Positions 1 through 64,000 of a stretch of DNA of 64,000 nucleotides are shown here, piece after piece. The position numbers and the translations under genes are program-made. This DNA is from Spirochaetia bacterium (GTDB taxonomy: Bacteria > Spirochaetota > Spirochaetia > UBA9216): assembly GCA_963675665.1 (NCBI GenBank), contig OY776510.1, positions 1 through 64,000 on the forward strand, in the 5' to 3' direction. The notes below the pieces were generated by a model. That model saw only the letters and a list, made by a program, of their open reading frames with translations. It did no database searches and had not been told where the DNA came from. Within the stretch, counting starts at the first letter, position 1. The number at the start of each line of letters is the position of its first letter.

Positions 1-163
1 TGTAGAACCGATACGCTACCTGCCCATGCATACAATAACCTCAAAAGATGCTGACGATTATCTGCCTGCCCAGTGGTAAGATAACAGCTGCCGGAAAATA
101 ATCCCTGTAACAATAATATCTTGAAATTTTTATTAATACATGACTTTTTTTGTAAGTTTTTAC

Positions 164-192
164 TTGACATATTAGGCGTGCCATATTATATT
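164..192 (+). promoter_or_regulatory. sigma70-type promoter for the small ORF at 228
   Basis: TTGACA (164-169), 17-nt spacer, TATATT (187-192). Confidence 0.6.
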
Positions 193-227
193 AGTAATAT
201 AAAACAAATAGTGCAAGGGGGCACAAA

Positions 228-392
228 ATGACTGAAAAAGAAAGAATGAAAAAAAATCTTGAGAGTAGTTTGTTGATGCCTTTTGTAGGTAGTTCGCCGT
301 TCAGGGGAAACTCTGATAAATATAGAAAATTTAAAAGTAAAAAAGAAGGAATTGCAGAATATCCTGCTGTCGGATTTACACTTTACGGATAA
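228..392 (+). CDS. small hypothetical protein, 54 aa (not in the ORF track)
   Basis: ATG..TAA read by hand: MTEKERMKKNLESSLLMPFVGSSPFRGNSDKYRKFKSKKEGIAEYPAVGFTLYG; AAGGGGG RBS; upstream promoter and downstream terminator. Confidence 0.5.
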   Translation: MTEKERMKKNLESSLLMPFVGSSPFRGNSDKYRKFKSKKEGIAEYPAVGFTLYG

Positions 393-427
393 TCCGGTCA
401 AATAACCATCTGACCCTCTCTCCTCCG

Positions 428-465
428 GGACGAATCATACTTTTGTATGGTTCGTCCTTTCTTTT
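428..465 (+). terminator. intrinsic terminator
   Basis: GGACGAATCATAC-TTTT-GTATGGTTCGTCC stem followed by TTTCTTTT. Confidence 0.7.
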
Positions 466-477
466 GGTAAAAGTCTG

Positions 478-2769
478 TTAATACCGGAAAAGTTCTCCGG
501 CCTGCTCAACAGTATAAACAGCCAGGGCTGAATCAGAAAATTGTTTGCACTCCTGAACACGCAACCCGGCGGCATACTTTTTAAGCGCCGGTATTTTCAG
601 CGGATCAACGCTGAATTTTCGCATGCCGAGCCCTACAAGATATCGAAAAAATACAGGATCGGCAGCAGCTTCTCCGCAGACTGATAATTCAGTGCCGTCG
701 GAATTGGCCTGACGGACTATTTTTTCGAGACTCCGTAGTATTGCCGGGTGGCTGGCCGTATACAAATCTTTTACCCGTTCGTTTGTCCGGTCAACCGCCA
801 GAGTGTACATTATCAGGTCGTTGGTGCCGATACTGAGAAAATCCGCTTCAGACGACAACTCTGCAATTATTTCAACTGCCGCCGGGAGTTCGACCATTGC
901 TCCGATTGCCGGGGTTTCATTAAGAACAGCCCCTTCTTTCTTCAAATTACCGATGCTCTCATATACCCTTGTTTTTGCCTGCCGGAATTCGTCAAGACTC
1001 GAAACCATCGGAAACATAATTTTTAGCTCACGGCCGGCCCCCGCCCTCAGCATGGCCCTGATTTGATCCTGAAATATCTCGGGATGACCAAGCGAGAACC
1101 TGATACCGCGGAACCCCAGAAACGGGTTTGCTTCCGTAATTGTACTGGTATATCCGGGCATCTTGTCGCCACCGATATCCAGTGTTCTGAAAACACATTC
1201 GGCATCGCCGTTTTTATTCAGTATCGTACGGTAAATCCTGTATTGTTCCTCTTCCGAAGGGAATTCGTTCCTTACGAGAAACGGAAATTCACTTCGATAT
1301 AATCCTATCCCGTCGGCTTTAAACTCGCGGGCCGTTTCAACATCATGAATAATATTAATATTGGCCTGAATCTTTAATTCGGTTCCGTCGGCTGTTACCA
1401 AGTCAGCAGGAACATCTTCAATCGAGATTACTTCTGTTTTCCTGACTGCGGTTTCATATCTTGAGCAAATTTCTTCCGAAGGATTAATGTAAACCATCTC
1501 TGTACCGGAATCCATCAGAATTTCCGCTCTGTCCCGTACCGATAAAATCCTTTTATCGTCTGTCATAATAAGCGGAAGCGAAAGAGATCGGGCCAAAATT
1601 GAAATATGGGCTGTTATTCCGCTTCCGAAAAGGACCAGTCCTCTTGCCTTCTGAAGCCATATCTTAACCAGTTCCGACGGAAAAATATTTTCCGCAATTA
1701 CAATATTTGAAGAGTAATCTGCAGATTCAAACAATTTACCGTACAGATTGGCAAGCAGCCGGTGTTCAAGGTCACGAATATCCTGAACCTTCTCCTGTAC
1801 TCCGGGCATATCCGAGTTAACAAAAATATCAACATAACGGGCTGTAACGGTTTTTACCGCATCGTCGGGTTTTGCGCCGTCCATAATAAGTTTCCGCATC
1901 TCGCCCGTAAAATTCTCATCTCTGAGCATCAGAAAATGAGCAGTAAAAATCATTCCGGCTACATCGGACAGGGATTCGTCGGTATTGGACTGAAGCTCTT
2001 CAAGCTGTTTCATGGACAGCTCAAGCGCTCCGTCGAAAGCAGCTGTATCCAGTTCAACACATTCATCCGGAGCTTCATCAGGATCAGCACAACCTTCAAG
2101 CTGGTCGCCGCCGGTAAGATTATTATACGCTATTTCAGAAGATTCACTGCGCCGGTTAAGGATAAAAGCAAGGCCTTTAACAGCGTGCACCCCCTCTCCG
2201 GTTCCGCGAAGCACCAGGTTCTGAGATGATCCGTCTTCCTTTTTCTTCTCGCCCAGATGCATCAACATCTGACTGTTTTCTATTGAAGCGGCAAGCTGCG
2301 AAGCTATGGCCTTGAGGGCCGCAGTATCACGTTTTGTAAAATAATCCGGCTGCTTGTGCTGAAGCGTTATTACGCCGATTCTGCTTAGACCCTTCTTAAT
2401 CGGAACCGCCAGAAAAGCTTCATATTTTTCTTCGTTAATATCCTTGAAATATTTAAAAGCCGGGTTCAGGGCCGCTCTTGCCTCTCGAATCGGCCGTAAC
2501 TCTTTCAGGGCAGTTCCGGTGATTCCTTCGCCGGGTTTCAGTCTGACTTCATTTATGGAACTCGGTGACAGGCCGACAGTTGCCCGAAGAACGAGTTCCT
2601 GCCGGTATTCATCATACAGGTAAATCGAACAGACATCTGCATTCATGTGTGTCGCAACCATTTCGGCAATATCCTGCAGCAACGTATTAAGACTGCTCTT
2701 TTTATCAAAAACCGAGGTGAGTTCCGAGGCGCTTACTATTAAATCGATGTTATCCCGTCTTCTGTTCAT
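478..2769 (-). CDS. ptsP: GAF-domain PEP-protein phosphotransferase (enzyme I-Ntr like)
   Basis: N-terminal GAF (ADVCSIYLYD, GEGITG), phospho-His loop GITAHISILARS, GIGLYRSEF, RTLDIGGDK, EANPFLGFRGIR, SIGTNDL, SVCGE. Confidence 0.93.
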   Translation of the reverse strand: MNRRRDNIDLIVSASELTSVFDKKSSLNTLLQDIAEMVATHMNADVCSIYLYDEYRQELVLRATVGLSPSSINEVRLKPGEGITGTALKELRPIREARAALNPAFKYFKDINEEKYEAFLAVPIKKGLSRIGVITLQHKQPDYFTKRDTAALKAIASQLAASIENSQMLMHLGEKKKEDGSSQNLVLRGTGEGVHAVKGLAFILNRRSESSEIAYNNLTGGDQLEGCADPDEAPDECVELDTAAFDGALELSMKQLEELQSNTDESLSDVAGMIFTAHFLMLRDENFTGEMRKLIMDGAKPDDAVKTVTARYVDIFVNSDMPGVQEKVQDIRDLEHRLLANLYGKLFESADYSSNIVIAENIFPSELVKIWLQKARGLVLFGSGITAHISILARSLSLPLIMTDDKRILSVRDRAEILMDSGTEMVYINPSEEICSRYETAVRKTEVISIEDVPADLVTADGTELKIQANINIIHDVETAREFKADGIGLYRSEFPFLVRNEFPSEEEQYRIYRTILNKNGDAECVFRTLDIGGDKMPGYTSTITEANPFLGFRGIRFSLGHPEIFQDQIRAMLRAGAGRELKIMFPMVSSLDEFRQAKTRVYESIGNLKKEGAVLNETPAIGAMVELPAAVEIIAELSSEADFLSIGTNDLIMYTLAVDRTNERVKDLYTASHPAILRSLEKIVRQANSDGTELSVCGEAAADPVFFRYLVGLGMRKFSVDPLKIPALKKYAAGLRVQECKQFSDSALAVYTVEQAGELFRY

Positions 2770-2893
2770 TAGTTCATAAGGTAAGTCATTATGACAAATT
2801 AGTCAAATAAATCACTCCGTGCAGCAACCTCTCCCGGTTCCAAACGGTTTACATCGATACAATTTCATCATAGAATCGAAACGGAGGCGGCTA

Positions 2894-4492
2894 TTGAACC
2901 GAATTACTATCTTTCATTATCACCTGCTTCCGGGAGGAGTAACCAATGTTATCCTTCTCGGGGCCAAAGCGCTCATCAGACATTTTCCCAACCTGCAGCT
3001 GCTGCGGATTGTCTGCGGAACAACCGAAAACACCGATAAAATTCGTTCAACTTTATTACAGGAGATAGACGCCTCCGGACTGATAGCAGATTCACTGAAA
3101 TTTGAGATTTGTATAGAACCTGAAATCGGATATTCCACATACGGGGAAAAAATTTCGTCATCACAAGCAGAAAGGCTGTCCCGTAAGCTTCTGGATAAGT
3201 ATGGAGACAGTTTCTGGTGGATACACAATTATCAGCTGGGAAAAAATCCTCTGTTCACTGCAGCGATAGTACACATTTCAAAAAATGTACCGGATCAGAA
3301 GATGTTGCTGCATATTCACGATTTTCCAGAATGCGCGCGTTATGACAATCTTGAAAAATTGAAAACGGCCGGCGTTGAAAACCCGTATCCGCAGGCTGCA
3401 GGCACCGCTTATTGTGTAATCAACAGCCGGGATGAAAGCATTCTGAAAGAGGCAGGACTTACCGGCAGCAGGGTTTATCTGCTGAACAACCCCGTCGAAG
3501 AGGAAAGTTCTGCACAAGCCGCAGTTTCTGTTGAAGAAGCCGGTATTCTGAAAAAAAGATTATACAGCTGTTACAGCAATGCTTTTCCGGGAATTAATCC
3601 CGAAGCAAAGATGATATTCTACCCGGTCAGAACCATTCGCAGGAAAAACGCGCTTGAAGCCGGTTTAATTGCTGCAGTTTCCGAGCTTCCGGTTAACCTG
3701 GTAATCAGCCTTCCGGGAGTCTCTGCACAGGAAAAAGCATATTCGGAACTTTGCGAAAGCTGTTTCCGGAAGGGCCTGATACCCGGCATCTGGGGTTCCG
3801 GTTCCGACAGCAGCCCGGATGTCCCTGCATATCCCATAATGCTGCAACTCTGCGATATGATTCTATCCTCTTCCGTGCAGGAGGGTTTCGGTTACCTTTT
3901 TATAAACTCGGTTCAGCTTGGAAAGCCGCTTATGGCGCGGAATCTTGATATTCTGAGCGGAATATCAGGGGTATTTCCGCCGGAAAGAACATATTTCTAT
4001 AACGGAGTCTCGGTACCGGTAAACAAAACAGATGCTGAAGCGATTCGAAATCGCTATGCGGAGAAACTCTCTTCACTTGGTGATTTAATTTCAGAAGACG
4101 TAATTGAATCGGTACGTACCGGTATTAACAGTCTTGGAAACAGTGGCGTAATCGATTTTTCATTTCTGCCGGTTGAATTACAGGCTGATATTCTTGCAAG
4201 GGTTAAGAATTCCGAAAAAGAAACTAAAGAGATTCATGATTTAAATAAAAACCTTATGGCCGGATTTTACAGACTCCTGAAAACGGGAAATTATAAATCG
4301 GCCGGCAATAACGGGGAATTCAGCCTGTATGCTCATTCAAAAACAGTGGAACATATAATAAATGAACTGTATAATTCCAATGCGGGGTCGGATATTCCGC
4401 TTAAAATCAGCAATCAGGATCGTACAATCCAGCAGAACCTGCTTGACCGGTTCGCCGAACCTGAATACATGAGGCTCCTCTATGATTTTTAA
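2894..4492 (+). CDS. glycosyltransferase (GT-B/family 4-like)
   Basis: HYHLLPGGVT, HNYQLGKN, RTIRRKN, SVQEGFGY motifs; start moved to TTG 2894 after GGAGG. Confidence 0.75.
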   Translation: MNRITIFHYHLLPGGVTNVILLGAKALIRHFPNLQLLRIVCGTTENTDKIRSTLLQEIDASGLIADSLKFEICIEPEIGYSTYGEKISSSQAERLSRKLLDKYGDSFWWIHNYQLGKNPLFTAAIVHISKNVPDQKMLLHIHDFPECARYDNLEKLKTAGVENPYPQAAGTAYCVINSRDESILKEAGLTGSRVYLLNNPVEEESSAQAAVSVEEAGILKKRLYSCYSNAFPGINPEAKMIFYPVRTIRRKNALEAGLIAAVSELPVNLVISLPGVSAQEKAYSELCESCFRKGLIPGIWGSGSDSSPDVPAYPIMLQLCDMILSSSVQEGFGYLFINSVQLGKPLMARNLDILSGISGVFPPERTYFYNGVSVPVNKTDAEAIRNRYAEKLSSLGDLISEDVIESVRTGINSLGNSGVIDFSFLPVELQADILARVKNSEKETKEIHDLNKNLMAGFYRLLKTGNYKSAGNNGEFSLYAHSKTVEHIINELYNSNAGSDIPLKISNQDRTIQQNLLDRFAEPEYMRLLYDF

Positions 4493-5708
4493 AAAAACGG
4501 CAGCTGCGGTTCTGCTGCTACTGCTTGCGCTTTTACCTGCCTTCTCCGACGAGAATGTTGCGGAAAATGATCTTGAAATAAGTATAGCTTTCATCGGACC
4601 TGCAGACCCGTTATATTCCTGGTGGGGCCATGTTGCCATCATCGTTGATAATATAAACACCGGAGCCGCAAAATACTACGACTACGGAAATTTCTCATTT
4701 GAACAGGATTCGTTTGTCCGGAATTTTATCATGGGACGCCTCTATTTTCTTAAAATGGGCTCCAGCCCGGACAGGCAGCTGAGATATTCGGCCTTTTTAA
4801 ACCGTGATGTAACAATCTACAAACTAAATACATCTTCCGAAAACGCTTATAAACTGTATAAATTTCTTGAAAATGATATTTTGCCGGAAAACCGGGTTTA
4901 CCTGTATGACCATTTCTATGATAACTGTGCTACCCGTATACGCGACATGATGGATATAATAACCGACGGCGAATTCAGCACAACCTATAATACCGTATCT
5001 GATAAAACACTGCGCACCCAACTGAGGCGGTTTACATACTCACATCCGTTTATGGACTGGCTGCTTAATTTCGCTATCGGAGGTACAATCGACATACCTG
5101 CAACCGAATATGAAGGGATGTTTCTGCCGCATGAGCTTGAACGTGGAATTGCATCGATGACTCTGTATGACGGTTCCGGCAGCCCTGTTCCGTTTGCAAG
5201 AGAAAAAATCATATATAATAGAGCCGAAGGGCGCCCCGAAATACCTGATTATCCGCCGCAGCGCTGGTTATACGGCCTTGCTGTCGGGCTGGCTCTGGCT
5301 CTGCCTGCCTGGCTGTTAAGACGTGGAAGCTCCCGAAGAAAGCTTAAACGCAACAGTCTTGCCGCTTTCAGCGCAGTTCTTTCGCTGGCGCTGGCTGTTC
5401 CGGGAATACTTCTCTTTTTTATGGCCTTTTTCACCAATCACACATTCACCTACCGGGATATGAATCTTCTTTTCGTAAACCCTTTTCTGTTCGTCACCTT
5501 TATAATATCGCTCAGACTGCTTGTTCGCCCAAAAGCTTCTCTGCGTTCGCTTTATTGCTGCTGGAAAGTGACCCTGGCGGGCGCCGTTCTTTCAATTATT
5601 CTTAAACTTGTACCGTTTTTAAGACAGAATAACTGGGAAACCCTGATGCTGATCCTGCCTGTTGCAATTGTTCTCAGCGGCATTGGGCAAAGAGATGTAA
5701 CGACATAA
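4482..5708 (+). CDS. DUF4105/Lnb-like membrane protein
   Basis: signal peptide, WGH, YDYGNF, YLYDHFYDNCATRIRD, C-terminal TM helices. Confidence 0.8.
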   Translation: MIFKKTAAAVLLLLLALLPAFSDENVAENDLEISIAFIGPADPLYSWWGHVAIIVDNINTGAAKYYDYGNFSFEQDSFVRNFIMGRLYFLKMGSSPDRQLRYSAFLNRDVTIYKLNTSSENAYKLYKFLENDILPENRVYLYDHFYDNCATRIRDMMDIITDGEFSTTYNTVSDKTLRTQLRRFTYSHPFMDWLLNFAIGGTIDIPATEYEGMFLPHELERGIASMTLYDGSGSPVPFAREKIIYNRAEGRPEIPDYPPQRWLYGLAVGLALALPAWLLRRGSSRRKLKRNSLAAFSAVLSLALAVPGILLFFMAFFTNHTFTYRDMNLLFVNPFLFVTFIISLRLLVRPKASLRSLYCCWKVTLAGAVLSIILKLVPFLRQNNWETLMLILPVAIVLSGIGQRDVTT

Positions 5709-5750
5709 TAACAATTTTATCGGCCACCGGCCGAAACATCAAACCTCACC

Positions 5751-5779
5751 TTGTATCTTTTGTTTTTTCTTACTATAAT
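5751..5779 (+). promoter_or_regulatory. sigma70 promoter of por
   Basis: TTGTAT-N17-TATAAT. Confidence 0.6.
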
Positions 5780-5820
5780 GGGAGCCATCAAAACACATAT
5801 AATTAATGGAAGGGATACAA

Positions 5821-8800
5821 ATGGCTAATAAGAAAATGGTTACCATAGACGGTAATACCGCGGCGGCCCATGTAGCGTACGCTTTCAGTGAGGTGGCGGC
5901 GATTTACCCGATCACCCCCTCTTCTCCCATGGGAGAATATTCTGATTCCTGGGCTTCTACAGGAAGAAAAAACATTTTTGACAAGAAAGTAGATGTTATA
6001 GAGATGCAGTCAGAGGCCGGAGCGGCCGGTGCTGTTCACGGAACTCTGAGCGGCGGCGCACTTACCACTACTTTTACCGCATCACAGGGACTGCTTCTGA
6101 TGATACCAAACATGCATAAAATCGCCGGGGAAATGCTTCCGACAGTTTTTCATGTTTCAGCACGTTCACTTGCGCACCAGTCGCTGTCAATATTCGGCGA
6201 TCACTCGGACGTAATGTCCACCAGGAACACCGGTTTTGCAATGACGGCTGCCGCAAGCATCCAGGAAACAATGGACATGGCGCTTGTTGCTCATCTTGCA
6301 ACACTTAAATCAGAAGTGCCGTTCCTGTCATTCTTTGACGGTTTCAGAACTTCTCACGAGATAATGAAGGTTGAAGAGATTTCATATGAAGATATGGCAA
6401 CTCTGGTAGAACCTGAATACATCGAGCGATTCAGAAACAGGGCAATGAGACCTGAAGCCCCGATTATCAAAGTCGCCGCCCAGAATCCCGACGTTTATTT
6501 CCAGGGCCGTGAAACTACAAACCTGTACTATGACAAGGTTCCTGCAATTGTTCAGGAATACATGGACAAAGTTGCCAAACTTACCGGCCGCCAGTATCAC
6601 CTTTTTGACTACGTAGGCGCTCCCGATGCTGAAAAAATCATCATTGCAATGGGATCAGGCTGCGATACAATAGACATTACCGTAAAGGCGATGATTGCTG
6701 CCGGCGAAAAAGTCGGAGCTATCAAGGTAAGACTTTACAGACCATTTTCTGCGGAAGCATTTGTTGCAGCAATTCCTGCAAGCGTTAAAAAGATTGCCGT
6801 ACTCGACAGAACAAAAGAACCCGGTTCACTCGGCGAACCTCTTTACCTCGATGTAAAGGCTGTTCTTGCCGGCAAAGACATTGAAGTAATCGGCGGACGC
6901 TACGGTCTGTCTTCAAAAGAATTCACCCCCAACCATGTCAAGGCTGTTTTCACTCACCTTGACGGCGCTGCTTTCAACGGATTCACAGTAGGCATCAAAG
7001 ACGATGTAAGCAACAAGTCAATCGAAGTCAAAGACGACATGAAAGCAGTTCCTGAAGACGTTGTCTCATGTATGTTCTGGGGATTAGGTTCAGACGGCAC
7101 AGTCGGCGCCAATAAAAACTCAATCAAGATTATCGGTGACAACACAGAGATGAACGCCCAGGGTTACTTTGACTACGACTCAAAGAAATCAGGCGGTATC
7201 ACAATATCTCACCTAAGATTCGGAAAAAGTCCTGTTAACTTCCCCTGGCTTATTACAAAAGCTGACTTCGTAGCCTGTTCAAACCCGTCATACATCGGAC
7301 GTTATGACATGCTTGGTCCGCTGAAAGAAGGCGGGGTCTTCCTGTTGAACTCTGTAGTTCCTGCAGATGAAGTATTTTATCATCTCACGGAAGCTGAGCA
7401 GAAAATCATGATTGACCGAAAGATTAATTTTTACTGCATGAACGCCTATGATGTTGCCGCTGAAGTGGGACTTGGAAACAGAACCAATACTCTTATGCAG
7501 GCTGCGTTCTTCAAGATTTCAGGAATCCTTCCCGAACAGGAAGCCATCGACCTGATGAAAGCTGCCGTAAAGAAAACCTTTATTAAAAAGGGCGAAGATA
7601 TCGTCAAGATGAACTGGAACGCAATCGATAAAGCTGCTGAAGCTCTTCAGAAGGTTGAAGTTCCTTCATCGTTACCCGGAAAATACTACACAGCGCCGCA
7701 ACTGATAGCTGACGACGCCGACGACTTTGCAAAGAACGTTATAGATAAAGTTATGCACCTTAAGGGAAATGATATTCCTGTTTCCCAGATGTCTATTGAC
7801 GGAACACTGCCTTCGGGAACTACAAAACTCGAAAAGCGCGGAGTTGCACCCCGCGTGCCCAACTGGATCAATGATAACTGTATCCAGTGTAACCAGTGTG
7901 TACAGTCCTGTCCGCATGCGGCAATCAGGGCTAAAATGATTGAAGGCGACAAGATGTCGGGTGCTCCCGATACATTTGACGCTGTAGACTACAAAGCAGC
8001 CAAGGGCGCCGACCTTAAATACAAAATTCAGGTCTTTGTCGAAGACTGTCAGGGCTGCGGCGTATGTATCGAAACATGTCCGGCAAAAACAAAAGCCCTC
8101 GAATGGAGTACTATCGAAGCAGAAAGAGAAGCCGGTGAGAACGCCAATGAAGCATTCTTTGAAACCCTTCCTTACGGCGCAATCGACGGTTCTTCCGAAG
8201 ATAACGTAAAGGGAATGCAGTTCAGACAGCCGCTGTTCGAGTTCTCCGGAGCCTGTGCAGGATGCGGTGAAACACCATACGTTAAACTGGTTACCCAGGT
8301 TTGCGGCGACAGAATGATCGTTGCCAACGCAACCGGATGTTCTTCCATCTACGGCGGAACTTTTCCGACTATTCCTTACTGCAAAAATGAACTCGGACGC
8401 GGTCCTGCATGGGGCAACTCGCTTTTCGAGGATAATGCCGAGTACGGTTTCGGAATGAGACTTGCTGTAGACTCCAACAGAACACTACTGAAAGTGAATG
8501 TTGACAAGGCTCTGAAGCTCGGCGTATCCGGCGGACTTGCCGGAGCACTAAAAGCCCAGATGGACATCTGGACAGCTAATGACGCAGCAGCCATTGAAGG
8601 TCAGAAAAACCTCGGCGAACTGGTTAAAGCAGAAGCAGGAAAAGCAACAGGCGAACTGAAACCTGTTCTTGCAAAGATTGCAGAGCTTAAAGACTACTTT
8701 GTTGATAAATCTGTATGGATCTTCGGCGGAGACGGATGGGCATACGACATCGGCTACAGCGGAGTTGATCATGTATGTGCGATGGGCAAGAATGTTAACA

Positions 8801-9345
8801 TCCTTGTACTTGACACCGAGGTTTACTCAAATACCGGCGGCCAGGCATCCAAAGCTACGCCGATTGCGGCAGTTGCCAAATTTGCCAATGCAGGCATGCA
8901 GCTTACAAAAAAAAACATGGGCTTCATGTGTATGAGCTACGGCTATGTTTATGTAGCATCAATTGCAATGGGCGCAAACAGGGCCCAGGCTCAGAAGGCA
9001 ATCATGGAAGCTGAAGCATACGACGGACCTTCAATCATCTTTGCTTACGCTCCGTGTATCAACCACGGTATTGATATGTCCAAATCACAGCTTGAAGAAA
9101 AGCGTGCAGTAGATTCAGGCTACTGGCCTCTGTACCGCTACAACCCGGCTGCCGAAGAAGGCAAGAAATTCACATGGGAAACAAAAGACCCGACAGAATC
9201 CTTCCAGGACTTCATCAGAAGTGAAAGACGCTACACAGCGCTTCAGACAACCAACCCTGAACACGCTGAAGAACTCTTCGCAAGGGCTGAAGAAGACGCT
9301 AAAAAGAGGATGGCTTTCTACAAGAAGCTTGGGGATATAATGTAA
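5821..9345 (+). CDS. nifJ: pyruvate:ferredoxin (flavodoxin) oxidoreductase
   Basis: IYPITPSS, QSEAGAAG, FWGLGSDGTVGANK, two 4Fe-4S motifs (CIQCNQC, CQGCGVC), GACAGCGE, GGDGWAYDIG TPP motif. Confidence 0.97.
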   Translation: MANKKMVTIDGNTAAAHVAYAFSEVAAIYPITPSSPMGEYSDSWASTGRKNIFDKKVDVIEMQSEAGAAGAVHGTLSGGALTTTFTASQGLLLMIPNMHKIAGEMLPTVFHVSARSLAHQSLSIFGDHSDVMSTRNTGFAMTAAASIQETMDMALVAHLATLKSEVPFLSFFDGFRTSHEIMKVEEISYEDMATLVEPEYIERFRNRAMRPEAPIIKVAAQNPDVYFQGRETTNLYYDKVPAIVQEYMDKVAKLTGRQYHLFDYVGAPDAEKIIIAMGSGCDTIDITVKAMIAAGEKVGAIKVRLYRPFSAEAFVAAIPASVKKIAVLDRTKEPGSLGEPLYLDVKAVLAGKDIEVIGGRYGLSSKEFTPNHVKAVFTHLDGAAFNGFTVGIKDDVSNKSIEVKDDMKAVPEDVVSCMFWGLGSDGTVGANKNSIKIIGDNTEMNAQGYFDYDSKKSGGITISHLRFGKSPVNFPWLITKADFVACSNPSYIGRYDMLGPLKEGGVFLLNSVVPADEVFYHLTEAEQKIMIDRKINFYCMNAYDVAAEVGLGNRTNTLMQAAFFKISGILPEQEAIDLMKAAVKKTFIKKGEDIVKMNWNAIDKAAEALQKVEVPSSLPGKYYTAPQLIADDADDFAKNVIDKVMHLKGNDIPVSQMSIDGTLPSGTTKLEKRGVAPRVPNWINDNCIQCNQCVQSCPHAAIRAKMIEGDKMSGAPDTFDAVDYKAAKGADLKYKIQVFVEDCQGCGVCIETCPAKTKALEWSTIEAEREAGENANEAFFETLPYGAIDGSSEDNVKGMQFRQPLFEFSGACAGCGETPYVKLVTQVCGDRMIVANATGCSSIYGGTFPTIPYCKNELGRGPAWGNSLFEDNAEYGFGMRLAVDSNRTLLKVNVDKALKLGVSGGLAGALKAQMDIWTANDAAAIEGQKNLGELVKAEAGKATGELKPVLAKIAELKDYFVDKSVWIFGGDGWAYDIGYSGVDHVCAMGKNVNILVLDTEVYSNTGGQASKATPIAAVAKFANAGMQLTKKNMGFMCMSYGYVYVASIAMGANRAQAQKAIMEAEAYDGPSIIFAYAPCINHGIDMSKSQLEEKRAVDSGYWPLYRYNPAAEEGKKFTWETKDPTESFQDFIRSERRYTALQTTNPEHAEELFARAEEDAKKRMAFYKKLGDIM

Positions 9346-9537
9346 TTTAGCCTCCGGCTAAATTACATTTTGGAGTTTTGCCTTCGGCGAAACGTCCATA
9401 ATATTTAATTCCGATAACGGGCCGTGCATCATCGGGTGTGCGGCCTTTTTATTTGGCCATACTACAGCTTGACAAATTTTGCCACTGATTTCCACGAATG
9501 AATATTGGGTATACGCAAGGCAGAGATTATTAAGAAA
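8923..9537 (+). repeat. left copy of ~615-bp imperfect direct repeat (por 3' end plus downstream ~190 bp)
   Basis: aligns by eye to 29141-29756 from TTCATGTG to TTAAGAAA, with scattered mostly synonymous differences. Confidence 0.95.
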
Positions 9538-9762
9538 ATATGTTTAGCAGTAACTTAACATTGATTGACTACTTAAACTTTTATCTTTCATTTTTTTACG
9601 TAAGAATATGAAGGTTACATACGTATTAAAACTATTCCGCCCTGCCTGCCTTTGCCCTATTCAGATTTGTGGACTGCTTCTTTGCTCTACCCTAACATCA
9701 GTAGCCAAAATAATATGTTACAGTTTATAGCCACAAAATCCTGTTACTCCTTCAGATTTTTC

Positions 9763-9847
9763 ATTTTACACTCCGTTTTCCGATTCTCAAGGGCAAGACA
9801 AGTAAAATGGCTGCGCCATTTCCCCCTTGACAATCAGAAAAGCGGAG
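9763..9847 (-). promoter_or_regulatory. conserved hairpin upstream of GxxExxY copy 1 (putative ssDNA promoter)
   Basis: CTCCGTTTTCCGATTCTCAAGGG pairs with CCCTTGACAATCAGAAAAGCGGAG; inner TGGC-GCA-GCCA hairpin on the minus strand; TTGAGA-N16-TAAAAT on the minus strand. Confidence 0.6.
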
Positions 9848-9882
9848 CTGTCGCTGGAATGTGAAATTTCAGGAGGTACAGT

Positions 9883-10248
9883 ATGGTTCTGTATAAAGAG
9901 TTAAGTTATCAAATTATAGGCTGCTGCATGCAGGTACACAAAGGGCTCGGTTGCGGCCTGCTTGAGCAGTGTTATCACAACGCTCTTTATTTTGAGCTTA
10001 AGGAAGCAGGATTTCAGGTGCGTTATAATGCTCCGTATGAGGTAAAATATAAAGGCAATACCGTCGGTGAATATCTTGCCGACCTTGTCGTTGAGGGAAA
10101 AATTATCCTTGACCTGAAGTCCGTAAAACAATTGGCAGAGACTCATCAGGCGCAGTTAATCAATTATCTGCGCATTTCCGGTTGCCGTGTAGGTTACCTG
10201 CTTAATTTTCAGACCTGCAGGCTTGAGTTTCAGCGGTTTGTGGTGTGA
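9883..10248 (+). CDS. GxxExxY protein (PD-(D/E)XK nuclease-like), copy 1
   Basis: GLLEQCY, ADLVVEGKIILDLK, AQLINYL, GYLLNF; AGGAGG RBS. Confidence 0.92.
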   Translation: MVLYKELSYQIIGCCMQVHKGLGCGLLEQCYHNALYFELKEAGFQVRYNAPYEVKYKGNTVGEYLADLVVEGKIILDLKSVKQLAETHQAQLINYLRISGCRVGYLLNFQTCRLEFQRFVV

Positions 10249-10255
10249 GCCCTTA

Positions 10256-10795
10256 TTATGTCAAATCAAGATCAAAGACATCAAGAGCTTTTCCATCGCC
10301 CTCCCATTCAAGGGTTCCTTTGCATTTATGGCACCACCAGATTGTTTTAAGATATTTTTTCTCAACAAGCGTCGGGATTTGATCATAGAACTTTTTATTG
10401 TCCGGATACAGTTCGCTGTAAAAGTGATACAGCCCTTTTGTCCTTTTTCTGCCGTTACAACTCTTACAGACAAGAACCTGATTGTGAATTGCCTGGATAT
10501 GTTCACAAGTGGGGCACCGTTCGTTGATTTTCAGGGATTTCGGTATAATATGTTCCCGTTACAAATCTTCTTCGGTGCCACAGTAGGCGCATCTTCTTTC
10601 GGCATTTACAAGCTGTTTATCCTCCCGCAGGATCTAGGACCATTTAATCTCATTATCACGAAGCTCCCGGAATTTCACCTTAACAAATCCGTATAATTTC
10701 TTCTTTGCATCAGCCCCAATTGCACTTCTTGCGATGACCTTTGCATACTGGTAATAGATTAGATCTTTTATTGTCTTAACTTCTTTATCAGGCAA
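10256..10795 (-). pseudogene. HNH endonuclease pseudogene with two in-frame stops
   Basis: hand translation MPDKEVKTIKDLIYYQYAK...KWS*ILRED...CAYCGTEEDL*REHIIPKS...NQVLVCKSCNGRK; TAG at 10634-10636, TAA at 10559-10561. Confidence 0.85.
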
Positions 10796-10818
10796 GGTTT
10801 ACTCTATAACTTCATATA

Positions 10819-13665
10819 TCAAGCTGCTATTATTCCGTTAATAAATGTTTCGACAAAACCGAGGAGTTTTGCTGTTATTCGTTCTGCCGTGGTCTTGCGT
10901 TCCTTCAGAGCAGGGCGATTGTTCATCACTCCGATTATATCATCACGAAGCGGAACTTTTTCGGTAAACAGATAATTACCGATAAGCTCCTGGAGCCTGG
11001 CAGGTTCGATATCTTCCTCAAGTCCGATTTGTTGCAGGGCAAGAAGCTGTTCTTTATCCCAAAAAATCTGGAACGCCTCAGGGATATCGTCGGAATCTGC
11101 GATGAACGTAAGATTCTCGTTTATGAATTTCTCTATAAGCTCGCGCTTACTGCGCATATGAGCATCACCGGCAAGCAGATCAATGATTACTTTTTTCTGT
11201 TTTTCATACTCGCCTTCGTCGGCGTCTTTAAGATTAGCCAGCAGTTTCAGGATATAGGCTACGTTTATTTCATCACGGTGGATAAGCTCAAGCTCGAAAT
11301 CTATATCGTTGAGAATTGAGACCTTTTCCTTCTGATTATAGCCCTTCGCCTTATCATAGAGGTCCAGATACTTGCTCTTGTAATCTTCAAAACGCTGCTC
11401 GTCCATGGATAGATCACCAAAGCTGAATTGGGTAAAGGTTTTAAGCACGTTCCGGATGCGCATCAGCTCGCGGAAGATCTTTATAAACTCAAGCGCGGCA
11501 TTTTCATCGGGAAGATTGTTGACGCTGTCCACCGTGGGTGCAATCTTCAAGAGCTCAATATAAGCCTCATTAAACTTTCCGACATATTCTTCATAAGGCT
11601 GCATGATGATAATATCTTTGGCGTCCTTATTTGCAAATAGCGCTATTGCATCATCCGTAGCCTTCTTCAGATTTCTGAAACAGACTATATTACCCTGAGA
11701 CTTTAATTCATTGAGTATTCGGTTGGTACGGGAGTAGGCCTGAAGCAATCCGTGGTATTTAAGATTCTTATCCACAAAGAGGGTGTTAAGGTTTTTGCTG
11801 TCGAAGCCGGTGAGAAACATATTAACCACCAGGAGCAGATCAATTTGCCGGTGTTTAACCCGTTTGGCAAGATCATTGTAATAGTTATAGAAACTCTTGC
11901 TGTCGCGGGTGGTGAAGTTGGTACCGAACTGAGAGTTGTAATCGCCGATAAACTCCTCAAGCGAATCGCGGGAATGCTGATTCACAGGCCCGGCATCGGC
12001 CGCAAGGGCGTTACAGTCATCATCGATAAAAACACCCACGGCATCCTTATCATCCTCGTTTGCAGCATAGGAAAAGATAGTAGCCACCCTGAGGTTGTGC
12101 TCGCCTTTCTCTTTTTTAAGCCTGAACAGATGGTAATACTCGATAAGAACATCAATACTCTGCACCGCGAAGACAGCCGTAAACTCGCGGTTGTGAGTCT
12201 TGCGCCCGTGATTGGCGATTATGTAGTCAGTAATAATGTTCAGACGAGGCGGAGCATTCATTACCTCGGCACGGTCTATATCCTCAACCTCAATATCGAA
12301 AATATGCTCCTTCTTTTTAAAGGTACGGATATATTCGATGGAAAACTTAAGGACATTCTCATCACGGATGGCATCGGTAATAACATAGCGGTGAAGCATC
12401 TTGTCGAACAGCATCGACGTGGTGCGCTTGCCGTATTCGTTCGTACCCGCGTTCTCTTTAAAGATAGGCGTACCCGTAAAACCGAACATCTGACAGCTTC
12501 CGAAGAAACGCTTGATATCCTCATGCGTCTTACCGAACTGCGAACGATGACACTCGTCAAAGATAAAAACAACCCGCTTGTCTTTTAACGCCCCCATCCT
12601 GCCCAGATACTTCTTCTTACTGATGGCCGTGTTCAGCTTCTGTATAGTAGTGACAATGAGTTTATTATCACCCGCCATCTGCTTAACCAAAGTCTCTGTG
12701 TTATTCGTGCCGTCGATGCTCCCTTTGCTGAAGCTGTTGAACTCTTTGGTAGTCTGATAATCAAGATCCTTGCGATCGACTACAAAGACAACCTTGTGAA
12801 CCTTTGGAGAGCGCGTAAGAATCTGCGCAGTCTTGAATGAGGTAAGCGTCTTACCCGAACCCGTCGTATGCCAGATATAACCGTTTTTAACCGTCGTCTC
12901 AACCCGCTCAATAATAGCCTCGACCGCATAAAACTGATAAGGCCTGAGCACCATCAGGATCTTCTGCGACTCATTAAGAACCACATAGCGCGTAATCATC
13001 TTTGAGATATGACAGGGCTCAAGAAAGACATCGGCAAAATCGGAAAGCTGGGAGACAATTTTGTTGTTCACATCGGACCAGTAAAAAGTCTGCTTGAACG
13101 AACGCGCCTTTACCGGACCGTTGGCATAATACTTGGTATTCACCCCGTTACTGATTACAAAAATCTGAATAAACTGAAAAAGCCCCTGCCCCGCCGAATA
13201 CGAATGCCGCTCATAGCGGTTGGTCTGATTGAAGGCCTCCTTAAGCTCAAGCCCCCGCCGTTTAAGTTCAATCTGCACCAGCGGCAGACCGTTAAAAAGG
13301 AGCGTAACATCATAGCGGTTCCTGTAAGCATCCTCCATAGTAACCTGCCGCGTAACCTGAAACTCATTCTTGCACCACTGAAGCTGATTAATAAGCTCGA
13401 CCGTCTTATGCTCGCCCTCCTCGTTAATGTAAGGTACACGATCACGCAGGATCTTAGCCCGCTCAAAGATATTACCCTTGCTTATGTAGTTGAGGATCTG
13501 CTTAAAATCATTATCAGAAAGCTCAGTCTTATTATGAACCTCAAGCTGAACCCTGAGATTGGCAAGCAGCTCAGCCTCGTCCCTGACGACGACCTGCTTA
13601 TAGCCCAAACCGCACAACTGCTTTACAAGAGCATCCTCAAGAATAACCTCGGGCTGGGTAGTCAT
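10819..13665 (-). CDS. hsdR: type I restriction endonuclease subunit R
   Basis: YDVTLLFNGLPLVQIELK, WHTTGSGKT, DECHR, GFTGTP, MFLTGFD, QAYSRTNR; ATG overlaps the hsdS stop (TAATG). Confidence 0.96.
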   Translation of the reverse strand: MTTQPEVILEDALVKQLCGLGYKQVVVRDEAELLANLRVQLEVHNKTELSDNDFKQILNYISKGNIFERAKILRDRVPYINEEGEHKTVELINQLQWCKNEFQVTRQVTMEDAYRNRYDVTLLFNGLPLVQIELKRRGLELKEAFNQTNRYERHSYSAGQGLFQFIQIFVISNGVNTKYYANGPVKARSFKQTFYWSDVNNKIVSQLSDFADVFLEPCHISKMITRYVVLNESQKILMVLRPYQFYAVEAIIERVETTVKNGYIWHTTGSGKTLTSFKTAQILTRSPKVHKVVFVVDRKDLDYQTTKEFNSFSKGSIDGTNNTETLVKQMAGDNKLIVTTIQKLNTAISKKKYLGRMGALKDKRVVFIFDECHRSQFGKTHEDIKRFFGSCQMFGFTGTPIFKENAGTNEYGKRTTSMLFDKMLHRYVITDAIRDENVLKFSIEYIRTFKKKEHIFDIEVEDIDRAEVMNAPPRLNIITDYIIANHGRKTHNREFTAVFAVQSIDVLIEYYHLFRLKKEKGEHNLRVATIFSYAANEDDKDAVGVFIDDDCNALAADAGPVNQHSRDSLEEFIGDYNSQFGTNFTTRDSKSFYNYYNDLAKRVKHRQIDLLLVVNMFLTGFDSKNLNTLFVDKNLKYHGLLQAYSRTNRILNELKSQGNIVCFRNLKKATDDAIALFANKDAKDIIIMQPYEEYVGKFNEAYIELLKIAPTVDSVNNLPDENAALEFIKIFRELMRIRNVLKTFTQFSFGDLSMDEQRFEDYKSKYLDLYDKAKGYNQKEKVSILNDIDFELELIHRDEINVAYILKLLANLKDADEGEYEKQKKVIIDLLAGDAHMRSKRELIEKFINENLTFIADSDDIPEAFQIFWDKEQLLALQQIGLEEDIEPARLQELIGNYLFTEKVPLRDDIIGVMNNRPALKERKTTAERITAKLLGFVETFINGIIAA

Positions 13666-14867
13666 TACACAAACATCCTCTGAAGCAACCAATTTTTCCA
13701 GCTCTGAGACAACTCAATCTGTGAAGCAACCTGTTCGATAGCTCTGTCGATGGAGGAGAGGAAGGAAGCGATCTTTTGCTGTTCGGGGAGTGAGGGGATA
13801 AAAAATTTTAATGTTCGAAGATCATTTCCGGTAAATCCCTTGATAGATGTACCCTGAGCCAGTCGAATAAATCTACCTGAAAATGCACTGAAATAATAAG
13901 CCAGAAACCACGGATTCTCATTTGTTATCATATTGGTAAAATCCTGACTCGTACAAAGGTCTTGGCTTGAAACCGCGAATTTTCCGATCCCGACCCTCGA
14001 AACAATTAAAACACTATTTTTAGGAATAATCTTTGTTGCTGACTCCTTAACAGCCTTGCCCGTAATAAATCTTGTAATATTTATTTTAGAAATCGAATTC
14101 TCACATAAATCTGAACTGGAAATCCACGGGACATCACCCTTCCAATACTCTTCGTTTGTACTATCAGGAGTTCCGCCTCCAATGAATGAACCAATATCAC
14201 CCAGCTTTTTCTCTTCCCAATCAGGGAAATCATTATCGTTTTCATCCTTGAAGCGCAATTTCTGAGAGAAAATCTTCTGCATGATGCCTTTTTTGTATTG
14301 CTCCAGTGCTTCTTTCTTTTTCTGCAGCAGGCTGACACGTTTATCCACTGCGGTAAGGAAAACGGCTATGCGGGTTTGTTCGGGGAGTGTGGGGAATTTA
14401 AATCTACAATTAGAAAAATCTGTTTTATTAATTTGAGGAACAGCTTGGACTCCTGCAAGGAGTTTAATCCTTTTGCCATTTTTTAATAGTATAAAGTAAA
14501 TAAAATCATCGATATATTGTTTATGAGCTTCTAATGCATTTATCTGTTGATTAGTCACAGAGTTACAAGATGTCTGACCAACTTTGCCAATTGTTGAACC
14601 TATGGAGACAAAGAGCGTACTATTCTTCTTTATAATTCGTCCATTTCTAAAGCCTGCTTCTGTTAATGTAGTTTTAGTGGTTTCTATGTATCTACCGTTA
14701 TTTAGGTCCACAGGAGATATAAACAAATAGTCACCATCATAAAATTCTTTCACAGATGTTGGGGGAGTACTTCCCGTCGTTATTTTAGATATTTCCCCTA
14801 ATCTTTTCTCTTCCCACTCTCCTTCAAATCCTGGGAATCTCAGCCGGGGCACATTCTTATTGTTCAT
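13665..14867 (-). CDS. hsdS: type I R-M specificity subunit
   Basis: VPRLRFPGF, two WEEKxLG TRD starts, PTLPEQ/PSLPEQQKIA, LLQRMFV. Confidence 0.95.
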   Translation of the reverse strand: MNNKNVPRLRFPGFEGEWEEKRLGEISKITTGSTPPTSVKEFYDGDYLFISPVDLNNGRYIETTKTTLTEAGFRNGRIIKKNSTLFVSIGSTIGKVGQTSCNSVTNQQINALEAHKQYIDDFIYFILLKNGKRIKLLAGVQAVPQINKTDFSNCRFKFPTLPEQTRIAVFLTAVDKRVSLLQKKKEALEQYKKGIMQKIFSQKLRFKDENDNDFPDWEEKKLGDIGSFIGGGTPDSTNEEYWKGDVPWISSSDLCENSISKINITRFITGKAVKESATKIIPKNSVLIVSRVGIGKFAVSSQDLCTSQDFTNMITNENPWFLAYYFSAFSGRFIRLAQGTSIKGFTGNDLRTLKFFIPSLPEQQKIASFLSSIDRAIEQVASQIELSQSWKNWLLQRMFV

Positions 14868-15140
14868 CCATCATTCTCGTTTTTTCGAATATTTGGGGAA
14901 GGATAATCCGTGGCCATACCTGCGACGCTGATTTTTCCTCTTAGGGGGTTGTCCATGCCCCATAAATAGGCTTCAGGTACTTGTTTTTGGTCTTTAAACA
15001 TAGTTTAATCCCTTTGAATGATGGCTAATTATATCGTTGATGGGTATGATTGGGAAGAATAAAATCATTATGAAAAAGAAAAGACATTGCTTACAAGCTG
15101 ATTGTTTCTATTGATTTAAAACCTTAAATGTGAAAAATCA

Positions 15141-16148
15141 TTATTTTGAAATAATTCCATAGATTCTATTATCTAGTCTGATCGCAGAAATAAAGACATT
15201 GTAATCAGGCAATGATTTCCCATCACTAGTTCTCCATATTTTTGCATTTTCTATATCAAAACAGGTATTTCCAGTTTGAAATGTATTATATACACAACTT
15301 TCTAAAGGGACTCGCATGTTTTTGAATAAACACAGATTGGATTCAGAAGCAGCCTGATTGCGGGCTTGGGGAATCACCCTTAATGCTAATGTCTCAGGAC
15401 GATTATCCATCTTCATTCTCATTTCAGCAATGAAGATTAGGGTCGGATGAGTACAAAATTTTACTATTCCATTTGCTGTAGATAGTAAACTAGCAGTAGG
15501 GGCAAAATTTTCTCGGATCGAATTAACAATATCAAATGTCAAGTTGTTTTTTATTGATCCACGAAGATGGTGTCTGAGTAGATCCGGATAGAAAGCAAGA
15601 TTTCCAGCAATTTTATCCATTAGTCTTTCAATAGGATTTGTTCTAATAATTTCATCTCTCCTATATGGCAAGACTAGTTGTGGCGGTTCAGCTATACGGT
15701 GTGCGAATTCATGAAACCTGTTCCAATATGCTCTATATTCAGTATGTGTTAAGTTAAGTACTGCAACCCAACGGTCATTATCATCAGAAGCGGCATGCAT
15801 CCTTTGAAATAACCATGCATCGATATTCGGTTTATGTATTTCCTTTCTTACTTGAGTAAATCCTATTTCTTTCTTTTGTTTTAGATAACGAGACTCAAAG
15901 GTTTCTAGATCCTGGTCATTACGGAGTTCCTCGACCTTTACCTGGAAACTTTCGGCAATTTCATTAGCAAAGATTTCCCCTTTAGGTTTAATACCGATAG
16001 CAAATGGACGAACCATTTTTACACATGCGTCAATAATTTCTTTATCTTGTTCAACACAATTGCTCCATTCTTTACCAACATTGAGGTTTTTTACTATTGC
16101 GTCGAGTCTTAATCCATCTTCAATTGTAACATTGTATCTGTTTTCCAT
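15141..16148 (-). CDS. ImmA/IrrE-like zinc metallopeptidase (CapP-like)
   Basis: HEFAH zincin motif followed by ExxMDxxA; directly downstream of an XRE HTH gene. Confidence 0.72.
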   Translation of the reverse strand: MENRYNVTIEDGLRLDAIVKNLNVGKEWSNCVEQDKEIIDACVKMVRPFAIGIKPKGEIFANEIAESFQVKVEELRNDQDLETFESRYLKQKKEIGFTQVRKEIHKPNIDAWLFQRMHAASDDNDRWVAVLNLTHTEYRAYWNRFHEFAHRIAEPPQLVLPYRRDEIIRTNPIERLMDKIAGNLAFYPDLLRHHLRGSIKNNLTFDIVNSIRENFAPTASLLSTANGIVKFCTHPTLIFIAEMRMKMDNRPETLALRVIPQARNQAASESNLCLFKNMRVPLESCVYNTFQTGNTCFDIENAKIWRTSDGKSLPDYNVFISAIRLDNRIYGIISK

Positions 16149-16151
16149 ATA

Positions 16152-16583
16152 TCATTCCTTAAGAAAGGGCTTTACACTTTCATAAAAACTGATCCATTCG
16201 TTTTCACTCCATTCCGGTTCATTATTAGTTGATCGTCTTCCTACTAATGTTTTTTGACCCCTATAAATTTGTATTGTCGTTGAGAATTTAAGATTCAATT
16301 TTTCAGCAGCTTTTGAAAGTGCTATTGGAATATTAATAGTATTTTTATTGTCATCGTTATCAGTAGAAGGAGATAAAATCTCCTGAAGCGGGACCCTCAG
16401 AGCTTCTGCTAATCTATTCAGTTTTTCTCCAGAAATGTTTGAAAGTCCTCTTTCAACTTCTGACAAGTATGCAGGGCTGATATTACTCATTTTGGCCAGA
16501 GCGCTTCCTGTTAATCCTTTTTCTGTTCGTAATTTTCTTATATTTAACCCAATTTTTAACTTTAACTCGTCTTTTTCAGACAT
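16152..16583 (-). CDS. XRE-family HTH regulator (CapH-like)
   Basis: IRKLRTEKGLT..LA..SNISPAYLSEVERG; start moved to ATG 16583 after AGGAG. Confidence 0.85.
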   Translation of the reverse strand: MSEKDELKLKIGLNIRKLRTEKGLTGSALAKMSNISPAYLSEVERGLSNISGEKLNRLAEALRVPLQEILSPSTDNDDNKNTINIPIALSKAAEKLNLKFSTTIQIYRGQKTLVGRRSTNNEPEWSENEWISFYESVKPFLKE

Positions 16584-16599
16584 ATCTACTCCTTTTTTC

Positions 16600-16635
16600 T
16601 TGACAAAGTTCGGTATATCGTATATATTCGGTATA
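16600..16635 (+). promoter_or_regulatory. promoter of the Ubl operon with overlapping direct repeats (candidate operator)
   Basis: TTGACA-N17-TATATT; TTCGGTATA at 16609 and 16627. Confidence 0.6.
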
Positions 16636-16708
16636 ACAGATTTTAAATCTGTGGTATATGTTATTTTACGCCATACCATATTTTATGTCAAGGAATTTGG
16701 AGGTTCAA

Positions 16709-16960
16709 ATGAAACCTGAAAAAGACAAGATTTACGAGATAATTGTAAATGCAAAGAAAGTTCAAGTAGACCATAAAAGGGTCTCCTTTGAAGAAATTGT
16801 GATTATAGCTTTTGGTTCGTACACGCCATCGGAAACGGTAATTTATACTGTTACCTTCAGCAAAGGTGAGCATGGGCATGAAGGATCACTAGTTGCTGGT
16901 AAAACAGTCAATGTAAAAGATGGGATGGTGTTTAATGTCAAACAAACTAATAAGTCATAA
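16709..16960 (+). CDS. multiubiquitin-domain ubiquitin-like protein
   Basis: 83 aa, IIVN..VSFEEIV..YTVTF..GSL..G..V.VKDGMVFNV pattern; GGAGG RBS. Confidence 0.8.
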   Translation: MKPEKDKIYEIIVNAKKVQVDHKRVSFEEIVIIAFGSYTPSETVIYTVTFSKGEHGHEGSLVAGKTVNVKDGMVFNVKQTNKS

Positions 16961-18104
16961 TGCAGATCTATCTCGTCTAGTCAATGATGGTTATTCTGTT
17001 TCTTTGATTGATGGTTATTTAATTATTGAAAACGTCCCATATGTGAATTCCAAGAAAGAAATTGTCGGCGGCATCTTAATTTCAGAAATTTCGATTTCTG
17101 GTGATAAAATACTTCCTCCTGCCAATCATGTTATTCACTTTCAGGGTGATTGCCCTTGTGATAATCAGGGTAAACCGATCTCGTCAATAAAACACCAAAC
17201 GACAAATAGAAAAATAATGGAGGGGCTTATTTCCAATTATTCATTTTCAAATAAGCCAAAAGAAGGGTTCAATAATCACTATGATAAAATAACACACTAT
17301 CTTAGAATCCTTACCCATTATGCACAGGCAATCGATGAAGAAGCAAAAGCCAATAGCCCACATTTTGATTTCAATCATGAGTCTTCATTGAAGTATACAG
17401 ATACAAATTCTAGTCGATCTTTTATTTCTGCTGTGTCAAATAAAATAAAAAACCAAAAAATTGCAATTATTGGTATAGGAGGTACCGGATCATACATATT
17501 AGATTTTGTTGCAAAAACTGAGGTTAAAGAAATACACTTATACGATAGTGACGTTTTCTCCCAGCATAATGCATTCAGATCACCAGGTGCACCTGCAAAA
17601 GAAGTCTTTAATAAGGATATACCTAAAGTATCATATTTTAATAACATCTATTCTAATATGCATAACGGAATAGTCCTTCACGAAGAGGACATTACAAACA
17701 CTAATATGCAGAATCTTTCAGAGATGGATTGTGTGTTTGTTAGCATAGATATTTCTAAACCGAAGGGTTCCCTATTTCCATTCTTAATAGACAATAATAT
17801 TCCATTTATAGATGTAGGAATGGGAGTTGAGATTCAAGATGAACATTTATTCGGTATTTTGAGGGTAACTTCTATTACCCAAAACTGTCAAAATGCTTAT
17901 ATCGGCAAAGTTTCACTCCAAGATGAAGAAGATGATGTTTATGCTTCCAATATTCAGATTTCTGAACTTAATGCTTTGAATGCTGCACTTGCTGTTATTA
18001 AATGGAAAAAAATGTTTGGATTTTATGATGACCAAAATGACGAACACCATACTTTATATACTATAAATACAGGACAACTACTAAATGAAGACTGTTCGCT
18101 ATAA
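16935..18104 (+). CDS. E2-like (DUF6791-like) plus ThiF/E1 adenylyltransferase fusion
   Basis: N-terminal VPYV/HVIHFQG/FSNKP domain; IAIIGIGGTGSYILD, HLYDSD, HNAFR, IDVGMG, ELNALNAALAV. Confidence 0.82.
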   Translation: MSNKLISHNADLSRLVNDGYSVSLIDGYLIIENVPYVNSKKEIVGGILISEISISGDKILPPANHVIHFQGDCPCDNQGKPISSIKHQTTNRKIMEGLISNYSFSNKPKEGFNNHYDKITHYLRILTHYAQAIDEEAKANSPHFDFNHESSLKYTDTNSSRSFISAVSNKIKNQKIAIIGIGGTGSYILDFVAKTEVKEIHLYDSDVFSQHNAFRSPGAPAKEVFNKDIPKVSYFNNIYSNMHNGIVLHEEDITNTNMQNLSEMDCVFVSIDISKPKGSLFPFLIDNNIPFIDVGMGVEIQDEHLFGILRVTSITQNCQNAYIGKVSLQDEEDDVYASNIQISELNALNAALAVIKWKKMFGFYDDQNDEHHTLYTINTGQLLNEDCSL

Positions 18105-18480
18105 ATTTGTAGAATTTATTCCTGAAGAGCTTGAGGAAGGGGTATTGTTTGTCTCTACTAAGTACCAAATAGCAATACATTTATGCCCTTGTGGGTGTGG
18201 AAATAAAGTAGTAACACCTTTGTCACCAACAGATTGGAAGTTGGAATATAAAAATGGTTCTGTATCTCTTTCCCCTTCGATCGGAAATTGGTCTTTTAAA
18301 TGCAAATCGCACTATTGGATAAAAAATAATATAATAATTTGGGCAGAACCATTTTCTGACTATAAAATTGCTAGAATACGTGAACATGAGCGTAAAGAAA
18401 AAAAGCACTATTACAGAAAAAAGAAATGGGAGAAAATAAAAAAGATGTTCCATTTAATTTTCGCATCAAAAAAGTTATGA
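18085..18480 (+). CDS. DUF6527-family protein
   Basis: HLCPCGCG, SLSPSIGNWSFKCKSHYWI. Confidence 0.8.
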   Translation: MKTVRYKFVEFIPEELEEGVLFVSTKYQIAIHLCPCGCGNKVVTPLSPTDWKLEYKNGSVSLSPSIGNWSFKCKSHYWIKNNIIIWAEPFSDYKIARIREHERKEKKHYYRKKKWEKIKKMFHLIFASKKL

Positions 18481-18539
18481 TCTGCCTTTAAATCACCGTC
18501 ACGTTTCTCCGAAATATCCAATACGGTGTTCCTTTCGCT

Positions 18540-18741
18540 GAAATATCTGGTCATGGTTATGACCTCCTTCAAATATATTTCACCTTGCGATGCATCAATA
18601 CATTTTAAAACGAAGTCTATTCTCCCGGCTCTCCATTCCCGGAACAGTGGCTCCGCTCAGAACGGAATGCCGGCTCTCTTTAAAACAGGATAGTGGCTCT
18701 CATCTGCTGGACTGGCAGCTCAAAATACCCTGGTATACTCA
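18540..18741 (-). mobile_element. IS21-like left end remnant
   Basis: minus strand starts TGAGTATACCAGGG, then several GAGCC..TCC repeats, GAAGGAGG RBS and ATGACCAGATAT (istA-like MTRY start) with no further transposase. Confidence 0.5.
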
Positions 18742-18804
18742 TACCAATCATTAATAATTGTATTTAATAATGACAAACACACGCAATATCCTCAAATATT
18801 AATT

Positions 18805-19443
18805 TTATTTAGATAAATACTCTATATAATGTGGTTCAATAGTCGCCCATCGCCAAAAAATAATATCTATTACATTTAAACTATCGCCAGTTACTTCTAA
18901 AATTTCTGTACAAAGTTCCAAAGGATTTTTAAAACCTAGAGCATCAGCAATTCTCATTAAATGTCTATCTGGTTTAACTGTGGATACACCTAAATTTTTA
19001 AATAGATGTATTGTGGTTACAGGTCCAAGAAATTTAAATTGATAAAAATAATTTTCATTCTTTTGAATTAAATTATCCTTAACAACTTGAAACCCATTTT
19101 CATGTAAAAATTGAATAACGTCACAAACCCCATCCATTTTAGACTTATTATTAAAAATCTTCAAAGCTTGAATCTTATTTTTTTGTTTATTGCGATTCAA
19201 ATTATCAACATCTACCCAATTATTAAATGCATTAGATATTCCATCAAATTTTGTACGTAAGATGCTCTCTTTAAAACCAGAAGAGAAGATTACCCAGGCA
19301 TATTCTCTCAGAAAATCCGTTTCATTGATTTTCTCAATATCAATGTTTTCCTGCCACTCTATTTCATATTCATATCCGAAGTGGATAACTTGCTCTTTAA
19401 TATCTAAATATTTATCAATTACATTGTCTATCTTTTTTAACAT
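18805..19443 (-). CDS. HhH N-glycosylase/DNA lyase-like protein (type IV CBASS Cap11-like)
   Basis: FLREYAWVIFSSGF, FLGPVTTIHLFKNLG, VKPDRHLMRI; last gene of the operon. Confidence 0.8.
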   Translation of the reverse strand: MLKKIDNVIDKYLDIKEQVIHFGYEYEIEWQENIDIEKINETDFLREYAWVIFSSGFKESILRTKFDGISNAFNNWVDVDNLNRNKQKNKIQALKIFNNKSKMDGVCDVIQFLHENGFQVVKDNLIQKNENYFYQFKFLGPVTTIHLFKNLGVSTVKPDRHLMRIADALGFKNPLELCTEILEVTGDSLNVIDIIFWRWATIEPHYIEYLSK

Positions 19444-19987
19444 TATCCAAACAACCTAATTTCAATTTAATTCTAAGTAGTGTTAAAGAAATACCGGGAT
19501 TCTTTGACATTTCCATACTCACCTTTCTTTTATATAGATGTCTTGCTTTATACTTTAAAAACTTTGATTCTGGAATATCAATAATATCTTTCATAACAGC
19601 ATCATAGATTTCTGTAAAATCAATTTTTTCATTATTTTTGAAAGCATTACGATATTTATTTTTTAAATCCGACAATTTATTAATAGCAATTTGATGAAAC
19701 GAGATCAGTTCTTTCCAGTTTAACTTATTCTCTAATAAAGATAGAAAGAGAACTATAACTGAAAAAATAGCTGTTAAAATTTCTATTAAATTCTCTGGTA
19801 CATTTAGAAGTTGAGATAGTTTAGGCTCAGATAATAATAGAGCACAGGTAAAGACAGAAAAGAATAATAAACAAATATCTAAAATTTGACTTTTCAGTTT
19901 ATATTCATCCCGAGCTGATGAATGCATTGATAACATTTGATCTATAACTCGGTATTGTCTCTCATTTTCTTCAATTTTATTGGTCAT
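19415..19987 (-). CDS. 2TM SLATT-like CBASS membrane effector
   Basis: two hydrophobic helices then W....H motif; directly downstream of the cyclase. Confidence 0.75.
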   Translation of the reverse strand: MTNKIEENERQYRVIDQMLSMHSSARDEYKLKSQILDICLLFFSVFTCALLLSEPKLSQLLNVPENLIEILTAIFSVIVLFLSLLENKLNWKELISFHQIAINKLSDLKNKYRNAFKNNEKIDFTEIYDAVMKDIIDIPESKFLKYKARHLYKRKVSMEMSKNPGISLTLLRIKLKLGCLDNVKKDRQCN

Positions 19988-20918
19988 TTCCTAATAACCT
20001 TGACCAACTATCTATAACAAACTCTTGATCTCTTACAGCATCCAAATTCATTATTTTTCTGCTTATTCTGTCTAAAGCAACCGAGATTATTCTTCTTTGA
20101 GTGGAATTAGCAGGACCTAAATAATCATCAACATGCAAAGATTGCCCAGTTTTGTCAGTTATTGGTGATTTTACAGCGTTTACTGCTTCTTTAAAGAAAT
20201 ATTTAACCATTTCTTTATAAGTTTTTGTATCATTATATTTCCTAAAAATATTTACTGCTAATGATTCTATATGATAACCACTCAATTGTTGTTTTTCTGG
20301 TAAGCTTTTTATTATAGCTTTGACCAATTTTATCGTAGGAACTACAATTCCATTATTTTCCTTATTAACAGATGTAAGTATGTCGGTAAAACTCTTGGTA
20401 TTAATATTAGACCAATGTTGTCCATCAATTGAGCTTATCTTCAATCCGTTACCGACCCGAATAGCCGGAAGTAATTGGATTTCATAATCTTTAACTTGAA
20501 TTGTAACCGCCAATAGCCCAGAACTAACGTTTTCATTTCCATATTTCTTCGATAATATTTGTTGAATCAATTCCTTAATCTCTTTTGGAGTTTTTCCATC
20601 CGCTGCAGACTGATCTATACATACTAAGGAATCGATATCACTAATTCCTTCTACATATGTATTTTTCTGAACAGAACCTCCAAATAATATATTTATAGTA
20701 TCGGAAATTATATCTTTTAATTCGTCTTTAATTGAATCCAAAAGCTCATTAATCTCATCACTATTTCGATCATTACAATGAACCAATTGCTTAGCAAGAT
20801 AATCATTTACTAAAGTATTTATACCTTCGTCAGCATTAGTTTCATTTGCTTCCCTAATCTTCTTAACCTCATCTGCTGGATTAATTCTCCGCCATACACT
20901 GCTTCCCGAACCACCCAT
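19977..20918 (-). CDS. CD-NTase/SMODS cyclic oligonucleotide synthase
   Basis: FGGSVQKNTYVEGISDIDSL nucleotidyltransferase motif, IQLLPA, LSGYHIESL; N-terminus MGGSG. Confidence 0.87.
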   Translation of the reverse strand: MGGSGSSVWRRINPADEVKKIREANETNADEGINTLVNDYLAKQLVHCNDRNSDEINELLDSIKDELKDIISDTINILFGGSVQKNTYVEGISDIDSLVCIDQSAADGKTPKEIKELIQQILSKKYGNENVSSGLLAVTIQVKDYEIQLLPAIRVGNGLKISSIDGQHWSNINTKSFTDILTSVNKENNGIVVPTIKLVKAIIKSLPEKQQLSGYHIESLAVNIFRKYNDTKTYKEMVKYFFKEAVNAVKSPITDKTGQSLHVDDYLGPANSTQRRIISVALDRISRKIMNLDAVRDQEFVIDSWSRLLGNDQ

Positions 20919-21937
20919 CATTTAACTCCTTTTACCTTTGTTCCAAGACGATCCATAGCACTCTTTATTCTATCAGCATGTATTCCGAATTTACTAAAAT
21001 CTTTCGTATCTAAAAACTCCCTAAGAATATATTCTATATTTTCAAGATTATATATATTTTCTCGTATACTATTTAGTGCAATTTGTTTTTCTGTAGTCTG
21101 AATTCCCCATTTTAAAAAACCATAATTATGTGGATATATACAGGTGTTATCGTAGTACGAATAACGCAACCAGGTTAATCCATCAAAAATCTCTGCTCCT
21201 GCTAAAAAATATAAACACACACTAATAGGATCTAAAGCTCCGAAAATATGTAATGGAGCACTTATAGATGCTTCATCAAGTGCCTTCCTAACACGTGAAA
21301 TATTTACCATACGATCTAAAATAGATGGACCTAACTCTTTTTCTGTTAATCCAATAATATCAAATTTGCTAAACCTATCGATGTTTATTATTATTTTCTT
21401 GATAACATCATCTTTTAATTTATTATCATTCTCGCTTTCAGGTTTTATTAAGAACAAATTTAACTGGTCAGAATAATTACTAAATATATCCAAGGCAATT
21501 TCAATCTGATCTTCAAGGCTTTTTCTCTCTTTAGGATTATCATAGCTAACGAAAACACTTGAATACTCTTTCGGCCAATTTGCCAGAACTTCTTTATATA
21601 GTTGCACATTCCATTTTTTGGCTTTAACTGGTACATGAACTACTGTCGAATAATCATCTGTTTCAGAAACCTCATAACCACCGCTATCTAGAAAGAAAAG
21701 CTCTGGAATTGTTTCAAGCTTTAAAGGTTCAGTAATATATTTATAATAAATATCATATGCACTCACAAGGCAAGCTTTTGTAAAAAACTCACTTGCAACA
21801 TGATAAATTTTATCAATTCCTTTTTTACCTGACACCTTAAAATTAAAACCTTTACTTGAGAAAGAAGGTATCAGCAATGGAGTGTTTACTTTAAGTCCAC
21901 TTGCTTTATGATGAATATTTGAACTTCTTGCAATCAT
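20918..21937 (-). CDS. TGT (tRNA-guanine transglycosylase)-like protein (Cap10-like)
   Basis: TPLLIPS, FFLDSGGYE, LHIFGAL, AGAEIFDG. Confidence 0.8.
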   Translation of the reverse strand: MIARSSNIHHKASGLKVNTPLLIPSFSSKGFNFKVSGKKGIDKIYHVASEFFTKACLVSAYDIYYKYITEPLKLETIPELFFLDSGGYEVSETDDYSTVVHVPVKAKKWNVQLYKEVLANWPKEYSSVFVSYDNPKERKSLEDQIEIALDIFSNYSDQLNLFLIKPESENDNKLKDDVIKKIIINIDRFSKFDIIGLTEKELGPSILDRMVNISRVRKALDEASISAPLHIFGALDPISVCLYFLAGAEIFDGLTWLRYSYYDNTCIYPHNYGFLKWGIQTTEKQIALNSIRENIYNLENIEYILREFLDTKDFSKFGIHADRIKSAMDRLGTKVKGVK

Positions 21938-22481
21938 ACAGATACTCCAAATCTTTACAACTTCGACATTTACCACATGGTTGCTGCAACCCCAACTCGC
22001 AACTATATGTCTTATAACGATTTAGCTTATTTTTAATAAAGTAATTATAAATTTCTAATTTATCCCAGTTTAAAAAAGGTGCAACAAAGGTCAATCGGCC
22101 CGAACTATAGTTATTAACTATTTCTTTTGCCACTTTATAAAAATCAGGTGAACAATCATAATATGAAGTACCGGAATGAATGCCCATAGCAATAATCCCT
22201 TTGTTATGTCCTTCCATTAAAGCCGCACTTAATAGAAATAAATTGCGCCCCAAAATCTCGCCAGAGTGTAAAGTGATATTATTTTTATATTCACAAATTT
22301 TTAGAGGTATTTCCATCTCTTTTGCTATTTGAAGAACAGTTGACCGTTCCTGTTTATTGCTTAATTGCCCATAATCTACAAATAACAAATTACGTGAGTA
22401 TTCTTCCCCTGAGAATATATGAACACAAGAAGTAGAGTCTAATCCTCCACTAAATAGAATTGTTACATTTACTTTTTCCAC
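21906..22481 (-). CDS. QueC-family ATP pyrophosphatase (Cap9-like)
   Basis: LFSGGLDS, VDYGQ, GRN, YYDCS, TYSC..PCGKCRSC. Confidence 0.9.
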   Translation of the reverse strand: MEKVNVTILFSGGLDSTSCVHIFSGEEYSRNLLFVDYGQLSNKQERSTVLQIAKEMEIPLKICEYKNNITLHSGEILGRNLFLLSAALMEGHNKGIIAMGIHSGTSYYDCSPDFYKVAKEIVNNYSSGRLTFVAPFLNWDKLEIYNYFIKNKLNRYKTYSCELGLQQPCGKCRSCKDLEYLYDCKKFKYSS

Positions 22482-22711
22482 TTCCTCTTCCTATTAAAAA
22501 TAATCAAAGGAACATTATATTTATAAAATTACTCAATAATATCATATACCTTAATAAATTTCGACCATTTTTAGTATTTGATAAACCTTGTCACAACGAT
22601 AACTAACATCTAAACAACTATCAACTCATCACATTCTTACTCATATTTCATTGCCTCACAACAACTTACACCCAATCCGCGGCCTCCTAAATCCGTGGCA
22701 AAACAACTCTC

Positions 22712-23077
22712 CTACACCACAAACCGCTTAAAAACAACCCTTGCACCCTGAAAATTAACCAGATACCCCACCCTGCACTTGCTTATATGAAGATAGTTAA
22801 TAAGCTGCGCCTCATGCATACCCGAAAGAGCCTTAACAGCCTTAATTTCAATAATAACCCGATTATCAACAGCCAAATCAGCAAAAAACTCACCCACCTG
22901 CTGCCCCCGATAAAAAACATTAAGCGGAGCATTATAAACAACATTTAACCCCAAAGACCTTAACTCATAATACAAAGCATTATAATAACAAGACTCAAGC
23001 AACCCCGACTTCAACTCATTATGAACGCTGAAAAACCCACCCACGATTTTATTAGACAACTCTTCAAACAACAGCAT
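22712..23077 (-). CDS. GxxExxY protein, copy 2
   Basis: GLLESCY, ADLAVDNRVIIEIK, EAQLINYL, GYLVNF; AGGAGG RBS. Confidence 0.92.
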   Translation of the reverse strand: MLLFEELSNKIVGGFFSVHNELKSGLLESCYYNALYYELRSLGLNVVYNAPLNVFYRGQQVGEFFADLAVDNRVIIEIKAVKALSGMHEAQLINYLHISKCRVGYLVNFQGARVVFKRFVV

Positions 23078-23107
23078 AACCTGCCTCCTTTTTTCTTAAA
23101 AAGACAG

Positions 23108-23196
23108 CAGGCTTGCAGTGACGAGCAGTCAAGGGTAAAAATGGCATAGCCATTTTACTCGCCTTGCCCTTGACGGCGAGGAGCGAAAGGTATAAT
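23108..23196 (+). promoter_or_regulatory. conserved hairpin upstream of GxxExxY copy 2 (putative ssDNA promoter)
   Basis: GTGACGAGCAGTCAAGGG / CCCTTGACGGCGAGGAGC stem, inner AAAATGGC-ATA-GCCATTTT; TTGACG-N15-TATAAT on the 3' arm. Confidence 0.6.
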
Positions 23197-23535
23197 GAAA
23201 AAACCCGGAGGCAGATAAGATATTTTCACCCAAAAGCGTAAACAAAAAGAAATATCGCTTCGCGGCTGCTAGTTTAAGCGAGACTATAGGGATTAACGCA
23301 GGCCGTGTTACCCGCGTGCTTTACCCCGGCCATCCGTGGCAAACAACCTCTTCCTGAAGAAATTCAACCACGAAATCCCAGATATTACGTAACATTTATA
23401 GAATTTTTCACGTAGAAGGATACATCTAAAAAACTGTTTTGAAATTATATACATGCCCATCTGATAATATAAAAACACACTTCGATTTGCTATAAATCCG
23501 TGGCTCTCTTCATCCGTGGCAAATAAACTCTAATT

Positions 23536-23919
23536 CTATATCTCTTCGATTTTGCCATTAATAGGCAACATTAAAGATTTACCACGTGAGACTTTAGTTT
23601 TGATTTCATCCCATCTTCTCAATAATTTCCATGATAAATCCCAGAAACTCTGATCTTTCCAACCCTTTTTCATGAAAACAATCGGCAAACCAGACTCTTG
23701 CCAAGCTAAAAATTCATGCGGATTTCTTTTAATATTTCGATCTTTAGTAATTATAAAACATCCGTCAATTTTTGAAAGTTCATTAATCCATTCTATATCT
23801 TTCGTTGCAGGCGGAAACATTTCCCGTAAATGCTTCACCTGAACTCCGGACCTGCCCTCTAACTCGTTGAAAGCTTTAGAAATTCTTGGGGGAAGATTTT
23901 CATCAAAGATACACGTCAT
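23536..23919 (-). CDS. PIN-like toxin (VapC45-like)
   Basis: FDENLP, KDIEWI, IITKDRNI. Confidence 0.8.
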   Translation of the reverse strand: MTCIFDENLPPRISKAFNELEGRSGVQVKHLREMFPPATKDIEWINELSKIDGCFIITKDRNIKRNPHEFLAWQESGLPIVFMKKGWKDQSFWDLSWKLLRRWDEIKTKVSRGKSLMLPINGKIEEI

Positions 23920-24593
23920 GCAACCAGTCTCATTTCAAAATCAATAGCCATATCAATATACTTTAAATCAATATCATACCAATCCGAGATATCTTTTTTA
24001 GTATGACCGGAATTATATAGATCCATTATCATTTCAGTGCTGACATTAATATCGTCAATAATAGGCTTTCCAAAATTTCTGGAAGGATCAATAACAATTC
24101 CGCTATCCTTTCCCAACGGCCACCATTTCTCTGCAATTTCATAATTGTTGAAATCTATGCATTCATACAGAGTAGGTAAAATAATCTCCGCAAATTGATA
24201 CTGTTTTTTTAATAAATCTATTAATTCTATTGAATCTGATTCTTTAGCTATCTTTGCAATGATCGTTTTGCCGTCAGTGTATATTTTTTTCATAGCAAAA
24301 GGATGCTCGGAATTTAACAACCTTGAGGCGCTTTCTATAGCGACCCGAATTGTCTGGATGCTTATTCCATATTGGTGAAAAGCCTTGATAAATAGAATTT
24401 CAATAATATCCAGAAAACTTAAAACCTTTTTCGAATCAATCTTATCATAATCTGAATCAAATACAGGTTGAATTTCATTATTAGAGTCTGAGCGCTTATA
24501 ACCTTCCGACCATCTCCTGATTTTGATCAGGCTTAGACCTGTTAGATGAGAAACCTCTTTATATGTATATAATCCATTACCGATATAGTTCAT
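23916..24593 (-). CDS. HTH plus DUF433 antitoxin-like protein
   Basis: GLYTYKEVSHL..IRRW, LSFLDIIE, IVIDPSRNFGKPII; overlaps the PIN gene start. Confidence 0.8.
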   Translation of the reverse strand: MNYIGNGLYTYKEVSHLTGLSLIKIRRWSEGYKRSDSNNEIQPVFDSDYDKIDSKKVLSFLDIIEILFIKAFHQYGISIQTIRVAIESASRLLNSEHPFAMKKIYTDGKTIIAKIAKESDSIELIDLLKKQYQFAEIILPTLYECIDFNNYEIAEKWWPLGKDSGIVIDPSRNFGKPIIDDINVSTEMIMDLYNSGHTKKDISDWYDIDLKYIDMAIDFEMRLVA

Positions 24594-24781
24594 TTATCCA
24601 CCTTCATGGCCATTTTTTCTATTATATTTTATAAATCGTCTTAATATTACATAATTATAATCCAGATTACCGCCATACGTATAGAACAATTTTGTCCAAG
24701 CACTGTGTTACCCGACTGTTCCACTACATATATCCGTGGTCTCAAAATCCGTTGCTAAATACTAAAAATAAGGATTAGGCC

Positions 24782-24959
24782 CCTACACCACAAACCGCTT
24801 AAACACAACCCTTGAACCCTGAAAATTAACCAGATACCCCACCCGGCACTTGCTTATATGAAGATAGTTAATAAGCTGCGCCTCATGCATACCCGAAAGA
24901 GCCTTAACAGCCTTAATTTCAATAATTACCCGATTATCAACAGCCAGATCAGCAAAAAA
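24782..24959 (-). pseudogene. 3' half of a GxxExxY gene, near-identical to 22711-22888
   Basis: ~178-bp direct repeat with few mismatches; 5' half of the gene and the hairpin are absent. Confidence 0.88.
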
Positions 24960-25145
24960 TATAAGGAAAAGTCCTGGAGGTAGACAACATATTAGCGCCC
25001 GAAACCATAAACAAAAAGATAAATCCGTAGTTTTCTTTATCGGTTCGCGGCGACTATTTTAGTCAACCTATTGGGCTTAACGCCGCCTGTAACCAATTAC
25101 TCTGCTCTCATTAGCTCTTGACTGATAATCTAAAGTTGATTCAGA

Positions 25146-25637
25146 CTATGGTTGAAAAACAAACCGGACTCTTTCCCGTCTGAGCAGATCAAATGTGTTA
25201 ATATACGGAATATTCATTGCAATACAAACATTTGGGATTTTTACCTTTTTTCGGCTTTCTCCAGGAGTTTCAAGCGTTACAACGGTATGCCCGCCGGCAA
25301 GAGCCTGCGCACAAAGATAATAATCAGCTATCTGGAGAAATTGCATAACAGCAGCCTGATCATAATCTCCGCTGTTCACCCATAAACTGATATTCTGTAA
25401 AGTCGCTACATCCAACTGTTGAGGCTGTAGAAAAAAATCCGCAGGCAGTGAATGAACCCAATCAACCAGTTCATCTTCTCCGGCAATGATCTCATCTTTT
25501 ACTTTGGATACGCTGAAAACCTGATTCCCATCATGTGCTTCCCTCAACCAAGTCCAGAACCCCGGACAAAAATCCATACCGTAATATAGATTTTTTGCAG
25601 CTATAAGCACATTAGAATCAAGTAAATACGCCATCAA
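25146..25637 (-). CDS. DUF4411-family PIN-like protein
   Basis: YLLDSNVLI, FCPGFWTWL, ADYYL, VVTLE, KIPNVC. Confidence 0.85.
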   Translation of the reverse strand: MMAYLLDSNVLIAAKNLYYGMDFCPGFWTWLREAHDGNQVFSVSKVKDEIIAGEDELVDWVHSLPADFFLQPQQLDVATLQNISLWVNSGDYDQAAVMQFLQIADYYLCAQALAGGHTVVTLETPGESRKKVKIPNVCIAMNIPYINTFDLLRRERVRFVFQP

Positions 25638-26791
25638 CCATAGACCTCAAGCTTGTGGCTCATGGCTCTGAAAGTCTCCATATTCTTCATACCCAGCATT
25701 CTCATAGCCTCAGTAAAAGGAGTAATGCCCTCCCAGGTACTGCTTATAATAGCCTTTGCGAACCTGTGCCCGGTACGAACAAGGGTGCTGTTATAATAAT
25801 CGCCGCCTGTACTCCTCCCCTGGCGCTTAATACTAAGCAATCTTTCCAACTCTGAATTATAAGCAGTTCGATATCCCGAAAAAGAAAGAATCCCTATATC
25901 AAATAATCTTCTGAGGATTACAAGAGTACTCACTTTAAAAAAACGAGCGAGAATTTTCACCTCATCCGCTAATGGCAGATCATTACGGCGTTGTTCCTGT
26001 AATTCAGAAATAGGTACAAGAAACTCTGCAGCAACCTTGTTACACCATAGCTCAGTAGATTCAGAAGAAGGTTCAAGACTGACATCACTCAAACCCGAAC
26101 TGCCCAGCCATAGATGAGCAAGTTCATGAATAATAGTAAAAATCTGGGCAGCCTTTGTATCCGCTCCATTCACAAAGATCACCGGAGCATATTCATCCGC
26201 AATTGCAAAACCTCTGAACTCTTCCGGATTCAGAATCCGATGAGTATTGCTGCCGACAATACCATTAATAAATACAAGCACACCATACTCTTCAATTTTC
26301 TCTCTTAAAAAACGCAACATCTCAGAGAAAGTACTTACTCTACTACGAGCATAGGCATTAATTCCAAGTTGATCTTTGATATCAACAGCAACAAGGGCAG
26401 GATCATCAGCAGTAGTTACGGAACCGACGAAGGGAAAAGCGTCAAAACCTTCGCCACGTGCATATTCCCGATACCAGGATTGTCTCAACTGTGCGGAATA
26501 AACGACCTCAAGAAGGTCCGGAGACGGCTCTGCTTGCTCCTCACCGGCCATCCTTCTGAAATCAGGTATTGGTAACTCTAATCTGGGGGGGGTAGAAAGA
26601 TAGAGGAACCCGACAGGAGTATGAGTAGCGTTTGAAATCTTCTCGAGTTGCTTAAAAGTGGGGAATATATCACCGGAAAGCCATTCATTCCACTTCGGGA
26701 ATAAATGATAGAGTCGTTCATCAGTTATCCCCGATCGCTGAGCAGCCCAGGTTAAAACTTCCGGTGTTACCGGCACGCGTGTGACAGCCAT
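25634..26791 (-). CDS. HTH plus ImmA/IrrE metallopeptidase
   Basis: PTFKQLEK HTH, PDFR, EFRGFA, FTIIHELAH, ELWCNKVAAEFL. Confidence 0.88.
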   Translation of the reverse strand: MAVTRVPVTPEVLTWAAQRSGITDERLYHLFPKWNEWLSGDIFPTFKQLEKISNATHTPVGFLYLSTPPRLELPIPDFRRMAGEEQAEPSPDLLEVVYSAQLRQSWYREYARGEGFDAFPFVGSVTTADDPALVAVDIKDQLGINAYARSRVSTFSEMLRFLREKIEEYGVLVFINGIVGSNTHRILNPEEFRGFAIADEYAPVIFVNGADTKAAQIFTIIHELAHLWLGSSGLSDVSLEPSSESTELWCNKVAAEFLVPISELQEQRRNDLPLADEVKILARFFKVSTLVILRRLFDIGILSFSGYRTAYNSELERLLSIKRQGRSTGGDYYNSTLVRTGHRFAKAIISSTWEGITPFTEAMRMLGMKNMETFRAMSHKLEVYG

Positions 26792-26864
26792 TACTTTTCA
26801 ATTACTCCTGAAAATAAGTATATCTTAACCGTTTACAATCAACAACAATATTCCATACCAGTCA

Positions 26865-28442
26865 TTACATTTTAAACGGTACAGTTATACCAAGCTCTTT
26901 ACAGTAGCCAGCTATCTCTTCATTAACCTCTTCAAGCTCATTCTCAATATCTACCAACGATACCGCAACAGCATCAAGATCAACCGGCTCCTCCTCTTCA
27001 AAGGTATCAACATAGCGCGGGATATTCAGATTGTAATCATTCTCGGCGATCTCGGACAAAGCAGCAGCATATGAATACTTGTCCTTAGTTTCACGAGAAC
27101 GAAAGGTCGAAACAATCTCTTCAACATCGCTGTCCCGAAGTGCATTCTGATTACCCTCTTTTACAAAATGCCCGTCTCCGCTTGCATCAATGAAGATGAT
27201 ATTATCATCAGACTTCCTGCACTTCTTGAATACAAGGATACAGGTAGGGATGGATGTACCGTAAAAAATGTTCGCCGGCAGCCCTATTACTGCATCAAGA
27301 AAATTAAGCTCCTTAATCAGATACTCCCTTATTACGCCCTCGGCAGCGCCTCTGAACAGAACACCGTGCGGAAGCACAGTAGCCATAATGCCGTTATCAG
27401 CGAGCTGATGGATCATGTGCAGAACAAATGCATAATCAGCCTTGGTCTTCGGCGCCAATTTACCGTATCGGCTGAAGCGTTCATCGGAGCTGTACAGCGG
27501 GTTTGCATCACCCTTCCAGTGGGCGGAGAACGGCGGATTAGCGACAACAGCCTCAAAGCGTTTATCAAGGTGCTGAGGATTTTCAAGGGTATCCTCGTGC
27601 CTTATATCAAAATTACGATAGTGAACATCATGCAGGATCATATTCATCCGAGCGAGGTTGTAGGTAGTCCGGTTCTGCTCCTGACCGAAAAACTCGCTGA
27701 CATCATCCACCTCGCGGGCGACTCGTAGAAGAAGAGAACCCGAACCGCAGGTAGGATCATACACCGATTTAAGCCTGCGCTTTCCGGTGGTAACAACCTT
27801 TGCCAGGATCTTCGAAACCTGCTGGGGCGTATAAAACTCTCCGGCCGACTTGCCCGCCCCAGCGGCGAACTTACCTATTAAATATTCATAAGCATCACCG
27901 AGAACGTCAGAATCAACCTCTTTCAACTTGAAATCTATCTTATCAAGATTTACAAGGATTTTAACGATTATCTCGTTTCGGGCTCCTACCGTACGTCCAA
28001 TCTTGGTGGAGTTAAGATCAAGATCCTCAAACAGGGCGTTAAAATCATCCTCCGATTCGGTTCCCATGGTGCTCTGCTCTATATGGTTCATGATCGCCTG
28101 AAGATCTTCGAGAATATAATTGCTTTCGTTCTCGGTATCGGAACTGCCGCGCTTGGCAAGCTCTGAAAAAAGCTCATGCGGCTGCAGGAAATATCCCAGC
28201 TTTAAAAGCGATTCTTCTTTTATTACTTCAAGGGTTTCAGGATCTTTCACATCCCTGTAATCGGTTACCTCTTCGCCCACTAATAGTTCATTGACGTAAA
28301 GATACTGTTTCTCACTGAGATATTTATAAAAAATAAAACCGAGTATGTAGTCACGGTAATCATCAGCACTGATCTTCCCCCGAAGCAGGTTGGCTATGCC
28401 CCATAATTGTTTTTCAAGCAGTTGTTTTTGATCATCAGACAT
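26865..28442 (-). CDS. hsdM: type I R-M methyltransferase subunit (N6-adenine)
   Basis: LWGIANLLRG, GDAYEYLI, GEFYTP, YDPTCGSGSLL, ANPPF, LPHGVLFRG, YNLNIPRYVD. Confidence 0.97.
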   Translation of the reverse strand: MSDDQKQLLEKQLWGIANLLRGKISADDYRDYILGFIFYKYLSEKQYLYVNELLVGEEVTDYRDVKDPETLEVIKEESLLKLGYFLQPHELFSELAKRGSSDTENESNYILEDLQAIMNHIEQSTMGTESEDDFNALFEDLDLNSTKIGRTVGARNEIIVKILVNLDKIDFKLKEVDSDVLGDAYEYLIGKFAAGAGKSAGEFYTPQQVSKILAKVVTTGKRRLKSVYDPTCGSGSLLLRVAREVDDVSEFFGQEQNRTTYNLARMNMILHDVHYRNFDIRHEDTLENPQHLDKRFEAVVANPPFSAHWKGDANPLYSSDERFSRYGKLAPKTKADYAFVLHMIHQLADNGIMATVLPHGVLFRGAAEGVIREYLIKELNFLDAVIGLPANIFYGTSIPTCILVFKKCRKSDDNIIFIDASGDGHFVKEGNQNALRDSDVEEIVSTFRSRETKDKYSYAAALSEIAENDYNLNIPRYVDTFEEEEPVDLDAVAVSLVDIENELEEVNEEIAGYCKELGITVPFKM

Positions 28443-28548
28443 GGTGGAATTATATCCTTCAGGGATTTGAATGTATAGAAGTTTTTTAACCGGGGCCTAC
28501 ACTCAGATAAATTCTTGCTGATCAAAACCGTTAATATGACAAGCTCCC

Positions 28549-28920
28549 CTACACCACCAAACGCCGCCAAACGACACGCCTGCCGTTAAAATTAACCAGG
28601 TAACCGACTTCAAGACCTGACAACCGCAGATAGTTAAGCAGCTGTGCTTCCATTGCAGGAGTAAACTCTTTAACAGATTTAAGTTCTAATATTATTTTGC
28701 CTTCAACGACCATATCAGCAATATAGGCAGCCGCTAGCTCACCACGATAGTAAACCGGATAAACATGCTGTCTGCTGATTTCAAGCCCGCGATGCTTAAA
28801 CTCTATAACTAAAGCACCTTCATAAGCTGATTCCAATAATCCGGGCCCCAGGGAATTATGTACCGCAAACACAGCACCCAACACCTGATTTGATAATTCA
28901 TTTTCAATTAACTCTGACAT
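28549..28920 (-). CDS. GxxExxY protein, copy 3
   Basis: LGPGLLESAYE, ADMVVEGKIILELK, EAQLLNYL; start moved to ATG 28920 after AGGAGG. Confidence 0.92.
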   Translation of the reverse strand: MSELIENELSNQVLGAVFAVHNSLGPGLLESAYEGALVIEFKHRGLEISRQHVYPVYYRGELAAAYIADMVVEGKIILELKSVKEFTPAMEAQLLNYLRLSGLEVGYLVNFNGRRVVWRRLVV

Positions 28921-28947
28921 ACGCAGCCTCCTGTTTTTGAAAACAGG

Positions 28948-29039
28948 AACCTTCAAGTGACGAGTAGTCAAGGGACGAAAACAGCGAAGCTGATTTTCGT
29001 CTTGCCTTGCCCTTGACGACGAGGAACGGAGGTTACAAT
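28948..29039 (+). promoter_or_regulatory. conserved hairpin upstream of GxxExxY copy 3 (putative ssDNA promoter)
   Basis: AACCTTC-AA-GTGACGAGTAGTCAAGG / CCTTGACGACGAGGAACGGAGGTT stem, inner GACGAAAACAGC-GAA-GCTGATTTTCGTC; TTGACG-N15-TACAAT. Confidence 0.62.
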
Positions 29040-29140
29040 TAAAAAACCTGGAGACTGTAAAGACATATCAATCCAAAACAATGATTTGTAAATCTTCCCT
29101 ATCTTCTTCATCAGTGGTTCAATAACTTTCTTCATCTTTA

Positions 29141-29756
29141 TTCATGTGCATGAGCTACGGCTATGTTTACGTAGCATCAATTGCTTTGGGCGCCAACAGG
29201 GCACAGGCCCAGAAAGCCATCATGGAAGCCGAAGCATACGACGGACCTTCAATCATCTTTGCTTACGCTCCGTGTATCAACCACGGTATTGATATGTCCA
29301 AATCACAGCTTGAAGAAAAGCGTGCGGTAGATTCAGGATACTGGCCTCTGTACCGCTACAACCCGGCTGCCGAAGAAGGCAAGAAGTTCACCTGGGAAAC
29401 CAAGGACCCGACCGCTTCATACCAGGACTTCATCAGAAGTGAAAGACGCTACACAGCGCTTCAGACAACCAACCCTGAACACGCTGAAGAACTCTTCGCA
29501 AGGGCTGAAGAAGACGCCAAAAAGAGGATGGCTTTCTACAAGAAGCTTGGGGATATAATGTAAGACTTTTATCTCCGATAAAAGTCTTCAGGAGTTTCGC
29601 CTTCGGCGAAACGTCCATAATATTTAATTCCGATAACGGGCCGTGCATCATCGGGTGTGCGGCCTTTTTATTTGGCCATACTACTGCTTGACAAATTTTG
29701 CCACTGATTTCCACGAATAAATATTGGGTATACGCAAGGCAGAGATTATTAAGAAA
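29141..29756 (+). repeat. right copy of the ~615-bp direct repeat
   Basis: matches 8923-9537. Confidence 0.95.
29144..29563 (+). pseudogene. nifJ: 5'-truncated por fragment (last 139 codons)
   Basis: nearly identical to the por C-terminus (IALG vs IAMG, TASY vs TESF); no RBS. Confidence 0.9.
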
Positions 29757-29874
29757 TGTTATAAAGCGATAGTTTTGCTTTGAGCTTAAACTTTGACTTT
29801 TACCTTTGTTTCTATACGTAAGTTTGTTGTTGTTTATTACGTATAATAATTTTCTAATCTTCATCACTGTATAT

Positions 29875-30090
29875 TTATACCATTTTGGTAATAAGCCCTG
29901 CAATCCCGGTCCAGTTTTCCGCAGCCTGTTTATACAATTCGGCTCCCCTTTCCAGGCTGCGTTCGCCGGAAAGATACTCCCGGGACTCATTCAGAAAAGC
30001 TGTAAAAAGATTTCTGAAAATTGTCCCGCCGGTTCCGTCATTACCCGTTAGTTCCGCCTGATCAAAAAGATCCTTTTTCGGATTCGGCAC
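29875..30090 (-). pseudogene. fragment resembling the DUF4872/BtrH-family C-terminus
   Basis: GTGGTIFRNLFTAFLNES...YKQAAENW; no N-terminal part. Confidence 0.45.
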
Positions 30091-30144
30091 AGCATCCGAT
30101 AAACGGAAGATTCATAAAACTCATCCATTTTGAAATTGTATTAT

Positions 30145-30549
30145 TCATCCCGAATGCTTCGCGATATACTCCAAAGCTGCGGCGGCAAGAAAGCCGGAGC
30201 GGGTCTCTCCGACTGAATCGGCATAACCGTCGATTCTGGAAAGTACGCTCTCTGAAAAGGTGACGTTTATCCGACGGGCAGGCTTCGATAATTTAGTAAT
30301 ATCTACCTCACAGACAGCCCATATGTAATCAGGATTTTTATTTTTATCTTTCAGAACTTCAATTTCGGAAGGCGTATTAAGTACCTCGTCATCCATAAGC
30401 AGCCCCTCTATATGAGTCAGAATAGCTTCACGTGCGTTGCTTATCGCTTCATCCAGGGTGGTACCGGCTGAGAAGCAACCGGGCAGATCGGGGATCGTTA
30501 CACCATAATCAGAATCTTTATCTTTTTCTATAAATACCGGATATCTCAT
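30145..30549 (-). CDS. hicB: HicB antitoxin
   Basis: YPVFIEKD..YGVTIPDLPGCFSAG, RRINVT..RID..ETRSGFLA; GGAGG RBS. Confidence 0.92.
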   Translation of the reverse strand: MRYPVFIEKDKDSDYGVTIPDLPGCFSAGTTLDEAISNAREAILTHIEGLLMDDEVLNTPSEIEVLKDKNKNPDYIWAVCEVDITKLSKPARRINVTFSESVLSRIDGYADSVGETRSGFLAAAALEYIAKHSG

Positions 30550-30740
30550 TTGTGCCTCCATTCAATATCAGCCTGTCTGAAAATACTTCTAAGCGTACCG
30601 ACAGGCAAATCTGATTTAGGATGCGGTATTGTAATCTTACCTTTTTTGTCCGGATGCTTGAACTGATAATGAGAACCGCGCACATTATAAAGATACCATC
30701 CATCCTGCTTAAGTACATTCATAACATCTGCACTTTTTAT
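30546..30740 (-). CDS. hicA: HicA toxin (missed by the ORF track; ATA at the expected start)
   Basis: hand translation (I/M)KSADVMNVLKQDGWYLYNVRGSHYQFKHPDKKGKITIPHPKSDLPVGTLRSIFRQA; stop overlaps the hicB ATG. Confidence 0.85.
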   Translation of the reverse strand: MKSADVMNVLKQDGWYLYNVRGSHYQFKHPDKKGKITIPHPKSDLPVGTLRSIFRQADIEWRHK

Positions 30741-30797
30741 ATCTCAAAATACACACTATACACACTTTTATCAAGATTTCGATCTTCCTGCGGTTCG

Positions 30798-31676
30798 TCA
30801 TTGAAGTTCCAGTTCAATCCAGGAACTTTTCATACTCTCGACCAGCTCTTTGAGAGGAAGGACAGAATCCGGGGCCTTCAGCCACGGGTGCTCCCTGAAA
30901 GAATCCCCGACCCGTTTTTCAAGAATGCGATCAGCATGTTCCGAATAGCTTTGCACATGGACCTTAACTTTATCAAGATGCTCCTGAGAAAACCTGAAGG
31001 TTTCCGGGTTGACATATCCCTGCCTGATTAGATTCATGGTTTTTTTTCTGCAGGTACATACTCCGTCGGAATTTATCAGGCTGCAGTTGCCGTTCATATA
31101 GTTTAATATTTTTTTCCGTGAGCGGGAAAGGCGTTTCCGGAAATTATCAGGAGTTATCTCCAGAACACCGGCGCCTGTTACGGAATCAATCCCCATAACT
31201 GCCCCGAGAATAAAGGACAGTCTGTTTCCGCGTTCCAGACAAAGCAGCATTCCCATCTGGCATTGCACCTTTGTCTCTTCTTCCAGAAGATGCTGTTTAT
31301 CTTTTGAATATGAAGATAACATGTCCGGGGAAGAATTATCCGGAAGGTTTTCAATAAACTCTCTGTGATCTTCAAATGAAGCAAACATTTCTTCATGCTT
31401 TGAACGTTTCATGTTCAGCATATGGTTAACAGCAATCCGGTATAACCAGGTCCTGAAGCTGCTTTCTCCCCTGAAAGATGAAAGGTTTGTAATCATTTTG
31501 ATCAGAATTTCCTGTACAGCATCTTCTGCAGTGAAGGGGTCGCCGGTAAACCTTACAGTAATATTATATATATAATCCCGGTAGAGTTTAATAACGGTCT
31601 CCAGGGCGGAATAACTTCCAGCCCTGGCCGCCGTAATATATTCCAGTATCATTTCGTCATTATCAGGCAATTTCAT
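30798..31676 (-). CDS. ECF sigma-70 factor with Cys-rich C-terminal extension
   Basis: AEDAVQEI, FRGESSFRTWLYRIAVN, NFRKRLSRSR, then NCSLIN..CTC. Confidence 0.87.
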   Translation of the reverse strand: MKLPDNDEMILEYITAARAGSYSALETVIKLYRDYIYNITVRFTGDPFTAEDAVQEILIKMITNLSSFRGESSFRTWLYRIAVNHMLNMKRSKHEEMFASFEDHREFIENLPDNSSPDMLSSYSKDKQHLLEEETKVQCQMGMLLCLERGNRLSFILGAVMGIDSVTGAGVLEITPDNFRKRLSRSRKKILNYMNGNCSLINSDGVCTCRKKTMNLIRQGYVNPETFRFSQEHLDKVKVHVQSYSEHADRILEKRVGDSFREHPWLKAPDSVLPLKELVESMKSSWIELELQ

Positions 31677-32223
31677 CGGCCATTCTTTGAGCGATCACCT
31701 CGGCTCTTTCTGTAAAATCAGGATTGAAAGATCCGGCAACAGTAAACTGCTTCAGGCTTCTGCACCTCAGCATATTACAGAATCTGCTGTAAAATTGGGA
31801 CAATAAATCCGTATTTCCGGCTTCATTTCCCGAACAAGTCGTTAGGGAAATGATATCCTTATTTACAAGAAAGGAATAATGAGCCGGAGTTTTATAATCT
31901 TTTACCAGGCAAAGGTGCCTGTCCATAAATGTTTTCATCTGGCTGCTTACATCCCAGCCGTAAAGCGGGGAAGCGTATACCAGTATATCAGCATTTATCA
32001 ACTCGTTGAATATTGCCGGAACATCATCTTTCTGGATACATCCGGGTTCTTCCTTTTTTTGGGTACAGGCCATACAGCCTTTGCATCCGTTTACATTATA
32101 ATCTACAATATCGATCCTCTTTACATTATGTCCCTGCTGTTTTATTTTTTCCTCAAAAAGCCCCAATACGGAAGCAGTTTTACCGTTTTTTTTCGGACTG
32201 CCCAGAATAGTCAGAATTTTCAT
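31663..32223 (-). CDS. flavodoxin-fold NADPH-dependent FMN reductase/iron-sulfur flavoprotein
   Basis: ILGSPKKNGKT, CKGCMAC..CIQKDD, ASPLY, MKTFMDR. Confidence 0.87.
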   Translation of the reverse strand: MKILTILGSPKKNGKTASVLGLFEEKIKQQGHNVKRIDIVDYNVNGCKGCMACTQKKEEPGCIQKDDVPAIFNELINADILVYASPLYGWDVSSQMKTFMDRHLCLVKDYKTPAHYSFLVNKDIISLTTCSGNEAGNTDLLSQFYSRFCNMLRCRSLKQFTVAGSFNPDFTERAEVIAQRMADEIA

Positions 32224-32258
32224 TTTTACTCCTTATGTTTTATGGTTTCTGATTATTT

Positions 32259-32284
32259 AGACACATTGAAAATCTGTTTGTGAC
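32259..32284 (-). promoter_or_regulatory. candidate ECF-type promoter
   Basis: GTCACA-N16-GTCT upstream of the flavoprotein-sigma operon. Confidence 0.4.
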
Positions 32285-32381
32285 CGGATATTAAATGAAA
32301 TGATACAAATCACTCGTCAAACTGGTTTACACAGGATCTTGTATTTTCAAATATGATATCATAAGAACAATTTGGGGTTCA

Positions 32382-32807
32382 CTATTCAGTCTTCTTCCAT
32401 ATTAATTGTAATACCATGTTTTTATTTAAATCATTTTGTGGTATTGCTGTTGTAATCAAAATATTGCCTTTCACTTCAAATTTACTGTTATGACTCTCTT
32501 CATTCATCAGATTCGGAAGAAAACTTGACATTACCATATGACAAACCACATCATCTTCAATTCGATATTTACCGGCATAAGCAATAAAATTTCTGGAAAT
32601 TGCCAGACGTTCAGCATCAGAAATTCCCCGGGTTGCAGTTGAGGATACTTCCGGTCTGCCTTCTCCCGAAATAACACCGGACATATATCCATTTTCATGA
32701 TATATTACCAAACCGTTTACGTCTCTTCCAAACGGATAACTTACAATTTTTTCTTTTTCTGTAAATGTTAGTGATTTTAATTCCCATGTTCCGACTATTT
32801 CCGACAT
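32382..32807 (-). CDS. lipocalin-like domain protein
   Basis: IVGTWELKS, YPFG..G.VIY..GYMS, AYAGKY. Confidence 0.8.
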   Translation of the reverse strand: MSEIVGTWELKSLTFTEKEKIVSYPFGRDVNGLVIYHENGYMSGVISGEGRPEVSSTATRGISDAERLAISRNFIAYAGKYRIEDDVVCHMVMSSFLPNLMNEESHNSKFEVKGNILITTAIPQNDLNKNMVLQLIWKKTE

Positions 32808-32809
32808 TT

Positions 32810-33688
32810 TTAGCCTCCTTTTATGCTGCTCTCAATCGGAGATAATATTTTAATATTGGATTCGTCTATTTCAGGATCATCTAAAATAATTTTATTAATT
32901 TTTTCAGCGACCAGTTTTCCTTTAACAGGATTTTTGACACTATTAATTGTTCCTATGATTTCTGCATCCAAATCTGAATACTCAAAACATAAATCAGCAT
33001 CCACCATCATACAATTTCTCATCACAAGATTCTCTGCATAACAAAGAGGCTGGGTCCCCATTATTACACAATCTATTAAGGTGAGATTTTTTGAATACCA
33101 CCCTAAATAAGCACCTTTCAATTCAGAATCATAAACTGTGACATTTTTCGAATTCCAGAAAGTATCTTTCGAGTCCAATTTGCAATTTTTAAGCACTACA
33201 TTTTCATTATTCTGAAAAGAATAATTCCCCGTCAAAGTCAGATTTTTGATTTCTATATTTCTGCTGAAATACAGTAAATAGTCACTATCTATGGAAGTAT
33301 CAAAAATATTAACATCTTTACAGTGCCACAGGATTTCCGCTCCATTTATTCTCGTATTTCGGAGACAAACCGCCTTCGAATCACGAAGAAACTTCGGGGC
33401 ATTTATTGTGCAGTTATTGATACTGACTCTGTCGGAATACCATACAGCGGCCCTGCATTCTTCATTAAAAGCACAATCTTTTATCTTCACTCCCCTGTTA
33501 TGCCATAAAGGATATTTACCCCAAAAACGGCATCTGTTTACAGAGATATCCATACACTCTTTTAATGCGGATTCACCTTCCTGAAAATCGCAATTAGAAA
33601 AGAATAGATTTTTGGTTTTAAACAGGGGGCGTTCCCCCTTGAATATTTGATTCTCATATAAAGAGTCATTACTTATGCTTGTTTTCAT
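32810..33688 (-). CDS. DUF3737-family beta-helix protein
   Basis: GERPLF, GESALKE, GKYPLWH, YLGWYSKN, TQPLCY, DLCFEYS. Confidence 0.85.
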   Translation of the reverse strand: MKTSISNDSLYENQIFKGERPLFKTKNLFFSNCDFQEGESALKECMDISVNRCRFWGKYPLWHNRGVKIKDCAFNEECRAAVWYSDRVSINNCTINAPKFLRDSKAVCLRNTRINGAEILWHCKDVNIFDTSIDSDYLLYFSRNIEIKNLTLTGNYSFQNNENVVLKNCKLDSKDTFWNSKNVTVYDSELKGAYLGWYSKNLTLIDCVIMGTQPLCYAENLVMRNCMMVDADLCFEYSDLDAEIIGTINSVKNPVKGKLVAEKINKIILDDPEIDESNIKILSPIESSIKGG

Positions 33689-33696
33689 TTCAAGAA

Positions 33697-34506
33697 TCAG
33701 CCCGCCATTCTTTTCAAAAGCGCGGTAAACATTGGAAAAGGCAGAATTTTACGGATTCTCCAGAACGTTTTTGCGTCACTTCCTGCCAGATACCTTAATC
33801 TGTCATTTTTATCCGTTGCTGCTCTGTAAATTTCTTTGGAAACCACAACCGGATCATTTAAACGATCACGCCTTTCTTCATACCCTTTCAACCGTTTATC
33901 AAGAGTTTCAGCATAAGATGGAACATCATCCTTCCTGACAATAATAGCATTAGATGCAAAATTGGTATTAATAGCACCAGGCTCAACAATTTTGATTTTA
34001 ATTCCCAGTTTTAATAATTCAAAGCGGATGGACTCACTAAATCCTTCAACGGCCCACTTTGCTGAAGCATAAAAACTGCTTAACGGCATACCAATCAATC
34101 CGCCGAGAGAACTTACATTGACTATAACCCCTTTCTCTTTTTCTCTGAATACAGGGATAATCTCTCGTGTAACATTCATAACACCGAAAACATCTACATC
34201 AAATAAATCCCTGATTTGTTCTGCTGTTGCACCTTCAAAAGCACCTGTCAGACTGTATGCTGCATTATTTACCAGAACATCAATGGTACCGAATTTCACT
34301 TTAATGCTTTGTATTGCAGATTTGATAGAATCAATATCAGTAACATCAAGTTTAAAACATGAAATATTGCCATACTTTTTTAATTCTTTCTCATTCTCCG
34401 GTGTTCGCATAGTTGCAGCAACATTCCAATTCTTTTCATGAAAGTAAATTGCTGTTCTTTTTCCTATACCGGAAGAAGCTCCTGTAATTAATACCGTTTT
34501 CTTCAT
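33697..34506 (-). CDS. SDR oxidoreductase
   Basis: TGASSGIG, NNAA, YASAK. Confidence 0.92.
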   Translation of the reverse strand: MKKTVLITGASSGIGKRTAIYFHEKNWNVAATMRTPENEKELKKYGNISCFKLDVTDIDSIKSAIQSIKVKFGTIDVLVNNAAYSLTGAFEGATAEQIRDLFDVDVFGVMNVTREIIPVFREKEKGVIVNVSSLGGLIGMPLSSFYASAKWAVEGFSESIRFELLKLGIKIKIVEPGAINTNFASNAIIVRKDDVPSYAETLDKRLKGYEERRDRLNDPVVVSKEIYRAATDKNDRLRYLAGSDAKTFWRIRKILPFPMFTALLKRMAG

Positions 34507-34518
34507 AATTCTTCCTAT

Positions 34519-34537
34519 GTTAGTTCTACAAACTAAC
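34519..34537. promoter_or_regulatory. palindromic operator (candidate MarR site); second copy at 34981-34999
   Basis: GTTAGTT-N5-AACTAAC in front of the SDR gene and GTTAGTT-N5-AACTATA in front of marR. Confidence 0.65.
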
Positions 34538-34552
34538 TAATGAGATAAAAAA

Positions 34553-34966
34553 TTATATTCTCTTTAACAAAGAGATTAAATTCTGAAGCTCTTTCGCTTC
34601 AAATTTTTCAGAAATTTCCCTTGAAAAATCTTCAAAAATCTTGTTATGTGATTCAATTATTTTTTTACTTTTCAAGGTAAGGCTTAAATGAAACACACGT
34701 CTATCATCGGGAGATCTGCTTTTTTTGACATACTCTCCTTTTATCATATTATCAATCATGATAGTAACAGTCGGCTTGCTTAGTTCCATATAGCCGGCTA
34801 ATTCCATAAAAGTAGGTTCTCCAAGCCTGGAAATAGATTCTATATACCTGTAATAAGAGAATGAAAAATCATCCAGCTGAATCTTTTTTATTTCGTTTTC
34901 TTTCAATTTGGATAATTTTTGTGAGATTCCCTGTAAAATAAATAACAATTCTTCATTGGTCTTCAT
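34553..34966 (-). CDS. MarR-family regulator
   Basis: ELA..LSKPTVT..I..GYV...DDRR...LT. Confidence 0.9.
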   Translation of the reverse strand: MKTNEELLFILQGISQKLSKLKENEIKKIQLDDFSFSYYRYIESISRLGEPTFMELAGYMELSKPTVTIMIDNMIKGEYVKKSRSPDDRRVFHLSLTLKSKKIIESHNKIFEDFSREISEKFEAKELQNLISLLKRI

Positions 34967-35148
34967 ATAAACTCATATTAGTTAGTTTTTAAAACTATAC
35001 ATAATTTCAAACCAAAAGTCAAGCAAAAATCATACGGAAAAGGGGCCTCATTCCGAGACGGATGCGCTCCCTTTTCCGTTTTCAGTCTACATTATTACAT
35101 CCGACAACTTTACCATGAATTGCTTCGCAGCTTCTTCCCGAAAAGCAA

Positions 35149-37302
35149 TTAAATTCCCCAGTCAAGAGATTCATAATCGGAAGGCTCCAGCAGCTCCAGG
35201 GCCGTCCTTGCCTTAACCTGCGCTTTTATAAAACAGCGGATTGATTCAGCAATCAGACCCAATCCGGCGCTGCCGTAGTCAGGATCATCAAAGGCCCCTG
35301 ATGGTATGTTGATTTTATCCCTGCCTTCCTGTAAAAGGGATTTGCCGTTATTCAGTATATCCTTTATATAAATCAGTGAATTTCTATTGGTTACCCGGTG
35401 TTTTTCTTTCGCCAGAATTTTCTCAACAGTAATGATATCGTTTGCAGCTACTTCTTCAGCATATTTCATTGCCGTTTCCGGGCTTTCAGCAAGTTTCATT
35501 TCCCAAAATGCGTTTGAAGAATTATACATGGGACAAAAACTTGCCAGGAAAGGGCTGCTCGGATTAATGCCGCGTCTGGCCTCCCCGATACATACCGAGA
35601 ATATGCCGTTATCTCCATTGTCCGGTTTTGTTACTGTAATTACACCGTTACTGGAATTTCCGATTGAAGCCTGTCCCCATGATCCGCTTTTTTTATACTT
35701 CCTGTTCAGCTGTTTCCATGAATCTTCCGGCATTTCCGCTGAACTTCGATACATCTTTTTCATATATTCCATGTCGATTTTGCCTTTCCGGCTGTCAAGC
35801 ATATTAAAACTGTAGTTATTCCTTTTACGGGAACCGGCGTACATTCCCCTTAAAGACCACGCGGCCTGGGCTTCTCCTCCTTTAAAAAGAGCGGCCAGCG
35901 TGAAACCTTCAACATTCTCTGGATACCATCCGCCGTGTTCATCCCAATGCCAGTCCTTACTGCTCTTCTGATCTATCTTCATCCAGCCGGCCTGCGACGC
36001 TTCTTTATGCATGGCGCTGTTATTCGCATATAAAAAATCTTTCTCACCCATATGCCCTGCTTCCCTGCATATGACGGGATCTTTTCTGCTTTCGAGGACA
36101 TATCCGTAGTTCCTGTCGGCATAGAACCCGCCTATTGTGCCGTTATCCATTCCCGCATCGCCGACAGGCCAGCCCTTTTCCATTTCCCTTGCCTGTTCGG
36201 CAGAATCGGCGAACCTGAGAATATGGAGAACAGAAGCTGCCCTGCGTAATCCGTATCCCCAGTATTTTTTAGGCTCTATTGATCGGGGCTGACCACCGTG
36301 TTCAATATAGGCCAGCCCCTTATTGTTTATCCCCGGAAAACCGAACATATGCTGGCTGCCGACCAGGGTAATATCGCCCACAGCGGAAAAAGTTACATAC
36401 ATGAAATTGTTTCCCGTATCCGGAAAAGCCGTTATTACAACAGGAAAACTGGGGTCGTGATCTCCGGAAGAACCGGTGACCAGTTCGTCGTCTGAAGTTG
36501 ACGTTCCCCAGGCAGCCACTCCCGAACATGCTATGGGCGGCGGAGCATCCGAAATCTTGTCTCCTCGCCCCATATAAGTCTTTCTGGGCGGCACATGGCC
36601 TGTCCAGATCTCCAGAACATCGTTATACGACATGGGAATACCAAGATCATTTGCACCGTCTTTCCAGCCCCTGCACATCTCAATTATTTCAGGGGTATGT
36701 TCCTTCATCTGCTTTTCCCACTCGCTGACGATTTTTAAGGCTTCGTCCGAAAAAATCCTTCCTGTCTTTTTTTCCAGGATCCAGCGGCCGAAAATTTTTA
36801 CAACCTGTTGGGCATACTGACGTCCCATATCATAGGAAGACCCCTTCAGGGTAATAACAGGGCATGTTTCCGGCACAACAGGAGCAGATTCAAAAAAATC
36901 AATTTCGGTATCCAAAGACGTCAATTCAGGCGGCATATACTGCATTGCCGTTTCCGAACCTGATTCGACTATATCAAGCAGTTCCTTTGCCTTTTTTATA
37001 CACAGATTGAACGCAGACAGCGCCATTCGCCAGTTGTCATTGTTCTTCGTTACAATTCCTGCTGAAGAATACCATCTGGCCCTTGAGCTCAGCAGCGCCA
37101 GATAATTAAATTCCTTTACTCTCATAACATAAACAGGATCGTTAATATCTATTCGTGATATTTTCATATTTATCCTGCCTAATAACATTTTAACCTGACT
37201 GAATTTCGAAAAGGCTTTCATATAATTTACATTTTTAAGCATCCACTTTGTTCTCGTTGTTGTTCGGCCTATTTTCTGGCCCCGTAAATATTTATAATCC
37301 AT
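35149..37302 (-). CDS. C45-family Ntn-hydrolase (acyltransferase/peptidase)-like protein
   Basis: LKGSSYDMGRQYA, EMCRGW, A-CSGVAAWG autoprocessing site, GINNKGL. Confidence 0.65.
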   Translation of the reverse strand: MDYKYLRGQKIGRTTTRTKWMLKNVNYMKAFSKFSQVKMLLGRINMKISRIDINDPVYVMRVKEFNYLALLSSRARWYSSAGIVTKNNDNWRMALSAFNLCIKKAKELLDIVESGSETAMQYMPPELTSLDTEIDFFESAPVVPETCPVITLKGSSYDMGRQYAQQVVKIFGRWILEKKTGRIFSDEALKIVSEWEKQMKEHTPEIIEMCRGWKDGANDLGIPMSYNDVLEIWTGHVPPRKTYMGRGDKISDAPPPIACSGVAAWGTSTSDDELVTGSSGDHDPSFPVVITAFPDTGNNFMYVTFSAVGDITLVGSQHMFGFPGINNKGLAYIEHGGQPRSIEPKKYWGYGLRRAASVLHILRFADSAEQAREMEKGWPVGDAGMDNGTIGGFYADRNYGYVLESRKDPVICREAGHMGEKDFLYANNSAMHKEASQAGWMKIDQKSSKDWHWDEHGGWYPENVEGFTLAALFKGGEAQAAWSLRGMYAGSRKRNNYSFNMLDSRKGKIDMEYMKKMYRSSAEMPEDSWKQLNRKYKKSGSWGQASIGNSSNGVITVTKPDNGDNGIFSVCIGEARRGINPSSPFLASFCPMYNSSNAFWEMKLAESPETAMKYAEEVAANDIITVEKILAKEKHRVTNRNSLIYIKDILNNGKSLLQEGRDKINIPSGAFDDPDYGSAGLGLIAESIRCFIKAQVKARTALELLEPSDYESLDWGI

Positions 37303-37349
37303 ACTGAAACTCTCCTGCTAAAAAACGGCTGTTGGAAGCATTAAATAGC

Positions 37350-37772
37350 CTACACTTTCTCTATTATCTGCCGTATCGTCTGAACAGCATCAGCAAGCCT
37401 GTCCATTTCAGAACTGTCAAGTTTTTCCAGATGTGAACTTATATTCTTCATCCTTAACTGACGCTCATTCTCAATAACAGCGGCACCCTTTTTTGTAATT
37501 TCAATATTTATCTTTCTCCTGTCGTTTGAGCTTCTTTCACGTTTTATAAATCCATCTTTTTCGAGTTTATCAACCAGAAACGTTATATTTCCCTTGGTTA
37601 CCCGAAGATGTTCTCCAATCATGTTCATAGGCAGCGGCCCGTCCCTGTAAAGAACAGCCAAAACAGCATTGCGGCTGTTTGTTGACAATAATACCGGGTC
37701 AGCCTCTTCCCTAATCAGGTTTTTATAAATCAGACCGAAAAGATCCGATATCTGACTTGATATATATTCCAA
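37350..37772 (-). CDS. MarR-family regulator
   Basis: TKGNITFLVDKLEKDGFIKR...DRR...ITKKG. Confidence 0.9.
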   Translation of the reverse strand: MEYISSQISDLFGLIYKNLIREEADPVLLSTNSRNAVLAVLYRDGPLPMNMIGEHLRVTKGNITFLVDKLEKDGFIKRERSSNDRRKINIEITKKGAAVIENERQLRMKNISSHLEKLDSSEMDRLADAVQTIRQIIEKV

Positions 37773-37892
37773 CAGATTCCTCCTCTTGAAAGTTTAATCA
37801 ATTAATTGTACAACTCTTAAACCATTTAACCATTAAATAGTACAACTATTACATCTTATTGTCAAGAAAATGAAGAATATATGGAGGAAACA

Positions 37893-39089
37893 ATGAAAAA
37901 AAATAATAACGGCATGTTTGCACTTTCATTATCGCTGGTTGTGGTAATGATCGGGTTTGGAGTAGTCATACCTGTTTTCCCGCTGTTTATTGATAAACTG
38001 GGAGCATCCGGCATACAGCTGGGATTTTTAACGGCAACCTATGCTGTAACCCAGTTCATTTTTGCACCGATATGGGGAACTGTATCGGACAGAACAGGCC
38101 GAAAACCCATAATGGTTATAGGTATGGCCGGGAATGCCGTAACAATGTTACTAATGGGGTTATCACATGAATTGTGGCAGGTATATATCATACGCGCACT
38201 ATCGGGAATTTTATCATCGGCAACAATGCCTTCTGTAATGGCATACGCCAGCGACAACACATCCGAGGATGAAAGGAATTTGAAAATAGGCAGGCTGATG
38301 GGGGCTATGGGTATCGGGGTAATTATCGGCCCGGGTATCGGCGGATGGCTTTCCGAACTGTTTTTTTCACTGCCGTTTTATATTTCCGCCGTACTGTCAC
38401 TGGTTTCAGTAATTTTGATCATAATAACGGTTTCAGAATCGGAAAAACCTGTTATGCCTGAAAAAAACAGGATTAACGAACAGAAAAGCGGAAAATTTCC
38501 CGATATAAAATCTTTATCCGGATCGGTTAACGGCATTATCGGAATTTTATTATTTTTGATTTTCCTGATGAGTTTTGCCCTTACCAGCTTTCAGGGAATA
38601 TTCGGATTATATACTTTGAAGAAATTCGGGTACGGGCCCAGGGAAATGGGTACAATACTTGTAATAATGGGGGTCATTTCAACCTCGGCACAGTATATTC
38701 TAACCGGCCCGGTAACCAAAAAAATCGGGGAAAGAAGAATTATCATTTATTCCCTGCTTCTTGCTTCGATAATGTATCCGGTCTTTACAATAGTTTCCGG
38801 GATGACGGGAATCCTCGTTGTTATCGCGTTATTTATTTTCGCATTGGCGCTGCTGCGGCCTTCCATAACAACGATGATTTCGAAATATTCTGCCGGGACT
38901 TCAGGCAGGGCTATGGGATTAAGCAATTCGGCAATGAGCCTCGGAAGAATTGCAGGTCCAATCCTCGCAGGGGCTTTATTCGACTATAACATCAACCTGC
39001 CTTTTTACAGCGGAGCTGTGATTATGCTGGGAGGATTTATTTTTTCATTCTTTTTCCTGAAGGACCGTGCTTACAAGGGCATTCCATAG
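37893..39089 (+). CDS. MFS efflux transporter (DHA1/TetA-Bmr like)
   Basis: about 12 TM; GTVSDRTGRKP, GPGIGG, GRIAGP. Confidence 0.9.
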   Translation: MKKNNNGMFALSLSLVVVMIGFGVVIPVFPLFIDKLGASGIQLGFLTATYAVTQFIFAPIWGTVSDRTGRKPIMVIGMAGNAVTMLLMGLSHELWQVYIIRALSGILSSATMPSVMAYASDNTSEDERNLKIGRLMGAMGIGVIIGPGIGGWLSELFFSLPFYISAVLSLVSVILIIITVSESEKPVMPEKNRINEQKSGKFPDIKSLSGSVNGIIGILLFLIFLMSFALTSFQGIFGLYTLKKFGYGPREMGTILVIMGVISTSAQYILTGPVTKKIGERRIIIYSLLLASIMYPVFTIVSGMTGILVVIALFIFALALLRPSITTMISKYSAGTSGRAMGLSNSAMSLGRIAGPILAGALFDYNINLPFYSGAVIMLGGFIFSFFFLKDRAYKGIP

Positions 39090-40118
39090 TTTTATTGCAT
39101 AATAGATCGGGGCATGACAGTCAAGTTTCATCTTGATAATCTTATCGAGGTTTCCGAAATAATCATTCCATTCGCCTGCAGCCGAGTTTATATGTGTTCC
39201 CCATTCAGAAACAAGATTCTTTGCAGATGAGGGGCTTTTTAATTGTTTCAGGCTGGAGAATGATAACCTGGCGGTGTCTTTTAACTGGTTCTTTATGGTT
39301 GTTTCAGCTTCATTTTTCTGTTTTTTCAGATCAAATTTTTCTCTTCTGAATTCAATTTCTCCGTTATCCCTGATAAATACCGGCATACCGATATGCCGGA
39401 ATGAGTTCTTTCCGTTTCCGGTTTCAGGAGGGATCCTGACTATGGGATCTCCCATGTTTTCAATCCGAAAGACAGATCGGCCTGCAAACAAATCCGCAAA
39501 GCTGCCGTTTCCTATCCTCGGAGAACCGAAAAGATACAGGCCTGTCGCGCCCTTGAGGCGCTCAAATGCTATAGCGGCAAGCGCTGCTCCGAGGCTGTGT
39601 CCGGTTATCCATAATGGCCGCTTCGGAACCTCATTACAAAGCCTGTTTATAAAATACTCAAGCCCAGCTTCTCCCGGCCATATCTCTCCGATTGCCGCGA
39701 GGAACCCCTTATGAATACGCCCTCCTCCCGGGTAATCAACCATGGAAGCATTTAGGTCCGTAAGAATTTCGCTTACAGCAGAAACACTTTTAAGTTCAGT
39801 CCCCCTGAAACTTAAAATTATATTGCTCTCATTCCAGGATACAAAACATTCGGTTGTCTTACCGCCGAAAAACCTGAAGCCTGAATAACCGGCAAGCTTG
39901 TAAGCCATCCGTGAATATCCGGGATGATTATAGGCGAGAAATGAAGCCTCAGCCAGATACCAGGCATTCACAGGAGAATAATCATGCTTATCCGGTTCAA
40001 ACGGAAAGGCTTCCATATTTTCAAAGTATATATAATTCATGTCCGGAGGCAGTACCGGATATTGTTCCGGATCAGGCAACGTTTTTGGTTCGGGTTTATT
40101 TTTAGTCATGTTTTTCAC
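39045..40118 (-). CDS. class 3 lipase
   Basis: SFRGT, IHKGF, ITGHSLG, FGSPRIG, DPIVRIP. Confidence 0.88.
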   Translation of the reverse strand: MKNMTKNKPEPKTLPDPEQYPVLPPDMNYIYFENMEAFPFEPDKHDYSPVNAWYLAEASFLAYNHPGYSRMAYKLAGYSGFRFFGGKTTECFVSWNESNIILSFRGTELKSVSAVSEILTDLNASMVDYPGGGRIHKGFLAAIGEIWPGEAGLEYFINRLCNEVPKRPLWITGHSLGAALAAIAFERLKGATGLYLFGSPRIGNGSFADLFAGRSVFRIENMGDPIVRIPPETGNGKNSFRHIGMPVFIRDNGEIEFRREKFDLKKQKNEAETTIKNQLKDTARLSFSSLKQLKSPSSAKNLVSEWGTHINSAAGEWNDYFGNLDKIIKMKLDCHAPIYYAIKLWNALVSTVLQEKE

Positions 40119-40199
40119 CTTTTAATCATTTCAATTTACCGATAATTAAATTAGTTAAAAAAATAATCGACATCTTATAACTTATTATATTATAAATAT

Positions 40200-40679
40200 A
40201 TGATGGACGCAGGAGTTATTAATCCTTTTCTTAACTCAACAATTAATTTATTTGAACGAATGTACGGTATTGAACCGTCAAACGGAGCTCCATTTATCGT
40301 CGAAGCAAATAAAAATCACAGGTGGGAAATTTCCGGCATAATAGGAATTGTCGGAGAAAGCAGGGGCATAGTAGTGCTGCGCATTACTACCATTCTTGCA
40401 GTAAAACTTTTAGAGAAATCCGGGCTCACCATTCAGAACCAAAATGAACGTCCCAAATTAATAAACGAGATGATTGGTGAATTTGTCAATATTATTTCAG
40501 GGAATGCTCTTCCTGAACTTGGTAATAAAAACATTGAGTTGACGCCTCCGTTTACAGTACAGGGCAAAAACCATTCAATTTCCTGGCCTAGTAAAACCCC
40601 GATAATCGGAGTTCCTTTCAGTACCAGTTCAGGACCCTTTGAAGTTCAGATAAGCATTTCAGGTTCCGGGAGTATATAA
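40200..40679 (+). CDS. cheX: chemotaxis phosphatase CheX
   Basis: INPFL, ISGIIGIVG, GEFVNIISGN, TPP. Confidence 0.85.
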   Translation: MMDAGVINPFLNSTINLFERMYGIEPSNGAPFIVEANKNHRWEISGIIGIVGESRGIVVLRITTILAVKLLEKSGLTIQNQNERPKLINEMIGEFVNIISGNALPELGNKNIELTPPFTVQGKNHSISWPSKTPIIGVPFSTSSGPFEVQISISGSGSI

Positions 40680-41161
40680 TGAATTCTTCTTTTTACAGTG
40701 TTATAACAGAAAAAACTACAGTTTTTTTTAATACTGTTTTCGGCCAGGAAATCAAAGCTTATGAATCGTTCCAACTACAGGACCCGGGCAGCGATAACTG
40801 GGAAATTTCCGGTATTATTGGAGCAACCGGCTCCTGCCGTGGAATAATCGCAGTCCGCCTGAATTATTCGCTTGCTGAAATGTTATTAAAAAAATCCAGA
40901 CTGAATATGTCGGAAGTCACCCAACAGTGGCGGATGACAAACGATATGATTGGAGAAATAGCCAATGTTATTGCCGGCAATGTCCTTTCCGAATTAATTA
41001 TTGATAAATTCAGACTATCCATTCCTGTCACAATACAGGGAGAGGGGCACACCATATCCTGGCCCGATGATGCAGAAATTACAGTATTCCCTTTTATCGC
41101 CGAAGAACACAGGTTTGAAATCCAGACCGCGCTTATCTGCGACAGCATGTGCAGCAACTGA
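40679..41161 (+). CDS. cheX: chemotaxis phosphatase CheX paralog
   Basis: ISGIIGATG, GEIANVIAGN, SIP. Confidence 0.8.
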   Translation: MNSSFYSVITEKTTVFFNTVFGQEIKAYESFQLQDPGSDNWEISGIIGATGSCRGIIAVRLNYSLAEMLLKKSRLNMSEVTQQWRMTNDMIGEIANVIAGNVLSELIIDKFRLSIPVTIQGEGHTISWPDDAEITVFPFIAEEHRFEIQTALICDSMCSN

Positions 41162-41173
41162 TTACTAAAACTT

Positions 41174-41490
41174 TTACTTCAATTGGACAGCTGCTTCCGC
41201 AATCAGTTTTTTGATGTCCTCCGAAGTCACTTCGTATTTTGATGTTTCTTTCATTCCAGGTTTTTCATCGACTGCCAGAATATCTGCAATATGCATATCT
41301 ATTACCGCTGCCGGTTTAATACCGGTACATTTCGTGAGTTCCGCTTCAAGTTTGGGGTTGGGGCCGATGGCTCCGCCGCTTATCGATACAAATGAATAAC
41401 CGGATATCATTTGCTTTATTTCCTTGATACCAGCCTTCAGCGGAGCGGCAATACGTCCCATCCAGACCGGATCGACAAAAATAATATTGA
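41174..41490 (-). pseudogene. N-terminally truncated flavodoxin-like fragment
   Basis: upstream in-frame NIIFVDPVWMGRIAAPL resembles the flavodoxin PVW motif; no proper N-terminus. Confidence 0.4.
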
Positions 41491-41517
41491 AAAAAGTTAA
41501 ACCTTTTCACTCAATTT

Positions 41518-41829
41518 TTATTTCAACACTTTACGGATTATCTTTGCATACCCCCGGGGGTCTTTTGAGATTCGTTCATTATCGATTTTTCTTACCCCGG
41601 AAATAACAATACCGTCTTCTACAAAAACGAAGAAAAGGCGAATACCTTCATTGAGTACTTTGCTTTTATCCAGCCTGTTCCTGGAAGCTATCTGTTCAAG
41701 AAGGTCGTCATGACCGACGGAATCATAAATGGAATATTCAGCAGTGTCTCCGAAAATCACCAGGAAACCGCCTGCGCTGCCCCTGGTCTTACCGACATCG
41801 ATCTTGCCTTCAGAAAACCAATATTTCAT
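41518..41829 (-). CDS. hypothetical protein
   Basis: ORF MKYWFSEGK... starting just after the matrixin stop. Confidence 0.55.
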   Translation of the reverse strand: MKYWFSEGKIDVGKTRGSAGGFLVIFGDTAEYSIYDSVGHDDLLEQIASRNRLDKSKVLNEGIRLFFVFVEDGIVISGVRKIDNERISKDPRGYAKIIRKVLK

Positions 41830-41833
41830 TGCG

Positions 41834-42412
41834 CTAATCCCCGTAAAGGTCCCTGTACAGACCGAGGGTTTCATTGTCAATAAAACCTTTGAACCAGGAT
41901 TCTTCCGGTACAGATTCAGGCTTCATGACGGAGGTTACGGACTCACTGTGCCCAAGGCCTATCATATGGCCTATCTCATGAGCCATAACGCCCTCTATAT
42001 AGTACGAGTCCGCCCTCCCGCTTTCAAGGCACGTAAACCGTGCAAGTTCCTGGTTCAGGATTATATCACATTCGACAATATCACCCTTCCGGTTATACCA
42101 GCACCTGCACCAGGCCGTTTGGCCGAACGGAACGTCATCGGGCCAGCTTGTCGGAAAACTGACGGTATTTTTACCGTCCTTTTTCAAACCTGCGTCGTTG
42201 CGGCCCGCATAAATAAATGTGAAATGCGTCGCATTCTGCCAGCTGTCGAAGGCGTATTCTATGGCCCTTACCGACTGCCCGTTTGCGTTTCGATTAATAT
42301 AGTACCTGATTTCTTCCTGCCGCCAGCGGCTGTTTTCAGTTTTATTGCCCGCGCAGCCGTAAAGTAACAAAACTGCCGCTGTAACAAGCGGCAGTATCTT
42401 GAGGGTTTTCAG
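41834..42412 (-). CDS. matrixin-family (M10) metalloprotease, probable lipoprotein
   Basis: HEIGHMIGLGH plus SVM Met-turn; lipobox LYGC; the signal peptide needs a start near CTG 42412. Confidence 0.8.
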   Translation of the reverse strand: MKTLKILPLVTAAVLLLYGCAGNKTENSRWRQEEIRYYINRNANGQSVRAIEYAFDSWQNATHFTFIYAGRNDAGLKKDGKNTVSFPTSWPDDVPFGQTAWCRCWYNRKGDIVECDIILNQELARFTCLESGRADSYYIEGVMAHEIGHMIGLGHSESVTSVMKPESVPEESWFKGFIDNETLGLYRDLYGD

Positions 42413-42424
42413 TTTTTTACCTTA

Positions 42425-42955
42425 TTATTTTATCCAGAACAGGCTGGTAACTGTATATGGGCTGCCTGTTGTTGACGAATCGTCAGTCCAGGCATATATT
42501 GAAGAGGAACCGGATGTCGGAAGAACCAGATCAATAACCATATTATCATACTCCAGCAGGTAGGTTTCATATTGATCGACATTATTCGCTCCGATATAAA
42601 CATAAGTTGCGCCTGCCCCGGAAGTGCTGCCAATCTCGATCTTAAACGATCCGAAATTTGCACCGGTCGGCACGGTCCACGGCCCGACCCTGTTGTCCCA
42701 GCCAATATCCGTTATTTCCTTAGGCGGACCGTCGGCTGCAATCGGCGCTATCGTATAACTGTCCGGCGTAGCCTGTGCTACCGCCTGCGTAACGGCGCTG
42801 GCTATCAAGCCGTCGACTTCCGTTTTTGTGTAATACTGAGCTGCGTCAAAATCCGCTCCCTAACCCCCGTCATCTCCGTCGGTATCGCATGATGTCAAAC
42901 AAAAAAGAAGAATTGCAGTCAGAGAAAGGATAATGACCATTGTTTTTCTCGTCAT
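42425..42955 (-). pseudogene. lipoprotein gene interrupted by an in-frame TAG
   Basis: GGAGG RBS, MTRKTMVIILSLTAILLFCLTSC lipobox, TAG at 42860-42862, then in frame GADFDAAQYYTKTEVDG into ORF 42425-42808. Confidence 0.75.
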
Positions 42956-43056
42956 ATCTTCCTCCGATATAAATATTTTAATACCTAAATTATATACCCT
43001 TTATTTAAATTTAAACGATTATTTTTCATAAGATATTCGTGAAAGGAATTGAAAGA

Positions 43057-44727
43057 TTAAAGCGGCAGGTTTTTTCCCGCTGCAAGAAGAGCCTCAAAGT
43101 TTTCAGCCGGAAGCGGTTTTGAAAAATAATACCCCTGCATACGCTCACAGTCTAGCGCTATGGCTATGTTCGCCTGTTCTTCGCAGCTGATACCTTCGGT
43201 TATAATTTTCTTGCCGCGGGTTTTTACAAGTGAAACCATCGCCGACAGAAAGTCATGATCCGATTTGCTTGTATGAATGTTATCAATAAATATTTTGTCG
43301 ATCTTTAAAACGTCGGCAGGAATATTCTTGAGATATTCAAGAGAGGACTGCCCGGTACCGAAATCGTCTATATAAATCTCAATTCCCAGGGCTTTCAGCA
43401 TTTCGATCCGTTCTATGAACTTTTCCGGGTTCTTGATTCCTTCGGATTCCGTAATTTCAAGCTTCAGATGACGCGCATCAAGATCATCGGCTGCGGCAAG
43501 CGCGTTTTTTACTATCTCTACAAGTTCGTGATTGCCGAACTCCCGGGCACAAAGGTTGAGAGACACATATACATTATACTTCCTGACCCACGCAGAAAGC
43601 TGCCTTGCCGCCGAGAAAATAACCCATTTACCGATTTCTTCTATAAGACCGGTATCTTCAGCTACCGGTATAAAATCAATCGGAGAAACCAGCCCCCGAT
43701 TCTTATGGTTCCATCGTATCAGGGCTTCTGCTCCCAGAATATTACCGGAGCGGTTTACAATAGGCTGATAATAAAGTTCAAATTCATGGTTATGAAATGC
43801 AGCAGTCAGCTCAGCTTCCATGTTAAGTCTTTTAACGGATTGATTATAAAGTTTTTCATCATAATACATGTATGCCTTACCGGTTCCGACTGATGCTTCT
43901 GCTGCGGCTACAGCCTTTTTCATTAATACCTTTTTATCTTCGCTGTCGTCGGGGAATACTGATATCCCGATAACCGATTTAAGTTTTATTGAATATTTCT
44001 GATGCTGATATGGACTTGTTATACCAGACGATATTTTGTCCGCAACACGCGCCGCGTCTATTCTGGCGGATATTCCCGACAGAAAAACAACAAGTTCGCT
44101 TCCCTGATAAGAAAAAGTAAAATCGCTTTCTCTGAGACATTCCCTGATTCTAAGCCCGGTATTCTCAAGAAGAATATTTCCGATTTCGTGACCGAATTTT
44201 CTGCTTACATCTTTATGGTTTATTATATCGACAAAAAGGACAGCTCTCAGCTTTTCTCCTTTGGAACGCTTTGCTTTTTCCAGTTCCATGTCAAGGATGA
44301 TATCAAGAGAGTTCCTGTTAAACAATCCTGTAAGCGGATCGCGGTATTCATAGTTTATCAGTTTGGATTCGATCTTTCCCATCTTGGTAATATCATGAGT
44401 AAAAACAAGCGCATGTGAAACATCTTTTCCATTTTCCCTGTACGGGTAATACGACACATGCATATACCTGACTTCAATGCCGAATTTAAAGGATTCGACA
44501 TAATGGACCTCTTCTCCCAGGAAACATCGATCCAGGTAAGCCTTCAGCGTATTTTTAAAAATTTCATCTCCCCAAAGCTCTGAAACCGAATGGTTAAGAA
44601 TTTCATCTTTCGTTTTCTGTATAATCTTTTCGTATGCCGGATTTACAACTTCATAAACATAATTTCTGTTTATTAAAGTAATAAAATCCCGTGATGTGTC
44701 TACAATATATTTATATTTTTCGATCAT
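43057..44727 (-). CDS. PAS-GGDEF(degenerate)-EAL protein, probable c-di-GMP phosphodiesterase
   Basis: DPLTGLFNR but QGSEL in place of GGDEF; AEALIRW, LEITE, DDFGTG, LKIDK, QGYYFSKP. Confidence 0.9.
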   Translation of the reverse strand: MIEKYKYIVDTSRDFITLINRNYVYEVVNPAYEKIIQKTKDEILNHSVSELWGDEIFKNTLKAYLDRCFLGEEVHYVESFKFGIEVRYMHVSYYPYRENGKDVSHALVFTHDITKMGKIESKLINYEYRDPLTGLFNRNSLDIILDMELEKAKRSKGEKLRAVLFVDIINHKDVSRKFGHEIGNILLENTGLRIRECLRESDFTFSYQGSELVVFLSGISARIDAARVADKISSGITSPYQHQKYSIKLKSVIGISVFPDDSEDKKVLMKKAVAAAEASVGTGKAYMYYDEKLYNQSVKRLNMEAELTAAFHNHEFELYYQPIVNRSGNILGAEALIRWNHKNRGLVSPIDFIPVAEDTGLIEEIGKWVIFSAARQLSAWVRKYNVYVSLNLCAREFGNHELVEIVKNALAAADDLDARHLKLEITESEGIKNPEKFIERIEMLKALGIEIYIDDFGTGQSSLEYLKNIPADVLKIDKIFIDNIHTSKSDHDFLSAMVSLVKTRGKKIITEGISCEEQANIAIALDCERMQGYYFSKPLPAENFEALLAAGKNLPL

Positions 44728-44866
44728 CTATAATTGATTATCCTGCTGTGGAAATTAAAATGCAAGTATAATTTTTAACGAAATTCCCAATTCTCCAAAA
44801 GTATTGGAGATTATCAGAAAATATCTGTATAATAGGCCAATACTTAATATTAAAGGATATTATTTG

Positions 44867-45445
44867 ATGAAAAAGCTTACTTTAATTCTGATTCTCCTTA
44901 TTGCCTTTACGGCATTTCTTTCGGCAGATAACGTTAAATGGGACAGCAACTACAAGGAAGGCAATATAGCCCTCAGCCTGGACGCAGGGTTTGAAACGCG
45001 AAACGCAGTGGAAATATCCATATACCCCGCCGCCGAAATGATTCTGTTGAAACCGGACCTGGACGGAGTATCATTTCTGGATCTGGGCGCCAAATTAATG
45101 GGGCGGGTCGGAATAGGTTTTCCGGCTTTTGATATCGGCGTGGGTGCAGCCGGCACTGCACATATTGGATTCAAGGATCTTGGAGGAAAGGAGCTTCGAG
45201 AATTTCTTGATCCATTGGACTTTGTTGTTGAAGTAGGGGCGTGTTTTGATTTTATGCCTAATTACTCTTTTCCGCTCGGCCTGATACTTAATTCAGGTCT
45301 GAATTACTGGATTGAAGATAATTTTGCAGTAGGACTTAAATATACCCACTGGCACGGTTACAACGGCGGTATTATATCGGCCCGCATGAAATTCAAAAAT
45401 CAGAAAAAAGCTGAAAAAGCAATCGATAAAGAGCTTAATGATTAA
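44867..45445 (+). CDS. exported, possibly beta-barrel, hypothetical protein
   Basis: signal peptide MKKLTLILILLIAFTAFLSA; amphipathic beta pattern. Confidence 0.65.
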   Translation: MKKLTLILILLIAFTAFLSADNVKWDSNYKEGNIALSLDAGFETRNAVEISIYPAAEMILLKPDLDGVSFLDLGAKLMGRVGIGFPAFDIGVGAAGTAHIGFKDLGGKELREFLDPLDFVVEVGACFDFMPNYSFPLGLILNSGLNYWIEDNFAVGLKYTHWHGYNGGIISARMKFKNQKKAEKAIDKELND

Positions 45446-45456
45446 TACATAAATAT

Positions 45457-46731
45457 CATAGCTGTCCAAAACAATCATAACAGCTCCATTTGAAGTTTTA
45501 AGCCTGGCTCATTTCTGCCGGGCGGCGGTAGTTTATTCAGAATATTCCAGAGATCTTTTCTGGTCGTCAGGATTGATGGAAGCAATTTCATAAGCGAATA
45601 ATGAGTCCATCCACCGGAAGATAACATCTTCAGATATTGCAGCATCAGATGAGTTATCAATGCTATCCAGATCTGAGTCATTACTGCATTTTTCGTCGTT
45701 CCAAAAAACTTCTTTATTTTCAGGTTCTGTTTGATTGTTTTGAAGAATATTTCTATCTGCCATCTGTCCTTATAGACAGCAGCAACTGTTGTAGGTGCCC
45801 AATCAAGCTGATTTGTAAGAATTACAATATATTTTCCTGTTTCCGGATCTTTTATTCTAATTCGCCGTAATTGGAGTGGACACTTCTTGCTGGTGTAGTA
45901 TCCTCGCATTTCAATTATTTGATCTGATGAAATATTTTCATATTTTGAAACATTATTTCTTTGAACAACTTTATAATCTGCATTCTTTTTCATACGAGTA
46001 ATAAAATAAATGCCTGCAATACAATAACTTGCAAATAATTTGAAATCTGTATAGGCCCGATCGAATGCAACTACATCACCTTTATTGAATTTCATTTTCT
46101 TGAGTGAATTAAGCTCATGGGTTTGAGCTGTTGTAACAGATACAAAGTCCGGAATATATCCGCTGTGATCAAGTTTTACATTAAGTTTGATTCCGCCTTT
46201 ATTCTTTCTAAACTTCGCCCATGGAAATACTGACAGGCATAAATCGATGGTTGTCGCATCAACACTGTACAGCGGATTTTTAAATCTATGCTTATGAGAC
46301 CTTTTCATTTTAAGGATCTTTGTCAGCAGGTTATTGAATACATTTTCATAAATTTCTGAGGGTCTGTTGTTATTTGCATAGGAAAGTGTTGAGCGTTTAA
46401 TCTTTTTTACCCCCAAATGATAAAGCATGTTTTTAATCGAATCCAATGCTGTTTCTATGCCTCTAAGTCCGGTCTGTCCTGTAAATTGGGCAAACAGCAT
46501 TGAAACAAATTGTTCCCAACAGGAGAATCCTTTTGAAGCAAAATCTCCTTTATACTTTCTGACAGATCTTTCAAATTCATGTCTCGGAATGATTTGAAGT
46601 ATCTGATTTAAAATGCTATTCTTATAACTCATTGCCTGTTTTCCTTCCGTTGTAATGATTTAAGCTTGCCCGCTCAATTCATTATAACCAGGGATTCAGG
46701 CTATTAATAGTCCTTATTTTGGACAGCTATG
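45457..46731 (-). mobile_element. complete IS4-family insertion sequence (1275 bp)
   Basis: 15-bp perfect terminal IRs CATAGCTGTCCAAAA / TTTTGGACAGCTATG; 9-bp target duplication CATAAATAT at 45448 and 46732. Confidence 0.95.
45475..46632 (-). CDS. IS4-family DDE transposase
   Basis: QFVSMLFAQ, RSTLSYAN, VDATTI, FDRAY, YKDRWQIEIFFKTIKQ. Confidence 0.95.
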   Translation of the reverse strand: MSYKNSILNQILQIIPRHEFERSVRKYKGDFASKGFSCWEQFVSMLFAQFTGQTGLRGIETALDSIKNMLYHLGVKKIKRSTLSYANNNRPSEIYENVFNNLLTKILKMKRSHKHRFKNPLYSVDATTIDLCLSVFPWAKFRKNKGGIKLNVKLDHSGYIPDFVSVTTAQTHELNSLKKMKFNKGDVVAFDRAYTDFKLFASYCIAGIYFITRMKKNADYKVVQRNNVSKYENISSDQIIEMRGYYTSKKCPLQLRRIRIKDPETGKYIVILTNQLDWAPTTVAAVYKDRWQIEIFFKTIKQNLKIKKFFGTTKNAVMTQIWIALITHLMLQYLKMLSSGGWTHYSLMKLLPSILTTRKDLWNILNKLPPPGRNEPGLKLQMELL

Positions 46732-46756
46732 CATAAATATATTTAATTTATGGATG

Positions 46757-46788
46757 ACGGATATCCTTCTTACAGGATATCCGTTTTT
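46757..46788 (+). terminator. intrinsic terminator, separated from its gene by the IS
   Basis: ACGGATATCCT-loop-AGGATATCCGT followed by TTTT. Confidence 0.65.
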
Positions 46789-46915
46789 ATTTCAATATTA
46801 CACTCATTCACTAATTCTTTAAGATTTATCAACAGATACATATAAATCTTATAGCTTGTTGTCTGAATCGTCCGGCTGTTCAATAATAAACCAGTAACGC
46901 TGAGAGGTTTATAAA

Positions 46916-47236
46916 ATGTCGGTTAATGATTCCATGGCGGCCAATCTGAAACGATACCGCGAAATGCAGAAGCTTACTCAGGAACAGCTTGCTGAATTGG
47001 CAGGCTGTTCAAAAAACCATCTCAGCGCACTTGAGCGGGGCAAGAAATTCCCCGGAGCGGCGCTGATTGAAAAATTCAGCAGAATCCTGAATGTAAAACC
47101 CTACCAGCTGCTGCTGGATGAATCGGATATAAAAAAGCACCTGAAAAGAGACACTATAATCGAATATGTAATGGAGTCTATTAATACCGATTATTTAAAA
47201 AAGCTGACGGAAACTGACAAAGAAGACAAAAAATAA
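46916..47236 (+). CDS. XRE-family HTH regulator
   Basis: NLKRYR..LTQEQLAE..SKNHLSALERG. Confidence 0.88.
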   Translation: MSVNDSMAANLKRYREMQKLTQEQLAELAGCSKNHLSALERGKKFPGAALIEKFSRILNVKPYQLLLDESDIKKHLKRDTIIEYVMESINTDYLKKLTETDKEDKK

Positions 47237-47381
47237 AATTCAGAGTCTCAAACAGTTATAGAAGATGTAAAAAACAAACCTTTATCCGTTGTTAACATAA
47301 AGATTGTATTTATTTCTAAATGGCGTTTAATAAAATACAAGTTAAGATATACCGATAATCAATTACAGGAGCTGATACAAA

Positions 47382-48440
47382 ATGGATTTAAGTACCTATT
47401 ATAACAAACCTTTATTCTTTAATCGTAACCGTGTATACAGGGTTTACCGGGGCGGAAGCCTGTTCAGTAATTTTTATGCAGATAAAAATGAAAATACTTA
47501 TTATCCGGAAGAGTGGATAGCATCTACTGTCAGAGCAATAGGAACTCCCCATGATAATATTAAAAATTACGGCTTCTCGAGAATAAAAGGAACAGATATA
47601 GAATTCAAAGAAATTCTTGATTCTTATCCCGGGGAAATGCTAGGGAATATATCAAACTTTAACATTTTCGCAAAACTGTTTCACAGCGCGGTGAGGCTTC
47701 CCGTTCAAACCCACCCTGACAGTCTGTCTGCAAAAAAATATTTCGACAGCCCGACAGGAAAAGAAGAAGCATGGCTGTTCCTGTCGACGGAGGAAGATGC
47801 AGAAATATTTTACGGATTTAAAGACGGAATAAAAAAAGAAGATTTCATTGAAGCTTTGGATAAAAGTGAGACAGACAAAGATATAATGCCGTCTCTTTTA
47901 AATTCACTAAAAGTCTCAAAAGGCGATGTATATTTTGTTCCCGGAGGTATTCCACATACAATCGGCAAAGGTTGCCTTGTCCTTGAAATACAGGAAGCAA
48001 CCGATTTTGTTGTATTAAGTGAACACTGGTGTGATTCCATACATATGGAAGAACCTGAAATGTTTCAGGGTCTTAAGAAAGAGGATGCCATCGATTGCTT
48101 TGATTTTAAAGCTCCTACAGGAGACGCTATTGTTCATAAGGGTAAAGTAATTCCGGAAATTATAGCGGACGATAAAAACATCCATGCTGAAAAGCTTATT
48201 TCAAACGAACAGACAAAGAATTTTAATATGAATTATTATAATATCAAATCAGGCTCATTTAAATTAAACCGGGGACCGTCAATAATTATCCCGATAGAAG
48301 GCGAGGCAATTATTAAATACAGCGGTTTTTCCGAAACAGTTAAACAAGGACAATACTTCTTTCTTCCCTTTGCTGCAAAAAATACTGAACTGACAACAAC
48401 AAACGGCATAAAAATAGTTGAATGTTTTCCGGGAAAGTAA
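47382..48440 (+). CDS. class I mannose-6-phosphate isomerase-like cupin
   Basis: PEEW, LPVQTHP, GKEEAW, PGGIPHTIG, LEIQE. Confidence 0.83.
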   Translation: MDLSTYYNKPLFFNRNRVYRVYRGGSLFSNFYADKNENTYYPEEWIASTVRAIGTPHDNIKNYGFSRIKGTDIEFKEILDSYPGEMLGNISNFNIFAKLFHSAVRLPVQTHPDSLSAKKYFDSPTGKEEAWLFLSTEEDAEIFYGFKDGIKKEDFIEALDKSETDKDIMPSLLNSLKVSKGDVYFVPGGIPHTIGKGCLVLEIQEATDFVVLSEHWCDSIHMEEPEMFQGLKKEDAIDCFDFKAPTGDAIVHKGKVIPEIIADDKNIHAEKLISNEQTKNFNMNYYNIKSGSFKLNRGPSIIIPIEGEAIIKYSGFSETVKQGQYFFLPFAAKNTELTTTNGIKIVECFPGK

Positions 48441-48476
48441 AAACAGCTCCTGCCTCCTTCATCTTTCAAGCTGTAC

Positions 48477-49325
48477 CTAAAGTGAATAAACTACATTCAA
48501 CTCTGTAAGTTCTACCCGCTCATTCATTCTGAAATTCTCAATCTGATGAAAAAGAGTATGCGGATCTACCGTATTGAACGCGAACATTCCGAAATGGGTA
48601 CCGAGCACAGGCGTATCCAGCATTGCAGAGAGAACAAGACCTTCTTCAAGATTCATATTTCCTACAATTCCGTTGCTTTCTTTTACCGGATCACGTCCGT
48701 TTACAGGTAAAATCAACAGGTCAAACTGCTTGGAAATAAGCCAGTCGGTAAGTTCGGGGAAAACAGTAGTATCACCGGCAAAAAATATTGATTTACTGCC
48801 GAAATTCAGCCGGTAAGACAAGGCCCAAACGCGTTCAGGATCAAAAAGCGGCTCCGGATGAGCTGCAGGGCAGGCGCTTATTACAAATCTGTCTTCAATG
48901 ATTACATCACGGTCATAACTGATGTTTGTTATCTTTTCAGGCTTTACGCCAAGCTCCAGGAGACTTTGTCTGCAGCCCGGAGGAGCAAGGTAAACAACAG
49001 CCGGATTAATTGCAGAAAGCTTTCTGATAAGATCCGGGTCAAGATGATCTTCGTGCCCATGGCTTATCAGAACATAATCAATTTCATGAAGAACATTTTC
49101 ATCAACCGGAGGAGGTATCATTCTGTTGTGAGAATATGGTGATGAACCGTGGTTTGCTTCAAGGTAATTTGAAAGATAGGCGTCGATCAAAATTAGACTC
49201 TTCCCTGTGCTCATCACAAATCCTGATTGACCTATCCAGAAAAACTCAATGCCTTTCTGAAATACTTCATTAAGGTTTCTTACAATGCCTGTTATTTTTC
49301 TTTTTTTCGGCAGTTTATTATGCAT
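48477..49325 (-). CDS. MBL-fold hydrolase (UlaG-like lactonase)
   Basis: WIGQSGF, SHGHEDHLD, FFAGDT, LPVNG, THFGMF. Confidence 0.83.
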   Translation of the reverse strand: MHNKLPKKRKITGIVRNLNEVFQKGIEFFWIGQSGFVMSTGKSLILIDAYLSNYLEANHGSSPYSHNRMIPPPVDENVLHEIDYVLISHGHEDHLDPDLIRKLSAINPAVVYLAPPGCRQSLLELGVKPEKITNISYDRDVIIEDRFVISACPAAHPEPLFDPERVWALSYRLNFGSKSIFFAGDTTVFPELTDWLISKQFDLLILPVNGRDPVKESNGIVGNMNLEEGLVLSAMLDTPVLGTHFGMFAFNTVDPHTLFHQIENFRMNERVELTELNVVYSL

Positions 49326-49407
49326 CTCCGACCTCGCTGAAATCTTTCTTGGATTAATAATGACACCTATTCTACTTAATGTAAACAGTTTTGGTCAGAT
49401 ATAAACA

Positions 49408-49431
49408 CAATCCGGAGTAGTCTCCGGATTG
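49408..49431. terminator. stem-loop downstream of the kinase gene
   Basis: CAATCCGGAG-TAGT-CTCCGGATTG. Confidence 0.5.
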
Positions 49432-49442
49432 CATAATTATGA

Positions 49443-50540
49443 TTATCTCTTTACCCGCCCTGAAACATCTCCCTTCATAAGAGACATTACCTCATCACGA
49501 CTTGAATAATTAAAATCATGCATAATTGAATGGCAGAGACATGAAGCAGCAACGCCGAAAGCAACAGCTTCCTGAAGGTTTTCAGAAAGCTCATCATCAG
49601 TCAGAGCATAAATCAACCCGGCAGAAAAGGCGTCGCCTCCCCCTACCCTGTCAACAATATTCTTTATTTCATAGGGACTGTATTCTTCACCGCATAAAGG
49701 CGCGAAAAAAGCCTTTTCTGTTTTACCGTCATACAACATAGCACCCCAGTTGTTGTGGCTTGCAGACAGGCTTTCCCTCAATGTTATGGCAACCTTTGAA
49801 ACATTTGGGAACTGTCTGATAATTTGTTTCGCAACATCAGGATACCTCTCAATCTCCAGCTTGCCGGAATGAACATTCGTATCACCAGCCCTTATCTGAA
49901 GAATATCCCAGGCGTCCTCCTCATTGCCTACAACCACATCAACAAAGGGCAGCATTCCCCTCATGATTTTTTCCGCAAGTTCCCGCCGTGAAGTCCCCGG
50001 CTCCCAATTCCATAGTTTCTTTCTGTAATTAAGATCACATGAAACAGTAAGTCCTGAAGCTTTGGCTTCCTTGATCGCGACAAGTGATGCTTCTGCAGCT
50101 GTTTTTGAAACAGCAGGCGTTATCCCGCTTATGTGAAACCAATCTGCACCGCGGAAAGCGCCTTTCCAGTCATATGATTCAGCCGGAGTTTCAGATATTA
50201 CGGAATGCTGCCTGTCGTATATTACACTGCTCGGCCGCTGGTTGGCGCCTGTTTCAACAAAATAGAGCCCTAGTCTGCCGTCGGCTGTATGGATAAAAGA
50301 AGTATCCACTCCGAATTTCCGTACGGAATCAAGACATGCCTGCCCGATTGCGTTTGAAGGCAGGGCTGAAATGAACCTTGCCTGCCTTCCCATCACCTGG
50401 TTTGATACAGCAACATTTGCTTCCGCACCTGAAAAGCTTATAAAAAGATGCCCCGGCATTCCCTGCCGTAATTTCATAAACCCCTCAGGTTCAATCCTGC
50501 CCATAATTTCGCCGAAAGTTACAACTGTTTTGGCACTCAT
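49443..50540 (-). CDS. kdgK: 2-keto-3-deoxygluconate kinase (PfkB family)
   Basis: TFGEIM, GAEANVA, HISGITPA, DLNYRKKLW, DRVGGGDAF. Confidence 0.87.
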   Translation of the reverse strand: MSAKTVVTFGEIMGRIEPEGFMKLRQGMPGHLFISFSGAEANVAVSNQVMGRQARFISALPSNAIGQACLDSVRKFGVDTSFIHTADGRLGLYFVETGANQRPSSVIYDRQHSVISETPAESYDWKGAFRGADWFHISGITPAVSKTAAEASLVAIKEAKASGLTVSCDLNYRKKLWNWEPGTSRRELAEKIMRGMLPFVDVVVGNEEDAWDILQIRAGDTNVHSGKLEIERYPDVAKQIIRQFPNVSKVAITLRESLSASHNNWGAMLYDGKTEKAFFAPLCGEEYSPYEIKNIVDRVGGGDAFSAGLIYALTDDELSENLQEAVAFGVAASCLCHSIMHDFNYSSRDEVMSLMKGDVSGRVKR

Positions 50541-51202
50541 CAGCTTCCCCTTACCTCTTTCATTATTCTAACTGCTTTATCCGCATTACGCGCAATTGAA
50601 TCCCAGTCGCCGATGTCTATCAGATCTGCCGGGGCAATCCAGCTGCCGCCGAGAGCTATTACTTCCGGCGCCTCAAGATAAGTCCTCATGTTATTTATAC
50701 TCAGCCCCCCCAGCGGGATATACCTTAATCCCAGGAATTTATACGGACCGTTTATACCCTTCAGGTACTTCATTCCGCCCATTCCCTCCGCGTGGAAATA
50801 CTTTAGTACCCGGCACCCGGCTTCAACAGCACATTCAATTTCAGAAGGGATACAGACTCCGGGGGCAAACGGGATATCTGCCGCAGCAGCTGCTGCCATA
50901 ACCTCAGGGTTCAGTCCGGGGGCAACGGCAAAATCAGCACCGCCAGCTTTCACTTCCGAGACCTGGCCGGCAGTTAGAACCGTCCCGGCTCCCGCTGTCA
51001 TCTCCGGAACCCCGGCACTAATACTTTTTAGCGAATCCAACGCAGCATCAGTTCTCAACGTCAGTTCCATGGCGGAAATTCCGCTGTTAATAAGCGTCCT
51101 GGCCAGCGGAACTGCTTTTTCAGCATTATTAATAACCAGTACTGCAATTATACCGGCTTCTTCTATCTTTTTTTCCAGATCGTCCGGGATCATCTTTTTC
51201 AT
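50540..51202 (-). CDS. eda: KDPG/KHG aldolase
   Basis: MELTLRT, GAGTVL, PGV..PSEI, PLGG, GGSW. Confidence 0.9.
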   Translation of the reverse strand: MKKMIPDDLEKKIEEAGIIAVLVINNAEKAVPLARTLINSGISAMELTLRTDAALDSLKSISAGVPEMTAGAGTVLTAGQVSEVKAGGADFAVAPGLNPEVMAAAAAADIPFAPGVCIPSEIECAVEAGCRVLKYFHAEGMGGMKYLKGINGPYKFLGLRYIPLGGLSINNMRTYLEAPEVIALGGSWIAPADLIDIGDWDSIARNADKAVRIMKEVRGS

Positions 51203-51247
51203 ATCTGCTCTCCTTAAGGGTATTTGCATCATCGATAGTATCATTAT

Positions 51248-51285
51248 TAGAGACTTGTGTCAAATTATAGGGACACAAGTCTCTA
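51248..51285. promoter_or_regulatory. perfect 14-bp inverted repeat between divergent eda and iclR (candidate operator)
   Basis: TAGAGACTTGTGTC-N10-GACACAAGTCTCTA. Confidence 0.65.
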
Positions 51286-51357
51286 TAATCGGTACAACAA
51301 AAAGTTATTATTTCAGTTTCAGTTGTCTTTATTCAGGCATACTGTTATACTTCATTC

Positions 51358-52107
51358 ATGGATACCGCACAGACCGTTGCAAAAGCCCTTGGACTTCTTG
51401 AGCTGATCGGAAGAAACAGCCTTACCGCAACCCGGATTATCGAAGAAACAGACATTAATCGCAGCACAACCTACCGCCTGCTGGGAACCCTGGTACAACT
51501 CGGGTATGTCAGAAAGGATGAAAGCTCAGGCCTTTATTCGCTGTCGCCAAAAATTCTCACTTTAGCCTCTTCAGTCAGGGAAACAAAAAATATAAAAGAT
51601 ATCGCCCAACCTTTTATTGACGACCTTCATCATAAGACCCAGGAGACTATACACCTGGCGGTTCTTGATAACGACGAACTTGTATACCTGGACAAACGCG
51701 AATCAACACGAAACCTGAGGGTCGTAATGAGCTCAAAAACAGGAAGTCATGCGCCGCTGTACTGCACAGGAATAGGCAAAGTTCTTCTGGCCGGAATGCC
51801 TGAAAAACAGCTCCATGAATATATAAAAACAACCCGTTTTATCAAATACACAAAAAACACCATAGCGGGAGTTCAGGAGCTGCTGCAGGAAATCGACAAT
51901 ATCAGAATTGAGGGCTACGCCGAAGACCGTGAAGAACATGAAGACGGGGTTTATTGTATTGCCGCCCCGGTAACCAATTCTTCAGGAAGTACTATCGCCG
52001 CCTTCAGCGTCTCGCTGCCTTCAGTCCGCAAATCAGATAAACTGCTTCAGGAACTGATTACAGCCGTAAAAACCGCCTCAGAAAAAATATCCTTGGCTAT
52101 CAGATAG
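51358..52107 (+). CDS. IclR-family regulator
   Basis: STTYRLL, ETIHLAV, PLYCTGIGKVLLA, CIAAPV. Confidence 0.92.
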   Translation: MDTAQTVAKALGLLELIGRNSLTATRIIEETDINRSTTYRLLGTLVQLGYVRKDESSGLYSLSPKILTLASSVRETKNIKDIAQPFIDDLHHKTQETIHLAVLDNDELVYLDKRESTRNLRVVMSSKTGSHAPLYCTGIGKVLLAGMPEKQLHEYIKTTRFIKYTKNTIAGVQELLQEIDNIRIEGYAEDREEHEDGVYCIAAPVTNSSGSTIAAFSVSLPSVRKSDKLLQELITAVKTASEKISLAIR

Positions 52108-53536
52108 AAAGTTTTATAAGGTTATCTCGGTATTCTCCGGGAGTCAGACCGGTAATCTTTTTAAAAACTGAACAGAAATAGGCGGAATTCCTGAATCCGG
52201 CAAGTTCTGCAATTTCATAATTTCGGTAAGCTCCTGTGCTGATCAATTTTCTGGAAATGTCTATTCTGTACCGGCAAAGATAATCAGAAAAACTTGTCCC
52301 TGTTTCGCTCTTGAAAAGAGTACTGAAATATCCCTGACTTATACCGGCAGCATTCGCAACAACAGCCATATCAAGGTTTTTATCCGAATAGTTTTCAAGT
52401 ATACACTGCAAAGCCTGCCGGATTTCCCTGCGGCTGTTCCTGCTGCTTCCGCCTGCAATGTCCTCAAACAAATGACTTACCGTGTTTTTAATTATTCCCG
52501 GGATTTCTGAGATATCACAATCATTCTGAACCGCCCCGTACTTCCTGAAATCAGCGTTAATCATCTGCGCTTTTATCAGTTCAAGACCTTCTTTAAACAG
52601 CCCCGACATAAGAAAATCAGCGGAGGATTTTTCCACAATACAGTCCGAAAAAACTGCTTCAATCTCTTTTACAGCTTTTTCCGAGTCAGTCCAGTTAAAC
52701 CTTCTTACTGCATCAAACAATCTCAAACCTGCTTCCTCAACAACAGAGGCTTCAGCCTTCGGGAATTTCATCAGAGCTGAATATTCAGCGCTTTTCCTGC
52801 CTGAAAATCTTGAGGAATTAAGACATACATTCAAAGCTTCGCGATACAGTTCTTTTAATTTCAGCGGTTTACTGGTTGCGGAGCTTATACCTGTAAATGA
52901 ATCGGACGGAAACCTGCAAACCAGCTCTTCAGACTTCTGCCTGCAGTCCTGTACATTAGTGCCGGAAACGATAATTACAGTATATTTTCCCGCCGCAATT
53001 ACAGCAGCAGCTGATTTTTGTGTTTCAATTTTAACATCTGTCTTTACAACCATAACCATTAACTGTCTAATATCTGTAATTCCACAATAATCAAGGTTTT
53101 TAACAAGGTTCTTATTCGCTTCATCTTCAAATATCAGTTCTCTGAATATATTTTTAACAATTCTTTCATTGATGCTGCCGGCTACTTTACTCAGTAACGA
53201 TTCAAGTTCATCTTTTTTAACAGGTTTCAGCAGATAATCAACTGCACCCGCCCTCAGCGCCTTTCGGGCAAGTGAAAATTCATCATAACCGCTAAGAATA
53301 ATAAATTTGATTTTGTTATTCCATTTCCGGCATTCTTCAATCAGTTCAATTCCGTCAATAAAAGGCATTTTGATATCAGTGATAACGATATCGGGCATTT
53401 CATTTTTAAAGGCATTCAGGGCTACTTCTCCGTCTTCGTATCTTCCGATGACCTCCAGCCCGAAACTATCCCAGTCAATCAGTTTGAATACCCCGTCACG
53501 AATTTTGCGTTCATCATCTATAATGGCAACCTTCAA
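52100..53536 (-). CDS. YesN-like response regulator (REC plus AraC)
   Basis: IIDDE, ITDIKMP, DYLLKP, C-terminal YFSTLFK..GF..YF..FKK.TG.TP. Confidence 0.92.
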   Translation of the reverse strand: MKVAIIDDERKIRDGVFKLIDWDSFGLEVIGRYEDGEVALNAFKNEMPDIVITDIKMPFIDGIELIEECRKWNNKIKFIILSGYDEFSLARKALRAGAVDYLLKPVKKDELESLLSKVAGSINERIVKNIFRELIFEDEANKNLVKNLDYCGITDIRQLMVMVVKTDVKIETQKSAAAVIAAGKYTVIIVSGTNVQDCRQKSEELVCRFPSDSFTGISSATSKPLKLKELYREALNVCLNSSRFSGRKSAEYSALMKFPKAEASVVEEAGLRLFDAVRRFNWTDSEKAVKEIEAVFSDCIVEKSSADFLMSGLFKEGLELIKAQMINADFRKYGAVQNDCDISEIPGIIKNTVSHLFEDIAGGSSRNSRREIRQALQCILENYSDKNLDMAVVANAAGISQGYFSTLFKSETGTSFSDYLCRYRIDISRKLISTGAYRNYEIAELAGFRNSAYFCSVFKKITGLTPGEYRDNLIKLSI

Positions 53537-55266
53537 ACCGAAACTCCTTTTTTATACGGCAGAACCATTTTTACGGCAAACCCTTCGGGATTTCTGTTTT
53601 TGAATATAAGCCCGAAGGCACTTCCGTAAAAAATACGTATTCTGTCGTTCACATTCTTTAACCCGTAATGGGTACCTCCTGTATAATTATCCCTGTCCAG
53701 CTCATTAATTAATCTTGAAAAGTCTTCAGCTTCAGCTCCGGGACCGTCATCGTTAACCTCGATCACAACATTACAATTCTCTTCAAAAACATCTATCTCA
53801 ATTTTACCCGTACGTCTTTTTCTTCGCACACCGTGGTAGATCGCATTCTCGATAAGAGGTTGAATCAGCAATTTAAGAATACTGCTGTCAAGAATACTTT
53901 CGTCAATATTAAAATCGTAATCAAATGAATCCTCATATCTGATTTTCTGTATTATCAGATAATTTCGGGAATGCTCTATCTCTTCATGCAACGGTATAAT
54001 ATCGTTACCTTTGTTTAATCCTGTTCGAAGCATACTCGTCAGTGCATAATTCATTTCAATAATGTTTTCGTAATCTTTCTCCCGTGCAAGCCAGCTTATT
54101 GAATCCAGGGTATTGTATAAAAAGTGTGGATTTATCTGTGCCTGAAGCGCTCTCAGTTCGGCTTTTTTCAGATTCTTCTGTTCGGCTTCAATATCTTCCA
54201 GCAGCTGTTTTATTTTACTGAGCAGTTCATTGAAGCTGAACCCAAGTTCAGCTATCGTATCATGCCTGTTGGATGTATAACGTACCGATAAATCACCTCC
54301 CCTTGCCAGCATCATAAGCGACGACAGTTTTTCTACAGGTTTCATCACTGATCTCGAAATTATTACAGAAAGCAGAATGCAAAGGCAGATTGTAAGAAAA
54401 ATAACAAGGGCAATATTATATGTCAGTATATCAAAGTCCTTTTCAATCTGACGTGTAAAAATTACAGCATTAAGCGACCATCCGTCCGGAAGCAACTTTT
54501 TGCTGATGGTAAGATCATTGCGGCTCAGACTTATCTCAGGCGTCGGCTTATATATCTTATCCACACCGTTTTCGTAAATATAAATATTGCTCTGCGGACG
54601 TATTACAAGCTCTTCCGAATCGGAATAATTTATCAGCATCCTGGCGGTTTCGCCGATATTGAAGTCTGAAAGATTATTGAGATGTGTTTCGGTTATATCA
54701 ACAAGAATTACTCCAAGGAATCTTCCGCTCAGTTTATCCATTACCGGCACGCCCAATGATACAAGCCTGCTGTTTAAAGTCCGGGCTACAAAAGAGCCTT
54801 CGTGCGGAGGAAACCATACCGGTTTTCCGGATATGATTATTTCTGTAAACCATTTGCTCCCCCTGAAATCATCCTCCTTTATGGAAAAGAAACTCGACTT
54901 GAAAACAATGCCGTTCATGCCCGAGACATAAACACTCATTGCCCCCTCCCGGCTTCCGATAAGCGAGCTCAAACGCATATCACCCCTTCGCTGAAGATTA
55001 TATTCATCAACCCAGTCGGAAGGTTCCTGTTTAAGGATCTCCTGAAATTCAGGATCATTTCTTATTACCCCGGTCTGATGAACTGCTTCCTCAAGAACCT
55101 GGTTGATATCGTCTGCGAGCCGGTTTATTGCATCTTCGGTATAAGATATCACCAGATCCTTTCTTGAATCAGACAAAAGTTTATAGGAAAAGACACCTGT
55201 CCACACTGCCGGAACGGTAGACAGGATAAAAAATGAGAACAGCAGTTTTGTTCTGAAATTTAGCAA
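53533..55266 (-). CDS. YesM-like sensor histidine kinase
   Basis: 2 TM, HAMP, LQAQINPHFLYNTL, QPLIENAIYHG, GLKNV. Confidence 0.93.
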   Translation of the reverse strand: MLNFRTKLLFSFFILSTVPAVWTGVFSYKLLSDSRKDLVISYTEDAINRLADDINQVLEEAVHQTGVIRNDPEFQEILKQEPSDWVDEYNLQRRGDMRLSSLIGSREGAMSVYVSGMNGIVFKSSFFSIKEDDFRGSKWFTEIIISGKPVWFPPHEGSFVARTLNSRLVSLGVPVMDKLSGRFLGVILVDITETHLNNLSDFNIGETARMLINYSDSEELVIRPQSNIYIYENGVDKIYKPTPEISLSRNDLTISKKLLPDGWSLNAVIFTRQIEKDFDILTYNIALVIFLTICLCILLSVIISRSVMKPVEKLSSLMMLARGGDLSVRYTSNRHDTIAELGFSFNELLSKIKQLLEDIEAEQKNLKKAELRALQAQINPHFLYNTLDSISWLAREKDYENIIEMNYALTSMLRTGLNKGNDIIPLHEEIEHSRNYLIIQKIRYEDSFDYDFNIDESILDSSILKLLIQPLIENAIYHGVRRKRRTGKIEIDVFEENCNVVIEVNDDGPGAEAEDFSRLINELDRDNYTGGTHYGLKNVNDRIRIFYGSAFGLIFKNRNPEGFAVKMVLPYKKGVSV

Positions 55267-56591
55267 ACTTTTATCTCTTCCAGTAATAAACTACTTCCTC
55301 CTTTTATTTTAACGCATATCTGTATGCTGGAGATTTCACCCGTTGCCCCAGGTTCAAACCGGTAACCGTCTAACAAAACAGGGAGTTCAGGACTGACCTC
55401 AATATCAGTATCAATTTCCGAAACGCATATGCCTCCACGGTTGAAAAGCCTTAAACTTATTTCTCCGGAATAAAACACGCCCAGCGATGCGGAGAGAGAC
55501 AATATGCCGTCTTTAGATAAAATTTCTGTTTCACCGACGGACACCCCGCCTCCGGCTACGGAGGCAATATGCTTGCCGGGCTGTATTGTTACAGTATATA
55601 TATTATAAATAAAACAGGTTTTCCCGCCGGGTTCCAATTCCGTCAGGGGGCCGAGAAGTTCAGCTTCAACAAACTGCTTCTCATTATCAGGCAGTACTAT
55701 TTTTCTGTCGAATCCGTAAAAGGCACCGGAACCATTCAGCCAGATTTCGACTGAAGAATTGTCAGGATACTGCCCGCCCGGATACCATGAAAATGTTTTA
55801 ACATAAGCTTTCCCTGAAAATCTGTCCGTTGTCGCAATCCAGCCTCCGTCGGAATCGATGCCGAATTTAGCCACCTCGTTTTTATACTTTACCTCAAGCA
55901 GCATACTTTCGTAATCAGCAGAAACCTGGTTCGTTCCCACCAGGCCGAATTGTTGAGAAAACCCCTCAGGGTAAATGCTGCTTTTATTTATCGGAACAGT
56001 AATAACAAGATCCCTGTCGACAGGATTAAGTTGGGAATTTGTCCAGATTCCCCATTTGTGCATAATATTATCCGTGTTAACCATTTCAACAAACACATTG
56101 ATACGTGTAGAATTATCGAAAGTCCTGATTTCACGGGTAAAACTGATCCCGAATTCATTGTTCTCCGAACTTTTCATAATCAGAGAGCCGTCTGAAACCC
56201 TGCAGTCCCACTTTCTGCCGTCAATCCCGGCCATGGGGGGGCCAGCATTCCAGTCATTCTGTGTAAGGCCTTTAAAACTGCAGAAATTCCTGTAGAATCC
56301 CCGGGCCCAACCCTGGGGTGACGGCCAGATCTTTTCCCCGCCCCAGTTAAGCCAGCCTCCGTCCCCGTCCAATCCCCCGGCAGGGACGGGGAGACCGCTG
56401 AGCTCATTATTTTCCCAGAGGAAATCATATCCGCCCATAGTCATCTGAATCATCCTGCCGCCCGCTTCCGGTCTGAAAACCAGCCTGAGGTAATTATTCT
56501 CTAAAATAACGGCCGACGCCCCGCGGTATTGCCCTGATGTAACCCGAACACTGTCGTGAGACAGAAGGGCATCACCGTCCACACTTTTCAT
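55260..56591 (-). CDS. DUF4380/galactose-mutarotase-like protein
   Basis: GGRM, NWGGEKIWPSPQ, YPD..VEIW, EAELLGP. Confidence 0.65.
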   Translation of the reverse strand: MKSVDGDALLSHDSVRVTSGQYRGASAVILENNYLRLVFRPEAGGRMIQMTMGGYDFLWENNELSGLPVPAGGLDGDGGWLNWGGEKIWPSPQGWARGFYRNFCSFKGLTQNDWNAGPPMAGIDGRKWDCRVSDGSLIMKSSENNEFGISFTREIRTFDNSTRINVFVEMVNTDNIMHKWGIWTNSQLNPVDRDLVITVPINKSSIYPEGFSQQFGLVGTNQVSADYESMLLEVKYKNEVAKFGIDSDGGWIATTDRFSGKAYVKTFSWYPGGQYPDNSSVEIWLNGSGAFYGFDRKIVLPDNEKQFVEAELLGPLTELEPGGKTCFIYNIYTVTIQPGKHIASVAGGGVSVGETEILSKDGILSLSASLGVFYSGEISLRLFNRGGICVSEIDTDIEVSPELPVLLDGYRFEPGATGEISSIQICVKIKGGSSLLLEEIKVC

Positions 56592-57553
56592 CAGTCTTCG
56601 CTCTTCATATATTTTCTACTCTGTAGTATCACAACAAACAGCAGCAGCAGCCCGGTTATAATGACCTGCCACCACGAATTTATTGAACCGTTAAGATTTA
56701 TTATATTGGTTATCAGGCCGAATATCAGAACGCCTATAAAGGTGTTTACAATCTTTCCCTGGCCTCCGGTCAGAAGTGTTCCCCCGACAACGACTGCGGC
56801 AATGGCATCAAGCTCCCAGCCTGTTCCGGCTACAAACTGTCCGGCCCCGAGCCTTGAGGCAAGAATACATCCGGCAAGCGCTGCAAGCCCTCCGTTTAAA
56901 ATATAACAGACTATCTTTATCTTGGTAACTTTTAGACCCATCATGCCGGCAGCTTCTTCGTTTCCACCCAGCGCATAAACTGCCCTTCCGAAGGATGTAT
57001 ATTTAAGGATATAAGAAAAAATGAAAGCCGCGATTATCATAATCCAGGCTGGGACGGGAAGGTACAATAAATATCCCCGACCCAGAAACTTGAAACTGTC
57101 TAAAGCCTTATCAACAGTTATAGTCGTCATATCCGTAAAAATATATATAACCCCCCGAAGCGCAATCATCATTACAAGCGTACCGATAAACGGGACAATA
57201 CGGGCAAAGGTAACCAAAGCCCCGTTAATCAGGCCGATTAATAGCCCCACCGCAAGCGGAACAGCAACTGCCGGAAGGATTCCGTAACGGGTAAAATAGG
57301 CCGTAAGCACTGCCGATAATCCGACGATTGATCCAACCGATAAATCTATTCCCCCAATAAGGATAACAAATGTCATCCCGAAACCGACAAGACCGAGCAT
57401 GCTGACCTGCCTTAAAATGTTGGTAAGGTTCCGGTACTGCAGAAAATTCCTGTAAAGAGCCGCCGCCGCAATGAAAAGAATTATCATCGAGATAAGCGCC
57501 CCGTTCTCTATCAGTCTTTCTTTTAGTGTATTACTCTCAGGCAATTTCATCAT
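56591..57553 (-). CDS. sugar ABC transporter permease
   Basis: GGIDLSVGS, GRAVYALGGN, ELDAIAAVVVGG. Confidence 0.93.
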   Translation of the reverse strand: MMKLPESNTLKERLIENGALISMIILFIAAAALYRNFLQYRNLTNILRQVSMLGLVGFGMTFVILIGGIDLSVGSIVGLSAVLTAYFTRYGILPAVAVPLAVGLLIGLINGALVTFARIVPFIGTLVMMIALRGVIYIFTDMTTITVDKALDSFKFLGRGYLLYLPVPAWIMIIAAFIFSYILKYTSFGRAVYALGGNEEAAGMMGLKVTKIKIVCYILNGGLAALAGCILASRLGAGQFVAGTGWELDAIAAVVVGGTLLTGGQGKIVNTFIGVLIFGLITNIINLNGSINSWWQVIITGLLLLFVVILQSRKYMKSED

Positions 57554-57560
57554 AACACCC

Positions 57561-58502
57561 CTATCTGTTATTCCGGTTTTGTACATAAAGCACGATAAGG
57601 ATAATCGCGGCCTTGATAATCAGTGAATATGCATACTGAATATTGTTCATATTAACCATCGTGGTGATAAACTGAATAATCAGCGCCCCTACAACCGTCC
57701 CTGTAAGCTTAAGCCTTCCGCCGCTCATCGACGTACCGCCGATAGCCACTGCCGCAATACAGTCCATTTCAATATTACGTCCTATTGTATTCGGATCAGC
57801 AGCACATATTCGTGCTGTTTCAAAAATAGCTGCGGTTCCAGTCAGAAGTGCATTTATGACGTAAACAATCATAATAGTCTTAAGCATATCCACACCGACA
57901 AGTCGTGCAGCAGTCCGGTTATCTCCCACGGCCTCAATATTTTTACCGAAGGCTGTATTCTGAATAATAAACCTGCATACAAAAAACAGAAGGACAAGAA
58001 TAACAACCTGAACGGGAATCTGCCCAGCAAATTTATATAAACCAAGATCGGTAAATGCGTTGTCGTAAAAAGAGATTATCATTGCATCGTTTACCAGCTG
58101 GGCAACCCCCCTTCCCGACATCATTAAGATCAGCGTTACAATAATCGGCTGAATATTGAACCTTGCAATTATGAAACCGTTGAAAATTCCAAAAAGCGCT
58201 GCCGCGCCAAGGGCAATCAGCACAGAAAGATAAATATTCCATTCAAAGATGATTATAAATTTTGCGACGACAATCGAGGTAAAAGCCATGATTGAGCCGA
58301 CGGAAATGTCGATACCTCCGGTACCTATTACCATCGTCATGCCGAATGATATCAGCATTACCGGAAATATCTGCATCAGCATATTCCACATGGTAGTTAC
58401 CTGAAGAAAATTCTTCGTGAAAATGCTGTTGAATATTATAAGGACTGCAAGGATTATCAGCCCGCTTCCTTCTATCAACAAGGTACGTTTATTAGCTTCC
58501 AT
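57561..58502 (-). CDS. sugar ABC transporter permease
   Basis: GGIDISVGS, IQPIIVTL, EMDCIAAVAIGG. Confidence 0.93.
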   Translation of the reverse strand: MEANKRTLLIEGSGLIILAVLIIFNSIFTKNFLQVTTMWNMLMQIFPVMLISFGMTMVIGTGGIDISVGSIMAFTSIVVAKFIIIFEWNIYLSVLIALGAAALFGIFNGFIIARFNIQPIIVTLILMMSGRGVAQLVNDAMIISFYDNAFTDLGLYKFAGQIPVQVVILVLLFFVCRFIIQNTAFGKNIEAVGDNRTAARLVGVDMLKTIMIVYVINALLTGTAAIFETARICAADPNTIGRNIEMDCIAAVAIGGTSMSGGRLKLTGTVVGALIIQFITTMVNMNNIQYAYSLIIKAAIILIVLYVQNRNNR

Positions 58503-59994
58503 GAGTTATAGCTTCCATTATATTTTTCTCGGTTATTTCTTCGTAGAAAAGTTCTTTTGTTATATGACCTTCCCTTATTACAATAACCCGGTCGCAGCCA
58601 CGAATCAGTTCCTCAAATTCAGACGATATCATTACCACACTTATTCCGGAGGCCGCCATTTCCTGAATAATCTTCTCAATTTCAGCTTTTGCGCCTACAT
58701 CAATACCCCGCGTAGGTTCATCCAGAATTATAAGCTCAGGCTGAACTGCAAGCCACCGGGATAGAATCACTTTCTGCTGGTTACCGCCGCTGAGATTACG
58801 AATCCTTTCACGCGGCGATGGAGTTTTAATTCTGATTTTTTCTGTAAATTCATTACATAACCTGTCCAGTTTTCTTTTGTCCAGCACACCACCCCTGCTG
58901 CACCGCTTCAGACTTGCAATAGTCAGATTTTCCTTAACTGATAAAAACGGGAAGATTCCTTCGCTTTTCCGGTTTTCCGAACAGAAAGCAATATTCCTGG
59001 AGATTGCCTCTTTCGGTTTATTAAAAACAACCCGTTCCCCGTTGATCAAAATCCTTCCGGATTCAGGTTTGTCCGCTCCGAAAAGTATCCGGGCAAGCTC
59101 GGTCCGGCCGGAACCGAGAAGTCCTGCGAATCCGAGAATTTCACCCCGCCGTATTTCAAAATCAACACCGTTAAGTTTTTTCCCTCGGATGATATTTTCT
59201 GCTGTTATGAAGGGTTTGGTATTTTTGTAATCTATTCGTTTTTCCTTCACATTCTTTAAAAGATTGGTCGCATCGCGCCCGATCATAAGTGTCACAAGTT
59301 CGAGTTGTGAGATATTGTCCGTTTTATAGCTTCCGACAAGTTTTCCATCCCTGAGAATTGTTATCTCATCCGAAATATGAAAAACCTCGCTTAATCTGTG
59401 ACTGATAAATATTGTTGCAATATTTCGTTTTTTAAGTTCTTCAATAACGTTAAAAAGGATTTTAACTTCATCATCGTCAAGAGAAGAGGTTGGCTCGTCC
59501 ATTACGACCAGCTTTGATTCTATTGAAATAGCCCGGCTTATAGCCACCATCTGCTGAATGGCCGCACCGAACCTGTTAAGAGGCAGAGTGACATCAACAT
59601 CAATGCATAGCCCCTGCAAAAGGTCTTCGGCTCCCCGGTTTATTTCGTCCCAGAGGATACGACCGTTCCTCTTCATTTCTCTTCCTATAAATATATTCTC
59701 TGCAACCGACAATGTGGGAATAAGATTCAGCTCCTGGTAAATTGTACTGATACCGACATGCTGCGCATCCAGGGGGTTTCGTGGATTGATTTCATTCCCG
59801 TTAAAAATAATTTTTCCTGCATCCTTTTTATACAGCCCGGTAAGCACCTTAATCAGCGTCGATTTCCCGGCGCCGTTCTCTCCCATTATCGAATGCACAC
59901 TGCCTTCAGATATCGACAAATCGACTTCAGACAACGCCCTGACCCCGGTGAAAGATTTTGAAATAGATATCATTTCAAGTATTTTTGCGTTCAT
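58492..59994 (-). CDS. sugar ABC transporter ATP-binding protein (two NBDs)
   Basis: GENGAGKST, MDEPT, LSGGNQQK, LDEPTRGIDVGAK. Confidence 0.95.
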   Translation of the reverse strand: MNAKILEMISISKSFTGVRALSEVDLSISEGSVHSIMGENGAGKSTLIKVLTGLYKKDAGKIIFNGNEINPRNPLDAQHVGISTIYQELNLIPTLSVAENIFIGREMKRNGRILWDEINRGAEDLLQGLCIDVDVTLPLNRFGAAIQQMVAISRAISIESKLVVMDEPTSSLDDDEVKILFNVIEELKKRNIATIFISHRLSEVFHISDEITILRDGKLVGSYKTDNISQLELVTLMIGRDATNLLKNVKEKRIDYKNTKPFITAENIIRGKKLNGVDFEIRRGEILGFAGLLGSGRTELARILFGADKPESGRILINGERVVFNKPKEAISRNIAFCSENRKSEGIFPFLSVKENLTIASLKRCSRGGVLDKRKLDRLCNEFTEKIRIKTPSPRERIRNLSGGNQQKVILSRWLAVQPELIILDEPTRGIDVGAKAEIEKIIQEMAASGISVVMISSEFEELIRGCDRVIVIREGHITKELFYEEITEKNIMEAITHGS

Positions 59995-60016
59995 AATTCA
60001 TCCGTTGTTTATGTGG

Positions 60017-60055
60017 CAAAAACAGCCTGGCCTGTTAAAAGACCGGGCTGTTTTC
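60017..60055. terminator. stem-loop between the SBP and ATPase genes
   Basis: AAAACAGCCTGG...CCGGGCTGTTTT. Confidence 0.55.
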
Positions 60056-60070
60056 TGTTTTTAAAGATAA

Positions 60071-61030
60071 TCAGAAAGCTTCAGGCAAATATGCTTCAGC
60101 ATTTTTAATGGTTATTTCGCGTCCCTTGTTCTCAATAAAAACAGGAATCTTTTCTCCCGCCTCAAGCCTTTCGATGGTATCAAAAGAAATCGGTCCGAAA
60201 TAAGGGGTACATTCGATAGTGCCAAGCATCTCGCCGGCGAGAATTGCTTTAGCGGCATCCTTAAACCCTCCGAAACCTACAACTACAACATCGTTACCCG
60301 GAGCAATTCCGGCAGCCTTAAGAGCCTGAATGGAGCCGATTGCGCACTCGTCATCATGACCGAATACAGCATCAATCTGGTCGCCGTATGACTGAATAAC
60401 ATTTTCCATTGCCGCCTGGGCTATACCCCTTGTGAATTCACCGTTTTGTACGGCAATAATGTTCAGGTTCGGGTACTTCGCAATTTCCTCTTCAAACCCC
60501 TTCTGAAGATCAATTGCAACTGAAGAGCCCGGGGTACCGGTGATTACGACTATATTTGCGTCCTTCCCGTCGAAATGATTAGCCAGAAGCTGCGCATCCT
60601 GACGACCCGCGTTAACAAAATCGCCCCTGATACATGTGACATAATCTACACCCGGAACACCGGCCGCATCCCTGTCGATCAGGATAACCGGAATACCGGC
60701 TTCCTTTGCCGCTTCAAGAGCGGGGGCTATTCCGTCGAACTCTCTGGGAGCAAGCAGAATATAATCCGGATTGTTTGCGATAATGTCCTCGACATCCGAA
60801 ACCTGTTTGGCGGTATCGCCCTGGGCATCAGTATAGATAAGTTTTACACCGCGTTTTTCTGCTTCGGACTTAACGCTTCCGGTCTCCGCAACACGCCAGG
60901 CGTTGTTGATTTCCATCTGGGAAAAAGCTACAACAAGTTCCCCGTCTTCTCCGCTTTCCTGCTGCCCGCCTGCAAAACAGAAGCCTGCAAGAATCATTAC
61001 TGTCAGTACAAGACAAATACTCTTTTTCAT
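60071..61030 (-). CDS. sugar ABC substrate-binding protein (YtfQ/RbsB-like)
   Basis: signal peptide, AFSQ..WR.AET, GIPVILIDR, ECTP..GP. Confidence 0.9.
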   Translation of the reverse strand: MKKSICLVLTVMILAGFCFAGGQQESGEDGELVVAFSQMEINNAWRVAETGSVKSEAEKRGVKLIYTDAQGDTAKQVSDVEDIIANNPDYILLAPREFDGIAPALEAAKEAGIPVILIDRDAAGVPGVDYVTCIRGDFVNAGRQDAQLLANHFDGKDANIVVITGTPGSSVAIDLQKGFEEEIAKYPNLNIIAVQNGEFTRGIAQAAMENVIQSYGDQIDAVFGHDDECAIGSIQALKAAGIAPGNDVVVVGFGGFKDAAKAILAGEMLGTIECTPYFGPISFDTIERLEAGEKIPVFIENKGREITIKNAEAYLPEAF

Positions 61031-61147
61031 GACATTCTCCTTTAATTGTTTTACACAGGGTAGCACTGGAATTTCAGAGCCCGCAATTCAATATGACATT
61101 AATTTATTTCAATATAATCAGATCCTGCCCATCAGGGCATGTTCCTC

Positions 61148-62284
61148 TTACCAGTCGACAATTGTCCCGTCGTCATCGGCGTAAAGTCTCGGCGAATCCC
61201 AGGAACCGTCGTATGAACGTTCAGCGACAACTTCCTCATTCACCTCGATACCGAGACCCGGTTTATTATTGATTTTCACATAACCATCCTCAACCCTGAA
61301 GGGATCGGCAAGATACCCCACTCCGAGGTCCCACTCTTCCTTCATGCCGAAGTGCTCAGCTATCAGAAAGTTTGGAGTACAGGCGCCGAGCTGTATATTT
61401 GCCGCAAGCGAAACCGGGCCCAACGGATTATGAGGAGCAACCTTGCAGTAATATGCTTCAGCCATTGCAGCTATGCGGCGCACCTCGGTTATTCCCCCGG
61501 CATGGCAGAGATCAGGCTGAACAATATTAACAGCGCCTGATTCAAAGAGCGGACGGAAAGCTCCCCGACCGACAAGTCTCTCGCCGGTGGCTATTGAGGC
61601 TCCGGTCGCCCCGGCTATGCGCGCCATTGCGTCCGTGTTTTCAGGCAGGCAGGCTTCCTCTACAAACAGGGGGTAATATTGTTCTATCCCCCTGATTACC
61701 TGGATCGCAATGTCCGGATTAAGCCTGCCGTGAAAGTCGATAGCTATATCCATATCGTCCCCGACGGCTTCCCGGATCTCGCCGAAACGCACTATCTGAG
61801 ATTCAATATACCGTTTTACACCCCGGTTTGCCGTAAAGGGTTCAACCAGAATTTTGATTGCGGTAAATCCGTTTTTCTTGCGCTCAAGCGCCCGTGTTAT
61901 AATCTTTTCAGTCGTGGCGCCCCAGCAATGACCGTAAATTCTTATTTTGTCACGGTAAACGCCCCCGAGCATTTCATACACGGGAAGGCCGTAATGCTTT
62001 CCCTTTATATCCATCAACGCCTGTTCTATTCCGCTCAGAGCGCTCATCATTATGACCCCGCCCCGATAGAAAGTGTTGCGGTACATCGACTGCCAGAGAT
62101 ATTCGGTTCTGAGAGGGTCTTGTCCAATCAGAAAATCCCTATGCTCCATAACTGCGGCCTCAACCGTCCGGGCCCGCCCCTCGAGAATAGGTTCGCCCCA
62201 GCCTGTTGTTCCCTCATCGGTGGAAATCTTCAAAAAACTCCATCGCGGTTTTACATGAAATATTTCAATATCGGTTATTTTCAT
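61148..62284 (-). CDS. dgoD: galactonate dehydratase
   Basis: PRWSFLKI.TDEG..GWGEP, FYRGG, DFHGR, ATGER, QPDLCHAGGITE, APHNPLGP. Confidence 0.9.
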   Translation of the reverse strand: MKITDIEIFHVKPRWSFLKISTDEGTTGWGEPILEGRARTVEAAVMEHRDFLIGQDPLRTEYLWQSMYRNTFYRGGVIMMSALSGIEQALMDIKGKHYGLPVYEMLGGVYRDKIRIYGHCWGATTEKIITRALERKKNGFTAIKILVEPFTANRGVKRYIESQIVRFGEIREAVGDDMDIAIDFHGRLNPDIAIQVIRGIEQYYPLFVEEACLPENTDAMARIAGATGASIATGERLVGRGAFRPLFESGAVNIVQPDLCHAGGITEVRRIAAMAEAYYCKVAPHNPLGPVSLAANIQLGACTPNFLIAEHFGMKEEWDLGVGYLADPFRVEDGYVKINNKPGLGIEVNEEVVAERSYDGSWDSPRLYADDDGTIVDW

Positions 62285-63078
62285 TCTGTAATTTCCTTTG
62301 TCGCTTCTACCGACGACCAGTCGGTATCAAGATCATTCTCGGTGATAACCGGAAGAAGAGCCCCCCCGTCAATATCGAGACAGCTGCCCGTCATATATGC
62401 AAAATCATCCGATACAAGCGCCGCAATAACCTTCGCCATCTCTTCAGGACTGGCAAAACGCTTCAGCGGGATCTTTGCAGCCGCCTCGTGGATCGGATTG
62501 TCTGCGGGCCAGCCGACATCCGTGTAGCCGGGAGATATTGCCGCAGACCTTATCCCGTAGGGCGCAAGTTCCATAGCGATATGCTTTGTAAATTTTGCGA
62601 CGGCAGCCTTGGCAGGACCATATATACTGGAAGTGGGCCAGCATCCATCCTTCTGGTTTGAAGACATGTTAAGAATCACGCCTTTTACGCCTTTTTCAAT
62701 CATCAGCTGAGCAGCCCTCTGGGCACAGAAATAGGTACCCTTCCAGTCTATAGCGGTCAGCTCATCCCACATTGCTTCATCGACCTTTATAAAGGGTTTG
62801 AATTTGCTTATGCCGGCATTGTTTATAAGCAGATCAATCCTGCCGAACCGTTCGGTAAACTCTTCAAACATACGATCAATTTCTGAAACCCTTCCAACAT
62901 CAGCCTGAATGATAACAGCCTCAGCTCCTTTTTTTTCCACAAGAGCTTTCACCTCCATGGCTGCTTTTTCGCTTTTACTGTAATTAATACCTATATCATA
63001 ACCGCGGCGGGCAAGTTCAATTGCAACAGCCCTGCCTATCCCCCGGCCTGAACCGGTTATCAAAGCCTTTTTTCTCAT
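62281..63078 (-). CDS. SDR sugar dehydrogenase-like protein
   Basis: TGSGRGIG, NNAG, YGPAK. Confidence 0.9.
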   Translation of the reverse strand: MRKKALITGSGRGIGRAVAIELARRGYDIGINYSKSEKAAMEVKALVEKKGAEAVIIQADVGRVSEIDRMFEEFTERFGRIDLLINNAGISKFKPFIKVDEAMWDELTAIDWKGTYFCAQRAAQLMIEKGVKGVILNMSSNQKDGCWPTSSIYGPAKAAVAKFTKHIAMELAPYGIRSAAISPGYTDVGWPADNPIHEAAAKIPLKRFASPEEMAKVIAALVSDDFAYMTGSCLDIDGGALLPVITENDLDTDWSSVEATKEITE

Positions 63079-63090
63079 AGCAATTTCCTT

Positions 63091-63948
63091 TTAATAATAT
63101 CTGAACAGAAAGGGAGCTTGACCTTTTGTGCCTGTATTTGCCCTAAAAACAGAACCGTCTGCCGGTCCAGGATTACTGAGACCCTCTGTCGCTGAGGTAA
63201 TAAAAAGCCCGGAATAATCTTCCCCGTAAAAACAGCATGAGGTAGGGTTTTTTGCTTCCAGTTTTATTTTCGCCATCATTTCACCGTTCGGGCTGAATCC
63301 GCAGACACAACCTCCGCCCCAGAAAGCGCTCCAGACATTCCCGGTCGAGTCAACAGTCAATCCGTCCGGATCACCTTTCATATCTTCCGAACTGATAAAC
63401 AGCTTTTCATCAGAAATACATCCTGTCTTTCGATCAAATTTCCATCTGCTGATCATGCTTTTACCTGTATCGGTTATATACATTATCGTTTCGTCTGGAC
63501 TCCATCCCAGACCGTTCGGGATCAGCATTCCTTCAATAATTTTTTCAATATGATCAGTTACCCGATACAAAGCTCCTACAGGCTTGCCTCCGTCACAAGA
63601 CATGGAGCCGACCCAGAAAGCTCCGTCCGGACCAACCTTTCCATCGTTAAAACGTAATTTGCTTCTGTCAAACGGAGGTTCGAAAAGTCTTTTTTTCAGC
63701 CTGAAGCAGGTATCATAGACTGAAATTCCGTCCGAACCTGCTGCAATTATATTTCCGTCTTCAGTCGTCCCTGCACAGCAGACAAAACCCACAACGGAAA
63801 GTTCTTCAATACAGAACTGATCCGCTTCAGCAAAAAATACTTTTTCACCCAGAATATCAAACCAGTAAATATCTTTTGCAACAGTAAACGGACCTTCCCC
63901 GAGACAATGTCCCGGAGAAGCCATAACCTCCGCTTTCAATGCTTTCAT
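63091..63948 (-). CDS. SMP-30/gluconolactonase family protein
   Basis: LGEGP, RFNDG, IPNGLGWSPD, PDGLTVD. Confidence 0.92.
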   Translation of the reverse strand: MKALKAEVMASPGHCLGEGPFTVAKDIYWFDILGEKVFFAEADQFCIEELSVVGFVCCAGTTEDGNIIAAGSDGISVYDTCFRLKKRLFEPPFDRSKLRFNDGKVGPDGAFWVGSMSCDGGKPVGALYRVTDHIEKIIEGMLIPNGLGWSPDETIMYITDTGKSMISRWKFDRKTGCISDEKLFISSEDMKGDPDGLTVDSTGNVWSAFWGGGCVCGFSPNGEMMAKIKLEAKNPTSCCFYGEDYSGLFITSATEGLSNPGPADGSVFRANTGTKGQAPFLFRYY

Positions 63949-64000
63949 TGTGTCTTACACTGCTTTCTGCATATTGTTCTGCCTAAGCTGATCAACAATT

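Follow-up and report, generated by a model that had tools for sequence, protein, structure and literature searches.

A displaced por tail beyond a block of anti-phage genes: a likely recombination scar in a Spirochaetia bacterium

In the window (the whole stretch of DNA analysed, 64,000 nucleotides), a block of about 20 kb of anti-phage genes lies between an intact por gene and a displaced por tail (Table 1). The involvement of two different functional por alleles is supported by comparison of the two tails, and homologous recombination is the likely route. The second tail is likely to be the scar of an event of a known kind; that the repeats are the termini of some new element able to move by itself is less likely. 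One-sided recombination, in which homology would anchor one side, an illegitimate join within por would close the other and patchy conversion would follow, has an even chance of being what happened.

The two por tails

Self-BLAST of the window gave one long direct repeat (8923-9604 against 29141-29822; 687 columns, 90.5%, E = 0), in the last ~65 bp of which likeness is weak. The core (8923-9537 against 29141-29756) aligns over 618 columns at 93.5% identity. This agrees with the earlier note, in which the last ~140 codons of por and ~190 bp downstream were seen to recur 20 kb away. The repeat is present twice in the 5.15-Mb genome, also when short queries are used, with the intact gene at one end of the island and its displaced 3' fragment at the other. 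By tblastn, the intact por is the only full-length gene of its type found in the genome.

The coding section of the repeat is 423 bp, corresponding to POR residues 1040-1179 and the stop codon. The two tails differ at 22 positions over 21 codons, 18 of them synonymous and the remainder M/L, E/A and F/Y, much as the earlier note had described (synonymous drift with TESF/TASY and M/L changes). Under neutral change a synonymous share of 21-25% is expected (P from 3e-10 to 9e-9), and the excess indicates that the tails are alleles of different lineages and not a drifting local duplicate. The differences are clustered (P = 0.0003), leaving stretches of 96 and 95 bp without a mismatch, a sign of local mosaicism. 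The first ~26 bp past the stop form two different hairpins in the left and right copies, whereas only 3 of 166 bases differ between 9372-9537 and 29591-29756. The right copy has its own hairpin, terminator-like stem (29638-29665) and short repeat 3' of its stop. An Rfam scan of the whole window gave 0 matches.

Ten distant relatives, used to polarise the two copies, were too diverged: the tallies were mixed, with a slight lean to the left copy, and diagnostic sites in the tail did not separate cleanly against them. The right tail has L, TASY and the post-stop hairpin type in common with the congener G003. In a sister lineage, lineage B (sample S6), 21 of these sites can be read in the por tail, 15 with the left allele and 6 with the right, a count that is not significant alone (P = 0.08) and in which the sites are clustered.

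Island contents and the search for recombinases

The island carries type I restriction-modification, ubiquitination-like and CBASS genes, the CBASS layout presumably being that of type IV. GxxExxY genes face inward at both ends of the island, which holds 4 of the 8 GxxExxY matches in the genome; one deleted copy (24782-24959) is 97% identical to 22711-22888. In congeners, the accessory block beyond the repeats does not separate por from the core gene that comes next; it is partly present in lineage B and in the marine metagenome X1.

Table 1. Features of the por locus and the defence island
Feature	Coordinates	Strand	Evidence or remark
Intact por (pyruvate:ferredoxin/flavodoxin oxidoreductase, 1179 aa)	5806..9345	+	TIGR02176 1722 bits (cut-off 911); Pfam; tblastn
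Left repeat copy: final 423 bp of por, hairpin, terminator-like stem, short intergenic repeat	8923..9537	+	
por-downstream spacer, GxxExxY leader, GxxExxY gene (9883-10248)	9538..10248	+	Common to sister lineage B
Probable broken small HNH-like gene, two frames	10256..10798	-	HNH_4 E = 0.017, below cut-off (weak match)
Type I restriction-modification hsdR (10819-13692) and hsdS (13665-14867)	10819..14867	-	Pfam, PADLOC
Short remnant like hsdM 5' end, 71% to 28369-28450, directly upstream of hsdS	14928..15009	-	
Unassigned 335-aa ORF and HTH regulator	15141..16679	-	
Ubiquitin-like, DUF6791-ThiF(E1) and DUF6527 genes	16658..18480	+	Bacterial ubiquitination-like operon; Pfam, NCBIfam
CBASS: QueC, TGT, cyclase, 2TM effector, OGG	18805..22481	-	PADLOC; NCBIfam CBASS_cyclase_b over cut-off
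GxxExxY gene, PIN/DUF433 pair, 5'-deleted GxxExxY copy	22712..24959	-	
DUF4411, IrrE-like M78 peptidase protein, intact hsdM	25146..28442	-	Pfam, PADLOC, NCBIfam
GxxExxY gene and leader, pointing into island	28549..29053	-	Pfam, NCBIfam
~45-nt intergenic repeat; conserved start 4 bp from junction	29092..29140	-	
Right repeat copy: 5'-truncated por tail, other allele, stop at 29563	29141..29756	+	
Further accessory block beyond repeats	29757..41517	.	hicB-like antitoxin, ECF sigma, redox genes, MFS, lipase, two cheX

The prophage e14 encodes an integrase, and unconventional circularizable structures have direct repeats around cargo and no recombinase of their own. The earlier note had seen no recombinase, transposase or relaxase between the copies, and profile searches of 38 frames bore it out: none of these families matched in the 20 island ORFs (Pfam; 17 also NCBIfam) or in 18 further stop-to-stop frames over the island gaps. 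Long direct repeats without a recombinase, a feature of H47-type islands and unconventional circularizable structures, are present here. The genome's seven tyrosine-recombinase matches all lie at 2.6-4.5 Mb, and two serine-recombinase families had 0 matches in it. When its own seven integrase domains were searched against the window by tblastn, no integrase remnant was found (best E 0.026), and none of 90 por loci of relatives had a match to them. The genome has recA, comEC and dprA; comEC occurs in 10 and dprA in 11 of 14 control genomes, so near-universally that their presence is no sign of competence.

The por-downstream locus in relatives

In congeners, the genes found here at 41.5-44.7 kb come within 0.2-6 kb 3' of por. 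No gene is inserted before them in G005 or G001, one in G003 and about 5 in G004. The earlier note had proposed por as a hotspot for the swapping of defence cargo. Variable DNA does follow por, between species rather than among strains and with other DNA again in lineage B, but the congener inserts are not defence genes and no second por tail was present in the congeners examined; defence cargo and a second tail were seen only in the present genome. Variation at the locus extends beyond the unit that the repeats bound. A literature search found no publication on por as an attachment site.

In a class-wide search 297 of 401 genomes matched, 18 of them, besides the present one, with two or more matches. 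No clear por-plus-tail pair was seen in the 12 multi-match genomes inspected (6 of genus g38 were left out). What these had instead were paralogues of full length, a split gene (G182) or weak, short matches on other contigs (G181, G405). Tails of less than about 30 codons escape this search, and repeats of this sort are collapsed in draft genomes. The metagenome search covered the best 80 of 519 loci with flanks of at most 10 kb, so that a tail 20 kb off is not visible in it. In one of these 80 loci (L074) the 3' part of por follows unrelated genes; it was set aside as a possible chimeric contig. Missing island cover in X7, X8, X9, X1 and X2 was not taken as absence; the word shares of X2 and X3 were small. 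Elsewhere in the present genome, three other pairs of a full and a truncated gene, 10-11 kb apart, have no integrase match inside.

Lineage B is the most informative relative. Two of its contigs (15.9 and 18.9 kb) follow the window via por to 9877 and through GxxExxY (9918-10213), past which come 11.4 and 5.7 kb of DNA unlike the island; G003 has a 66-bp remnant of the GxxExxY leader 3' of por. The repeats that the earlier note took as bounds of an incoming unit are real, but the left end of that unit (por-downstream DNA and GxxExxY) is common to lineage B. Identity to lineage B is 96.5% over 5820-9877, with no drop upstream of 8923. The left flank (4500-5849) has 32 differences in 1350 bp (97.6%) and five right-flank pieces have 434 in 5750 (92.5%), a difference with a Fisher P of 3e-14 that comes from low-depth contigs (depth 2-10) of a mixed sample, the left pieces from X8/X9 and the right from X7, and maybe from two organisms. 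The right-flank pieces are mostly accessory genes, core gene making up only 306 bp. In G003 the amino-acid identity of a left-flank gene is 57%, against 75% for a right-flank EAL gene; as the left gene evolves faster there, gene rate alone does not account for the asymmetry. One low-depth contig of lineage B has a 42-bp por tail after 41152; this tail would begin at 29522.

Origin of the displaced tail

Under one-sided recombination, a long chromosome piece from a related lineage would have recombined by homology on one side, while its other side was joined non-homologously at 29140|29141. The outcome would be a single complete por followed by the defence cargo and, past it, the orphaned tail of the other allele. 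The mostly synonymous differences and their clustering, the lack of recombinase matches in the island, the different DNA past GxxExxY in lineage B and the three other full-plus-truncated pairs speak for this reading, as does the flank asymmetry within the limits of mixed-sample contigs. Microhomology at the join is a feature of homology-facilitated illegitimate recombination. Probably it was the left arm, made up of upstream genes, por, GxxExxY and cargo, that came in, the right copy being the resident tail; the mirror case, with the right arm incoming, also fits these data. Later conversion between the copies may have produced the identical patches of 95-96 bp, and through these RecA could be expected to loop the island out. 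Cells losing the island are predicted to be selected against by its restriction-modification and toxin-antitoxin genes.

The available text of PMC5361080 describes such homology-facilitated illegitimate recombination in Vibrio cholerae type VI secretion (T6SS) arrays, where resident effector ends are displaced. The likeness extends to an upstream homology anchor, a non-homologous downstream join, an old 3' end shifted back and the lack of an integrase. In V. cholerae, however, a toxin locus serves as anchor and an effector-immunity pair is the cargo, whereas here some 20 kb of defence genes are anchored at a gene of central metabolism and only one tail is displaced. Against one-sided recombination, such illegitimate events are put at orders of magnitude rarer than ordinary recombination in that text (PMC5361080). 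Nor does a random join account for a breakpoint only 4 bp away from where a repeated element starts.

Alternatively, a circle with a foreign por tail and the cargo may have been taken in through a single RecA crossover within the repeat, most probably in the almost identical 9372-9537 block, leaving por resident and the right fragment foreign. This is possible but on balance unlikely. It predicts exactly the observed layout and suits a right tail like that of G003 and a left tail closer to lineage B. The model is also published: available passages of PMC2935791 propose circles for the C-terminal displacement of rhs genes, where homologous recombination leaves orphan tails of variable length 3' of an intact gene. 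The rhs tips, however, are variable, reusable and arrayed, whereas the por tail is one near-identical fragment, without an array, and no circle-forming machinery was found. A circle would leave outer flanks of one ancestry, and flanks that differ in likeness to lineage B, albeit in mixed-sample contigs, fit it less well. It would also make 9538-10213 incoming DNA, but lineage B has this segment and G003 a remnant of it after por. Of the earlier note's proposal that homologous recombination brought in a foreign por allele, the two alleles and, probably, the route stand, and the circle fares worse.

Slightly less probable still is a site-specific element of the e14/phage-21 type, integrated at 8923 with a replacement 3' end, which lost its integrase and collected defence genes. 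In the accessible part of PMC13626634, icd, e14 and icdC form the same layout: an intact gene of central metabolism, cargo and a 3' pseudogene fragment with mostly synonymous differences, deletion of which would yield a chimeric gene. The earlier note's premise that integrase-encoding elements duplicate only short cores was too strong, since e14 leaves an icdC tail (PMC13626634). The island also shows decay (hsdM remnant, deleted GxxExxY copy, broken HNH-like gene), and a homologous CBASS operon (67% DNA identity) in a tRNA-Glu-adjacent tyrosine-integrase island of G010 indicates that CBASS cargo does travel on such elements. The 42-bp tail in lineage B has a length typical of att cores, but would start at a different point, so that the breakpoint would not be fixed. 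Nor do the searches of the 38 frames, of the relatives' por loci and of the multi-match genomes favour such an element, and likeness to lineage B continues upstream of its supposed site. As far as the available account goes, e14 is an excisable prophage, whereas the searches of the por island gave no recombinase, and DNA of seemingly foreign ancestry appears to reach past the repeat.

It is improbable that the GxxExxY units themselves are the ends of the island. GxxExxY proteins, with a PD-(D/E)XK nuclease fold, would cut at neighbouring short repeats and so supply the non-homologous side of the join. GxxExxY and its flanking repeats would then be an unrecognised system for making DNA ends, with RecA anchoring the other side in por and por as an integrase-free docking site re-used from lineage to lineage, a proposal given an equally small chance. 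The inward-facing genes, their share of the genome's matches and the closeness of the junction to the conserved start of the 45-nt element point this way, as do a related motif inside both repeat copies near their 3' ends and a marine-metagenome contig that departs from the reference at 29141. That loose end, in X1, does not prove an illegitimate join, since a further copy of the 45-nt element would explain it equally. Copies of this element occur in G001, G003 and G005 and at two other places in the present genome; an exact scan for a 28-nt motif gave no match and a looser one 4 loci. The argument is post hoc and from a single junction, and the cutting activity is putative. The three other truncated pairs, read by eye, have no 45-nt element at their junctions, and four copies in named genomes have no por match nearby. 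As the element normally lies 3' of gene ends, loss of the upstream gene may be all that such a break brings about.

That the por tail was duplicated locally and then drifted, or that two strains were mis-assembled, a possibility named in the earlier note, is highly improbable even with the repeat centre collapsed in short-read contigs and phasing not independent of the assembly, since drift in a dead fragment gives about a quarter synonymous changes, against 18/21, and a contig of the probable source sample (X4) with right-copy alleles runs from the island across the junction and 120 bp into the right copy with 0 differences. Left alleles lie on separate contigs in X4 and X5, and long-range phasing rests on the one-contig assembly. 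In X5 the depth of the island (25-28) is not lower than that of the flanks (22-24.5), which also argues against mis-assembly; X4 depth (por contig 23.8, island 9.6-14.9, right flank 11.3) is too uneven to be read as excision. Excision is plausible, and none was observed in contigs, which drop rare forms.

Other integrase-free loci resemble this one in part. The available text of PMC5635113 describes HGT hotspots with variable genes by a core gene, no mobility protein and signs of recombination in flanking genes; differing gene content at one core-gene interval is found here too, between species. Double crossovers in that model (PMC5635113) leave no duplicated tail, whereas here the tail is duplicated. 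The H47 island, in what is accessible of PMC5426353, likewise has direct repeats around cargo and no recombinase of its own, but its excision was detected by PCR and the por island is known from contigs alone. Partial tRNA duplication without an integrase has also been described (available part of PMC3119063).

One-sided recombination is an event kind already described, and the gain from this case is modest unless the GxxExxY link holds. The mosaic of por alleles offers a way to trace where the transferred DNA came from and in which direction it moved. A large defence block was gained beside a gene of central metabolism, the searches gave no mobility enzyme, and integrase-based island finders would miss blocks of this kind.

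The por repeat and its two alleles

The genome is a single contig of 5.15 Mb, and its first 64 kb make up the window. A repeat of the end of por around the island, described in the earlier note, was borne out: the two copies, the only ones in the genome, are 93.5% identical over 618 columns, and their likeness fades out toward 9604/29822. In each copy, the final 423 bp of por are followed by a hairpin, which is unlike between the two, and by 166 bp with three differing sites. The same repeat scan recovered a classical 53-bp tRNA-Pro repeat beside integrase matches at 2.60-2.62 Mb, which served as a control.

Of the 21 codons that differ between the por tails, 18 are synonymous, whereas a fragment no longer in use should show 21-25% (P at most 9e-9). 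Both tails therefore diverged as parts of working genes, and drift of a dead local copy is very unlikely. The differences are clustered, with two stretches of 96 and 95 bp free of any (P = 0.0003), which suggests that the alleles recombined with each other.

Mis-assembly of two strains, for which the earlier note had allowed, is unlikely because a contig of the probable source sample with no differences spans the junction (29140|29141), carrying 120 bp of right-copy alleles, left alleles lie on other contigs, and depth is higher at the node into which the repeat collapses than on contigs of the island (26.7 vs 9.6-14.9 in run X4; 36.9 vs 25-28 in X5). These contigs are not independent of the sample behind the assembly.

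Island cargo and the por-downstream region

Between the copies are 20 ORFs (GC 38.1% vs 43.3% for the genome), encoding GxxExxY, type I hsdR/hsdS, a regulator pair, a ubiquitin-like operon, QueC/TGT-type CBASS, toxin-antitoxin-like pairs, hsdM and further GxxExxY copies. Intact hsdM is 12 kb away from hsdS/hsdR, which leaves the type I operon split. The island had been said to lack a recombinase, and family searches agreed, with no match in the 20 ORFs or 18 leftover frames; the seven tyrosine-recombinase matches in the genome are all far away, and two serine-recombinase families had no match genome-wide. According to PMC5635113, hotspots without an integrase are common, under half encoding one. 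No report of por as an attachment site was found in the literature searched, subscription papers being outside its coverage.

Orthologues of the window genes at 41.5-44.7 kb come 0.2-6 kb after por in four of five congeners (the contig of the fifth stops early). This gene order implies a variable interval here of about 32 kb, 20 kb of it repeat-bounded. The four inserts comprise 0, 0, 1 and about 5 genes, none of them for defence; the variability anticipated downstream of por is present, the anticipated defence cargo in these congeners is not. No second por tail was found in these congeners. The tail query matched 297/401 class genomes, 18 besides the present one having several matches; 12 of these were inspected and gave no clear por-plus-tail pair, and integrase domains of the present genome matched at 0/90 por loci, in searches that miss short tails and collapsed repeats.

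Features of the window, the genome (G000:C1) and relatives
Feature	Coordinates	Remark
GAF-domain PEP-utilising enzyme	window 478-2769	upstream of por; presumably PtsP-like
Repeat copies	window 8923-9537; 29141-29756	direct
Post-stop hairpins	window 9340-9368; 29558-29590	types differ; left like G005/G008, right like G003/G004 (relatives)
GxxExxY leader, inverted repeat	window 9763-9883; 23077-23260; 28920-29053	conserved; four other genome sites
hsdM-like 5' remnant	window 14928-15009	short; directly ahead of hsdS
Intact hsdM	window 26865-28442	
IS4-family transposase	window 45475-46632	outside island
Full-plus-truncated pair	G000:C1:986344-996707 (986344/996300)	~10 kb apart; 95.6%; 12/14 differing codons synonymous among first 100
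Full-plus-truncated pair	G000:C1:1036012-1047256 (1036012/1046860)	~10 kb apart; 98.7%
Full-plus-truncated pair	G000:C1:1715913-1729465 (1715913/1727037)	1527-bp, 99.9% copy of ThDP-enzyme-like gene, cut close to end
Whole-gene direct pairs	G000:C1:4900321-4912826; 2203726-2213839; 1382585-1390694	around sugar-use clusters
Array of about 130-bp repeats, IS copies	G000:C1:4416000-4526300	large; adjoins tyrosine recombinase at 4525671; would fit a chromosomal integron
por 3' part	L074:5113-5910	right after unrelated genes; metagenome contig, possibly chimeric
Short repeats of por-downstream DNA	L028:4529-6923	recur behind por of this locus
Homologous CBASS operon	L096 (G010:C4:2146000-2165000)	small tyrosine-integrase island beside tRNA-Lys/tRNA-Glu

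Ancestry of the flanks and origin of the scar

Sister lineage B is represented by runs X7-X9, all from one mixed sample. Two of its long contigs track the window via por, the spacer and GxxExxY (9918-10213), then carry another 11.4 and 5.7 kb with no likeness to the island. In congener G003, 66 bp of this GxxExxY leader survive behind por; judged from these sequences, the por-GxxExxY link is older than the present cargo. Identity to lineage B is 97.6% upstream of por and 96.5% over por; beyond the right end of the island it is 92.5%, taken over five pieces. These values were obtained at low depth, with arms from different runs, possibly two organisms and right pieces that are mostly accessory genes. 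The lineage-B por tail is left-type at 15/21 readable sites. One lineage-B contig (depth 2.8) has a 42-bp por tail behind 41152, hinting at a second, different breakpoint.

The most likely reading, at about even odds, is homology on one side and an illegitimate join inside por on the other. A chromosomal fragment of a related lineage would have recombined by homology on one side, while its other side would have joined illegitimately inside por, leaving the orphan tail. One-sided recombination predicts an ancestry step at the junction. The same model is proposed, in PMC5361080, for displaced T6SS effector ends. The genome encodes recA, comEC and dprA, whose presence is by itself no proof of competence.

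Entry of a circle through the repeat (compare PMC2935791) is doubtful. The two por alleles that the earlier note invoked for this route stand (18/21 synonymous). The route predicts resident DNA on both outer sides, equally B-like, and the two identities, from mixed low-depth contigs, speak against this. A decayed e14-like element (compare PMC13626634) is slightly less probable again; the CBASS homologue in G010 sits on an integrase island, but after an att crossover at 8923 both outer flanks would likewise be resident DNA and resemble B to the same degree, and the same identities from the same mixed low-depth contigs speak against it. Only 4 bp separate the junction from a 45-nt repeat, measured to its conserved start, and GxxExxY genes point inward at both island ends. 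No such element was seen by eye at the other three full-plus-truncated junctions. It is improbable that GxxExxY proteins and neighbouring short repeats make the DNA end at the junction. This 45-nt intergenic repeat occurs in the genus near GxxExxY genes and behind gene ends, and also in named Spirochaetales records; GxxExxY matches were found in 10/11 family genomes.

Similar scars elsewhere in the genome

Patchy identity is likewise seen in other gene pairs. Three whole-gene pairs are present, one of which (4900321-4912826) has about 600 identical bases mid-gene and diverged edges, suggesting gene conversion. In-frame fusion of the ThDP-enzyme-like copy with a different reading frame yields a chimera of 809 aa. 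The por tail scar is not unique: three more genes in this genome each have, besides the full version, a truncated one at a distance of 10-11 kb. Excision of the island through the identical patches is predicted.

Follow-up and report, generated by a model that had tools for sequence, protein, structure and literature searches.

Three intact genes of the GxxExxY family, here called B, F and C, lie in the 64,000-nucleotide stretch of Spirochaetia DNA that was analyzed as a whole and is referred to as the window (Table 1). Their products match both PDDEXK_3 (PF13366; Pfam E-values of 4e-40 to 2e-35, 122-137 bits against a cut-off of 22) and the GxxExxY protein model TIGR04256 (E-values of 1e-41 to 1e-37, 129-142 bits against a cut-off of 35). 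Across 49 aligned sequences the PD-(D/E)XK residues E30, D69 and K81 are present without exception and E79 is nearly invariant (at least 90%), while the AlphaFold model of the protein (pLDDT 94.7) has Cas4 SSO0001 (E 1.5e-4), Hjc (E 1.1e-3) and lambda exonuclease among its Foldseek neighbors. These data bear out the family and the PD-(D/E)XK-like fold proposed in the initial annotation; the catalytic residues are intact, and the gene product is predicted to be a small PD-(D/E)XK nuclease. A fourth, truncated copy is restricted to family positions 60-116, and in it the start of the upstream element described below (CCTCC, T-rich run and promoter-like box) is joined straight onto the middle of the gene.

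Table 1. Positions of the GxxExxY genes and of the parts of their leaders in the window.
Feature	Position	Strand	Remarks
GxxExxY gene B	9883-10248	+	121 aa
Leader of copy B	9747-9882	+	R1 match 9747-9885, E 1.1e-17
Copy B anti-SD	9747-9753	+	CTCCTTC
Copy B T-run	9757-9761	+	
Copy B -10-like box	9763-9768		reads TAAAAT on - strand
Copy B promoter-like pattern	9790-9763	-	TTGAGA-16-TAAAAT
Copy B outer stem	9771-9785		paired with 9832-9847
Copy B P1	9786-9793		paired with 9824-9831
Copy B bulge	9794-9802		
Copy B inner hairpin	about 9803-9822		
Copy B SD	9871-9876	+	
GxxExxY gene F	22712-23077	-	121 aa
Leader of copy F	23078-23214	-	R1 match 23075-23212, E 4.2e-21
Copy F anti-SD	23214-23207	-	CTGCCTCC
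Copy F -10-like box	23196-23191		reads TATAAT on + strand
Copy F -35-like box	23170-23175	+	TTGACG
Copy F P1	23174-23167		paired with 23135-23128
Copy F bulge	23166-23158		
Copy F inner hairpin	about 23157-23137		
Copy F 3' flank	23127-23112		pyrimidine-rich
Copy F SD	23089-23084	-	
Truncated GxxExxY copy	24789-25000	-	
hsdM	26865-28442	-	directly downstream of gene C
GxxExxY gene C	28549-28920	-	123 aa
Leader of copy C	28921-29055	-	R1 match 28918-29055, E 3.0e-20
Copy C anti-SD	29055-29050	-	GTCTCC
Copy C -10-like box	29039-29034		reads TACAAT on + strand
Copy C -35-like box	29013-29018	+	TTGACG
Copy C P1	29017-29010		paired with 28974-28967
Copy C bulge	29009-29001		
Copy C inner hairpin	29000-28975		
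Copy C 3' flank	28966-28945		
Copy C SD	28932-28927	-	

Directly 5' of each gene is a single, non-repetitive and strongly structured element of about 135 bases, the leader. The hairpins reported earlier in front of the three genes are in place, and all of their described parts were recovered: a (G/C)TCAAGGG/CCCTTGAC stem, a 9-base bulge of the CAAGGCAAG type (on the template strand, CTTG), and a sequence-variable inner hairpin with GC-NNN-GC loops. DNA folding of the three template strands yielded -24.6, -17.7 and -17.9 kcal/mol, with z-scores of -7.1, -2.9 and -3.8, respectively (200 shuffles each). The leader precedes all seven full-length GxxExxY genes of the genome (three inside the window, and one interrupted by a stop codon), and a scan of the 5.15-Mb genome with the covariance model R1 returned only those seven copies (each with E <= 1.3e-14; next-best match, E = 0.14). 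Covariance model searches raised the collection to 52 distinct copies across about 20 Spirochaetia genomes, and a GxxExxY open reading frame or its remnant follows the leader in all 34 copies that were translated. Leader copies were found in Spirochaetia only: the model had no match in 70 GxxExxY loci not labeled Spirochaetia, and part of the Spirochaetia GxxExxY genes have no leader at all. Rfam 15 had no match in the window at the gathering score (best at relaxed thresholds: STnc380, with 20.6 bits against a cut-off of 60), and our full-text literature search found no description of a leader or promoter of GxxExxY/PDDEXK_3 genes. The initial observation of hairpin-bearing GxxExxY genes is confirmed, and it extends more widely than was described.

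Covariation in a larger alignment had been set beforehand as a check, and it was found. In the 52 distinct copies, whose alignment was itself fitted to the covariance model, four helices are backed by covariation: 90.7% of the pairing cells pair, compared with 77.9% in shuffles, changes on both sides occur in 17 of 22 pairs, and the covariation score of 0.399 (0.166 in shuffles) was matched by none of 500 shuffles and by none of the slid controls, which reached at most 0.119. One of these helices, absent from the initial annotation, joins a far-upstream CCTCC stretch (the anti-SD segment) to the Shine-Dalgarno (SD) region. All five of its pairs show changes on both sides, 96.5% of its cells pair, and its covariation extends past the SD sequence itself (CTGCCTCC/GGAGGCAG, TCGCCTCC/GGAGGCGA, ACTCC/GGAGT and AATACTCCTTTTT/AAAAAGGAGTATT). 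In most copies a local hairpin of the CTGTTTT/AAAACAG type also extends over the SD region. P1 is conserved in sequence on both arms, with the CAAGG motif present three times in tandem; a GTAAAGG variant of its 5' arm, found in 12 of the 52 copies, is never compensated and turns the promoter-like box on the opposite strand into TTTACA. Its 52 copies, the covariation of four helices and the lack of a match in Rfam make the leader a well-supported new structured element, whatever becomes of the promoter reading discussed below, and the anti-SD:SD helix is a strong argument for what would be a role at the level of the mRNA.

The template strand of the leader reads TT(G/T)A(C/A)N, then 15 bases (24 copies) or 16 bases (28 copies), then TAnAAT. 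The −35 positions are occupied by T51 T51 (G39/T12) A51 (C41/A9) in 51 copies and the −10 positions by T49 A50 n A47 A45 T51 in 52 copies, the third −10 position being the sole free one; this same position is the least conserved of the sigma-70 consensus. The inverted motif of the window copies, TTGA(C/G)N-15/16-TA(T/C/A)AAT, thereby held in the larger set, with the −35 box kept in 51 of 51 copies and the −10 box in about 45-51 of 52, and so did the proposed fold-back geometry: in 52 of 52 copies the boxes lie 5' of the gene on the strand opposite to it, and the arm that bears them faces the arm that enters the gene. In the folded template strand the mean pairing probability is 0.83 for the −35 box, 0.72 for the spacer and 0.37 for the −10 box (48 of the 52 copies, the four that have no 8-base P1 arm being omitted), the −35 box falling within stem P1 and the −10 box within the least-paired part of the fold. 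Neither inspection of the copies by eye nor promoter scans revealed a sigma-70-type promoter facing the gene inside the leader, and no conserved gene-facing TTGACA-N16-18-TATAAT-like pattern was found between the anti-SD and SD segments.

A preference of the structure for the template strand, likewise proposed initially, stood in part. Both tandem 5'-GA-3'/3'-AG-5' mismatches of the template strand are kept in 12 of the 52 copies, and the pair between them covaries (C-G, G-C or T-A), as had been noted from the window; a purine-N-A reading on this strand is shared by 21 of the 22 triloops that a C-G pair closes; and with DNA parameters it is the more stable strand in 37 of the 52 copies, by a small mean difference of 1.17 kcal/mol (28 of 52 with RNA parameters). 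The wobble pairs, given here in sense notation, went the other way. The outer stem and P1 contain 13 isolated A.C against 11 isolated G.T cells (counted by hand), the inner hairpin 4 A.C against 8 G.T cells, some of them mis-assigned by the script, and the SD helix 16 A.C against 31 G.T cells (29 U.G cells in the software tally). These counts give the template strand no support, and in the SD helix they favor the mRNA strand.

Helices, boxes, the way these are arranged and the motifs specific to one strand can all be read directly from the sequence; we infer that the folded strand would be transcribed, where the transcript would start and where the single-stranded DNA (ssDNA) would come from. 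Our preferred reading, held tentatively and at less than even confidence, is that the leader may serve as a two-layer expression switch of a promoter-less nuclease cassette, in which read-through mRNA would be silenced and the folded template strand would act as the promoter. In the mRNA layer, suggested by the covariation, a transcript that reads in from upstream would carry the CCTCC and T-run segment, which could pair with the A-run and the GGAGG SD sequence about 110 bases downstream; this pairing would mask the SD and hence leave the gene untranslated. In the DNA layer, suggested by the sequence pattern and the strand-specific structure, a lone template strand (from incoming, resected or excised ssDNA, possibly also from an extruded cruciform) would fold into a long hairpin that mimics an open promoter, with a duplex −35 box (TTGACN or TTTACA in P1), a helical spacer of 15-16 bases, the TAnAAT −10 box on the non-template arm in an internal loop, and duplex downstream of it. 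RNA polymerase bound to this fold would use the other arm as its template and continue into the gene; with a start a few bases before the SD, the mRNA would be free of the anti-SD segment and therefore translatable. In ordinary duplex DNA the boxes are directed away from the gene, with a short spacer.

Expression of GxxExxY genes specifically from ssDNA, as put forward in the initial annotation, appears partly supported, and parts of the evidence are unfavorable. The GC skew places the origin near 0.84 Mb and the terminus near 3.54 Mb. By this measure six of the seven leader copies are co-directional with replication, so that their template strand is the one copied into the leading strand, and replication forks would not expose it. 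This counts against the switch, as do the wobble pairs, the small energy difference between the strands, the leader-less Spirochaetia GxxExxY genes and the low prior for ssDNA promoters beyond plasmid leading regions, given copies that are chromosomal and dispersed. That these chromosomal nuclease cassettes possess an ssDNA promoter of their own, with the nuclease made only while the template strand is single-stranded and read-through mRNA kept silent, strikes us as doubtful; if so, transformation, conjugation, resection at a break or an excised intermediate would, for instance, offer occasions for it.

The closest architectural counterparts are the Frpo/ssi ssDNA promoters of conjugative-plasmid leading regions (F, ColIb-P9; Masai & Arai 1997, via PMC9849209 and PMC11541004), whose stem-loops are described as reconstituting the −35 and −10 boxes. 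With these the leader would share a long imperfect hairpin on the template strand of the downstream gene, sigma-70-type boxes on the 3' arm with predicted transcription down the other arm into the gene, and a promoter predicted to be inactive or wrong-facing once the DNA is duplex. The likeness concerns architecture only, as read from the sequence. The leader, with its about 135 bases and spacer of 15-16 bases, is coupled to an anti-SD:SD helix and tied to one gene family, and its copies are chromosomal and dispersed, with no leading-region location and no match among 72,556 plasmid records; its −10 box falls within an internal loop, whereas for Frpo a −10 box rebuilt as duplex is described; this, too, counts against the switch. 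Orientation-specific folded ssDNA is likewise read by RNA polymerase at ssoA/ssoU of rolling-circle plasmids and at the hairpin promoters of the phage N4 virion RNA polymerase. The leader differs from these in that it has no replicon, Rep gene or phage context, and in that its product would be an mRNA and not only a primer.

Somewhat unlikely, in our estimate, is that the leader acts in the mRNA only, as the structured 5' UTR of transcripts that read through or start in the flank. In this role it would mask the SD, forming a translational operator on which the nuclease or another factor acts, and might contain an RNase III-type processing stem. The strong covariation of the anti-SD:SD helix with its many sense-strand U.G pairs and the local hairpin over the SD speak for this explanation, and GxxExxY cassettes of other phyla are promoter-less and sit directly behind upstream genes. 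It also has a precedent in the homing-endonuclease genes of phage T4 (I-TevI, I-TevII, I-TevIII, segB and mobE), in which, according to PMC2988022, the ribosome-binding site is hidden in read-through transcripts and freed by an internal promoter. As in T4, a small selfish-looking nuclease cassette lies among host genes, its ribosome-binding site is predicted to be masked by a stable helix in read-through transcripts, and a promoter inside the structure would yield transcripts free of the inhibitory arm; the T4 promoter, however, is described there as a conventional late or middle promoter of duplex DNA, located on the sense strand, whereas the only promoter-like element of the leader is on the opposite strand, and the nuclease folds differ (GIY-YIG or HNH in T4, PD-(D/E)XK for GxxExxY). 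The boxes would then be incidental or a real leftward duplex promoter. The latter is plausible from their near-consensus sequence and 16-base spacer (a promoter scan scores those of copy B at 10 of 12 matches) and counts against the switch; the leftward RNA would begin with the complement of the anti-SD and could be a cis-acting antisense activator or an insulator. In favor of the switch, no start codon follows the leftward GGAGG in 24 of 39 loci, and in the other 15 the reading frames span 4-49 aa. An mRNA-only role leaves unexplained why one fold should place the −35 box within a stem, the spacer within a helix and the −10 box within its internal loop, and why mismatches and triloops are of kinds that stabilize the opposite strand; nor does it fit that nothing is conserved to the left of the boxes, that Rfam has no match, and that the upstream neighbor is divergent in 22 of 50 loci (a crude count of reading frames). 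Copy B, moreover, lies behind a strong terminator-like hairpin (9419-9446), so that read-through cannot be general.

We consider it improbable that the leader is a DNA site for cassette mobility or for the nuclease, a folded strand or cruciform that either the GxxExxY protein or a recombinase of the host would recognize or cut, comparable to integron attC sites, IS200/IS605 ends or REP elements. The conserved unit is indeed sharply bordered, from CCTCC to the stop codon of the gene, the copies lie in variable regions beside restriction-modification, toxin-antitoxin, IS and RHS genes, truncated copies are broken within the palindrome, and the modeled protein would be a minimal PD-(D/E)XK nuclease whose structural neighbors include the Holliday-junction resolvase Hjc and Cas4. 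Inverted short-repeat arrays flank leader-less GxxExxY copies; this bracketed architecture, present in part of the Spirochaetia copies, shares the gene family, the promoter-less habit and the variable-region location with the leader cassettes, but the leader is single and non-repetitive and has promoter-like boxes. A DNA site leaves the −35/−10 pattern and the pairing of the SD region unexplained, the R1 scan of the genome found no gene-less leader, and each cassette has one hairpin with no matching right end found. An integron attC site, whose R''/R' core is GTTRRRY, was rejected: the P1 arms read GTCAAGG/CCTTGAC, the hairpin is 5' of the open reading frame, and the seven copies are dispersed over the 5.15-Mb chromosome on both strands. 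That a dimeric regulator binds the element as duplex DNA, using it as a palindromic operator or a bidirectional control region, would suit the conserved P1 arms and tandem CAAGG motifs but is very improbable, since pairing is kept in the inner hairpin although its sequence and length vary freely, the base stems covary, and a bulged base and the tandem mismatches are conserved, all of which point to a folded single strand.

To our knowledge, ssDNA promoters have so far been described in the leading regions of plasmids, and there they tie the expression of anti-defense genes to the moment the DNA enters. If the two-layer switch holds, Frpo-type transcription would extend from there to a selfish or defense-island gene family, and strand-state-dependent transcription would be in wider use, including in chromosomal nuclease cassettes. 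It would also provide a first functional handle, action on DNA while it is single-stranded, on the proteins of a very large and widely transferred family that PMC3424549 lists under 'unknown function, multiple transfers'. The promoter reading aside, a helix predicted to mask the SD in front of a selfish-looking nuclease gene remains clear.

The genome, a single contig of 5.15 Mb with 43% G+C of which the window is the initial 64 kb, holds eight matches to the GxxExxY (PDDEXK_3) family: six intact genes, one gene with a stop codon and one fragment. Among named loci, the nearest GxxExxY matches are from Spirochaeta and from Spirochaetales MAGs, which places the organism in the Spirochaetia. The initial annotation had placed each intact gene of the window (copies B, F and C) behind a hairpin, and this arrangement extends to the genome as a whole, where the same leader of ~135 bases precedes all full-length GxxExxY genes (7/7). 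Protein identity among these genes is ~50-70%. DNA similarity among the copies sets in abruptly at a CCTCC motif, ~135 bases 5' of the ATG, and extends as far as the stop codon.

Positions of the GxxExxY genes and of neighboring features in the window
Feature	Position	Strand	Remark
Pyruvate:ferredoxin oxidoreductase gene	5806-9345
Terminator-like hairpin	9419-9446	+	12 pairs, then TTTTATTT; strong
GxxExxY / PDDEXK_3 gene, copy B	9883-10248	+	clear family match
hsdR (type I)	10819-13692	-
QueC-like gene	21906-22481
GxxExxY / PDDEXK_3 gene, copy F	22712-23077	-	clear family match
PIN_10 + DUF433 pair	23536-24593
Truncated GxxExxY copy	24789-25000 (gene fragment 24789-24959)	-	first ~40 leader bases fused to codon ~60
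DUF4411 + ImmA/IrrE-like pair	25146-26791
hsdM (type I)	26865-28442	-	directly downstream of copy C
GxxExxY / PDDEXK_3 gene, copy C	28549-28920	-	clear family match

Comparison of the left with the right flank of the seven copies revealed no consistent target-site duplications or inverted repeats. A direct repeat of ~18 bases, GTTGTTT(T)GCCACGGAT, flanks copy F only among the seven (about 23331-23349 and 22691-22711, minus strand); it resembles what an older cassette would leave as its tail. The upstream repeat is preceded by what appear to be the final codons of an older GxxExxY gene, and the cassettes at this locus may formerly have been arranged in tandem. Short repeats of the CACGGAT type flank copy A, which lies elsewhere in the genome (2.2986 and 2.2992 Mb). 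In the truncated window copy the leader remnant comprises CCTCC, a T-rich run and a TTATA box, and palindrome-centered deletions of this kind are also seen in relatives (L063:189-375, L060, L076).

The window copies are grouped around a type I restriction-modification island in which hsdR and hsdM are ~13 kb apart, and the stretch between positions 10819 and 28442 resembles a defense island. At 52 loci (92 ORFs scanned), the ORFs flanking the cassette most closely are frequently restriction, toxin-antitoxin, IS or RHS genes, with housekeeping genes present as well. Crudely counted (ORFs of 100 amino acids or more), the upstream neighbor is co-directional at 28 of 50 loci and divergent at 22. 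A terminator-like hairpin lies behind the pyruvate:ferredoxin oxidoreductase gene, and ~300 bases without assignment separate it from the leader of copy B. Because of the divergent neighbors and the position of copy B behind this hairpin, read-through cannot be the sole source of transcript. The encoded protein is predicted to be a minimal PD-(D/E)XK nuclease: E30, D69 and K81 are kept in 49/49 aligned proteins and E79 in at least 90%, and the structural neighbors of the protein model (pLDDT 94.7) are Cas4 SSO0001, archaeal Hjc resolvases and lambda exonuclease. PMC3424549, which classifies the family, gives its function as unknown.

A covariance model (R1) built from the seven copies recovered only these copies from their own genome (each E <= 1.3e-14; next match E = 0.14). 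R1 matched 15 of 101 genomes of a set of relatives (own genome counted) in several families of the class, 7 of 10 genomes within its own family, and 15 of 151 genomes sampled across the class; pooled over all genome sets, the 58 matches represent 52 distinct sequences. In each of the first 34 loci translated, the match runs directly into a GxxExxY-like ORF, at least seven of which are disrupted. Of 79 GxxExxY loci representing many phyla, matches were confined to those labeled Spirochaetia; by R1 the leader is absent from all 70 others, whose genes have CACAGAT- or CACGGAT-type short tandem repeats at their 5' side instead. Since some Spirochaetia GxxExxY genes are likewise leader-less and show this classic short-repeat architecture, the leader is a property of one cassette lineage and not of the whole family. 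The repeat arrays around leader-less genes are an element distinct from the leader; at three such loci in other Spirochaetia genomes (L175, L174, L177) the gene sits between complete hairpins formed by inverted arrays of 8-10-base repeats (e.g., CTCTGTG/CACAGAG, ACAGGAT/ATCCTGT). A search of plasmid DNA gave no match to the leader, and neither did R1 in any of 80 viral loci fetched from at least 119 stretches with a 16-base degenerate core pattern. Rfam held no family at its gathering score (chance-level matches only at relaxed thresholds), a sequence search of solved structures returned nothing relevant, and no description of the leader was found in the papers retrieved that name the GxxExxY/PDDEXK_3 family.

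Read 5' to 3' on the sense strand, the leader begins with a CCTCC-like segment and a T-run, followed by a box (C/A)ATTnTA(C), a base stem with the outer stem, the P1 arm GTCAAGGG, a 9-base bulge CAAGGCAAG, the variable inner hairpin P2, the P1' arm CCCTTGAC, the return strand of the outer stem, a short A/T-rich hairpin and, finally, an A-run, AGGAGG, 6-8 bases and the ATG. Four helices are backed by pair counts over the 52 distinct sequences. The covarying pairing noted initially held up in this larger alignment, which was fitted to the model and is thus somewhat favorable to pairing statistics: the share of cells that pair is 90.7% (77.9% in shuffles), both partners change in 17 of 22 pairs, and the covariation score is 0.399 versus 0.166 in shuffles (0/500 shuffles reach 0.399; slid controls <= 0.119). 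The outer stem occurs in two types, one that consists entirely of Watson-Crick pairs and has a single bulged G (CCGTTTTC.../...GAAAAGCGG), and one in which covarying Watson-Crick pairs are interleaved with two tandem C.T/T.C mismatches (12 of 52 copies have both, ~6 more a single one). In ~14 copies (L154, L155, L159, L058, L059, L161, L165, L071, L166, L061, L164, L167, L171, L080), a third leader subtype, the CAAGGCAAG bulge and P2 give way to a 16-base loop of ACGCTTCGCTCTTCG type, which is conserved and has repeated CGCT. In the window copies the 5' arm of P1 and the bulge form three successive CAAGG-like units, GTCAAGG-GCAAGG-CAAG (9786-9802, 23174-23158, 29017-29001), so that more than one pairing register could be open to the lone CCTTG of the 3' arm.

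An additional helix, which was not among the initial observations, joins the far-upstream CCTCC (anti-SD) segment to the Shine-Dalgarno (SD) region. Its flanks covary (e.g., CTGCCTCC/GGAGGCAG, TCGCCTCC/GGAGGCGA, ACTCC/GGAGT, TGCAC-TCC/GGAGGTGCA), and at one locus (L093) it reaches 13 consecutive pairs.

Promoter-like boxes lying opposite to the gene, and pointing away from it in duplex DNA, had been described for the window; they are kept across the 52 copies. On the template strand, the strand opposite to the gene, the -35-like box reads T51 T51 G39/T12 A51 C41/A9 N (51 copies), the spacer is 15 bases in 24 copies and 16 in 28, and the -10-like box reads T49 A50 n A47 A45 T51 (52 copies), with free variation at its third position only. 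The third position is the least conserved of the sigma-70 -10 hexamer. In 12 copies a GTAAAGG 5' arm introduces an A.G mismatch into P1 that is never compensated and converts the -35-like box to TTTACA. Nothing is conserved on the side toward which the duplex-form boxes point. A divergent gene driven by them together with the mirrored GGAGG is rejected, since a start codon is missing behind this motif at 24 of 39 loci and the remaining 15 have ORFs of only 4-49 amino acids; for the same reason the mirrored GGAGG is more plausibly the anti-SD segment's complement than a ribosome binding site. A sense-strand promoter built on the 3'-arm TTGAC, the alternative named at the outset, lacks a -10-like hexamer 16-19 bases downstream in any subtype. 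Inspection by eye revealed no conserved sigma-54, sigma-28 or ECF-like patterns, and promoter scans of the flanks are not informative (3 sites per region versus 1.5-2.1 expected).

When the template strand is folded, the -35-like box falls into stem P1, the spacer becomes the outer stem, and the internal loop that separates the base stem from the SD helix contains the -10-like box. On average, the -35, spacer and -10 pair with probabilities of 0.83, 0.72 and 0.37, respectively (DNA parameters, 48 of 52 copies; four without an 8-base P1 arm excluded). The fold-back geometry, with the other arm as the template heading into the gene, was verified base by base for copies B, F and C.

The proposed strand asymmetry stands in part: mismatches, triloops and DNA energies favor the template strand, whereas wobble pairs do not and, in the SD helix, favor the mRNA. 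The tandem mismatches noted initially are 5'-GA-3'/3'-AG-5' on the template strand, a stable sheared arrangement, and pyrimidine-pyrimidine on the sense strand; the pair between them covaries (C-G, G-C or T-A). Among script-detected C-G-closed triloops, 21 of 22 read R-N-A on the template strand (GAA 6, AAA 4, GCA 4, GGA 4, ATA 2, ACA 1), and GNA loops closed by C-G form DNA mini-hairpins of unusual stability. Under DNA parameters, 37 of 52 copies have the more stable fold on the template strand (mean difference 1.17 kcal/mol; Wilcoxon p = 1e-4, the sequences being mutually related); the three window copies give -24.6, -17.7 and -17.9 versus -18.0, -15.5 and -17.5 kcal/mol for the sense strand. 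With RNA parameters the template strand is favored in 28 of 52, which is not significant.

Wobbles were counted with a strand-neutral pairing script as isolated mismatches flanked by Watson-Crick pairs only, in sense-strand notation. The outer stem and P1 gave 13 A.C and 11 G.T cells (our own count of printed alignments), eight of the latter being one recurrent T.G at the P1 end; P2 gave 4 and 8 (the script mis-assigned some pairs), and the SD helix 16 and 31, with 29 U.G cells by a separate pair count. This test gave no template-strand folding signal, its results ranging from neutral to contrary, and the wobbles of the SD helix point to mRNA as its folding strand. The split is what a two-layer reading of the leader expects, though it was not predicted beforehand.

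Cumulative GC skew maps the origin to about 0.84 Mb and the terminus to about 3.54 Mb. Six of the seven copies are co-directional with replication, so that their template strand is the leading-strand template; exposure of the lagging-strand template at forks fits copy B only and is thus rejected as a general route to single-stranded DNA. The candidates left are uptake, resection, excised intermediates and cruciform extrusion.

Three classes of observations have to be accommodated: the SD-masking helix, the placement of the boxes in stem, helix and loop of one fold, and the motifs suited to the template strand. A promoter on the folded template strand combined with masking of the SD in the mRNA would explain all three, and we propose this reading tentatively, as possible rather than probable; its weaknesses are a low prior, the wobble result and a source of single-stranded DNA that is hypothetical only. 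A leader acting at the mRNA level plus a leftward duplex promoter is a little less likely: the leader by itself accounts for the masking helix but leaves the placement of the boxes in the fold and the template-strand motifs unaccounted for. We consider a mobility or nuclease site improbable, as it would account, at best, for the template-strand-suited motifs. A duplex operator is very improbable, for a duplex promoter or operator explains the boxes partly and neither the masking helix nor the template-strand motifs. The four readings together do not take up the whole probability.

The folded-template promoter with mRNA masking has precedents for both of its halves, as outlined for Frpo, the single-stranded-DNA promoter of plasmid leading regions (PMC9849209, PMC11541004), and for mRNA masking in T4 homing-endonuclease genes (PMC2988022). 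Under this combined reading, polymerase on the folded template strand would copy the other arm and move into the gene, and the resulting RNA would start a few bases 5' of the SD and be free of the anti-SD segment.

Follow-up and report, generated by a model that had tools for sequence, protein, structure and literature searches.

A 64,000-nucleotide stretch of a Spirochaetia bacterium genome (contig OY776510.1, positions 1 to 64,000; hereafter the window) contains a 20.2-kb block of defence genes that is enclosed by two diverged 665-bp repeats of a PFOR gene 3′ end and carries four copies of the small GxxExxY gene. The question is whether these genes are the machinery that moves the island and captures its cargo, or selfish mini-elements that serve as recombination joints, both of which had been proposed in a preliminary description of the locus. 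Sequence comparison suggests that they are selfish mini-elements beside which defence and TA modules get swapped, and not the engine that moved the island.

GxxExxY copies in the island

The four copies in the block are as follows.

9883..10248, + strand: copy A, intact, pointing into the island; first intact ORF inside the repeats
22712..23077, − strand: copy B, intact, between CBASS QueC and the PIN_10/DUF433 pair; upstream of and co-oriented with the CBASS operon
24782..24959, − strand: copy C′, 3′ part only, between the TA pair and DUF4411/ImmA; fused directly to an upstream remnant
28549..28920, − strand: copy D, intact, pointing into the island; last intact ORF inside the repeats, 107 nt upstream of and co-oriented with hsdM

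Copies A and D match PF13366 (E 4e-40 and 1e-37) and TIGR04256. Against TIGR04256 (cut-off 35) the intact copies A, B and D reach 129-142 bits, and against PF13366 (cut-off 22) they reach 122-137 bits; C′ covers PF13366 positions 61-115 only. Because GxxExxY genes stand at opposite ends of the island, A on the + strand and D on the − strand, the terminal pair is convergent, just as the preliminary description had it. C′ is 97% identical to copy B over 178 nt, and the parts upstream are only about 60% alike, a mosaic that requires recombination inside the ORF.

The whole genome of 5,150,563 bp has eight PF13366 matches, and four of them fall within 19.6 kb (0.4% of its length). The binomial probability of this clustering is 1.4e-8, or 1.9e-6 when B and C′ are counted as one event. 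An even genome-wide scatter, which had been named as the observation that would speak against the proposal, is not seen. No more than two genes away from seven of the eight copies there are R-M, TA, CRISPR-Cas, other defence-like or IS genes, and copies B, C′, D and E each read in the same direction as the operon that follows them directly.

The GxxExxY protein

GxxExxY (PF13366, PDDEXK_3) is a large orphan family with a sparse literature, and a 2012 survey lists its function as unknown. The 30 aligned sequences all have E28, Y31, D67 and K79, and nearly all have G25 and E77. The predicted model, with a pLDDT of 94.9, has an alpha-beta-beta-beta-alpha-beta core, and its best Foldseek matches are Cas4 SSO0001 (4ic1), lambda exonuclease and Hjc (probability 0.99-1.00), with TM-scores normalised to the query of 0.60 to 4ic1 and 0.48 to 2wj0; phmmer found no solved homologue. 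The gene is thus predicted, from alignment and model, to encode a PD-(D/E)XK nuclease of about 120 codons, with an intact predicted active site in all intact copies aligned. It shares with the Cas4/RecB-family nuclease core and archaeal Hjc both the fold and the catalytic D...E-x-K with an upstream E. Compared with Cas4, however, it is half the size, has no Fe-S cluster module and is only about 20% identical in sequence.

Anatomy of the cassette

Eight copies can be aligned from about 190 nt upstream of the ATG through the stop codon, but not past the stop. The conserved upstream region is probably the cassette's own promoter, and it includes a leader hairpin in which a 22-bp helix closes a variable inner hairpin. 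Three of these hairpins lie in the island.

9771..9847, + strand: leader hairpin of cassette A, with the 22-bp helix closing the variable inner hairpin
23120..23180, − strand: leader hairpin of cassette B
28960..29020, − strand: leader hairpin of cassette D, with an inner stem of different sequence and the same shape

In the helix, 84% of cells are paired, against 65% in shuffles (none of 500 reaches 84%) and 31-54% when slid, and compensatory changes occur in 16 of 22 pairs. Since the sense strand has 23 G.U cells and 6 A.C cells, the hairpin reads as an mRNA structure. It had been argued that, whichever strand becomes single-stranded, one terminal cassette presents its hairpin on the proper strand; given its place in the leader upstream of the ORF and the excess of G.U over A.C, this argument is not supported, and the hairpin lends no support to a strand-specific single-stranded DNA site. 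No Rfam family reaches its gathering score anywhere in the window, and the 22400-25300 region yields only chance-level matches (E up to 5). A CCTCC box upstream of the leader was considered as an anti-Shine-Dalgarno element and dropped, because the box is probably upstream of the transcript start. The leader also has an antisense sigma-70-like promoter.

A minimal unit is seen in genome G008, where a single cassette lies between 47-nt direct repeats. In family f1 the words on either side of a cassette are direct repeats (L027 has a pair of 47 nt); in genomes G369 and G393 they are inverted, and each of these two genomes has the flank word once. The cassettes show no consistent short duplication of their targets. 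Strict word doublets number eight in the present genome, against 1-4 per shuffled 2 Mb. A REP-like repeat family was rejected, as the 9-mer word has 33 exact genomic copies, about chance level by a rough estimate.

Cargo of the island

The island consists of a split type I R-M operon that encloses a Bub-like ubiquitin-type system, a type IV CBASS, a TA pair and an ImmA-DUF4411 pair.

10252..10795, − strand: HNH-type endonuclease frame, probable pseudogene with two in-frame stops
10819..13692, − strand: hsdR, type I restriction subunit
13665..14867, − strand: hsdS, type I specificity subunit
14864..15001, − strand: second hsdM, internally deleted, 45 codons; over its first 82 nt it shares 71% identity with the intact hsdM start
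15141-16148, − strand: HExxH protein, no family match
16152-16679, − strand: HTH regulator, weak capH match
16658..18480, + strand: multiubiquitin / DUF6791-ThiF E1-like / DUF6527 operon, which we take to be Bub-like
18805..22481, − strand: CBASS operon (QueC, TGT, CD-NTase, 2TM effector, OGG), presumably type IV
23536-23919, − strand: PIN_10 protein of the TA-like pair
23916-24593, − strand: DUF433/HTH protein of the TA-like pair
25146-25637, − strand: DUF4411
25634-26791, − strand: ImmA/IrrE-type peptidase
26865..28442, − strand: hsdM, intact type I methylase

The hsdR, hsdS and hsdM genes are all intact, with 12 kb between hsdM and hsdS, and the 45-codon hsdM remnant abuts hsdS. An occurrence of GCCACGGAT at 14906-14914 is set aside as a chance one inside the reading frame of this remnant. 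The pieces of the HNH-type frame have no Pfam match, and the HExxH protein may be CapP-like, to judge from its motif. The CBASS genes are recognised by PADLOC (Cyclase 3.8e-108, 2TM effector 1.3e-31, QueC 2.4e-62, TGT 7.2e-110, OGG 4.3e-71), which has no model matching GxxExxY. The preliminary description saw the cassettes as punctuating these modules, with copies at the CBASS/TA and TA/ImmA-DUF4411 junctions. Both of these are present, the second being the 3′ part C′, so that two of the five inner seams carry a copy; the hsdS/CapP, Bub/CBASS and ImmA/hsdM seams carry none.

Defence genes embedded in type I R-M operons are reportedly the subject of a 2024 preprint by Payne et al. TgvAB of V. 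cholerae VPI-2 is likewise embedded in a type I R-M operon (PMC11411939). The likeness is that cargo lies between hsdM and hsdS/hsdR; the present island differs in its 13.4 kb of cargo with four systems, its second, internally deleted hsdM and its GxxExxY cassettes. A full-text literature search for 'GxxExxY' listed neither the TgvAB paper nor the preprint.

Borders of the island

The island is bordered by the PFOR 3′ end in two diverged copies rather than by GxxExxY cassettes.

8923..9588, + strand: left repeat; the final 423 nt of the intact PFOR gene (5806-9345) with its terminator region, and an element of J1-like words
29141..29807, + strand: right repeat; orphan PFOR 3′ fragment (ORF 29144-29563) and the same downstream region as the left repeat

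Segment 8923-9222 is 93% identical to 29141-29440, and 9372-9588 is 88% identical to 29591-29807. The PFOR coding part has 401 of 423 positions identical and the downstream part 209 of 253 (95% and 83%), and the two repeats are of different allele types. No site-specific recombinase is encoded between 9589 and 29140, nor does any integrase or transposase lie between the repeats, and Phage_integrase has no match in a scan of 23 proteins from the island and its surroundings; that the island is integrase-less had been correctly recognised. An integrase-mediated island at a gene 3′ end was rejected, as there is no recombinase between the repeats, which are 665 bp long and 83-95% identical rather than short identical att cores. 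Described type I R-M units flanked by long direct target repeats resemble the island in having extra genes and no integrase, but their tabulated repeats are 45-49 bp and near-identical, whereas those here measure 665 bp, represent two allele types and are 95%/83% identical.

The arrival of the island at the PFOR 3′ end was probably an event of its own, either an insertion with a long duplicated target or a single-crossover integration of foreign DNA that brought its own PFOR 3′ end. No empty PFOR site was found in six relatives, whose PFOR-downstream DNA is not collinear with the right flank here, and no relative examined holds the hsdM/ImmA region. The two other public runs containing the region show no variant of it, and the contigs of their assemblies break at the B/C′ repeat. 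An apparent 20000-bp back-jump joint in the run contigs is the left PFOR copy aligned to the right one, not a circle, and a low-depth run contig is a different cassette from another organism.

Junction repeats J1 and J2

Two repeats, J1 and J2, occur around the cassettes, and words of the J1 type recur at the island borders.

9477..9526, + strand: J1-like word element in the left repeat, two CCAC-N-GAT-type words and GGGTATACGC; weak nhmmer matches, E about 0.5
22666..22710, − strand: J1 word doublet just 3′ of copy B
23240-23310, − strand: J2 upstream of cassette B (block 23240..23356)
23294-23351, − strand: J1 upstream of cassette B (same block)
23476..23531, − strand: J1 word doublet just 3′ of the TA pair
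24697..24750, − strand: J1 word doublet just 3′ of copy C′
25025..25094, − strand: J2 upstream of C′, immediately following the stop of DUF4411
29105..29140, − strand: J1-like words outside cassette D, immediately next to where the right repeat starts
29696-29746: twin of the left J1-like word element, in the right repeat

J1 and J2 are lineage-specific repeats flanking the cassette. Thirteen of the 15 J1 matches in this genome lie in three defence regions. J2 is confined to one genus and one other genome, while the cassettes are phylum-wide, and one relative has 17 J2 copies within 14 kb that all face the same way. A partial tRNA-Leu copy adjoining a true tRNA-Leu gene is related to J2, a kinship that points to an integrase-type attachment site; Phage_integrase has no match in the 18 annotated loci of relatives.

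Integron cassette arrays consist of short modules split by one repeat, and integrase-less (cis-mobilisable) elements accrete in tandem at att sites. The J-separated modules resemble both, and J2 is like part of a tRNA-Leu-derived attachment region. An integron reading of J was nevertheless rejected, since there is no integron integrase, and J is neither an imperfect palindrome of the attC type nor a match to the attC consensus.

Cassettes in related spirochaetes and in other phyla

Of the 21 copies in relatives, 16 likewise lie no more than two genes from R-M, TA, CRISPR-Cas, other defence-like or IS genes. Syntenic loci show where their homology ends. Between loci L058 and L063 a 91.8% identical block stops 12 nt past the GxxExxY stop codon, and is followed by HigBA in one and by CcdAB and NERD in the other; between L060 and L062 the flank is 96% and the cassette 81% identical, and the DNA past the stop is unrelated. 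Of the 16 loci that the author classed, not blind, as island edges, 14 have the variable block on the 3′ side of the cassette. In two genomes a TA module is enclosed by duplicated GxxExxY 3′ parts: the TA pair of the present genome sits between B and C′, and the MNT/HEPN pair of G008 (L065) separates two cassette heads, 92-93% alike, at a place where G010 (L057) carries a single cassette. These self-contained units in many contexts, with homology of syntenic loci stopping at the cassette 3′ end, support the second proposal of the preliminary description, selfish mini-elements that act as recombination joints.

Turnover of the cassettes is also indicated. The congeneric genomes G369 and G393 have, at one site, cassettes that are only 71% alike and oppositely oriented between flanks 89-92% alike, and a search of 41 relatives shows that truncation of the copies is common. 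A clean empty site was recovered in the relatives searched for none of the copies of the present genome, and no movement was observed directly. Cargo is bracketed by convergent pairs in G010 (L060) and G001 (L074), with homologous MTase and PLD-helicase genes at 42% and 32% identity, and by a direct pair in G349 (L080). Among the matches listed in the phylum search (150 of 199), neighbouring pairs are tandem in nine cases, divergent in two and convergent in none, so inward-pointing caps are not a general feature. Paralogous cassettes are mostly 60-75% identical in protein sequence, probably too low for efficient homologous recombination, and only B/C′ and the L065 pair are similar enough for it.

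A different context is found outside Spirochaetota, in 48 loci collected with a single-protein query. A clear TA- or defence-type neighbour lies within two genes in three of them (L129, L162 and L164), or in five if the doubtful L113 and L161 are added, and the cassettes mostly stand between housekeeping genes (cbiG/cobQ-type, carA/carB, hisA/hisF). The defence link is thus lineage-specific, and in the spirochaetes it could be a sink effect.

Possible roles of the cassettes

The cassettes might be passive passengers, that is, insertions, selfish or neutral, that persist only between genes and have no part in recombination. Defence and TA hotspots would then be tolerant sinks, and cassettes would come to lie at module seams by default. 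The housekeeping neighbours in other phyla, the many decayed copies and the three empty inner seams agree with this, as does the orientation of neighbouring genes: the downstream gene is co-oriented with 25 of 39 cassettes, about the rate for any adjacent bacterial genes, and this figure was dropped as evidence because it is uninformative. Passive survival is nevertheless rather unlikely, since homology breaks at most 12 nt from the stop codon and not anywhere in the spacer, the variable block lies so regularly on the 3′ side, two TA modules stand between duplicated cassette 3′ parts, and the B/C′ mosaic had to arise within the ORF. A quite different possibility is that the cassettes are accessories of the operons beside them, either a portable expression head (promoter and regulated leader) or a helper nuclease for the downstream R-M, CBASS, TA or cas operon. 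Copies B, C′, D and E are placed as this would require, D just before hsdM, and so are those of L057, L058, L061, L066 and L067, while in L060 and L074 a copy heads each of two convergent operons. Such a role is, however, very unlikely, as the partners are too diverse for one biochemical function, copy A and 13 others face the 3′ end of their neighbour, the neighbours in other phyla are metabolic, and GxxExxY belongs to no PADLOC model.

At the other extreme, the nuclease would itself capture cargo by making staggered breaks at J or at the 3′ end of its own gene, modules would insert with long target duplications, and the terminal copies would form a composite mobile unit. The absence of an integrase or transposase between the PFOR repeats leaves room for such an activity, and duplications of target-gene 3′ ends fall into three size classes (L065 has 98-145 nt, B/C′ 178 nt and PFOR 665 nt). 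The bracketed cargo in three other genomes, the minimal unit in G008 and the concentration of J1 in defence regions also fit. Yet the PFOR repeats are two allele types and not a fresh duplication, J2 has a far narrower range than the cassettes and its tRNA-Leu kinship suggests an integrase, and cassettes in other phyla have no cargo. A hydrolytic nuclease of 120 residues, moreover, is not known to have strand-transfer activity, and capture of this kind is unlikely. Also unlikely is the proposal that the nucleases and the flanking word and J repeats make up an undescribed integrase-free system, in which incoming defence and TA modules would join at and duplicate the 3′ end of a resident GxxExxY gene, islands would grow by cassettes and a terminal pair could carry a whole block elsewhere.

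The reading preferred here, to which we give about an even chance, is that the copies are self-contained selfish nuclease mini-elements that have gathered in defence hotspots and serve as recombination joints. In this lineage the cassettes would accumulate where defence and TA modules are exchanged, and variable DNA would be joined at or just past the 3′ end of the nuclease gene. Dispersed near-identical copies could provide the homology for insertion and reshuffling of adjoining modules, and the nuclease may cut DNA near the repeats or the gene 3′ end, leading to copying of the cassette and exchange of adjoining DNA.

Comparison with known mobile elements

The seg and mob genes of T-even phages are free-standing homing endonuclease genes, and I-Ssp6803I is a PD-(D/E)XK homing enzyme. 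GxxExxY resembles these in being a small nuclease gene, apparently with its own promoter, that lies between unrelated genes, is patchy among close relatives and has exchanged DNA beside it. It differs in having no recognised cleavage site or empty target, in its structured leader and flanking word repeats, and in being multi-copy in bacterial chromosomes, often between adjacent housekeeping genes. REP/REPIN elements with RAYT transposases are similar in that one small gene is flanked by short lineage-specific repeats that change between lineages, but GxxExxY has the PD-(D/E)XK fold and not HUH, and its words are not a genome-wide family here and are direct, not inverted, around the cassettes.

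The family thus gains a concrete anatomy, with a conserved upstream region, a covarying leader, an intact predicted active site and flanking repeats, and it gains a testable role, in that in one spirochaete lineage defence and TA modules appear to be exchanged right at the GxxExxY 3′ end. Should the nuclease promote this exchange, it would account for the assembly and reshuffling of integrase-less defence islands; if it does not, the cassettes would still mark recombination seams.

GxxExxY copies and the content of the island

The block between the two PFOR (pyruvate:ferredoxin oxidoreductase) 3′-end repeats is a type I restriction-modification (R-M) operon that has been pulled apart, with its cargo lying between hsdM and hsdS.

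Features of the island and its borders (positions in the window)
5806-9345, intact PFOR gene
9883-10248 (+), GxxExxY copy A
10252-10795 (-), HNH-type frame
10819-13692, hsdR
13665-14867, hsdS
14864-15001 (-), second hsdM, internally deleted, 45 codons, overlapping the hsdS start
15141-18480, multiubiquitin / E1-like (DUF6791-ThiF) / DUF6527 operon with HTH regulator and HExxH protein
22712-23077 (-), GxxExxY copy B, between CBASS and the toxin-antitoxin (TA) pair
24782-24959 (-), GxxExxY copy C′, between the TA pair and DUF4411
26865-28442, hsdM
28549-28920 (-), GxxExxY copy D
29141-29807, second PFOR 3′ end

As the preliminary description had it, the first and last intact genes inside the repeats, A and D, are GxxExxY genes (PF13366/TIGR04256). 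The two further copies do lie at the CBASS/TA and TA/DUF4411 junctions, but C′ is a remnant rather than a full gene: its last 59 codons, 97% identical to those of B, are fused straight to an upstream piece that is only about 60% like the one in B. The copies are clustered, not evenly scattered, since four of the eight PF13366 matches in the genome fall within 0.38% of its length, which is far from chance. The proposal that GxxExxY punctuates the modules holds at two of the five seams between distinct systems and fails at the others. The seam between the CBASS OGG gene and the DUF6527 gene has no match to GxxExxY or to the junction repeats described below; its spacer contains four degenerate GAGAGCC-type repeats (18620-18720).

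Four systems make up the cargo: DUF4411 together with an ImmA-type peptidase; the DUF433/PIN_10 pair; a type IV CBASS in which QueC, TGT, cyclase, 2TM effector and OGG form one operon; and the multiubiquitin operon, which is divergent to the HTH regulator and the HExxH protein. The latter has no match in the Pfam, NCBIfam and PADLOC models. In the hsdM remnant the N-terminal ~27 codons are joined to the last few codons, and its first 82 nt are only 71% identical to the intact hsdM 12 kb away, which makes the operon a composite of two systems. The frame next to A extends through the whole of 10252-10795 but is broken by two in-frame stops; with its CxxC and HIIP motifs, characteristic of HNH endonucleases, it is probably a defunct HNH gene that ends the hsdR operon. 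Defence genes nested inside type I R-M operons are described in PMC11411939 (and in Payne et al. 2024, as cited therein).

Leader and protein of the cassette

All eight copies in the genome can be aligned from about 190 nt before the start codon up to the stop codon. The leader is a long helix closing a variable inner hairpin. When 17 leaders from this genome and its relatives are scored against a helix drawn from one sequence, 84% of the helix cells are paired, compared with 65% in shuffles (0 of 500 reach 84%) and 31-54% when the partner is slid, and 16 of the 22 helix pairs have changes on both sides. G.U cells outnumber A.C cells by 23 to 6, which speaks for a folded sense strand and so for an mRNA leader. 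Ten leaders (type 1) have 19-22 of 22 positions paired; six (type 2, including B and D) have 12-15 of 21 paired, chiefly keeping the outer 7 bp; the seventeenth, from copy G elsewhere in the genome, has 20 of 22. No Rfam family matches the leader. On the strand opposite to the GxxExxY gene, a hairpin arm carries TTGACG followed after 15-16 nt by TATAAT, TACAAT or TAAAAT (23171-23197 (+), also at A and D). This element would be a sigma-70-like promoter aimed away from the gene, towards J2/J1, and could drive a small antisense or divergent RNA.

Across the 30 aligned sequences of the protein, E28, D67 and K79 are invariant and E77 is present in at least 90%. The predicted structure (pLDDT 94.9) has as its nearest folds the Cas4/RecB nuclease core, lambda exonuclease and Hjc; sequence search found no relative of solved structure. 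The family's function is listed as unknown in PMC3424549, and PMC8934634 mentions the family in passing.

Junction repeats

Two short lineage-specific repeats, J1 and J2 (either, J), flank the cassettes. J1, about 55 nt, consists of an AGAG box, TTGGCCACGGAT-type words and GGGTAAAG. J2, 70 nt, is a 7-bp stem around a conserved 29-nt loop, with compensating changes that give three forms of the stem (CTGC:GCAG, CCAC:GTGG and CTAC:GTAG). Within the island, both B and C′ have J on their 3′ and 5′ sides, a further copy follows the TA pair on its 3′ side, and each PFOR repeat contains J1-like words, as does the DNA flanking D on the outside. Thirteen of the 15 J1 matches in the genome are in three regions: this island, the type I-C CRISPR-Cas region and, at 2.60-2.66 Mb, a region linked to tRNA-Pro. 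The last has a block of type I R-M, Abi, helicase and TA genes that starts with J (+) and copy G and ends with an inverted J ahead of a housekeeping gene.

Three CCACGGAT-type words with a 10-nt period (locus L087, 6036-6063; genome G000, 2601035) adjoin, on its upstream side, a promoter-like TTGACA...TATCTT of a tRNA-Pro(GGG) gene, which is followed by the tyrosine integrase that opens the 2.60-2.66 Mb island region. An inverted J pair 650 nt apart encloses a leader-like fragment with no GxxExxY gene (L082, 15790-16443; G000, 2656289-2656942) and may be a gutted cassette.

J2 has eight matches in this genome; of the 40 relatives searched, four congeneric genomes and one from another genus of the same family carry it. 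One of these has 35 copies, 17 of them in 14 kb (L069; G004 contig 17, 94.9-109 kb), all in one orientation and often in pairs 83 nt apart. The small modules between them, among which are GxxExxY, a DUF4143 ATPase and an MNT/HepT pair, are arranged much as in an integron, but with no integrase. Two partial tRNA-Leu copies, which run from the anticodon arm to the 3′ end (G000, 926876-926945, in L085 5860-5960; and 4456275-4456344, in L086), have a 45-nt J2-related insert separating the variable arm from the T arm, a kinship which suggests that J may descend from an attachment site. A true tRNA-Leu(CAG) gene is found 2.7 kb from the first copy, and IS fragments and a HepT/MNT pair lie in the interval. 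The true module-punctuating repeats of the genus are the J elements, and GxxExxY is one item between J copies.

PFOR repeats and island borders

The second PFOR 3′ end repeats the last 423 nt of the gene and 240 nt of DNA beyond, with identities of 401/423 in the coding part and 209/253 downstream; six relatives have a single PFOR 3′ end, to which each repeat shows 80-88% identity. The hairpin past the stop codon and a TESF/TASY peptide stretch are of different allele types in the two repeats, and each type occurs in other species of the genus. The repeats are therefore two alleles and not a fresh duplication. No integrase or transposase domain is found in the 19.6 kb between them, where G+C drops to 27-35% in mid-block. 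The way in which the island came to the PFOR 3′ end is reminiscent of the "insertion with long target duplication" reported for R-M units in PMC2853133. The PFOR repeats are much longer than those treated there and are allelic, so that single-crossover integration of foreign DNA with its own PFOR 3′ end suits the arrival at least as well. A 66-nt leader-like remnant directly downstream of PFOR in one relative, and J1-like words there in another, suggest that the site may long have been a home of such elements.

Distribution in spirochaetes and other phyla

In the phylum, 99 of 401 genomes have a GxxExxY match. Among the matches listed (150 of 199), neighbouring pairs within 40 kb are tandem in nine cases, divergent in two and convergent in none, so inward-facing caps are not a general arrangement but a peculiarity of this family or chance. 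R-M, TA, CRISPR-Cas, other defence-like or IS genes lie within two genes of seven of the eight copies in this genome and of 16 of 21 copies in relatives (18 loci, six genomes; the copies without them are in L059, L062, L064, L070 and L073).

With copy A, 79 loci were fetched from species-representative genomes. Of 51 non-spirochaete loci listed for the neighbour scan, 48 were retained that had two called neighbours and 2.5 kb or more on both sides. A clear TA or defence-type neighbour within two genes is present in three (Uma2, PIN, CcdAB) and a doubtful one in two more (SNF2 helicase, Mut7-C RNase). The remaining copies are among housekeeping genes, often between adjacent genes that share a pathway: cbiG and cobQ-type genes in three Geobacteraceae (L104, L109, L110), ABC-2 transporter (permease) genes in four Chloroflexota, three Chloroflexia and one Anaerolineae (L105, L116, L123, L131), carA and carB (L158), and hisA and hisF (L149). 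Such placements are conserved across related species.

Syntenic joints and the role of the cassettes

The joints seen in syntenic pairs are objective. After Patatin-GxxExxY, one genome has HigBA and the other CcdAB and NERD, and the 91.8% identical block stops 12 nt past the stop codon; after DeoC/sugar-binding-GxxExxY, the two genomes compared have 2.2 kb and 9.9 kb, respectively. The PfkB/AspRS/GatB hotspot has one cassette in one genome and two decayed cassette heads (92-93% alike) in another, each preceding a nucleotidyltransferase-type (MNT/HEPN-like) TA pair, in parallel to B-TA-C′ of the island. Two cassettes bracket cargo in three genomes: in G010 and G001, the pairs are convergent and enclose homologous MTase and PLD-helicase genes, each at its own chromosomal site, and G349 has a direct pair around an MTase/HerA-like module. 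By our own classing of edge loci, the variable block is 3′ of the cassette in 14 of 16, the exceptions being L068 and the right copy of L080. At one intergenic site of two congeneric genomes, the cassettes are 71% alike and in opposite orientation, with flanks 89-92% alike.

We give about an even chance to the cassettes being recombination joints. That they are passive passengers is unlikely, if a serious alternative; that they form an active nuclease-driven capture system is improbable; and an accessory function for the downstream operon is very improbable.

This analysis adds the leader covariation, the J elements with their tRNA-Leu link, the breakpoints at the cassette 3′ end, the flanking of TA modules by duplicated 3′ ends, and the difference between this lineage and other phyla. 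We read the cassette as, in its general nature, a selfish insertion able to live anywhere between genes; in this lineage, the copies concentrate where modules swap, and the swaps end at the cassette 3′ end.
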